NCBI GenBank assembly: GCA_026993265.1
Contig: JALWTY010000175.1
Coordinates: 1-35,685, forward strand
Source: Desulfobacterales bacterium
GTDB taxonomy: Bacteria > Desulfobacterota > Desulfobulbia > Desulfobulbales > JAJRZW01
Length of the DNA stretch: 35,685 bases
Direction of reading: 5' to 3'
This document shows, one piece after another, positions 1-35,685 of the stretch. The notes under the pieces were generated by a model that had not been told where the DNA came from, did not search any database, and saw only the letters and a list, made by a program, of their open reading frames with translations. The position numbers and the translations under genes were made by a program. How positions within the stretch are numbered: position 1 is the stretch's first letter; every line of letters begins with the position of its first letter.

Positions 1-80
1 CAAAAGCAGAAAGGCAAAAATATCGCAAGGTTAAACGAGGTATTGCCTTCAGTATCCAGGCAGTTTTTACGATGCCGTCA
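1..80 (+). repeat. Right part of a long-form TGA...TCA dispersed repeat (family 1), cut by the window edge
   Basis: Heptad A-tract array CAAAA GCAGAAA GGCAAAA ATATCG and right end TTTTTACGATGCCGTCA, colinear with the copies at 3352, 9009 and 21065. Confidence 0.75.
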
Positions 81-81
81 A

Positions 82-238
82 TGATGGACTCGTAACAACG
101 GGTCCATCATCCGCCGCAGGACGCGGAGGCGAAATTGCGCTGTTTGAAAAACTGCGTAATTTCGAGAGGAAAGCCGAAGCTACGCTTTGGCTTTCCGTTG
201 AGTAACAACGGCAGGAAGCCGTTGTTACGATTTCATCA
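82..238. repeat. Family-1 element variant with 20-bp terminal inverted repeats and internal hairpins
   Basis: TGATGGACTCGTAACAACGG (82-101) vs CCGTTGTTACGATTTCATCA (219-238), 2 mismatches. Internal stems at 130-164, 168-196 and 202-228. Confidence 0.8.
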
Positions 239-270
239 TCAATTGTCAGGTAAAAATATAAAGGACAGAG

Positions 271-1005
271 GTGCGAACATTGCGGGAAGTAATAAGGAAT
301 CTCGTGCAGTTGCAGGCGGTTGATCTTGAGATAAAGAAGATCGACGAGGAACTGGCCGCGGCCAGCTCCGAGCTTGAAGCCATGCGCAAAAGCGTCGCCG
401 ACCACCAGGAGGCCATTGCCGAATACACCGCCAGGCTTGAGGAGGGCGAGGCCCGCCGCAAGGAGCTCGAGGCTGCGGTGGAAGAGGCCCAGGCCATGAT
501 CAAGGACCGGCAGAACAAGCTGATGAGCGTCCAGACCAACCGGGAGTACCAGTCCCTGCTCAAGGAGATCGACGACGCCAAGGCCGCCAACAAGGAGCGC
601 GAGGACGAGATCGTCCGGATCCTTGAGGAGGCCGAGTACGTCCAGGCCCGGCTGGACGAGCGCCGCGAGGTCTGCGAAAAGGAGGAGAAGGCCCTGGCCG
701 CGGCCGAGAAGGAGGCGGTGGACAAGGAGAAGAAGCTGAACGGGTCTCGCGAGAAGATCCTCAAGAAGCGGGATGCCGCAGCCAAAAAACTCGACGAGAA
801 ACGCCTCGGCCGCTACGAGAAGATCCGCGAGGTCCGCGACGGGGTCGCGGTGGTCGGGGTGAGGGACGGGGTATGCTACGGCTGTTACATGAACGTGCCC
901 CCGCAGCTCTACAACAACCTGCTCAAGGAGGACGCCCTGCTCTCCTGCCCCACCTGCAACCGGATGATATACTACATGCCCGAGCCCGAGACCACGGAAG
1001 GGTAG
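271..1005 (+). CDS. C4-type zinc-ribbon coiled-coil protein (DUF164/CT398-like)
   Basis: Long coiled coil (LQAVDLEI...EYQSLLKEI) and C-terminal CYGC...CPTCNR zinc ribbon. Start is GTG271 or TTG280. Confidence 0.9.
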   Translation: MRTLREVIRNLVQLQAVDLEIKKIDEELAAASSELEAMRKSVADHQEAIAEYTARLEEGEARRKELEAAVEEAQAMIKDRQNKLMSVQTNREYQSLLKEIDDAKAANKEREDEIVRILEEAEYVQARLDERREVCEKEEKALAAAEKEAVDKEKKLNGSREKILKKRDAAAKKLDEKRLGRYEKIREVRDGVAVVGVRDGVCYGCYMNVPPQLYNNLLKEDALLSCPTCNRMIYYMPEPETTEG

Positions 1006-1010
1006 GGTGA

Positions 1011-1607
1011 GTGAATCCGTTACGGTCACAATCGTATTCCCGGGTGCTTGCCGCCCTGGCGGAAAACCTTGGCGACGCCGAGATCCGGGCCGCGGTTCCG
1101 GATGCTGATCCGGCTGAAGTGAGGAAAATCCTGCGGGAGCTGGCCGGAAGGTTCCGGCCGGCGGTGGAGGGGGACAGCCGCAGTGCTGCTGACGCGGTCC
1201 CTGACGCCGCGGTCCTGTTCACCGACGGCGCAAGCCGCGGCAACCCCGGCGAGGCCGGGGCCGGGGCGGTGCTCACCGGGCCGGACGGCCGGGAGATCGC
1301 GTCCGGGCGCTGGTATCTCGGCCGGGTCACCAACAACGCGGCCGAGTACCTGGCCCTGATCCACGGCCTGGAAGAGGCCGCGGCCCGGGGGATAAAAAGA
1401 CTCGAGGTCCGCATGGACTCGGAACTGGTGGTCAGGCAGCTCAACGGCCGGTACCGGGTGAAGGACGCGGGTCTGAAGAAACTTTTCAGTCAGGTGCAGG
1501 AGTTGCGGCAGCGTTTCAGCCGGATTACCTTTACCCATGTGCGGCGGGAACAGAACCGCCGCGCCGACCGGCTCGCCAACGAGGCCATCGACCGGAAGGG
1601 CCGGTGA
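1011..1607 (+). CDS. rnhA: Ribonuclease HI (archaeal/Rv2228c-like type) with a short N-terminal extension
   Basis: Motifs FTDGASRGNPG, TNNAAEY, DSELVVRQ, HVRREQNRRADRLAN. Confidence 0.92.
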   Translation: MNPLRSQSYSRVLAALAENLGDAEIRAAVPDADPAEVRKILRELAGRFRPAVEGDSRSAADAVPDAAVLFTDGASRGNPGEAGAGAVLTGPDGREIASGRWYLGRVTNNAAEYLALIHGLEEAAARGIKRLEVRMDSELVVRQLNGRYRVKDAGLKKLFSQVQELRQRFSRITFTHVRREQNRRADRLANEAIDRKGR

Positions 1608-1696
1608 CAGACGCAATTTCCGCGACGCGGATGGCTAAGCAGAAATTGCGATTGCAAGGAGTCAGCGTGGAGCGAAAGCGAAAAATATCCGGAAAG

Positions 1697-2047
1697 GCGC
1701 AGTGGCTGCGTGGCCGCTGCCTGCCCGCGCAGGCAGAGGAAAGTCCGAACTCCGCAGGGCAGGATGGTTCGTAACGCGAACGCCGGGCGACCGGGGGAAA
1801 GTGCCACAGAAAAGATACCGCCCCTTTCGAGGGGTAAGGGTGAAATGGCGAGGTAAGAGCTCACCGCTTTCATGGCGACATGAAAGGCATGGCAAACCCC
1901 ATCCGGAGCAAGACCAAATAGGGAGACGTTCGAGGGCGGCCCGTCCGATGTCTCCGGGTAGGTCGCAGGAGGGGCCGGGCGACCGGTCTCCAAGATAAAT
2001 GGCCACACCCCTTTGGGGCACAGAATTCGGCTTACAGGTCGCTGCGT
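1697..2047 (+). ncRNA. rnpB: RNase P RNA, bacterial class A
   Basis: GAGGAAAGTCCGAACTC, GAAAGTGCCACAGAAA, GGTAAGAGCTCACC, GGCAAACCCCATCCGGAGCAAG, ACAGAATTCGGCTTAC. P1 pairing GCGCAGTGGC/GTCGCTGCGT. Ends approximate. Confidence 0.97.
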
Positions 2048-2062
2048 CTTTCCGGGTATTTT

Positions 2063-2198
2063 TGATGGCGCCGCAGAAATTGCGATCTGCGTGTCACAGC
2101 GGGGTCGCGCAATACTCGGCGTACCTGAACCCCTGCATTCCTTGTGATCCTTCGCTGCCTGTCCATGGGGCATGGCTGCGGTTTTTTACGGATTCCCA
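2063..2198. repeat. Probable degenerate family-1-like element between rnpB and ispDF
   Basis: Left TGATGGCGCCGCAGAAA and right TTTTTTACGGATTCCCA resemble the family ends. 2064-2086 matches 1630-1652 at 20/23. Confidence 0.45.
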
Positions 2199-3418
2199 TG
2201 GCCGATATAAAAGAACTCACCGTGGCCGCGGTCATTCCTGCCGGCGGGGCCGGTCTGCGCATGGGCGCGGACCGGCCCAAGCAGTTTCTGCCCCTAGCCG
2301 GGGCGCCGCTGCTTGCGCGGACAGTGGCGGTGTTCGCGGCGATGGAGGAGATAAGCGAGGTGGTGGTGGCGCTTCCGGCCGCCCATCTCGATGAGGGGCG
2401 GCGGCTGCTCGCCGGTATTCCCGGTCTGCGCCTGGTCACGGGCGGCGTTACCCGGCAGGAATCGGTGGCCCGCGGCCTTGCCGCGCTGGATGACAGGGTT
2501 GATGTCGTCCTGGTCCACGACGGGGCCCGGCCGCTGGTCTCCGCTGAACTGGTGCGCGCGTGCATCGAGGCCGCGGCCGGGGACGGCGCGGCCGTGGCTG
2601 CGGTGCCGGTGGCCGACACCCTGAAGCGGGTGGAAGACGGCCGGATCGTGGCCACGGTGGAGCGCGACGGGCTCTGGCGGGCCCAGACTCCGCAGGCGGC
2701 GCGTCTCTCCCTCTTGCGTCGGGCCATGGCCGCCGCGGACGAGGAAGGCTTCACCGGCACGGACGAGTGTTCGCTCCTCGAGCGCGCCGGCGTTCCGGTG
2801 ACCGTGGTGCCTGGCGCGGAGAGCAACCTCAAGGTGACCAGACCGGAGGACATGATGATAGCCGAAGCCATGCTTGGCCGGGCAGAACCCCCGAGGATCG
2901 GCCACGGTTACGACGCTCACCGTTTCGCCGCCGGCCGCGAACTCGTCCTCGGTGGGGTGCGGATAGACTGGGACCTTGGCCTCGACGGCCATTCCGACGC
3001 CGACGTCCTCTGCCACGCGGTCTGCGACGCCATCCTCGGCGCCCTGGCCGCGGGCGACATCGGCAGCCACTTCCCGGACAGCGATCCCGCCTACCGTGGG
3101 ATATCGAGCCTGAAACTCCTGGAGGAGGTGGCGGCAATGGCCGGGAAGAGGGGCTGGATGGTGGCCGGTCTCGATGCCACTGTCATCGCCCAGGCCCCTA
3201 AGCTTGCGCCCCACATCAGCGCCATGCGTGAAAACCTGGCCAGGAGCGCCGGAATATCCCCGGACCGGGTCAGCGTCAAGGCCACCACCACCGAAAAGAT
3301 GGGGTTCTGCGGCCGTGGCGAAGGCATCGCCGCCCATGCGGTGGTCATGCTTGACCGGCTCGTAAAAGGCCCGCTTTTGCGGCATTTTTACGAGCCGGAA
3401 GGCAAAAGTCAAAAGTAA
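2198..3418 (+). CDS. ispDF: Bifunctional IspD/IspF (MEP cytidylyltransferase / MECDP synthase)
   Basis: IspD motifs AGGAGLRMG..PKQFL, VLVHDGARP, AQTPQ; IspF motifs RIGHGYDAH, GHSDADV, KATTTEKMG. Last 21 aa come from a repeat element. Confidence 0.96.
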   Translation: MADIKELTVAAVIPAGGAGLRMGADRPKQFLPLAGAPLLARTVAVFAAMEEISEVVVALPAAHLDEGRRLLAGIPGLRLVTGGVTRQESVARGLAALDDRVDVVLVHDGARPLVSAELVRACIEAAAGDGAAVAAVPVADTLKRVEDGRIVATVERDGLWRAQTPQAARLSLLRRAMAAADEEGFTGTDECSLLERAGVPVTVVPGAESNLKVTRPEDMMIAEAMLGRAEPPRIGHGYDAHRFAAGRELVLGGVRIDWDLGLDGHSDADVLCHAVCDAILGALAAGDIGSHFPDSDPAYRGISSLKLLEEVAAMAGKRGWMVAGLDATVIAQAPKLAPHISAMRENLARSAGISPDRVSVKATTTEKMGFCGRGEGIAAHAVVMLDRLVKGPLLRHFYEPEGKSQK

Positions 3419-3496
3419 AAAGTCAAAAGTATCGGTAGGTTACGAATCAGGCATTTTGTGCCTTCGGTGCTGTCCCGGGTTTTTACGAGGCCATCA
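3352..3496. mobile_element. Long-form family-1 MITE-like element, 145 bp, inserted in the 3' end of ispDF
   Basis: Ends TGACCGGCTCGTAAAA / TTTTTACGAGGCCATCA. Exact direct repeat TCATGCTTGA at 3345-3354 and 3494-3503. Confidence 0.8.
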
Positions 3497-3516
3497 TGCT
3501 TGAGGGGTTTAGGGAC

Positions 3517-4065
3517 TTAGGGGGCGGTGGCCCCGTAGCTTGCGATTTTGCTGTGGATCGCCCCGCCCGGGGCAAGGCGGCTCTCGTAGAGGTGGAAACG
3601 CTCCACGGTGAAGGCCGGGCTGGCAAGGCCGCCGTGGAGGGCGAGGAAGTCGCGCACCTGCCTGGTGACCGGTCTCTTGAGCCTTGCGAGGGTGAGGTGG
3701 GGGTGATACCTTCTTCCCTCCGGCGCGATCCCGGCCCGGTTGACCAGGCGGGTCTCGATCCTTGCCTGGAGGGCGAAGAGTTCCTCCGACCTGGCCAGCC
3801 CGGCCCAGAGAATCCGGGGCATGCCCCTGGGCGGGAAGACGCCGCAGCCGGCAAGGGAGATGGAGAAGGGCGCGAACTGGAGTTCGCGCAGGACCTCGTC
3901 GATCCTCCTGGTGGTGAGCCGGTCCACCTCGCCGATGAAGCGCAGGGTCAGGTGGATCTGTTCCTCCGGGGTCCAGCGGACTCCTTTCAGCCCGAAACAG
4001 ATGCGGGCCAGGCCGGCGCGGATGTTGTCCGGCGGATCGATGGCGATGAAGAGACGGTCGAGCAT
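3517..4065 (-). CDS. thpR: RNA 2',3'-cyclic phosphodiesterase (2H family, LigT/ThpR)
   Basis: RLFIAI start and two HxT motifs (HLTLRFIG, HPHLTLAR). Start at ATG4065. Confidence 0.93.
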   Translation of the reverse strand: MLDRLFIAIDPPDNIRAGLARICFGLKGVRWTPEEQIHLTLRFIGEVDRLTTRRIDEVLRELQFAPFSISLAGCGVFPPRGMPRILWAGLARSEELFALQARIETRLVNRAGIAPEGRRYHPHLTLARLKRPVTRQVRDFLALHGGLASPAFTVERFHLYESRLAPGGAIHSKIASYGATAP

Positions 4066-4089
4066 GGCAGGCCTGCCGAAAGGGATGAG

Positions 4090-4773
4090 ATGACCGGAAA
4101 GATCTGTGTCTCCATAGCCGCGGCCACCCCGGCGGAGGTGGCGTCCGCGGCCGCGGCCGCGGCCTCGGCCGACGTGATCGAGGTGCGCCTCGACGCCCTC
4201 GCCTCCCGGGTGAGTATAGACGATTTCGCCGCCGCCGGAAACGGGGGCCGCGAGCTCCTCTTCACCAACCGGCCCCCCTGGGAAGGCGGCGGCTTCTCCG
4301 GCAGCGAGGAGGAGCGGACCGCGCCCCTGATCGAGGCGGCGGGCCGCGGGTTCTGGGCCGACATCGAGCTTTCCGCCCCGGAGGCGAGCCGCCGGGCCGT
4401 GATCGGGGCCGCGGCCCCGGACGCCAGGGTGATCGTATCCTGGCACGACTTCTCATCCACCCCGGACCCGCGGGAGCTTTCCGCCATCCTGGCCCGGATG
4501 GCCGAGAGCGGCGCCCATGTGGGCAAGATCGTGACCACGGCCCACGGCCCGAACGATGTCCTGCGGGTGTTGTCCCTGCTGGAAGAGGCCGCGGCCCGGG
4601 ATTTTCCCCTGATCGCCTTCTGCATGGGCGAGGCGGGCCGGATAAGCCGGGTGGCCACCCTGTTCCTCGGCGGTTTCATGAGCTACGTTGCCCCGGACGA
4701 GGGCGGCGGGGCCACCGCGCCGGGGCAGCTCACCCTTTCCGCCATGCGGCGGATCATCGGGGAGATGGCATGA
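4090..4773 (+). CDS. aroD: Type I 3-dehydroquinate dehydratase
   Basis: ICVSI, IEVRLD, LFTNRPPWEGG, IVSWHDF, KIVT, MGEAGRISR, APGQ. Confidence 0.93.
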   Translation: MTGKICVSIAAATPAEVASAAAAAASADVIEVRLDALASRVSIDDFAAAGNGGRELLFTNRPPWEGGGFSGSEEERTAPLIEAAGRGFWADIELSAPEASRRAVIGAAAPDARVIVSWHDFSSTPDPRELSAILARMAESGAHVGKIVTTAHGPNDVLRVLSLLEEAAARDFPLIAFCMGEAGRISRVATLFLGGFMSYVAPDEGGGATAPGQLTLSAMRRIIGEMA

Positions 4774-5582
4774 AGATAGACGGCGCCACCCTGGTCCACG
4801 GCATCATCGGCAAGCCCGTGGCCCACAGCCTGAGCCCGGCCATGCACAACAGCGCCTTTGCGGCCCTGGGCATGAACCGGGTCTACGTCGCCTTCGAGGT
4901 CAGCGACCTGCCCCGGGCCGTGGCCGGGATCCGCGGCCTCGGCCTGGCCGGGCTCAGCGTCACCATTCCCCACAAGGAGGCGATAATCCCCCATCTCGAC
5001 GAGGTCGAGCCGGTGGCCGCGGCCATCGGCGCGGTCAACACCGTGGTCTGCCGCGGCGGCAGGCTCGTGGGGCACAACACCGACTGGACCGGCGCCAACC
5101 GGGCCCTGGCCCGGGAGATGGAGCTTGCCGGCAGCCGGGTGGTTCTCATCGGCGCGGGCGGCGCGGCCCGGGCCATAGGCTTTGGACTGATCGAGGCCGG
5201 GGCCGGGGTGGTGGTGGCCAACCGCGGCCGCGAGCGGGGCGAGGCCCTGGCCCGCGACCTTGGCTGCGGTTTCGTCCCCCTTGAGGAGATGGAAGATGTC
5301 AGCGGCGACGCCCTGGTGAACGCGACCAGCGTGGGCATGGAGCCTGATGTGGAAAAGTGCCCGGTCCCGGCGGCGGCCGTGAAGAGATTCCCCGTGGTCA
5401 TGGACATCGTGTACGCGCCGGTGCGCACCCGGCTCCTTGCCGAGGCCGAGGCGGCCGGGTGCCGGGTGGTGAACGGCCTCGAGATGCTGCTTTACCAGGG
5501 CATGGCCCAGTTCGAGCTCTGGACCGGGGAGAAGGCCCCGGAGGAGGTCATGCGCGGGGTGCTGGAGGAGAGGTTCGGATGA
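4770..5582 (+). CDS. aroE: Shikimate dehydrogenase
   Basis: HSLSPAMHN, VTIPHK, GAVNT, NTD, GAGGAARA, NATSVGM, DIVY. ATGA overlap with aroD. Confidence 0.96.
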   Translation: MKIDGATLVHGIIGKPVAHSLSPAMHNSAFAALGMNRVYVAFEVSDLPRAVAGIRGLGLAGLSVTIPHKEAIIPHLDEVEPVAAAIGAVNTVVCRGGRLVGHNTDWTGANRALAREMELAGSRVVLIGAGGAARAIGFGLIEAGAGVVVANRGRERGEALARDLGCGFVPLEEMEDVSGDALVNATSVGMEPDVEKCPVPAAAVKRFPVVMDIVYAPVRTRLLAEAEAAGCRVVNGLEMLLYQGMAQFELWTGEKAPEEVMRGVLEERFG

Positions 5583-6853
5583 AGAGACTTGCGACCGCAG
5601 GCCGGCCGGTGGACGCGGAGGTCCGCGTGCCCGGCTCCAAGAGCATAACCCAGCGGGCCCTGGTGGCAGCGGCCCTGGCCGAGGGCGAGAGCCTGATCCA
5701 CGGCCCCCTGGCCAGCGAGGACACCGAATACACCGCCCGGGCGCTCGCGCTGATGGGGATCGGCGTGGACCGGGAAGGGGACCCCTGGCGGATAAAAGGT
5801 TCCGGCGGCAGGATATCCGCTCCGGACCGGGAGATATACCTGGGCAACAACGGCACCGCCACCCGCATCCTCACCTCCATCGCCGCCCTCGGCCGCGGCC
5901 GCATCGTTATCACCGGCAACGACCGCTTGAGGGAACGGCCCATCCTGCCGCTGGTCCGGGCCCTGCGCGGCTGGGGAGTGGAGATAGACTGCGCTCCCGG
6001 CGGCTGCCCGCCGGTGGAGATAAAGGCCGGCGGCATCGAGGGCGGGGTCACCACGCTCGCGCCCGGGCTTTCGAGCCAGTACCTCTCCTCCCTGCTGCTC
6101 GCGGCTCCCTGCTGCCGCCGTCCCTGCGAGATCAGGATCGAGGGCGAGGTCCTTTCCCGGCCGTACGTGCGCATGACCCTGAAGGTTATGGAACAGTTCG
6201 GCGCCAGGGTGGAGGCGGCGGAGGACCTGTCCTGTTTCCGGGTCCAGCCCTGCGGTTATGCGGCCCGCGACTACCGGGTGGAGGGCGACGCCTCGGGCGC
6301 GTCCTACTTCTGGGCCGCTGCCGCGGTCACCGGCGGCCGGGTGCGGGTTGAGAACGTGCCTGCGGACTCCATGCAGGGCGACGCGGTCTTCGTGGACATC
6401 CTCGCCCGGATGGGCTGCCGGGTGGAGAAGGACCCGGACGGGATAACCGTGTCAGCCCCGCGGCCCCTGCAGGGAATCGAGGTGGACATGGGCGACTGCC
6501 CGGACGTGGTCCCCACCCTGGCGGTGGTGGCCGCCGTTGCCCGCGGCGATACCCGCATCACCAACATCGCCCATCTCCGGGTCAAGGAATGCGACCGGCT
6601 CGCGGTCATGGCCGGGGAACTGGCCAGGGTCGGGATCAAAACCGTGGAGGGGGATGACTGTCTCGTGGTCCGCGGCTGCGGCAAGAGCGGCCTGCCGGAG
6701 CGGGGCACAACGGTTAAGACCCACGACGACCATCGCATCGCCATGAGTTTCGCGGTTCTTGGTCTTGCGGTGCCGGGAATGGCGGTGGACGATCCCGGCT
6801 GCGTGGCCAAGTCTTTTCCTGATTTCTGGGATAGGTTTTCGCGGCTGCTTTGA
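5579..6853 (+). CDS. aroA: EPSP synthase (3-phosphoshikimate 1-carboxyvinyltransferase)
   Basis: VPGSKSITQRAL, GNNGTATR, SSQYLS, LRVKECDRL, DDHRIAMSF, KSFPDFW. ATGA overlap with aroE. Confidence 0.96.
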   Translation: MKRLATAGRPVDAEVRVPGSKSITQRALVAAALAEGESLIHGPLASEDTEYTARALALMGIGVDREGDPWRIKGSGGRISAPDREIYLGNNGTATRILTSIAALGRGRIVITGNDRLRERPILPLVRALRGWGVEIDCAPGGCPPVEIKAGGIEGGVTTLAPGLSSQYLSSLLLAAPCCRRPCEIRIEGEVLSRPYVRMTLKVMEQFGARVEAAEDLSCFRVQPCGYAARDYRVEGDASGASYFWAAAAVTGGRVRVENVPADSMQGDAVFVDILARMGCRVEKDPDGITVSAPRPLQGIEVDMGDCPDVVPTLAVVAAVARGDTRITNIAHLRVKECDRLAVMAGELARVGIKTVEGDDCLVVRGCGKSGLPERGTTVKTHDDHRIAMSFAVLGLAVPGMAVDDPGCVAKSFPDFWDRFSRLL

Positions 6854-6883
6854 ACCTGAATCCGTGAGCGGCGGCGGTTCAGG
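6853..6883. repeat. Family-2 short repeat (CCTGAATYCGTGAG) forming a hairpin between convergent aroA and PilZ genes
   Basis: AACCTGAATCCGTGAGCGGCGGCGGTTCAGG. Related cores at 9167, 28563 and 29287. Confidence 0.6.
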
Positions 6884-7241
6884 CCTTGCCGTTCTCGTCG
6901 TTGAAGGCGCGGAGGTAGCGCCGCAGGACGCGGCGGTCGTTGTCGGTCATCTCGAGGAACTCGATCCCGGCGCAGCACTTTTCCGCGTCGGTGCGGCAGC
7001 ATTCGGAATGGGTGACCCGGCCCTTGATCTCGACCAGGTCGTCGTCGAGGCCGAGGGTGATGAGCATCATCTGTCCCGGCGGGATTTCCATATGAGTCTC
7101 GAGCAGGATGCCCTTCTCGCTGACGTTCAGGGTCCTGGCCATGGCCCGGTTGTAGGGCTTGCCCTCCGGGTCGAGCAGGACGTAGTCCAGGAGGTTCAGG
7201 CTCGGCTTCCTTTCGCTCTCCCTCTTGTCGGCTCCGCTCAT
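6879..7241 (-). CDS. Stand-alone PilZ domain protein
   Basis: RxxxR (RESER) and D/NxSxxG (NVSEKG) c-di-GMP motifs; AGIEF near the end. Confidence 0.9.
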   Translation of the reverse strand: MSGADKRESERKPSLNLLDYVLLDPEGKPYNRAMARTLNVSEKGILLETHMEIPPGQMMLITLGLDDDLVEIKGRVTHSECCRTDAEKCCAGIEFLEMTDNDRRVLRRYLRAFNDENGKA

Positions 7242-7300
7242 ATACCCTTTTCTCCGCTGTTGGTCTTTCCTTGTCCTGCCCTGTAGTTAAAAACTTCCTA

Positions 7301-7329
7301 AAATTAGCGGCAATGGCCTGATTTTGCAA
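7301..7329 (-). promoter_or_regulatory. Candidate sigma70 promoter for the PilZ gene
   Basis: TTGCAA-N17-TAATTT on the minus strand in an AT-rich intergenic region. Confidence 0.4.
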
Positions 7330-7384
7330 GTTCCATCTCCATGAAATCGCGGGCGTTCGGGAACGGGCCTGGTGCAAGGGGATG

Positions 7385-8980
7385 TCATATCCCTGCCGCC
7401 TCCATCATCGCGCCGGACAGCGGCCCGGGTTTTTCCCGGCCGCTGAGCGCGGCGAGGATGGTGTTTGCGAGCTTTTTCCCCAGCTGCACCCCTTCCTGGT
7501 CGAAGGAGTTGATGTTCCAGACAAAGCCCTGGAAGGCGATCTTGTTTTCGTAGATGGCGAGCAGCTCGCCCATGGTCTCCGGGTCGAGGCGGTCGGCGAC
7601 GAGGATGAGGCTTGGCCGGTTGCCGGGGAAGTCTTTGTTCGGGTTGTCGTCCCTCTTCCCCGCGGCCAGGGCCAGGGACTGGGCCAGGAGGTTGGCGAGC
7701 AGTTTTTCCCGCGAGGTGGTGGCCTCGATCCTGCGGTCGAGATCGAGGGAGTTTTGCCGGAAACCGATGAACTCCACCGGCGCCACCGTGGTCCCCTGGT
7801 GCAGCAGCTGGAAAAAGGCGTGCTGGCCGTTGGTGCCGGCCTGGCCCCAGAGGACCGGCCCGGTTTCATAGGAAAGGCGTTCGCCGCGGACGTTCACCGA
7901 CTTGCCGTTGCTCTCCATGTCGCACTGCTGCAGGTGGGCGGGAAACAGGGAAAGAAGCTCGCTGTAGGGGATGACCGCCAGGGTGGAGTGGCCCAGGTAG
8001 TTGCGGTTCCAGATGCCGAGCATGGCCATCATCAGGGGGATGTTCTCCCGCAGGGAGGGGTTCTCCGCGGCCCGGTCGATGCGGTTGGCCCCTTTCAGGA
8101 AGGCGCGGAAGTTGTCCGTTCCCAGGCCGAAGGAGAGGCTGACCCCGCCGACCATGGAGCTTACGCTGTAGCGTCCGCCGACGTAGTCGAACATATGGAA
8201 GCTCGCCAGGTAGCGGTCCGGGTTGTCCATGGGGCTGCCCTTGCCGGTGACCGCGATGAAGTGTCTTTCCGGCACGAGCCCGGCGGCGGTGAAGAGCCCC
8301 CGGGCCAGGGCCTCGTTGGTCAGGGTCTCCAGGGTGGTGCCGCTCTTGGAGACCACGTTTACCAGGGTGTGTTTCAGATCCAGATCCGCGAACACGCCTG
8401 CGGCGTCGTCGGGATCGACGTTGGCCACGAACCTCACCGTCCTGCCCGGGACGCGGAACGGCGCAAGGGCGTGGTACACCGCCCTCGGCCCCAGGTCGGA
8501 GCCGCCGATGCCGATGTTGACCAGGGTGGTGAAGGGGGCCCCGTCCGGGCCGCAGATTTCCTTGTTCTCCAGGGCGTTCAGAAAGGCGGCGAGTTTTTCC
8601 AGTTCGTCGGCCGCGGCCTGGCTTGCTTCCCGGTGACAGGGAGGATCGCCGAAGAGGTCGCGGCAGGCGGTGTGCAGAACCTGGCGGTTTTCACTTTCGA
8701 ACCCCTCGATGCGGTTGATCACCTCGCCACTTTTCATGGCCACGAACTTTTCCACCGCCTTGGCCTGGCCGGCCAGGGCCTGGAGCGCGTCGATGACCTC
8801 CGGGGTCACCCGCTCGCAGCCGTAGATCAGGCGGAAGGAGGCGTTGTCTACGGTCATGGATGATATGCGCTCGGGCGTGAGAGTCCCTTGCGCGGAAAGG
8901 TCCGGCGGGGATGCCGCCAGCCGGGTGAGCAGCCCGTGGGCCGGGAGTTCGTCCATGTTTGCGGTGCGGAGCATAGTCAT
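7385..8980 (-). CDS. pgi: Glucose-6-phosphate isomerase
   Basis: ENRQVLH, IGIGGSDLGP, SKSGTTLET, VGGRYS, MESNGK, GTNGQHAFFQLLHQG, INSFDQEGVQLGK. Confidence 0.97.
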   Translation of the reverse strand: MTMLRTANMDELPAHGLLTRLAASPPDLSAQGTLTPERISSMTVDNASFRLIYGCERVTPEVIDALQALAGQAKAVEKFVAMKSGEVINRIEGFESENRQVLHTACRDLFGDPPCHREASQAAADELEKLAAFLNALENKEICGPDGAPFTTLVNIGIGGSDLGPRAVYHALAPFRVPGRTVRFVANVDPDDAAGVFADLDLKHTLVNVVSKSGTTLETLTNEALARGLFTAAGLVPERHFIAVTGKGSPMDNPDRYLASFHMFDYVGGRYSVSSMVGGVSLSFGLGTDNFRAFLKGANRIDRAAENPSLRENIPLMMAMLGIWNRNYLGHSTLAVIPYSELLSLFPAHLQQCDMESNGKSVNVRGERLSYETGPVLWGQAGTNGQHAFFQLLHQGTTVAPVEFIGFRQNSLDLDRRIEATTSREKLLANLLAQSLALAAGKRDDNPNKDFPGNRPSLILVADRLDPETMGELLAIYENKIAFQGFVWNINSFDQEGVQLGKKLANTILAALSGREKPGPLSGAMMEAAGI

Positions 8981-9008
8981 GGCAAGTTCCGTTTGCAGGT
9001 GGCAGGGT

Positions 9009-9102
9009 CGGAAGGCAAAAGTTAAAAATCAAAAGTATCGGCAGGTTACGAATCATACATCCTGTGCCGCAGGAACTGTTCCGGTTTTTTACGAATACAT
9101 CA
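9009..9102. repeat. Left-truncated long-form family-1 element
   Basis: CGGAAGGCAAAAGTTAAAAATCAAAAGTATCGG..GGTTACGAATCA..TGTGCC..CCGGTTTTTTACGAATACATCA, colinear with 3396-3496. Confidence 0.8.
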
Positions 9103-9116
9103 TGTTATGGGGGAAA

Positions 9117-9164
9117 TTACTATATATGGAGTTGTAAGAGGGCAAGCGCTACTATATATTGTAT
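9117..9164 (+). promoter_or_regulatory. Sigma70 promoter overlapped by tandem NrdR-like boxes
   Basis: TTGTAA(9132)-N17-TATATT(9155). Boxes ttaCTATATATGGagt (9117-9132) and ctaCTATATATTGtat (9149-9164), 32 bp apart. Confidence 0.6.
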
Positions 9165-9315
9165 TAAACCTGAATTCGTGAGAGTTCGGGAGCGGGCCGC
9201 ATGCAAGGAGGCAACGATGTTGATTGTGCTTCGGTGTAGCAACGAGCCGCCCCCCTCGGACAGACGAGTTTTCTGACGCGTCAGGCGCGGCTCCCTTATC
9301 CGGAAGCCGCCGAAG

Positions 9316-10092
9316 ATGCCTCAGGACCAGTTACGAGACTATCATAACAAGGGAGCGTCCATCAAAGCCATGCTTCCCGCCGCCCAGGAAGAAGAGCTTT
9401 TCCGCGCCTGCCGGGTGCTGTTCGGCGACGGACTCAACCTGTCCAGGGAATTTCTCGATTACATCCAGTGGTCCGGGGTCAAGAGCGCCTACCGCCGCAG
9501 GGTGCACGAGTTTCACCCTGACAAGTCCGGCGGCAACAGCGATGATTTCATCGCCCTGCAGCGCGCCTATGAGGAACTGGGCGAATTCCTCGCCGCCCGC
9601 AAGAAAGGAGAGCGGGCCGGCAAGACGTCTGCCGCCGGGAAAGATAACGGAAACAGGCGGCCCGGCAGGCGCAACGGCGGGGGCGGCCGTGACAACCCGC
9701 GCTTGCCGCGGCGGCCCCTGCTTCTTGGTCACTATCTCTACTATTCCGGCCTGATCGACTGGCGCACCATTGTCCGCGCCCTGGTGTGGCAGCGGCAGAA
9801 CCGGCCCCGCCTGGGTGAGATTGCCCGCGAGGCGGGAATGCTCTCCGCAGAACAGGTGCGGACCATCCTCTCCCGCCGCCGGACCCTCGAGCCCTTCGGC
9901 GCCGCCGCGGTCAAGCTCGGCCTTCTCGACCGCGGCCAGGTGGATGAACTGCTACGGCGGCAGCGTCTTATGCAGCGGCGGTTCGGGGAGTACTTCGTGG
10001 AGAAGGGGATTTTTTCACGGGAAGAGATGCTCCGGCTCGTCATCGGGCTTGAGCGCCACAACGCCCTGGCCCGTAACGGCCGATCCCGGTAG
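9316..10092 (+). CDS. J-domain (HPD) protein with C-terminal MshEN-like repeats
   Basis: VKSAYRRRVHEFHPDK...FIALQRAYEEL J domain; four (R/L/P)(L/F)Gxxxxx.G repeats. Start is ATG9316 or ATG9370. Confidence 0.85.
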   Translation: MPQDQLRDYHNKGASIKAMLPAAQEEELFRACRVLFGDGLNLSREFLDYIQWSGVKSAYRRRVHEFHPDKSGGNSDDFIALQRAYEELGEFLAARKKGERAGKTSAAGKDNGNRRPGRRNGGGGRDNPRLPRRPLLLGHYLYYSGLIDWRTIVRALVWQRQNRPRLGEIAREAGMLSAEQVRTILSRRRTLEPFGAAAVKLGLLDRGQVDELLRRQRLMQRRFGEYFVEKGIFSREEMLRLVIGLERHNALARNGRSR

Positions 10093-10097
10093 CGGAG

Positions 10098-11885
10098 GTG
10101 ATCTACGCCAATCTCATAGGGCTGATGGTGGTGATCCTCGTCCTTTCCACCGGCGGGATTCCGGCCATGCCGCAGCTCCCTCCCGTCCTGACCGCCGCCG
10201 TGGTCGCCGGCAAGTTCGTCCTCTTCCTGTTGTCGGGCCGGGTCATGGTCCGCAGGACGCCGGTGTCGCCTTCCGGTTATTCCCGGCTGCTGGTCCGCCT
10301 TAACCTTGCCGCCATAGTATTTTTTGCCGTTGACATCTATCTCCTCGCCATAAAACGTTTTTTCGCCGCCCTGCCTCTGGCCGCGGCCTTTCCCGCCGTG
10401 GCCGATCTGGCCGGGATAATCTTTTTTCATTTCTACCTCATAGCCGCATGGTGGCTGGCCATGCCCCTGTACCGGCGGGCGTTCCGGACGGAAACAGGGT
10501 TCGCGGCCCATGCGGGCCGGCAGCTTTCGGTCAACCTCTCCCTGATCCTGCCGTGGATCCTTTTCTCCCTGATCTACGACGGTCTCGAGTTTTTGCCGTC
10601 AGGGCCGGTGCGGGATGTGATCGACAGCTGGTGGGGGGGGATGCTGTTCTTTGCCGCGGTGTTTCTGCTCATGGCCGTTTTTTTCCCCATCGTCCTGGTG
10701 CGGCTTTGGGGCTGCCGCAGCCTTCAGCAGGGTCCGGCGCGGCGGGCCATTGAACAGATGCTCGCTGACATGGGGCTCGCCGTCCGCGACATATGCCTGT
10801 GGCCGGTGATGGAGGGCAGGGCGCTCACCGCCGGAATCATGGGCCTGGTGCGCCGGGCCAGGTTCCTGCTCGTTACCCCGGCCCTGCTCGAGAACCTGAC
10901 CGCCGAGGAGCTCCGCGCCGTGGTTGCGCACGAGTACGGCCATGTCCGTTACCGGCACCTGTGGCTGTACCTTCTGGTGTTCGCAGGCTTTGCCTTTCTC
11001 GCCCAGGCGCTGATGCCGGTGACGGTGTACTGGCTGCTCGGCACCGACACCTTTTACCGGCTCATCGAGAGTTCCGGCGCCGATCCGGGAGAGATGCTGA
11101 GCTTTCTCGGCAGTGTGCCCATGTTCGTCGTTTTGCTTCTCTACTTCCGCTACCTGTTCGGTTTCTTCATGCGCAACTTCGAACGCCAGGCCGACCTCGC
11201 CGCCCTGGAAGAGACCGGCAGCGGCCGCGTCCTTGCCGCTGTGCTTGAAAAGATCGCCATCCTGGCGGGCAACATCCGCGACGAGGCCAACTGGCATCAC
11301 TTCGGCATCGGCGAGCGGATCGATTTCCTCCTCCGGGCCGAGGCCGACTGCAGGGTGGCGGCCCGTCACCACCTCAAGGTCAGGGCCGCGGTCGCGCTTC
11401 TCGTCCTGGCCATGGCCGCAGGTTTTTTCCTCTACTCCCGGGCCATGCCCGCGGTGGCGCGCACCGACGCGGCCAGATTCAGCGAGGCGGTGGTCAGATA
11501 CCGGATGCGGGTTGAGCCGGACAACCCGGTGTGGATCCAGTCGTACGCCGATTTTCTCCAGGATCGTCACCGCGAGCGGGAGGCCTTGGCCATGTATGAG
11601 CAGGCCCTGGCCCTGGATCCGGACAATCCGGATATCATGAACAACCTGGCCTGGCTGCTGCTCATCTCCCGGGCTCCATGGATAAGGGACGAGAAAAGGG
11701 CGCTGGAGCTTGCCGAAAGGGCCGCGGCCATATCCAGGAAGGGGTACATCCTCGATACCCTGGCCCTGGCGCTTTTTGCCAACGGCCGGCAGGAGGAGGC
11801 GGTCAGGCTCGAGGATGAGGCCATCGCCCTCGATCCCTCCGGGGCCGATTATTACGAGAGCCAGAAGAGACGTTTCGGAGGGTGA
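10098..11885 (+). CDS. Membrane M48 (HtpX/Ste24-like) zinc metalloprotease with C-terminal TPRs
   Basis: Multiple TM segments, AVVAHEYGH, FERQAD, TPR motifs ALALDPDNPDIMNNLAWLL and ILDTLA. Confidence 0.9.
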   Translation: MIYANLIGLMVVILVLSTGGIPAMPQLPPVLTAAVVAGKFVLFLLSGRVMVRRTPVSPSGYSRLLVRLNLAAIVFFAVDIYLLAIKRFFAALPLAAAFPAVADLAGIIFFHFYLIAAWWLAMPLYRRAFRTETGFAAHAGRQLSVNLSLILPWILFSLIYDGLEFLPSGPVRDVIDSWWGGMLFFAAVFLLMAVFFPIVLVRLWGCRSLQQGPARRAIEQMLADMGLAVRDICLWPVMEGRALTAGIMGLVRRARFLLVTPALLENLTAEELRAVVAHEYGHVRYRHLWLYLLVFAGFAFLAQALMPVTVYWLLGTDTFYRLIESSGADPGEMLSFLGSVPMFVVLLLYFRYLFGFFMRNFERQADLAALEETGSGRVLAAVLEKIAILAGNIRDEANWHHFGIGERIDFLLRAEADCRVAARHHLKVRAAVALLVLAMAAGFFLYSRAMPAVARTDAARFSEAVVRYRMRVEPDNPVWIQSYADFLQDRHREREALAMYEQALALDPDNPDIMNNLAWLLLISRAPWIRDEKRALELAERAAAISRKGYILDTLALALFANGRQEEAVRLEDEAIALDPSGADYYESQKRRFGG

Positions 11886-12424
11886 AGGTGGCCGGAGGGG
11901 AAAGGGAAAAAAAGGGGCTCCTGATGGTGAACACCGGCAACGGCAAGGGCAAGACCACCGCCGCCTTCGGCCAGGCCCTGCGGGTGGCGGGCCACGGCGG
12001 CCGGGTGGCGGTGGTCCAGTTCATCAAGGGGAAATGGCCGACCGGCGAGGCGGAGGCGGTGGCGCGGCTGGGAGACGCGGTGGCGGTTCACCGGGTGGGA
12101 AGCGGTTTCACCTGGAAGAGCGCGCCGGACGAGGTGGCGGCCGCGGCCAGGCGCGGCTGGCGGCTGGCCTGCGAGCTGATGAACTCGGGGGACTTTGCCC
12201 TGGTGGTCCTCGACGAGCTTACCTACCTGCTTAACTACGGAATCCTGTCGGAGGACGAGGTCGTTCGGGCCTTGCGCGAGCGTCCGGCTTCAGTGCACGT
12301 GGTGGTCACCGGCCGGGACGCGCCCGCGGCCCTGCTCGGCATGGCCGACACCGTGACCGAGATGCGCGAGATCCGCCACCATTTCCGCAAGGGAATCAAG
12401 GCAGCGGCCGGGGTGGAATACTGA
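11882..12424 (+). CDS. cobO: Cob(I)yrinic acid a,c-diamide adenosyltransferase (CobO/BtuR)
   Basis: TGNGKGKTTAAFG, VQFIKG, LVVLDEL, VVTGRDAP, ADTVTEM. GTGA overlap with the upstream gene. Confidence 0.95.
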   Translation: MKVAGGEREKKGLLMVNTGNGKGKTTAAFGQALRVAGHGGRVAVVQFIKGKWPTGEAEAVARLGDAVAVHRVGSGFTWKSAPDEVAAAARRGWRLACELMNSGDFALVVLDELTYLLNYGILSEDEVVRALRERPASVHVVVTGRDAPAALLGMADTVTEMREIRHHFRKGIKAAAGVEY

Positions 12425-13079
12425 TGTCTTCCGGCCAGCGGCCAGCGGCCAGCTCCCCGCCGATCCGCCGGCCGGTTTCCTCCATCCTTCTCATCTGTTC
12501 ATGGCTGTGGCCGAAACGGGGATACCTTTTGCCGAGAAAACGGGATCTTTCCGGGGTGCGGCCGGCGATCTTGAGAAACACGCCAATGGTGCGCCACGGT
12601 TCCCTTGCCGGATGGGTGACCACCAGGGGCGCGAGCGCGGTGGCGCCGCAGCGGTTGAGCAGCCTTTTAAGCCCGGCTGCGTGCATGCGCCAGTATCCCC
12701 GGCAGGATATGAGCGGCAGCACGGTCCGGCCGCCGAGCCATTTGCGGCCGTAGCGGTCGATAAACGACAGGACCGGTCCGCTGGGGTTGTATGACCAGGT
12801 CGGGCCCGCGAGTATGGTGAGGTCCGGTTCCGGGCCGGCGGTCTCCGGCGGCTTGATGGGAATCCTCCGCCGGAAAAGGGTGGTAAGCATCATCTTGACC
12901 GTCACCGGGATCGAGCACAGGGGGAAGCGCAGGGGCGCGGCCGGAACCAGGCGCACCTTTTCCACCCGCACCCCGCTGTCCTCCATGCCGCGGGCCAGGG
13001 CCCGGACCAGGGATGCGGTCTGGGCGCTGAAAGAGTAATATATGATGCGTACCGCGGGCTGTTTTTTTTTGTTCATCAT
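12396..13079 (-). CDS. Flavodoxin-like fold protein
   Basis: IIYYSFSAQT phosphate loop, ILAGPTWSYNPSGP, ISCRGYW. 29-bp convergent overlap with cobO. Confidence 0.75.
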   Translation of the reverse strand: MMNKKKQPAVRIIYYSFSAQTASLVRALARGMEDSGVRVEKVRLVPAAPLRFPLCSIPVTVKMMLTTLFRRRIPIKPPETAGPEPDLTILAGPTWSYNPSGPVLSFIDRYGRKWLGGRTVLPLISCRGYWRMHAAGLKRLLNRCGATALAPLVVTHPAREPWRTIGVFLKIAGRTPERSRFLGKRYPRFGHSHEQMRRMEETGRRIGGELAAGRWPEDISIPPRPLP

Positions 13080-13292
13080 TGGCTGTGAAGGGTGACGGCC
13101 GCGGCCGGTCCGGCGTTGCCGGTTGCCGGGCCCGCAACCAACGGCAAGCCGGGAGCGGCTCCACGCAAGCTCAACCGGGGCGGGCGCGATTCCCGTTGGC
13201 CCGTAACTTGCCGCAGGGCCAACAAGATTACGACAATATCGCCGGAACCGCAACACAGCAGGGCACGGCGTCTCCGGGAGGTTTCTTGCGAT

Positions 13293-14657
13293 ATGGATCA
13301 GGCAGACATAGTCATCATCGGCGCGGGGCTTTCAGGGCTGAGCGTGGCCCATTTCCTTTCCCGCCTGTCGCCGGATCGCAGCGTAATCCTGTTCGAGGGT
13401 TCGTCCCGGCCGGGCGGCGCGGTGCGTTCCTTTGCCAGAGACGGCTACCGGGGTGAGTGGGGGCCGCACGGCTTTCTCGACAACAACCCTTCCAGCCGCA
13501 AGATTCTTGCACACACCGGCCTGGACAAACGGGTCCAGGCCGCGCCGCTCGGCGATTTCAAGCGCTACATCTGCTCCGGAGGCCGGCTCGTGGCCCTGCC
13601 CCAGTCGCCGCCGGCCCTGATGTCCTCGCCGCTTCTTTCCCTTCGGGGCAAGCTGCGCCTGCTTGGCGACCTGTTCATAAAACCAGATCCGGCGGAGCAG
13701 AGCGTGGCCGCCTGGGCCGCCCGCCGTTTCGGCCGTGGGGTTCTGCCGATGGTGGACGCCGCGGTCACCGGCACGTTCGCCGGCGACATGGAACGGCTCT
13801 CCATCGACGCGGTCATGCCCGGCGTGCGGGCCCTGGAGAAGGAGCACGGCTCGGTCCTGCGCGGACTTGTCGGAAAGAAGAAAAAGGGCGGCGGCAGCGG
13901 CCTGCCTTCCATGCTCAACTTTCCTGGCGGCATGGAAGAGTTGATCGACGCCCTGGCCGCGGACCGGAACATAGTCTATGACGCCGCAGCTGTCGCGGTG
14001 CGGCGTGAGGCCTGCGGCTGGACAGTGGAATGCGAAGGCGGGAGCGTCCGGGCCGGAACCGTGGTCTGCGCCCTGCCGGTCAACCGGGCCCTGGCCCTGC
14101 TTTCTTCCCTTTCCCCGCCGCCTGTGCGTGAGATCCCCGAAGCGGTTATCGTGAACGTCCTTTTCGGGGTTGACCGCGGCCGGCTTGAGCTGCCAAAGGC
14201 ATTCGGATATCTGGCCCCGGAGCGGGAGAAACGTTTCGCCCTCGGCGCCATGTTCACCTCCAGCATGTTTCCGGATCGCTGCCCTGGGGACCGGGTCTTG
14301 CTCGAGGTACTGGTGGGCGGCCGCCGTCATCCGGAGCGGGCCGGCATGGACGACGCCGAAATGGTGGCCGCGGTCGGTCGCGACCTTGGCGATATTCTCG
14401 GGTTTGACGGCCGTCCCGATTTTGTCGAGGTGCTGCGGCCAGCTTCCGGAATCCCGCAGATGGAAATGGGCCACACGGCGCTTCTTGCCTGGCGGCGGCA
14501 ACTGGAAGAGACGCAGCCTGGGCTTCTGGTCTGCGGTTTCGGTTGGGATGGAATCGGCATGAACGAGATGATGGCCGCGGCGGAACGGACGGCGCAACGC
14601 ATCGCCGCAGGCGGGGCCGCGGCCGGCGGGCCCGAGTTAAAACCGGTGTACTTCTGA
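13293..14657 (+). CDS. hemG: HemY-type protoporphyrinogen/coproporphyrinogen oxidase
   Basis: IIGAGLSGL FAD motif, GEWGPHGF, FPGGMEELIDAL, FGYLAP, GIPQ, GIGM. Confidence 0.9.
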   Translation: MDQADIVIIGAGLSGLSVAHFLSRLSPDRSVILFEGSSRPGGAVRSFARDGYRGEWGPHGFLDNNPSSRKILAHTGLDKRVQAAPLGDFKRYICSGGRLVALPQSPPALMSSPLLSLRGKLRLLGDLFIKPDPAEQSVAAWAARRFGRGVLPMVDAAVTGTFAGDMERLSIDAVMPGVRALEKEHGSVLRGLVGKKKKGGGSGLPSMLNFPGGMEELIDALAADRNIVYDAAAVAVRREACGWTVECEGGSVRAGTVVCALPVNRALALLSSLSPPPVREIPEAVIVNVLFGVDRGRLELPKAFGYLAPEREKRFALGAMFTSSMFPDRCPGDRVLLEVLVGGRRHPERAGMDDAEMVAAVGRDLGDILGFDGRPDFVEVLRPASGIPQMEMGHTALLAWRRQLEETQPGLLVCGFGWDGIGMNEMMAAAERTAQRIAAGGAAAGGPELKPVYF

Positions 14658-14703
14658 CCGGCTCGTAACAAGCCCGCGATGCGGTCTTTTTACGAGTCCA
14701 TCA
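14655..14703. mobile_element. Short-form family-1 element, 49 bp
   Basis: TGACCGGCTCGTAACAAG...CTTTTTACGAGTCCATCA. Exact direct repeat ACTTCTGACC at 14650-14659 and 14703-14712. Its left TGA is the hemG stop. Confidence 0.8.
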
Positions 14704-14774
14704 CTTCTGACCAAGCCGTCTTCCAGGCGGCACGTGAAAACCTGCGGCGCTCGTTCCGTTTTTTCAACGGGCTG

Positions 14775-14966
14775 TCAGATCCCCGAGCTCCTTATCCACT
14801 TCTGGTGCAGGCGGTTGCGCATGGTCTTTTCCATCATGATCCGGAAACAGTCGGGACAGTATCCGTGCGACACCGGCTCCGGCGGCCTTTTCTCCACCGG
14901 CGGCGCGACGATCCAGACGTCGTCGCCTATCCGGCGGCGCTGGCAGATGCAGCAGACGGTCTTCAT
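14775..14966 (-). CDS. Small putative zinc-binding protein (CxxC...SHGxCPxC)
   Basis: 63 aa with VCCICQ and SHGYCPDC. RBS GGAAGGAG directly upstream, 8 nt after the dnaA stop. Confidence 0.75.
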   Translation of the reverse strand: MKTVCCICQRRRIGDDVWIVAPPVEKRPPEPVSHGYCPDCFRIMMEKTMRNRLHQKWIRSSGI

Positions 14967-14974
14967 TCTCCTTC

Positions 14975-16288
14975 CTACCCTTCTCCGGCAAGTTTGCGGT
15001 CGATGAGTTCCACCTGTTCCCTGATGCTGGTTGAGCGGTTCATCTGCTCGGTGACCGCCCGGACCGCGTGGACCACGGTGGAGTGGTCGCGGTTGAAGGC
15101 GCGGCCGATGGCGGCGAGCCCCTCGTCGGTGTGTTTGCGGGCCAGGTACATGCCGATCTGCCGCGGCAGGGCCACGGCCCGTTTGCGGGTGCGGGATCTG
15201 AGGGTCTGCACCGGAATCCTGAACTGGTCGGCGATGAAGTCGCGGATGGTTTCCGCGGTCATGCGGCGCTGGCGGCCGAGGATGTCCCTGAGCACCGATT
15301 CGACCAGGTTCTGATCCGGTTTCTTCTTCTCCAGGCTTGCTCTGGCCTTGATGGTGGCGATGGCGCTTTCCACCCGGCGGATGTCGCCGGTGAGATCGCG
15401 GGCGAGCATCTCCACCAGCTCTTCGGACAGGGAGAGCCCGCAGTTCTTAGCCTTGCGGCGGACGATGTGGATCCGGGTGAGGCGGTCTGGCGGGTTGATG
15501 GTGGCGATCAGCGCGCTCGACAGCTTTGATTTCAGCTCCGGATCAATGCCGTCGATATCGAGCGGGGCCAGGTTGCCGGTGTAGATGATGCGTTTGCCGC
15601 GTTCGGTCAGGGTGTCTATGGCCTGGACGATTATCTCCTGGCTCTTGGTCCTGCCGCTCAGGGCCGGCAGGTTTTCGAGGAGCAGGATGTCGCAGCCGTG
15701 GTAGGTGCGGTTGAAACTGTCCATGTCGCCGGTACGGATGGACCTGACCATGTCGGCGGTGAACTGGTGCGCGGTGCGGTAGACGATGACCTCGCCCCGC
15801 CGGTTCCTGAGCACGTGGTGGGCCACGGCCTGGGTCAGGTGGCTCTTGCCCAGCCCGTGACCCGCCTTTAGGTACACCGCCTGGCCCAGGCTGGTGTCGC
15901 CGTTGGCGATGGCGTCGCAGGCGGTGCGGGCCATGGCGTTCGACTCGCCGGTCATGAATTCGTCAAAGGTGAAACGGGGATGCAGGGTTCTGACCACCGA
16001 TTCCCTGGCCTCGGGCATGTGGGGCAGGGCCAGCTGGGCGGACGCGGCCCCGCCTTCGTCCGCGGCCCTTATCACAAGCTCGGTTTCGCTGCGGCCGAGT
16101 TCGGTGAGCCTGTTTCTGAGCTCTCTTGCGTAGCGATCCGAGACCCAGCGGGCGAAAAAAGCGTTCTCGGCTGCGAGAACCAGCCGTTCGCGGCTGCTTT
16201 CAAGGCAGACGAGCGGCTTTATCCACAATTCGAATTCGTTTGCCGGAAGACTGCGGCTCAGAGCTTTTTTGATGTTTTCCCAGGCCAT
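14975..16288 (-). CDS. dnaA: DnaA-family replication initiator paralog with degenerate AAA+ motifs
   Basis: LHPRFTFDEF, GLGKSHL, domain IV PRQIGMYLAR...IGRAFNRDHSTVVHA. Start at ATG16288 after RBS GGAAGGGG. No dnaN follows. Confidence 0.9.
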   Translation of the reverse strand: MAWENIKKALSRSLPANEFELWIKPLVCLESSRERLVLAAENAFFARWVSDRYARELRNRLTELGRSETELVIRAADEGGAASAQLALPHMPEARESVVRTLHPRFTFDEFMTGESNAMARTACDAIANGDTSLGQAVYLKAGHGLGKSHLTQAVAHHVLRNRRGEVIVYRTAHQFTADMVRSIRTGDMDSFNRTYHGCDILLLENLPALSGRTKSQEIIVQAIDTLTERGKRIIYTGNLAPLDIDGIDPELKSKLSSALIATINPPDRLTRIHIVRRKAKNCGLSLSEELVEMLARDLTGDIRRVESAIATIKARASLEKKKPDQNLVESVLRDILGRQRRMTAETIRDFIADQFRIPVQTLRSRTRKRAVALPRQIGMYLARKHTDEGLAAIGRAFNRDHSTVVHAVRAVTEQMNRSTSIREQVELIDRKLAGEG

Positions 16289-16429
16289 TCCCCTTCCCTT
16301 TCCTGATGTAATTTTCCCTGGAGGCCTGCGGGCGTTGCGCCTTAGGCCGAATGTCATTTCCCCAAAAGATGTCCCGCTTGCAGACGGCTGGACGGAAAGG
16401 CCGCAGGAAGCGGCGTGTCCGCGGGGCAT

Positions 16430-17003
16430 GGGATGACGATGCCAGATATCTAATTGGCGGCCGGGCTTTAAGTCAAAAGGGGTTTTGCCGGAATTTTCCG
16501 GTTGCGCCGTTCCCCCTGGCCGCGGGTTGTCAAGAAGTTATCAACAGGAAAAAATGACGGTCAATCAAATGGTTGGGGTGGCGCGTCCGGCTAACGGCCT
16601 GATATAAGGCCTCTTTGGCCGAAGGGCTGGAAGTTGTTGGATTTTCCCGGTGTTAGAGAAGCGCGCCCTTGGGATGACAAAAAACATTCTGTGGAAAGAA
16701 CTCTGTTTTTCTCGTTTTTCCTGTTTTTTTCTTCCGTTTTCTTCTGTTTTTATCCAACGCCTTGAACTGCCTTGAAAAAAAATATGGCGGAAAAAATTTC
16801 TCCGTCTTTTTCTGATTTCCTGTTTTGCAGGGTCAGGTTTTTTTCCTTTGCCCGTAAAGTTTACAGGGAGGTTTTGCAGACGCATTCGCAGGTTGGGGTG
16901 GCCGATTGTCCGCCGCCGGGCGATTGCCGTTTTTCCTGAAAAATACCGGTTTATGAGGGGAGTTTTACGGGAAATGGGGTGATTGGGGGGGCAGAATCAC
17001 CTT
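16430..17003. promoter_or_regulatory. Long AT-rich intergenic region with phased T-tracts and near-DnaA boxes
   Basis: About 10-bp periodic CTyyGTTTTT units at 16701-16750. TTATCAACA at 16538, TGTGGAAAG at 16690, TTATCCAAC at 16750. Confidence 0.45.
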
Positions 17004-18344
17004 TTATTTGCGGTAGAGAGGACGGATCTCGCGTTCGATGAAGCGGTCCAGCCGCTGGCGGTTGCGGCCGTGGGCTGCGAAGATTTCTTTAACCTTCAGG
17101 TCGCTTATGTGGCTCAGTGCCGCCTCGCGCAGCCGCTGCCATTGGCTCCGCCTGAACTGCGAGCCGGTGCGGACCAGGGCGTCAGGGTCTTCGGCCAGCC
17201 GTTTTTTCACGCTGCCGAAGCCGAAGCGGTTGAACCAGAATATCCCGACGACAAAGGGGATGACCGCGAGCGCGGCCGGGGTGATGAGCGACGCGGCCCC
17301 TGCCTTGCCGTTGAGCATTGCGGACAGAAGCGGCGGGTCGGGCCAGCCGGTGAAGGCGCGGAGGACGATGTCGCCGAAAAGGAACAGGGCCGCGGCGAGA
17401 ACCGCGCATGCCCTCAATGTCTGGCCGAGGAGTTTTCTGGCCCGCCTGGCGAAGGTCTCCACCGCCTCCACGGTCATGGCCAGGTCGCCCACCTGTTTTT
17501 CAATGTGTTCGAGCATGTGGCTGAACCGCAGGGCCGGGGCCGAGAGAATCTTCTGTTTGAGTTCCTCCCGTTCGGCCAGCCATTCGGAAAGGCCGGGGGT
17601 GTCGTTTCTCGCCAGGGCCGGGGCATAGGTCATGAATATCCTGGGGATGTCCTTGCGGCCGGTCATCTGCGAGAGGTTCCAGCACAGGGTGCCGTATGAG
17701 CGCACGAGATCGCCGAGGTTGTCGCATTCGTCTATGCGGCTCATGACAAAGACGATGCGGTCCTCGCCCGCGTTCTCCGGCAGGGTGTCGCGGATGGTGC
17801 GGTAAACCTCGCGGATGGTTCCGGCCTTGTGGGGATCGAACATGAGAACGATGAGATCGGCCAGGCGGGCGAACTCGCCCACCACCCGGTCGTAGGCGTA
17901 GCCCCGGTCCTTCTCGGTTACCGCGTCGAGCATGCCGGGGGTGTCGATGACGGCCAGATCGTCGGGCAGGTCGCAGTCCACGGTGAGCATGCGGAAGTGG
18001 GAGATGAAGTTCTCGCCGTGGGCCCTGAGCCCCGAAAAGGGCAGGCTCTCGTCCGCCACCAGGCTCGCGCCGGTGGTCTCGGTCGGCTCCATGCCCGGAT
18101 CCGGCCGGGTTATGACGGTGAAGGAGTCGTCGGTCGGGCTCTGGCCGGTTCTCTGGATGTCGCAGCCGGTCAGCTCGTTTATCAGGGTGGACTTGCCGGA
18201 TGAGAAGTTGCCGAGCACCAGGACCAGGGACTTCCACTTCAGGGTGGCGTCCAGGTCGGAAAGGCTGCGGCCGTAACGCTCGAACAGCGGCGCCAGCCGC
18301 TTGACCTTTTTTCTTATGCTCTGGCGTTCCCTGGATGGCTCCAT
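17004..18344 (-). CDS. Dynamin-superfamily (EHD/sarcalumenin-like) NTPase with two C-terminal TM helices
   Basis: GNFSSGKST (G1), PTDDSF (G2), DTPG (G3), RGY, FDPHK, YGTLCWNL. Hydrophobic pair near the C-terminus. Confidence 0.88.
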   Translation of the reverse strand: MEPSRERQSIRKKVKRLAPLFERYGRSLSDLDATLKWKSLVLVLGNFSSGKSTLINELTGCDIQRTGQSPTDDSFTVITRPDPGMEPTETTGASLVADESLPFSGLRAHGENFISHFRMLTVDCDLPDDLAVIDTPGMLDAVTEKDRGYAYDRVVGEFARLADLIVLMFDPHKAGTIREVYRTIRDTLPENAGEDRIVFVMSRIDECDNLGDLVRSYGTLCWNLSQMTGRKDIPRIFMTYAPALARNDTPGLSEWLAEREELKQKILSAPALRFSHMLEHIEKQVGDLAMTVEAVETFARRARKLLGQTLRACAVLAAALFLFGDIVLRAFTGWPDPPLLSAMLNGKAGAASLITPAALAVIPFVVGIFWFNRFGFGSVKKRLAEDPDALVRTGSQFRRSQWQRLREAALSHISDLKVKEIFAAHGRNRQRLDRFIEREIRPLYRK

Positions 18345-18449
18345 GACATGTTTCCGGTTCGGGTTGGCGGGAGACGCATGGCTTCCCCTCGAAGGGAACA
18401 ATAACGGTAAATCCCTTGCTGTAAAGGGGAAATTGCCTGCGCCTTGCGG

Positions 18450-18478
18450 TTGACAGTGTCCGGGGCTGCCCTTATATA
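18450..18478 (+). promoter_or_regulatory. Sigma70 promoter upstream of feoAB
   Basis: TTGACA-N17-TATATA. Confidence 0.7.
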
Positions 18479-18606
18479 GAGTAGATGCGGCGGTTGCGGC
18501 TCGTGGGCCCGGGTTGAGACTCGGGTCGATTTTTTTTTGCGGCTGCGAACATCTCTTTGCCCGCCGTCGGCAAGAATCCGTATTTCAAGTCAAGCGAGGC
18601 CGGAAT

Positions 18607-18852
18607 TTGAGCGCCAGGAAGATCCTTTTGCGAAACATGGCCCGGGACCAGGCCGGGACGGTCAGCGCCGTCAAGGTGGGCGGCGACCTGGGGCTGCGCA
18701 TCCGGGAGATGGGAATCGTGCCCGGCGCGCGGATAAAGGTCCAGGGCCGGGCGCCGCTCTATGACCCGGTGGCGGTCAAGGTGATGGGCGCGGTGGTGAG
18801 CCTGCGCAACAACGAGGCCGATTACATCGAGGTGGAGGTGGAGGATGGCTGA
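18607..18852 (+). CDS. feoA: Ferrous iron transport protein A
   Basis: RIREMGIVPGARI..RAPLYDPVAV..SLRNNEA. Start probably TTG18607 (or ATG18637). Confidence 0.92.
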   Translation: MSARKILLRNMARDQAGTVSAVKVGGDLGLRIREMGIVPGARIKVQGRAPLYDPVAVKVMGAVVSLRNNEADYIEVEVEDG

Positions 18853-21067
18853 CAGCGCCGGCGCGCGGAATCCGGAGCGTATAGAGATAGCTCTCGCCGG
18901 CAATCCCAACGCCGGCAAGACCACGCTCTTCAACCGCCTCACCGGCGCAAACCAGCACGTGGGCAATTATCCCGGAGTCACGGTTGAGAAAAAGGAGGGC
19001 CTTTGCTCCTTTGACGGCGTCACCGTGTCCGTGGTCGATCTCCCCGGCACCTATTCCCTCACCGCCTACTCCGAGGAGGAGGTGGTGGCCCGCGACTACC
19101 TGGTCAGGAACCGCCCCCAGGCCGTGGTCAACATCGTTGACGCCTCCAACCTCGAGCGCAACCTCTATCTCACCTGTCAGCTCCTCGAGCTGGGGCTGCC
19201 GGTGGTCCTGGCCCTGAACATGATCGACGTCGCCCGCGACCGCGGCATCGAGGTGAATGTGGAAAAGCTGGGCCGCATCCTCGGGGTGCGGGTGGTTCCC
19301 CTGGTGGCCCGCCGCGGCGAGGGGGTGCGGGAGGTTCTTGCCGCCGCCGTGGCCGAGGCCCGCGACCCTTCCCCGCCCAGATCCCGCCCGGTCTCCTATG
19401 GTGACGATCTCGACCGCGCCATTCTCAACCTCGCCGGACTCGTCGAGGAGAAAGGGATCCTCGCCGGAACCTATCCCCCGGCCTGGTTGGCGATGAAGCT
19501 GCTCGAGGGCGACAAACGGGTCCATGAGCAGGTGCGGGATGCGGTGCGCGACGCCGCGGTTCTCGAAACCATTGAACAGGCTGTTTCCTCCCTGGCCGCG
19601 CACCTTTCCGCCACGCTCGACTCAACCCCCGAGGCGGTGATAGCCGATCATCGTTACGGATTTGTCCGCTCGGTGGTCAGGCAGGGGGTGATGGTGCGTT
19701 TGTCCGACGAGGACCGCATCTACGCCTCCGACCGTATTGACCGGGTGGTGACCCACCGGGTGGCCGGGCCGGTGATCATGCTCGCCATCCTCTTTGCCCT
19801 CTACCAATTCACCTTCACCTGGAGCGAGGCCCCGGTCGCCTGGCTCGGCGCCGGGTTCGACTGGCTCGCGGAGACCGCCGGCGACCTGCTGCCCGACGGC
19901 CACCTGAGATCCCTGCTGGTCTCGGGCATCATCCGCGGGGTCGGCGGGGTCTTCGGCTTCGTGCCCATCATCATGTTCATGTTCTTCGGCATCGCCATCC
20001 TCGAGGATTCGGGCTATCTCGCCCGGGTCGCCTTCATGATGGACCGCGTCTTCCGCACCTTTGGCCTGCACGGAAGTTCTGTCATGAGTTTTATCATCTC
20101 CGGCGGCATCGCCGGCGGCTGCGCCGTGCCCGGCGTGCTCGCCACCCGCACCCTGCGTTCGCCCAGGGAGCGGATGGCCACCCTGCTGACCACCCCGTTC
20201 ATGAACTGCGGGGCCAAGATGCCGGTGCTGGCCCTCCTGATATCGGCCTTCTTCACCACCGGCAAGGCGAGGATGATGCTTTTTCTCACCATGATTTCCT
20301 GGGCCGGCGCCCTGCTGGTGGCGCGGCTTCTCAGGAGCACCATCCTCAAGGGGCTGCCGACTCCGTTCGTCATGGAGCTGCCGCCTTACCGGGTGCCGAC
20401 CCTGCGCGGGCTCCTGCTTCATACCTGGGAACGCACCCGCGACTACCTGCGCAAGGCCGGCTCGGTGATCCTGGCCGCTTCGATTCTGATCTGGGCGACC
20501 ATGACCTTTCCGTCCCTTCCCGCGGCCGAGAAAATGGCGTTTGCCGAAAAACGGCAGGCGGTCATGGCCGCGGCCGGGATTGGCGATGCGGCCCAGGAGG
20601 CGCTGCCGGCCGCGGTGAGAGAGGAGATCGCCAGGATCAACGCCGAGGAGGGAGAGGCCGCCCTGGAATACTCCATCGCCGGACGGGTGGGCCGGGCCCT
20701 GGAGCGGCTCAGCCGCCTCTCCGGTTTTGACTGGCGTACCAATATCGCCCTCATGGGCGGGGTCGCGGCCAAGGAGATCATCATCTCCACCCTGGGAACC
20801 GCCTACTCCCTCGGCGAGCTGAACGCCGGTGAAGACCAGCCCCTGGCCGAGGCGCTTAAAAACAGTCCGGGATGGAACCGTGTCTCGGCCTTCAGTCTTA
20901 TCCTCTTTGTCATGTTCTATTCCCCCTGCCTCGCCACCGTGGCCTGCATCATACGGGAGTCCGGATCGTGGCGGTGGGGAGCCTTTGCCATGGGGTTCAA
21001 TACCCTGTTCGCCTTTTTGCTCTCGTGCCTGGTGTACCAGGCCGGGATGTTTCTGGGGCTGGGATGA
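18845..21067 (+). CDS. feoB: Ferrous iron transport protein B
   Basis: GNPNAGKTT, VGNYPGVTVE, DLPGTYSL, LNMID, LEDSGYLAR, FVMELPPYRVP, AAKE. Confidence 0.97.
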   Translation: MADSAGARNPERIEIALAGNPNAGKTTLFNRLTGANQHVGNYPGVTVEKKEGLCSFDGVTVSVVDLPGTYSLTAYSEEEVVARDYLVRNRPQAVVNIVDASNLERNLYLTCQLLELGLPVVLALNMIDVARDRGIEVNVEKLGRILGVRVVPLVARRGEGVREVLAAAVAEARDPSPPRSRPVSYGDDLDRAILNLAGLVEEKGILAGTYPPAWLAMKLLEGDKRVHEQVRDAVRDAAVLETIEQAVSSLAAHLSATLDSTPEAVIADHRYGFVRSVVRQGVMVRLSDEDRIYASDRIDRVVTHRVAGPVIMLAILFALYQFTFTWSEAPVAWLGAGFDWLAETAGDLLPDGHLRSLLVSGIIRGVGGVFGFVPIIMFMFFGIAILEDSGYLARVAFMMDRVFRTFGLHGSSVMSFIISGGIAGGCAVPGVLATRTLRSPRERMATLLTTPFMNCGAKMPVLALLISAFFTTGKARMMLFLTMISWAGALLVARLLRSTILKGLPTPFVMELPPYRVPTLRGLLLHTWERTRDYLRKAGSVILAASILIWATMTFPSLPAAEKMAFAEKRQAVMAAAGIGDAAQEALPAAVREEIARINAEEGEAALEYSIAGRVGRALERLSRLSGFDWRTNIALMGGVAAKEIIISTLGTAYSLGELNAGEDQPLAEALKNSPGWNRVSAFSLILFVMFYSPCLATVACIIRESGSWRWGAFAMGFNTLFAFLLSCLVYQAGMFLGLG

Positions 21068-21202
21068 CCGTCTCGTAAGGCCGCATCGCGGCCTTGCGAG
21101 ACGGAAGGCAAAAGTCAAAAGTTAAAAGGCAAAAGTATCGGTGGGTTGCCAATCAGATATCTTGTGCCTTTTGAGCCCTTCCGGGTTTTTACGAGGCCGA
21201 CA
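21065..21202. mobile_element. Long-form family-1 element, 138 bp, filling the whole feoB-mscS gap
   Basis: TGACCGTCTCGTAAGG hairpin, heptad array, right end TTTTTACGAGGCCGACA. Left TGA is the feoB stop; last A is the first base of the mscS ATG. Confidence 0.8.
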
Positions 21203-22461
21203 TGTTTGATCTTCTCTTCGAGCTCGCGCGCACCTACGGGATGCCGGAAACCCCGGCCCGGCTCGCGGCCCTGGCCGGGACCGCGGCCCTTATCATCTTT
21301 CTGCTCTGGGCCGCGGCCGCGGTCTCCCGCCGGGCCCTGATCCCGCTTCTGGAAAAGGCGGTGGAGAAAAGCTCCAACCGCTGGGACGACGTCCTGGCGG
21401 CCCACGGCGTGTTCCGCGCCTCGGGCTGGCTGCCGCCGGTGGTGGGGCTGTACTTCGCGGCCGAGATCTTTCTGCCGGCAGGGCCGCTCGCCGACGCGGT
21501 CCGCCGTCTTTCCATGGCCGCCTTTGTCTTGCTGATGACCGGGGTCGTCCGCCGCGTCGTCGATGCCGCCGCAGAGCTGATCCGGCAGCGCCGCGGCGCG
21601 GAGATCTCCTGGCAGAGCTATCTCGACACCCTCAAGATAGCGGTCTACATCTTAAGCTTCGTCTTTCTCGTCTCCGTGCTGACCGACAAGTCGCCCTGGG
21701 GGGTTCTGACCCTGTTCGGCGGGCTCACCGCGGTGCTGATCCTGGTCTTCCGGGACACCATCCTCGGTTTCGTCGCCAGCATGCAGCTTGCGGCCCGGGA
21801 CATGGTCCGGGTGGGCGACTGGATCGAGATGCCCTCCCACGGCGCCGACGGCGACGTCATCGAGGTCTCCATCCACACGGTCAAGGTCAGGAACTGGGAC
21901 AAGACCATCACCACCATCCCCACCCACGCCCTGGTCTCGGGCAGCTTCAAGAACTGGCGGGGCATGAGCGAGTCCGGCGGCAGGCGGATCAAGCGGGCCC
22001 TCTACATCGACCTCAACTCCATCCGCTTCTGCACCCCGGAGATGATCGAGCGTTTTTCCAACTATCCCCTGCTTGCGGACTACGTCAGGACCAGGCAGGA
22101 GGAGATAGAGAGACACAACCGGGCCCGCGGCCTGCCGCCGGACGCGGCCGTGGGAGCCCGACGCCAGACCAACATCGGTGTCTTCCGCGCCTATGTCGAG
22201 GCCTACCTCCGCGACCACCCGGTGATAAACGACGATATGACCTTCCTGGTCCGGCAGCTCGCCCCCGGCCCCCAGGGGCTGCCGCTCGAGATCTACGTCT
22301 TCAGCCGGGACCAGCGCTGGGCCAACTACGAGGCCATCCAGGCCGACATCTTCGACCACCTATTCGCGGTTCTGCCCGAGTTCGGACTGCGGCCCTTCCA
22401 GTACCCGTCCGGCCATGACTTGCGCCTTCTTTCCCCGGGCCGGAACGGAGAAACGCAGTGA
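21202..22461 (+). CDS. mscS: MscS-family mechanosensitive channel (YbdG/MscM-like)
   Basis: [50 protein letters not shown]. Confidence 0.92.
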
Positions 22462-23246
22462 CCGGCAACGTCGCGCTCGCCTTCGGGCTCACCGTTCTGG
22501 CCGGACTGGCTACCGGCATCGGCAGCCTGATCGCTCTTGCCGCCCGCCGCACCGACGAGGGCTTTCTCGCTGCCTCTCTCGGTTTTTCGGCCGGGGTGAT
22601 GATCTATGTCTCCTTTGTCGAGCTGCTGGCCAACGCCAGAACCTCGCTTGCGGCCGGGCTCGGCCCGGTGGCCGGGGCCTGGGTTGCTGTGGCGGCCTTT
22701 TTCGGCGGCATATTTCTGATCATGGCCATCGATTTCATGGTGCCCTCGTTCGAAAACCCGCACGAGAACATGCGGCTTGCAGACGGGCCTCCGCCCGGGC
22801 TCATGCGCATGGGGGTGATGAGCGCCCTGGCCATCGGCATCCATAACTTTCCCGAAGGCATGGCCACCTTTACCGCCGCCCTGGCCGAGCCGAAACTGGG
22901 CGCGGCCGTTGCCGTTGCCATCGGCATTCACAACATCCCTGAAGGCATCTCGGTGTCGGTGCCCATATACTACGCCACCGGCAGCCGGAAAAAGGCCTTC
23001 TGGTATTCCTTTCTCTCCGGTTGCGCCGAGCCGGTGGGGGCGCTGTTCTGCTACCTCCTGCTCGCGCCCTTCATGGGGCCGGCGATGATGGGGACGATGT
23101 TCGCGGCCGTGGCCGGGGTGATGGTCTTCATTTCCCTTGATGAGCTGCTGCCTGCGGCCCGGGCCCACGGCGCGGGCCACCACGAGGTCTACGGTCTGGT
23201 GGCGGGAATGGCGGTGATGGCGGTCAGCCTGCTGCTCTTCATCTGA
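22458..23246 (+). CDS. zupT: ZIP-family zinc transporter ZupT
   Basis: [45 protein letters not shown]. Confidence 0.95.
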
Positions 23247-23278
23247 TGCGGCCGGGAGCGGGAAAGCGGAAAATGCCC

Positions 23279-23307
23279 TTGCCGCCCCGCCCCTTTTCCG
23301 TTATATA
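23279..23307 (+). promoter_or_regulatory. Sigma70 promoter of the tRNA
   Basis: TTGCCG-N17-TATATA ending 15 nt upstream of the tRNA. Confidence 0.6.
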
Positions 23308-23322
23308 TATCGCTTCACCAAC

Positions 23323-23399
23323 GCACCCGTAGCTCAGCTGGATAGAGTACCTGACTACGAATCAGGCGGTCGCACGTTCGAATCGTGCCGGGTGCGCCA
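23323..23399 (+). tRNA. tRNA-Arg(ACG)
   Basis: Acceptor GCACCCG/CGGGTGC, D-arm AGCTCAGCTGGATAGAGT, anticodon arm CCTGA-CTACGAA-TCAGG, T-loop GTTCGAATC, encoded CCA. Confidence 0.98.
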
Positions 23400-23407
23400 A
23401 TGATCTC

Positions 23408-23445
23408 AAAGGGTTGCCGTGTAGTGCGGCAACCCTTTCTTTTTT
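23408..23445 (+). terminator. Rho-independent terminator, possibly bidirectional
   Basis: AAAGGGTTGCCGT-loop-GCGGCAACCCTTT followed by CTTTTTT. Confidence 0.88.
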
Positions 23446-23477
23446 GCACAGGAGCCCGCCCAAGACGCCCGCGGATC

Positions 23478-26337
<2,860 letters not shown>

Positions 26338-26345
<8 letters not shown>

Positions 26346-26747
26346 CGCAGGATATAACCGTGGCGATCACCCGCCTTTCCTCGCGGGGGCCGTCGAATTC
26401 ACAGACAAAGATGTTCTGCCAGCGGGAAAGCCCCAGGCCGCCGTCGATGACCGGAACGGTCTCGGACGGCCCCACCAGCCCGGCCTTGAGGTGGCGTCGC
26501 CGTTGCCGTCCTGGCGGTCGTGTTCCCAGACGCCGCGGGGGGCGAGGCGGCGCAGCAGGGTGATGACGTCGTTCTGGACCGAATCGTCCCAGTTCTCCTG
26601 GATCATGACCGCTGCGGTGGCTCCCTGGACGTAGAGGCTGACGATGCCGTTTTTTATGCCGCTTCCGACCACGCCGTCGCGCACCTGGTTGGTGATGTCG
26701 ATGAGTTCCTCGCGGCTGCGGCTTGAGACCTTTACGGTGAAACGCAT
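26338..26747 (-). pseudogene. yjbQ: YjbQ-family protein with a 1-bp deletion frameshift (pseudogene or sequencing error)
   Basis: ELIDIT..GATAAVMIQEN..WEHD..GNGDA, then HLKAGLVGPSE..WQNIFVCEFDGPR in another frame. GCC CAC reads as GCCAC at about 26493. Confidence 0.88.
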
Positions 26748-26866
26748 GTCTTGCCCCTCCCGGTTGCGGCCTGTTAGAATCCGTGCCGGTTGACGGCGAT
26801 TCCGTCCCGGCAGCCTCTGTGGCCGTGACGGGAATATCTTAGTGAAAAAAAATATGAGGGCCAAGC

Positions 26867-27442
26867 ATGGAGCAGGAAAAAAACCGGTTCGGTCAGGTGT
26901 TTCTCCGTCCGGGGCGCGACAACACCGTTGCCGCCCTCGAGGTGATGCGGCGGGCGGTGGACGAGTTCGGCGTCGGCCAGGTTGTGGTGGCCTCGACCTT
27001 TGGCGACACCGGCCTCATGGCCGCGGAGGTTCTTTCCGGCGCGGCAAGGCTGGTGGTGGTGACTCACAACGTCGGTTTCAGGGAGCCGGGCGGGCTGGAA
27101 ATGCCACCAGAGACCAGGAACATGCTCATGGAGAAGGGCGCCCGGGTGCTCACCGGCACCATGCCGCTGCGCAATATCGGCACCGCGATCCGTTCGCTGC
27201 AGGGCTATTCCCAGCAGGATCTGATCGCCAACACCCTGCGGATATTCGGCCAGGGCGTCAAGGTCTGCGTCGAGATCGCGATGATGGCTGCCGACTGCGG
27301 CATGATAACCACGGATGACGTAATCTGCGTGGCAGGCACCGGCCGCGGGGCCGACACCGTGGCCTTGATCGCGCCGCAGCCATCCAACCGCCTCTTTGAC
27401 CTCAAGATCCGTCAGGTGCTTGTCAAGCCGTTCGATTTTTGA
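26867..27442 (+). CDS. Pyruvate kinase C-terminal-like alpha/beta domain protein (MTH1675-like)
   Basis: PGRDNT, VVASTFGDT, VVTHNVGF, TLRIFGQGVKVCVEIAMMAADCG, GTGRGADT. Confidence 0.85.
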   Translation: MEQEKNRFGQVFLRPGRDNTVAALEVMRRAVDEFGVGQVVVASTFGDTGLMAAEVLSGAARLVVVTHNVGFREPGGLEMPPETRNMLMEKGARVLTGTMPLRNIGTAIRSLQGYSQQDLIANTLRIFGQGVKVCVEIAMMAADCGMITTDDVICVAGTGRGADTVALIAPQPSNRLFDLKIRQVLVKPFDF

Positions 27443-27466
27443 TTGTTTATGGGCTTAGGGGACGGT

Positions 27467-27685
27467 ATGGAGACCAGGATAAACAACGCCGAAGATGCCG
27501 AGGCCGCGGTGGAAAGGTGGCGCGGCCGCGCCGCCGCGGTCCAGGCCGGGCTCATTCGCGAGGCCGTGGCCCGGCTGGAGCTTGATCAGATGTACTACGA
27601 ACAGAAGGGCAACGGGCAGGGCACGAAACGCTGCGTCACCGCCATCGCGGTCCTGCGGGCGCGTCTCGCGGAGCTGGATGGTTGA
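27467..27685 (+). CDS. Small hypothetical protein (72 aa)
   Basis: ORF with RBS GGGGA, genome-like codon usage and a helical LELDQMYYEQKGN segment. Confidence 0.65.
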   Translation: METRINNAEDAEAAVERWRGRAAAVQAGLIREAVARLELDQMYYEQKGNGQGTKRCVTAIAVLRARLAELDG

Positions 27686-27687
27686 GG

Positions 27688-28206
27688 TCAGCGCATCCCC
27701 AGAACCGACCGGATGAGATCCCTCGCCCGGGGCGAGTTCCAGTCGTCCGCGCCGATGACCTTTTCCCGCAGGATGCCGTTGCGGTCCACTATGTAGGTTT
27801 CCGGCACCCCGGTGATGCCGTAGGCCTGGCCGGTGGTTCCTTCGGGGTCCATGAGAATGGGGAAGGTGTAGCCTTTTTTCCGCGCCATCATGGCGCCGTT
27901 GGCCGGGGAGTCGTTGACCAGGATGGTGAGCATGCGGAAATCCGGGTCCGGCGGCGCGGTGAAGAGACGCTGCATGGAGCCGAGCTCGGCCCGGCACGGC
28001 GGGCACCATGTGGCCCAGAAGTTTATCATCACCACCTTGCCGCGGTAGTCCGAGAGCCGGTGAGGCTTGCCGGAAAGATCGCGGAGGCTGAAGTCCGGCG
28101 CGGGCTGGCCGATGGATGGGCCTCCGGCCGGGCCGCCGTCCCGGCCGCAGCCTGTGGCGAAGAGGAGTATTACGGCCGCGGCGATGACTGCCAGCCGCCG
28201 CATCAC
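27688..28206 (-). CDS. tlpA: TlpA/ResA-family thiol-disulfide reductase lipoprotein
   Basis: Lipobox ATGC, APDFSL, NFWATWCPPC, GVPETYIVD. Confidence 0.92.
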   Translation of the reverse strand: MMRRLAVIAAAVILLFATGCGRDGGPAGGPSIGQPAPDFSLRDLSGKPHRLSDYRGKVVMINFWATWCPPCRAELGSMQRLFTAPPDPDFRMLTILVNDSPANGAMMARKKGYTFPILMDPEGTTGQAYGITGVPETYIVDRNGILREKVIGADDWNSPRARDLIRSVLGMR

Positions 28207-28547
28207 TGCACCCCTGAGGTGTCGTTTTCGTCAAAGATCAGCTGGCGGTCGCGCTCGAACTGGAGACGGCTTATCTTTTCGCCGATCTCCTCCTCGCGCA
28301 CCCCCAGAACCCGGGCCAGATCCTCTATCCGGTAGCAGACCTCGCCGTTACGGTTCATGCCAGAGGGCTTGAGGTCGGGCAGGCAGTTGCAGGTGGCGGT
28401 CATGGAGGCGTTTTCTATCGCCTCCCTGGCCCAGGCCGGACCGTGGAGCATGAGCCATTCCACCGCCTCGGCCCAGAGGCGGCTGTCCACGGTGGGGCTC
28501 ATCACCACCTCCATAGCGCTTTCGAGGTTCCACTCTTCTCGGTTCAT
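28203..28547 (-). CDS. Hypothetical protein (114 aa)
   Basis: Clean ORF overlapping the tlpA start by 4 nt; no recognised family. Confidence 0.7.
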   Translation of the reverse strand: MNREEWNLESAMEVVMSPTVDSRLWAEAVEWLMLHGPAWAREAIENASMTATCNCLPDLKPSGMNRNGEVCYRIEDLARVLGVREEEIGEKISRLQFERDRQLIFDENDTSGVQ

Positions 28548-28803
28548 CTCCGGATGCTCCTTCCTGAATTCGTGACGGCTTCGCGGTTTAATGAATCATC
28601 TCTTTGAAACAGGATGTTTTTCGGGGAAAATGCCTCTTCGCATAATTCACCGCCGTCCACTGGGCGTCCGACAGCGGGGCCAAGGCCTTTGCTTGCGGTT
28701 GCCCAATCTTTGCGGCAGAATAACACTTTGAGACGGTCTTGGCCATATCCCGGCCTTGTTTTTGCCGTCGTTTTGGACGCTGAAACCAGCGGCAGGAGGG
28801 GGC

Positions 28804-29298
28804 ATGAAACAGACATCACCCATGTGGTCGGCAATCTTCGGCCGCAAGGAAAAAGAGCGGGACGCGGCCCTGCTCCTGCGGCAGGTTCCGGTGTTCAGCG
28901 GCCTTTCCCGGCGGGAACTAGCCATGCTGGTCGAGATCGGCCACCGCCGCGCCTATGAGTCCGGGGAATACATATTCCGTAAGGGACAGCCGGGCGCGGC
29001 CATGTTCGTGGTCAACCGCGGCCTGGTCCGCATCCTCGACCAGGGACCGGACGGCGAGGTGGAGCTGGCCGAGATCGGCGGACAGGGTTTTTTCGGCGAA
29101 CTGGCCCTGCTGGACGATTCTCCCCGTTCCGCCTCTGCCCGGGCCGAGACCGAGACCGACCTCTACGCCTTTTTCCGGGTCGATCTCGAGGAGTTTCTCG
29201 CCGCCTTTCCCCAGACCGGGCTGCAGGTCTACCGTGGGCTGGCCCATGTGATCGGCGAGCGTTTGCGGGCGATGAACGAGCAGTTGCTGAATCCGTGA
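28804..29298 (+). CDS. Cyclic nucleotide-binding domain protein (no HTH)
   Basis: VPVFSGL, IFRKGQPG, FFGELALLDDSPRSASA. RBS AGGAGG. Confidence 0.9.
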   Translation: MKQTSPMWSAIFGRKEKERDAALLLRQVPVFSGLSRRELAMLVEIGHRRAYESGEYIFRKGQPGAAMFVVNRGLVRILDQGPDGEVELAEIGGQGFFGELALLDDSPRSASARAETETDLYAFFRVDLEEFLAAFPQTGLQVYRGLAHVIGERLRAMNEQLLNP

Positions 29299-29386
29299 GC
29301 GTTCCGGATCGGGCCGGGTTGCCGGAGGTTGCCGGAGACGCCGGTGGAAACGGTTGTTAAGGGTCTGTCAAACCTGGTGGTAATAC

Positions 29387-30721
29387 ATGAAACAACGCAG
29401 CAACGTTCATCGCCCGCGCGAGGCCCTAATGGATTCATGCGGTTGCTTAACGGTTGACGAGGAGCGGGCCCGGCAGCGCCGCAGGAGAATCGTCTTTGCC
29501 CTGACCGCGGCCGCGGCCGCGGCCCTGGCCGTATTCCTGCTGCTCACTCTGCGGCGTCTGATCCTGCCGGTGGTCATCGGCGGCGGTTTCGCCTACATAT
29601 GCAAACCCCTGATAGACTACCTGCGCAGGCGCGGCCTGCCGCGGCCTGTTGCGATAGCCGTCCTCTTTGCCGGCTTCTGTGCGGTGCTGTATACCCTGAT
29701 AAGCCTGGGCGCGCATCTCGTTCCGGACCGCAAGGGAGAGCTTGAGCTGCAGATAAGGGCCCGCTACCGCATCCACCAGCGTTACGAACAGCTCATGGGG
29801 CTTGCGAACGGCGGCAGGGGCAACCTGCTCTATTCACTGGTGGGGCGCGAGGTGGCCCCGCTGATGGCCAGCATTGACCGGGCCCTGAGGCTTTCCGAGG
29901 AAGAGCACGCCCTGGTGGCCCGTATGTATCTGCGCCCTGATGATGGCGGCGGTTTCCCGGAACGGTACTGGCGTTACCATCTGGCCAACCGCAAACGCGA
30001 TCAGGGCGCAACCGCCGCCGTGACGGCCGGCGCCAGGCCGGAGGAAGACGGGGAGCGGCCCGACGCGCATTATGGCGGCGTCATCCTCTCGCTTCTTGAC
30101 GCGGTCAGCCTGTGGCTCGTGACTCCGCTGGTTTTTCTCATCCTGCTGTTCGACCGCGGCAGGCTGCGCAAGGGGGTTGTGCGCATGGTTCCGAACCGCT
30201 ATTTCGAGCCGACCCTGACGGTTATCGCCAGGATCGACCAGGCCCTGGGGAGGTATCTGCGCGGCACCGCGCTCGAGTGTTTCATGGTGGGAGCGAGTCT
30301 GTTCGTCTGCATGGTGTTGGTGGGGCTCGACCTCCGCTGGTCCGCGGCCATCGGCATCATCGCCGGGCTCGCCAACGCCATTCCCTTCCTTGGCCCGGCA
30401 ATCGGCCTTGCCGTAGGGCTCCTGTACGCGATCATGGCCGAGGACGTATCCCCGGTGCTGCCATTTATCTCGGGCGACGACCTGGTCTTCGCGGTGGTGG
30501 CGGCGGTGGGGGTGGTCCAGCTTCTCGACAACGGTCTTTTCCAGCCCTATATCCTGGGCTCCGCCGTTGACCTGCACCCCCTGGCGGTGACCATAGGGGT
30601 CATGGGCGGGGCCATGCTTTTCGGGTTCGGCGGCATGCTCCTGGCCGTGCCGGTGATGATGATCTTCCGGGTGGTGTTGTCAACCCTGTTCGAGCAGATG
30701 CGGGCATATCAGATAATTTGA
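29387..30721 (+). CDS. AI-2E family (PerM/TqsA-like) transporter
   Basis: AYICKPLI, RYLRG, NAIPFLGP, VQLLDNGLFQPYILG..LHP, GMLLAVP. Start may be ATG29429. Confidence 0.88.
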   Translation: MKQRSNVHRPREALMDSCGCLTVDEERARQRRRRIVFALTAAAAAALAVFLLLTLRRLILPVVIGGGFAYICKPLIDYLRRRGLPRPVAIAVLFAGFCAVLYTLISLGAHLVPDRKGELELQIRARYRIHQRYEQLMGLANGGRGNLLYSLVGREVAPLMASIDRALRLSEEEHALVARMYLRPDDGGGFPERYWRYHLANRKRDQGATAAVTAGARPEEDGERPDAHYGGVILSLLDAVSLWLVTPLVFLILLFDRGRLRKGVVRMVPNRYFEPTLTVIARIDQALGRYLRGTALECFMVGASLFVCMVLVGLDLRWSAAIGIIAGLANAIPFLGPAIGLAVGLLYAIMAEDVSPVLPFISGDDLVFAVVAAVGVVQLLDNGLFQPYILGSAVDLHPLAVTIGVMGGAMLFGFGGMLLAVPVMMIFRVVLSTLFEQMRAYQII

Positions 30722-33351
30722 CGGTCCTTCCGGTTCCCGTCTTCCGGTTCGTCGGCGTCGAGCACGCTTCTTATCTTGCGGGCCAGTTCCGGTGGGGTAA
30801 CGGGTTTGGCCAGGTAGTGGAGCCCTTGGTCGAGGATACCGTAGTGGGTGATGGTGTTTTCCGTGTAACCGGACATAAAGACCACCCGGAGCCCCGGTTT
30901 CAAGGCCTTCATCGCCTCGGCCAAGGCTCGGCCGTTCATACCCGGCATGACCACGTCGGTCAGGAGGAGATCGATCGCGGCCATTTGTTTTTTGCCTATC
31001 TCCAGGGCTTCGTCCCCGTCCGCGGCCGAAAGGCAGGTGTAGCCCAGGGCCGTGAGAACGTCGGCGATTAACCGGCGGATGTTCGCATCGTCGTCCACCA
31101 CCAGAATGGTTTCATTCCCGCGGGGCACGGGGACGGTGTTTCGTCGGCCCCCGCCTTCCTCCGGCCGCTTGTCGCTGGCCGGGAAGTATATCTTGAAGGT
31201 AGTGCCCCGGCCGGGCTGGGCTCGCTGTACACGTAGATATGGCCGTTGTGCTGTCTGACAATGCCGTACACTGTGGCCAGCCCCAGCCCGGTGCCTTTGC
31301 CCTTTTCCTTGGTGGTGAAGAAGGGGTCGAAGATGTGGTTGAGGGTCTCCCGGTCCATGCCGCTGCCGTTGTCACTCACCGTCAGGCAGACGTAGGCCCC
31401 GGCCGTGACTCCGGGATGGATGCGGACGTAGTCTTCGCCGAGTTCGGTATCTGCGGTCTCGATGAGCAGCGTGCCCCCATCGGGCATGGCGTCGCGGGCG
31501 TTGACCGCGAGATTCATCAGCACCTGCTCGATCTGGCCGGGATCTGCCTCGATCGTGCCCTCTGCCGTGAGCTCGGTGGTGACGCTTATGTCCTCGCCGA
31601 GCATCTTGCCGAGGATCTTCAGGAGGTCGCTGACAACGGTGTTGATCGCCAGCGCCTTTATCTCCAGGATCTGTTTGCGGCTGAAGGCCAGGAGCTGGCG
31701 GGTCAGGGCCGCGGCCTTGCGGCCGGCGCTGCGGATGATTTCGACCTGTTCCCGGCGCGGGTCGGCCTCCTCCATGCCGGCGATAAGCAGCTCGCTGTAA
31801 CCGAGGATAGTGGTGAGGACGTTGTTGAAGTCGTGGGCCACCCCGCCGGCGAGCCTACCGATGGACTCCATCTTCTGGGCTTGGCGGAGCTGTTCCTCCA
31901 GTCGGCGTTGTTCGGTGATGTCGATACCCACCCCGATTAGGAAAATCTTTCCGTCGGTCCTGAGGATGGCGCCGGTGAGGTAATAGGGGATTGTTTTTCC
32001 TCCGAGTTCGAGTTCGGCCTCGACCGCTTCGACCGCCTCGGTCGCACCCTCGCCTCCCTTGAGCAAGGCACTGATTACGTGGGCGACCTTTTCCCGGTCC
32101 TTTTTCACGACCCAGTCCAGGGGATGGCGGCCGCGGATCTCTTCCTCGCTCAGCCCCGATCGCTGGCGAAGATTGCGGTTCCAGCTCAGCATCCGCTTCC
32201 CGTCTTCATAGACGTAGAAGATCCCGGGCAGGGTTTCTATCACCACCTCGATGAACCGTCTGGCCTCTTCCAACTCCCGGGTGCGCAGGGCCACGGCCCG
32301 GCTCAGCCTGCGGTTGAAGAGCAGGAGGAGTACTCCGGCCAGGACCGCGGCCGCGGCCGCGGCCAGCAGTCCCCACAAGATTCTGCGGTCGAGCGGCTGC
32401 GGCCCGGGACGGTAGAGGAACCCCTCGAGCGAATAGCCGGGATCGAGCATCCCCAGCTTGACAAGGGTGTCGGCAATGTGGCGCCAACGGCCCGGGTTCA
32501 TGTGGCCGATTTCGATGAAACGGGGCTGCATCAGTTCCCGCATGGTTTTTGCTTCGTGGAGCAGGGCTGCACGCGACAGGCGGGTGGGATATTTTGCGAT
32601 GATGAGATCGGCGATCTCCTCGGGATGGGTCATGGCGTACTCCCAGCCCCGGAGACTTGCGGCCAGGAACTTTTTTACCAGTTCCGGGTGTTCCCGGATC
32701 TCCTTTTCGGTGGTGAACAGGCAGTCGCCGTAGAAATCGATCCCGTAGGATATCGGCCGGAGCACGGTGAAATCCACTCCCATCTGCCGGAGGATGAAGG
32801 GCCGGTCGGTGAGATACCCGGCCGCGGCCGCCACTCGGCCACTGGTCAGGTCATTTATGTCCCAGGTGTGGGGGACAATCCTCACCCGCCCCTTTTTGAT
32901 TCCCTCGCTCGCGAGCATCGCCCGGATCTCGGCGTTACCGTCCGGCCGGAGCATGATGGTCCGGCCGGCGAGATCGTGGGGATTGGTGATCCCCGAGTCC
33001 TGGAGGGCGAACAGGGCCTCGGGCGAGTGTTGGAAGATTGCCGCCAGGGCCACTATCGGCCGGCCTTTCTGCCGTTCGATGAGCATCGCCGGCATGTCGA
33101 CTGCGAAGTCGGCCCGCCCGGATACGAGTTCATCAGGGATGTCTACCCCCCGGCCATCCCTGCCGCAGCCGTACCCGGAGCCCGGCGGCGGCGTAATACT
33201 TTTGGGCGACGGCTGCATAGTATCCGGCGAACTGGAATTGGTGCCGCCATTTTAGCTGCAGGGTCACGGTTCCGGGGGGCGCGGCCCGTGACGCCGTAAC
33301 GGGGGAAAGAAGCGCGACGACAAGGAGATATGCGAGAATCTGCCGGCGCAT
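30709..33351 (-). pseudogene. NMT1/THI5-like SBP-PAS-histidine kinase-REC hybrid sensor with two frameshifts
   Basis: LQLKWRHQFQFAGYY N-terminus, [40 protein letters not shown]. One extra base in C6 at 33146-33151 and a GGGCT duplication at 31213-31222; removing these 6 nt gives a single 879-codon frame. Confidence 0.88.
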
Positions 33352-33355
33352 GGAG

Positions 33356-34846
33356 TCACCGGGAGTTCCTGTTGATGAGGCGGGATAGGTTTGCAATGTT
33401 GCGGCGCAGGGCCTCCGCCTGCTCGGTGAGCTTTCTCGCGGTGCCGGCGCTCTGATCGGAGCCGGAGGCCATCTGCTGGGCGCCGTGGTCCATTTCCGTT
33501 ATCGCCTTGTTGATCTGTTCGATGCCGGCGGCCTGCTCGTGGGAGGCGGTGACGATCTCCCCCACAAGGGAGGCGGCCCTGGCCGAGCTTTCCGCAACCC
33601 TGGAAAGGGCTTCCACCACCTTCTCGGTATGGGAAAGCCCTTCGTGAACGTTGCGGATTGAACGTTCGACCAGGGCGGCGGTATTGCCCGCCGATTCGCC
33701 GGTTCTGCGGGCAAGGCTCCTGACCTCGTCCGCTACCACGGCGAAGCCGGCCCCGGCCTCTCCGGCCCTGGCCGCTTCCACGGCCGCGTTCAGGGCCAGC
33801 AGGTTGGTCTGAAAGGCGATGTCCTCGATGTCGCGGATGATGCTGCTGATTTCGTCGCTGTCCTTTTTGATCCTGTCCATGCTGGCCCGCATGGCCTTCA
33901 TGGCGCCGCCTGCGTCTTCGGTTACCTGGCGGTTTTCCTGCATGGCCCGGTCCGCTTCGGTGGAGTTGGCGTCGTTCTGCCGGATCATGGCGTTGATCTC
34001 CTCGATCGAGGCGCTGGTCTCTTCGATGGCGGCCGATATCTCGGCCGCCATCTCCGCAAGGGACTGGGCCGCGTCAGATGACGCCGCCGCCTCGCTCGTG
34101 ATCTGGTCGGTGCTCTGGTCCAGGTCGCGCACCACCCGGCCGATGAGCCTGACGGTGGCGTTTGACAGCATCAGGGTTGCGGCGATGACTACCACCACCG
34201 CAAGCACGGCCCCGCCGGTGTAGACAATGCTGATGATCCGCGAGCGCGTGTTGGCCTCGGCCTCTATGGTGTCGGCGGCGGCACGCAGCTGATCTATCAG
34301 TTTCTTGCTGGAGGAGAGAAAGGCCATGTAGCGGTCGTAATATATTTCGTCTACCAGCTCTCCGGCCAGCTCCTCGTTTTCCTTTTCTATTGCGGGAAGC
34401 AGCCTTTTTTTCAGAACCCGGCGCATGTCGTCCCAGCGTTTCTCGCACGCGGCGAGCCCCTTCAGCACCGCCGCGCCGCCGTCCTCATGGCAGTCGGCGC
34501 ACGAGGTGGTGACGCCGCCCCCGCCCTGGTGGTAGGCGCGCAGCCCGGCCAGGAGCTCGTCTATCCTCGCGGTCATCTTGCGCACGGTCTCGGTCTTGTA
34601 GTCTTCGTAACTCCACATGGCGGAGAAGACGTTGCTGTTCAACAGGTTGAGATTCGCCCGGATGCGGGCGAGCTGGTCTACGTATGAGGTCTTTATGGCG
34701 ATGCCGCGGTAGAGCGGGCTGCCGATCCTGACCGTGTGGATGCCGTACACGCCGAGGGCTGCGCCGCAGGCCAGGGAAAAACCGGTGAAGGCGACGATAA
34801 GGAGCAGTTTTTCCTTAAGGGTAAGGCGGGAAAAGAATCCGGACAT
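33356..34846 (-). CDS. Methyl-accepting chemotaxis protein with a periplasmic CxxCH motif
   Basis: Two TM segments, [39 protein letters not shown] at 34487-34501. RBS AGGAGG. Confidence 0.93.
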
Positions 34847-34909
34847 ACAATAAACCTCCTAACGTGTTTTGGCTCTCGTCCCCTGTGTCTTTTGAGACAG
34901 ACGATAATA

Positions 34910-34918
34910 ATTGTACCA
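34910..34918 (-). promoter_or_regulatory. Extended -10 element upstream of the MCP gene
   Basis: TGG-TACAAT on the minus strand. Confidence 0.4.
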
Positions 34919-34958
34919 CAGCGTGAATTTGAGAAAGGAAGGCTGCAATTGAGGAAAA

Positions 34959-35685
34959 TCAGGCAAGAACGGACTTGACCGCCCTGGCCACGTCGGGGCC
35001 GGAGAAGGGCTTGGCCAAGGTGGCGGAGAAGCCGAATTCGTCCGGCCTGGCCATTACCGGATCCTCGCTGTAGCCGCTCGATGCGATTACTGTCAGGGAT
35101 GGCAGCCTTTTTTTGAGAAGCCCGCAGAGCTCGTGTCCTCCCAGGCCGCCGGGAATCGTGAGGTCGAGGATGGCGGCGTCGAAGCGTTTTCCCCCATCCA
35201 CTATGGAAAGCGCTTCCCCGCCGTCGGCGCAGGTCACGGTTTCATATCCCATTGAGCCGAGCAGTTCGCTAAGCACCTCGCGGATGATCTCCTCGTCGTC
35301 CACGACCAGTATCCTGCCTTCTCCCTTGGGCAGATCACCGCGGTCCGGGGCGTCGGCCTGCTCGGGCCGGCAGTCCGCCGCCGGTATCAGCAGGTGGAAC
35401 ACCGTTCCCCGGCCGGGCTCGGATTCAACCGTTATCCTGCCGTTGTGATTCTTGATGATGGCGTGGCAAGAGGCCAGGCCAAGACCGCTGCCGTCTTCCT
35501 TGGTGGTGAAGTAGGGGTCGAAGATGCGGGGGAGCAGCTCGGGTTCTATGCCCCGGCCCTGGTCGCTTACGCTGATATGGACGTAATCACCGGCCGCGAG
35601 CGCCGGGTCGTCTTCTATCCTGCGGTTTTCCGCGGTTATGACGATCTCGCCGCCGTCCGGCATGGCCTGGATGGCGTTTATCACC
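34959..35685 (-). CDS. Hybrid histidine kinase, C-terminal HATPase and REC part (5' end outside the window)
   Basis: INAIQAMP, DQGRGI, FDPYFTTK, GSGLGL, ILVVDDE, ILDLTIPGG, SSGYS, KPF. Confidence 0.92.
   Translation of the reverse strand, partial: VINAIQAMPDGGEIVITAENRRIEDDPALAAGDYVHISVSDQGRGIEPELLPRIFDPYFTTKEDGSGLGLASCHAIIKNHNGRITVESEPGRGTVFHLLIPAADCRPEQADAPDRGDLPKGEGRILVVDDEEIIREVLSELLGSMGYETVTCADGGEALSIVDGGKRFDAAILDLTIPGGLGGHELCGLLKKRLPSLTVIASSGYSEDPVMARPDEFGFSATLAKPFSGPDVARAVKSVLA

What the first reader, a model, noticed from the sequence alone, without database searches (positions are those of the whole stretch)
1..21202. Modular TGA...TCA miniature element family with target duplications at A-N4-TGA sites
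Seen: at least 6 related copies (1-80, 82-238, 3352-3496, 9009-9102, 14655-14703, 21065-21202; possibly 2063-2198) share ends of about TGAyyGrCTCGTAA(A/C)A...TTTTTACGAGkCCATCA around different interiors: a bare hairpin (49 bp), a hairpin plus heptad array plus conserved tail (138-145 bp), or a multi-hairpin form (157 bp). Two copies have exact 10-bp flanking direct repeats, TCA-tgct-TGA (3345/3494) and A-cttc-TGACC (14650/14703). That is a duplicated 4-nt spacer inside a target that mimics the element's own ends. The 21065 copy is followed by tgtt-TGA but has no matching left spacer. Inference: a non-autonomous mobile element (MITE/REP-like) moved in trans, either by a DDE transposase making 4-bp TSDs at end-like targets or by site-specific recombination through a TCA-N4-TGA core. 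No mobilising enzyme is in this window.
Basis: partly seen in the sequence, partly recalled or inferred. Interest (0 to 1): 0.8.

Follow-up and report, generated by a model that had tools for sequence, protein, structure and literature searches.

The report
Miniature transposons from an IS1182-like element
The repeats are real miniature, non-coding transposons that litter this sulfur-bacterium genome; they are cut-down relatives of an ordinary IS1182-type insertion sequence found in related bacteria, so this is a well-documented but ordinary kind of mobile DNA.

Summary
Six of the seven listed copies are members of a genome-wide repeat superfamily, with about 244 nhmmer hits (~27 kb, ~1% of the assembly). 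2063-2198 is not a member.

All share a ~15-nt terminal inverted repeat, GA(T/C)(G/C)GnCTCGTAA(A/C)A. The flanking repeats are true target-site duplications, but of 6-7 bp, not 4 bp. 34 of 60 complete elements have perfect ones, against ~1% of shuffled controls.

The mobilising enzyme is not in this assembly or in its sister genome. It exists in related genomes of the same order: a ~1.89-kb insertion sequence encoding a 579-620-aa IS1182-like DDE transposase. That element has the same inverted repeat and the same 6-bp A-N4-T duplications (11 of 14 loci; 7 of 11 perfect).

The elements are therefore MITEs of an IS1182-related clade. Site-specific recombination and REP/RAYT are rejected. One subfamily is young (median 97% identity).

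In the window, insertions sit at gene ends. One supplies the last 21 codons and the stop codon of IspDF.

Verdict: a new member of a known kind, of modest interest.

The parts
1..79 (+). Cut-off subfamily-A copy (heptad array, tail and right inverted repeat) at the contig start; last base is C79
   Evidence: aligns with the 3353 and 21066 copies; end motif listed
83..237 (+). Complete subfamily-B element (155 nt, five consecutive hairpins). Flanking 6-bp repeats at 77-82 and 238-243 match 5 of 6, and the left one overlaps the last three bases of the neighbouring copy.
   Evidence: nhmmer E=4.9e-56; fold z=-9.6
3353..3495 (-). Complete subfamily-A element (hairpin module, CAAAAGT heptads, tail). 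Perfect 6-bp duplication ATGCTT at 3347-3352 and 3496-3501.
   Evidence: E=3.3e-44
3353..3418 (+). Element-encoded C-terminal tail (21 codons) and TAA stop of the ispDF reading frame
   Evidence: the YgbB/IspF domain ends at residue 403 (nt 3350-3352), and the ORF runs on to 3418 inside the element
9006..9101 (-). Subfamily-A copy lacking the hairpin module (profile positions 1-103 of 142)
   Evidence: A related strain's contig carries about 72 extra letters here, partly matching the hairpin module (run X2, record 11 and table 5c).
9253..9343 (-).
14656..14702 (+). Minimal element: two inverted repeats around a GC hairpin (47 nt). Perfect 6-bp duplication ACTTCT at 14650-14655 and 14703-14708. 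The upstream oxidase gene's stop codon TGA (14655-14657) spans the junction.
   Evidence: The fold is terminator-like on both strands. The sister genome has an uninterrupted site.
21066..21201 (-). Subfamily-A element filling the whole feoB-to-mscS-like intergenic space, with no matching duplication. The right end reads GCCGAC instead of GCCATC.
   Evidence: E=1e-34. The sister genome has an unrelated 51-nt spacer here.

Best explanation
The window holds copies of a superfamily of miniature inverted-repeat transposable elements (MITEs). Each is 47-190 nt long and non-coding. Each is bounded by a ~15-nt inverted repeat, GA(T/C)(G/C)GnCTCGTAA(A/C)A.

The elements are moved in trans by a DDE transposase of an IS1182-related clade. 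That enzyme is encoded by ~1.89-kb insertion sequences with the same inverted repeats in other genomes of the same order. It is not encoded in this assembly.

The enzyme makes cuts staggered by 6 (sometimes 7) bp in AT-rich, weakly palindromic targets, (C/T)|A-N4/5-T|(G). Repair of those cuts gives the flanking duplication. Because an inserted element's own junction recreates half of that target, new copies often land directly beside old ones. That may be how mixed, modular interiors arise.

Shown: the inverted repeats, the duplications, the copy numbers, the full-length partner in relatives, and its absence from this assembly.

Inferred: that this particular transposase clade mobilises the copies in this genome, and that staggered cutting follows the usual DDE chemistry.
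For: 1. Duplications in this genome. 34 of 60 complete elements have perfect duplications (19 of 6 bp, 15 of 7 bp). Twelve more have one mismatch. Shuffled left/right pairings reach that score in about 1% of trials.

2. Independent replicate. An unrelated 162-nt element with the same inverted repeat occurs in genome G079, with at least 40 copies at 90-100% identity. 15 of 22 copies examined have perfect duplications (13 of 6 bp, 2 of 7 bp), against 3.7% in the control.

3. Target logo. The first duplicated base is A in 27 of 34, and the last is T in 27 of 34. The base before the duplication is C or T in 30 of 34, and the base after it is G in 23 of 34. The duplications are 76% A+T in a 63% G+C genome.

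4. Full-length partner. I fetched 14 loci encoding 579-620-aa IS1182-like proteins from 12 genomes.
- 11 have the inverted repeat (at most 1 mismatch in 14 nt) on both sides of the gene, 1885-1931 nt apart.
- 7 of those 11 have perfect 6-bp duplications, all ending in T and 6 of 7 starting with A.
- Two further loci have more diverged ends, and one lies on a 2-kb contig without ends.

5. Protein family. The protein has DUF772 + DDE_Tnp_1 + DDE_Tnp_1_6 domains, and its best NCBIfam match is IS1182. A canonical IS1182 transposase in G254 (414 bits, cut-off 270) is also bounded by these repeats.

6. Co-occurrence. Genomes carrying the long transposase include those richest in the repeat: G280 with 228 matches, G326 with 81, G377 with 53 and G073 with 51.

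7. Empty site. The sister genome is uninterrupted at the 14656 site.

8. Youth. Subfamily B has a median pairwise identity of 97%.
Against: - No transposase of this clade is in the assembly. tblastn with 9 such proteins found no hit at E<=1e-3. The IS1182 model found no match in G000 or in the sister genome G001.
- Only the ~15-17 terminal bases are shared between the MITEs and the full-length elements. Descent is therefore inferred from the ends and the duplication signature, not from internal similarity.
- 7-bp duplications make up 15 of 34 in this genome, but none of the 7 perfect ones at full-length elements.
- 14 of 60 elements have no convincing duplication.
- Contig laying of four public runs showed no contig joining across an element, so no empty allele was seen. 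Only 15 of 69 joints were displayed.
- The long transposase scores below NCBIfam's IS1182 cut-off (145 against 270 bits).
Confidence: 0.85

Rival explanations
1. One reading: the element ends are TGA...TCA, and a transposase or a site-specific recombinase acts on a TCA-N4-TGA core, duplicating only the 4-nt spacer.
For: The two window copies with 10-bp repeats can be read this way. The commonest junctions are indeed TC|A...T|GA.
Against: - The supposed element bases vary together with the opposite flank. The first duplicated base is T in 6 and C in 1 of 34. The last is A in 6 and G in 1 of 34. In every case the change appears on both sides.
- 15 of 34 duplications are one base longer.
- Near-identical copies carry different duplicated sequences, which a fixed crossover core cannot give.
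Confidence: 0.03
2. REP/REPIN-like palindromic units spread by a RAYT (Y1/HUH) transposase.
For: The elements are hairpin-rich and mostly intergenic. Many termini form 26-nt palindromes.
Against: - There is no Y1_Tnp match in G000 or G001.
- Variable flanking duplications are present. By my knowledge of the IS200/IS605 and RAYT systems, those enzymes do not make them.
- The same ends bound a DDE transposase gene in relatives.
Confidence: 0.02
3. The elements are moved by another transposase with a 6-bp stagger that is common in the order, the ISNCY_1 type (NF033593).
For: - ISNCY_1 matches at E<=1e-10 occur in 84 of 301 genomes of the order, 25 of them over the cut-off.
- Four of the five identical-scoring copies in G080 were fetched. 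All four show 6-bp duplications (TASTTA), read by eye.
Against: - Its inverted repeats are different.
- None of 20 full-length and 7 weaker loci carries the repeat studied here.
- Many repeat-rich genomes (G001, G026, G043, G261, G280) have no ISNCY_1 match.
Confidence: 0.04
4. The repeats are primarily host regulatory modules (bidirectional terminators, protein-binding heptad arrays) kept by selection rather than mobile DNA. Similar multicopy sequences in Geobacter were once read this way.
For: - The hairpin module folds strongly on both strands with flanking A/T runs, and part of it is picked up by the terminator scan.
- Window copies sit at gene ends.
- Aklujkar et al. 2009 (PMC2700814; passages read) interpreted heptanucleotide-repeat families as regulator sites.
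Against: - Duplications, an empty site, a young burst and a transposase-bearing parent all point to mobility.
- The terminator-like scan as a whole is not enriched (24 found against 18.4 +/- 6.4 in shuffles).
- No expression data were examined.
Confidence: 0.03

Closest known systems
IS1182 family insertion sequences (e.g. IS1272 of staphylococci)
   Same: - The full-length partner encodes one DDE transposase with DUF772 + DDE_Tnp_1_6 domains, and its best NCBIfam match is IS1182.
- Its nearest annotated plasmid relatives are named 'IS1182 family transposase'.
- Wan et al. 2017 (PMC5678879; abstract and passages read) report that IS1272 targets inverted-repeat/stem-loop structures, and cite Siguier et al. 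for other IS1182 members targeting palindromes. That fits the weakly palindromic, end-like targets here.
   Different: - The long clade scores 145 bits, below the 270-bit cut-off, and is only 24-27% identical to the canonical IS1182 member in G254.
- It shares 26-35% identity with plasmid relatives.
- It makes regular 6-bp duplications, whereas newly inserted IS1272 copies had none.
- Whether ISfinder already lists this clade could not be checked.
Bacterial MITEs such as Correia/NEMIS (Neisseria), ERIC, RUP (recalled from general knowledge)
   Same: They are short and non-coding, with terminal inverted repeats, target duplications and high copy number. They are mostly intergenic, hairpin-forming, and able to alter gene ends.
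   Different: The inverted repeat is different, the duplication is 6-7 bp, and the likely parent is IS1182-like. Several unrelated interiors share one set of ends.
Multicopy heptanucleotide-repeat sequences of Geobacter metallireducens (Aklujkar et al. 2009, PMC2700814)
   Same: These are intergenic multicopy sequences with tandem heptanucleotide repeats, some paired on opposite strands. One class has the consensus MTYCTGA, which is like the CTTCTGA-type heptads in some copies here.
   Different: They come from a different order, and were interpreted as regulator sites. Their sequences are only in supplementary files, which I could not see, so any relationship is untested.

Membership tests
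MITE (miniature inverted-repeat transposable element) | Short (<~300 nt), without a coding frame of its own | tested here: met
   Elements are 47-190 nt
MITE (miniature inverted-repeat transposable element) | Terminal inverted repeats | tested here: met
   A ~15-nt repeat at both ends of 60 elements. End types are tallied.
MITE (miniature inverted-repeat transposable element) | Target-site duplications of constant length and variable sequence | tested here: met
   34 of 60 perfect at 6-7 bp, against ~1% in the control. Replicated in G079, 15 of 22.
MITE (miniature inverted-repeat transposable element) | Autonomous element with the same ends encoding a transposase | tested here: met
   Met in related genomes only: 11 of 14 loci, plus G254. 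Not found in G000.
MITE (miniature inverted-repeat transposable element) | Empty orthologous or allelic sites | tested here: inconclusive
   There is one clean empty site in the sister genome, at 14656. The 3353 and 21066 sites are too diverged to read. No empty allele was seen in contigs of 4 runs.
IS1182 family (for the full-length partner) | Transposase matches the family model above its curated cut-off | tested here: inconclusive
   The G254 element scores 414 bits, above the 270-bit cut-off. The long clade (G280 copy) scores 145 bits, below it, although IS1182 is still its best match.
IS1182 family (for the full-length partner) | Domain architecture DUF772 + DDE_Tnp_1_6 | tested here: met
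   Precomputed domains of 120 relatives agree.
IS1182 family (for the full-length partner) | Catalogued member or ends in ISfinder | not testable with these tools
   ISfinder cannot be reached. Sources name the protein only 'transposase', 'hypothetical protein' or 'IS5 family transposase'.
REP/RAYT (REPIN) system | Y1 (HUH) transposase in the genome | tested here: not met
   PF01797 gave 0 of 2 genomes of the genus
ISNCY_1-type element | Shared inverted repeats | tested here: not met
Any Rfam RNA family | Match at gathering score | tested here: not met
   Only RNase P RNA and one tRNA in the window

The most novel reading that the evidence does not exclude
The IS1182-like clade may be an uncatalogued, order-wide subfamily with two distinguishing properties. 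First, it makes a fixed 6-bp stagger at short palindromic CA-N4-TG targets. Second, it lands preferentially in the duplication beside an existing copy. This 'self-targeting' would build the modular, multi-hairpin elements. It would also let MITE swarms outlive, or out-assemble, their transposase. The hairpin module would then act as a portable bidirectional terminator and donor of stop codons at gene ends.
Probability: 0.3. Interest if true: 0.45.

Novelty: new member of a known kind. Interest (0 to 1): 0.3.

Why it matters
- It explains about 1% of this genome, and many of its assembly breaks. Many contig ends lie inside subfamily-B copies.
- It ties an order-wide set of orphan repeats to one transposase clade. 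The repeat was found in 208 of 401 genomes searched.
- It gives that clade a defined target and stagger.
- It shows concrete effects on genes, such as a MITE-encoded tail and stop codon on IspDF.
- For annotation, it warns that reading frames running into these elements, and the short hairpin repeats at gene ends, are transposon-derived.
- It does not reveal a new kind of system.

Tried and rejected
Searches for a full-length element in G000:
- End pairs 0.7-3.5 kb apart all enclose ordinary genes: pseudopilins, an AAA ATPase, dapA/dapB/folK, purA/tatC.
- Self-BLAST found no long high-identity repeat. The hits were duplicated rpoB and gyrB fragments.

Transposase families searched:
- PF01609 and PF00665 in G000 alone hit only contig C226. 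That locus holds an IS3-type element inside an IS5-like element whose ends are different.
- In both G000 and G001, PF01797, PF01610, PF00872, PF13358, PF13612 and PF13546 found nothing. PF05598 hit only C226.
- ISNCY_2 gave only weak hits without the repeat.
- rve-type loci of five repeat-rich genomes carry no repeat, and G254 has no rve match at all.
- A Mu/Tn552-like transposase plus ATPase pair on G280:C61 has no matching ends.
- Among the 30 best canonical IS1182 loci, only G254's is bounded by the repeat.

Other pair candidates, in G280, L072 and L145, are ordinary genes. Eight unexplained end matches in G079 are variant or truncated copies of its MITE.

Database and literature searches:
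- BLAST of both element types against plasmids gave no match.
- Literature: no relevant paper holds the end strings (44 unrelated hits, 15 listed). None of the 7 papers found for 'MITE' + 'Desulfobacterales' looks relevant by title or abstract start. The search for 'miniature inverted-repeat transposable' + 'heptanucleotide' gave 2 unrelated papers.
- Supplementary alignments of the Geobacter and Pelobacter genome papers could not be opened.

Other checks:
- Read laying on four runs (contigs only) showed no contig joining across an element. Contigs often stop in the elements, so this is not evidence against empty alleles.
- The idea that the ATG at 3496 in the right duplication is the start of the next gene was dropped. 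The dehydroquinase domain begins about 200 codons later.
- The promoter and terminator scans are not enriched overall.
- Earlier-findings look-ups by sequence found nothing.


Full report
**What is in the window**

They share ends of the form GA(T/C)(G/C)GnCTCGTAA(A/C)A and its reverse complement, around different interiors. Profile HMMs built from genome-wide copies place the window copies as follows:
- Subfamily A at 3353-3495, 9006-9101 (no hairpin module), 14650-14701 (hairpin module only) and 21066-21198.
- Subfamily B at 83-237.

Positions 1-79 are a cut-off A copy at the contig start. 2063-2198 is matched by none of the profiles and is not supported as a member. Rfam finds only RNase P RNA (1698-2050) and one tRNA in the window.

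**Genome-wide census**

The window is contig C175 of a 2.57-Mb assembly with 300 contigs and 63% G+C.
- The 8-mer core of the ends occurs 151 times, against about 20 expected.
- With a stricter end definition there are 273 ends. 122 of them pair into short elements, and 151 are unpaired. Many of the unpaired ends lie within 150 nt of a contig end.
- nhmmer finds 148 hits for subfamily A (53 near full length), 71 for B (33) and 25 for C (14). Together these cover about 27 kb.
- Median pairwise identity is 84% for A, 88% for C and 97% for B, so B spread recently.
- Subfamily B folds into five consecutive hairpins (z=-9.6). The hairpin module of A and the 47-nt minimal form fold as GC stems flanked by A- and T-runs on both strands.

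**The flanking repeats are 6-7-bp target duplications**

For 60 complete elements I compared the bases outside the two ends at every possible offset.
- 34 have perfect repeats: 19 of 6 bp and 15 of 7 bp.
- Twelve more have a single mismatch, and 14 have nothing convincing.
- Random re-pairing of left and right flanks reaches the score of a perfect 6-mer in about 1% of trials.

The reconstructed targets give this logo:

| Position | Counts out of 34 |
|---|---|
| Base before the duplication | C 18, T 12 |
| First duplicated base | A 27, T 6, C 1 |
| Last duplicated base | T 27, A 6, G 1 |
| Base after the duplication | G 23 |

Where the first or last duplicated base is not A or T, the change appears on both sides of the element. 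This shows that these bases are target and not element.

Nine of the 60 elements abut another element's terminus with only the duplication between them. That is far more often than the few hundred ends in 2.57 Mb would allow by chance. The family-B copy at 83-237, beside the A copy ending at 79, is one such case.

**Comparison with relatives**

The sister genome G001 is syntenic but only about 70% identical in DNA.
- At the 14656 site it is uninterrupted: the gene end reads straight through where G000 has the 47-nt element plus a second ACTTCT.
- At 21066 it has an unrelated 51-nt spacer.
- At 3353 the IspDF frame ends five codons after the insertion point.

In G000 the IspF domain ends exactly at nt 3352. 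The frame then runs 21 codons into the element, to a TAA in the heptad array.

The 15-nt end pattern occurs in 208 of 401 genomes of the same order. Counts reach 114+114 matches in one genome. The reversed control pattern gave 9 matches by my count of the table.

A collection-wide scan for the hairpin form returned mostly genomes labelled Desulfobacterales, Desulfobacteraceae, Desulfobulbaceae, Desulfocapsa or Desulfopila. It also returned hits in other phyla.

In G079, a nearly complete genome of another family, a 162-nt element with an unrelated interior has the same ends. It has at least 40 copies at 90-100% identity. 15 of 22 copies examined have perfect duplications, 13 of them of 6 bp.

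**The mobilising enzyme**

Nothing in G000 qualifies. Long end pairs enclose ordinary genes, and there are no long high-identity repeats. The only DDE-family hits are an IS3-type element inserted in an IS5-like element on C226, with different ends. Y1, ISL3, IS256, IS630-type, IS982-type and IS701-type models find nothing in G000 or G001. ISNCY_1 elements are common in the order and make 6-bp duplications, but their ends are different.

Searching DDE_Tnp_1 in five repeat-rich genomes gave the lead.
- In G254, a 502-aa canonical IS1182 transposase (414 bits, cut-off 270) lies between two of these ends, 2,026 nt apart.
- In G280, a 580-aa IS1182-like gene starts 116 nt inside an exact end.

I then fetched 14 loci of this long type (579-620 aa) from 12 genomes.
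- 11 have the repeat on both sides, 1,885-1,931 nt apart.
- 7 of those 11 have perfect 6-bp duplications: AAATGT, AACTTT, TTTCTT, ATTTTT, AAACAT, AATTTT and ATATGT.
- Two more loci have diverged ends, and one contig is too short to include the ends.

The proteins are 50-80% identical to one another and 24-27% identical to the G254 protein. They carry DUF772, DDE_Tnp_1 and DDE_Tnp_1_6 domains, and IS1182 is their best, though sub-threshold, NCBIfam match. Their nearest plasmid-borne relatives, at 26-29% identity, are annotated as IS1182 family transposases.

The protein database holds 4,433 relatives at E<=1e-30 among the 7,998 candidates scored. Sources name them only "transposase", "hypothetical protein" or "IS5 family transposase". 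Most sit on contigs of 1.8-2.6 kb, about the element's own length. This suggests why a binned assembly could lack it.

tblastn with nine of these proteins finds nothing in G000.

**Mechanism**

A DDE transposase of this clade binds the ~15-17-nt ends and joins them to target strands staggered by 6 bp, sometimes 7. Repair doubles the intervening bases. The target is AT-rich and weakly palindromic.

A published study of the IS1182-family member IS1272 reports that it targets inverted-repeat structures. It also cites others for palindrome targeting in the family (PMC5678879; abstract and passages read). That fits the end-like targets and the landing beside existing copies seen here. The steps beyond the sequence signatures are inferred.

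**Rivals**

- Site-specific recombination is excluded by the variable duplications on near-identical copies.
- REP/RAYT is excluded by the duplications, by the absence of a Y1 enzyme, and by the DDE-bearing parent.
- A purely regulatory origin is excluded by the same evidence. Secondary use of the hairpins as terminators is untested, and the consensus scan is not enriched.

**Novelty and limits**

MITEs derived from insertion sequences are a known kind. I found no paper that holds these end strings or describes MITEs in this group. ISfinder and the supplementary alignments of the Geobacter and Pelobacter genome papers could not be consulted.

Earlier notes of this scan describe other MITE families in related genomes, with 4-, 5- and 9-bp duplications. 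None has these ends.

The link between this genome's copies and the transposase clade rests on three things: shared ends, a shared duplication signature and co-occurrence in the order. It does not rest on an enzyme found in this genome.

Noticed in passing
window 1698-2050 (+) and 23323-23396 (+): Bacterial RNase P RNA class A (309 bits) and one tRNA; the only Rfam matches in the window.
   Followed up: no
window 14975-16429 (-): A dnaA gene (DnaA_N, Bac_DnaA and Bac_DnaA_C domains) lies convergent with the oxidase gene. The 47-nt minimal element sits between their 3' ends.
   Followed up: no
G000 contigs C143:16678-16954, C48:~4100-4197, C14:~19130-19228, C245:~3520-3613, C267:~11017-11120: A second, unrelated multicopy sequence begins CAGCCCGTTGAAAAAC. 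It is once nested inside a subfamily-A element, making that copy 277 nt core to core instead of ~130.
   Followed up: no
G000, many copies (e.g. C207:~10450-10549, C285:9238-9362, C258:~7230-7332): Some subfamily-A-like copies carry CTTCTG/CTCCTG-type heptads instead of CAAAAGT heptads, and the number of heptads varies between copies. Their role is unexplained; they may be transposase-binding sites or products of slippage.
   Followed up: partly
G000, e.g. C175:49678-49703 (outside the window), C130:~116-141, C56:17005-17030: There are solo 26-nt palindromes made of two inverted repeats back to back, without clean duplications. They could be minimal elements, deletion remnants or landing sites.
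   Followed up: partly
G000 C226:28850-31560: An IS5-like element (DUF772 + DDE_Tnp_1, with its own different ends) is interrupted by an IS3-family element with two reading frames. These are the only recognisable transposase genes in the assembly.
   Followed up: yes
G000 C64/C85/C17 and C38/C69: Second copies of rpoB and gyrB fragments lie on separate contigs at about 80% DNA identity. This suggests a second related strain or some contamination in the bin.
   Followed up: no
G080:C1 (loci L199-L202): A 1,703-nt ISNCY_1-type insertion sequence occurs in five identical-scoring copies, of which four were fetched. Those four have their own inverted repeats and 6-bp duplications of the form TASTTA.
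   Followed up: partly
window 9005-9014, run X2: A contig of a related population (about 98% identical nearby) carries about 72 extra letters at the left edge of the 9006-9101 copy. Part of the extra sequence matches the hairpin module, so that strain seems to keep the module that the window copy lacks (table 8 record 11 and table 5c).
   Followed up: no
L175 = G280:C61:1-2585: A 442-aa rve-type transposase is followed by an AAA+ ATPase gene (a Mu/Tn552/IS21-like pair) on a short contig. A GATGG...CCATC-like palindrome lies at 41-72 but lacks the CTCGTAA core.
   Followed up: partly
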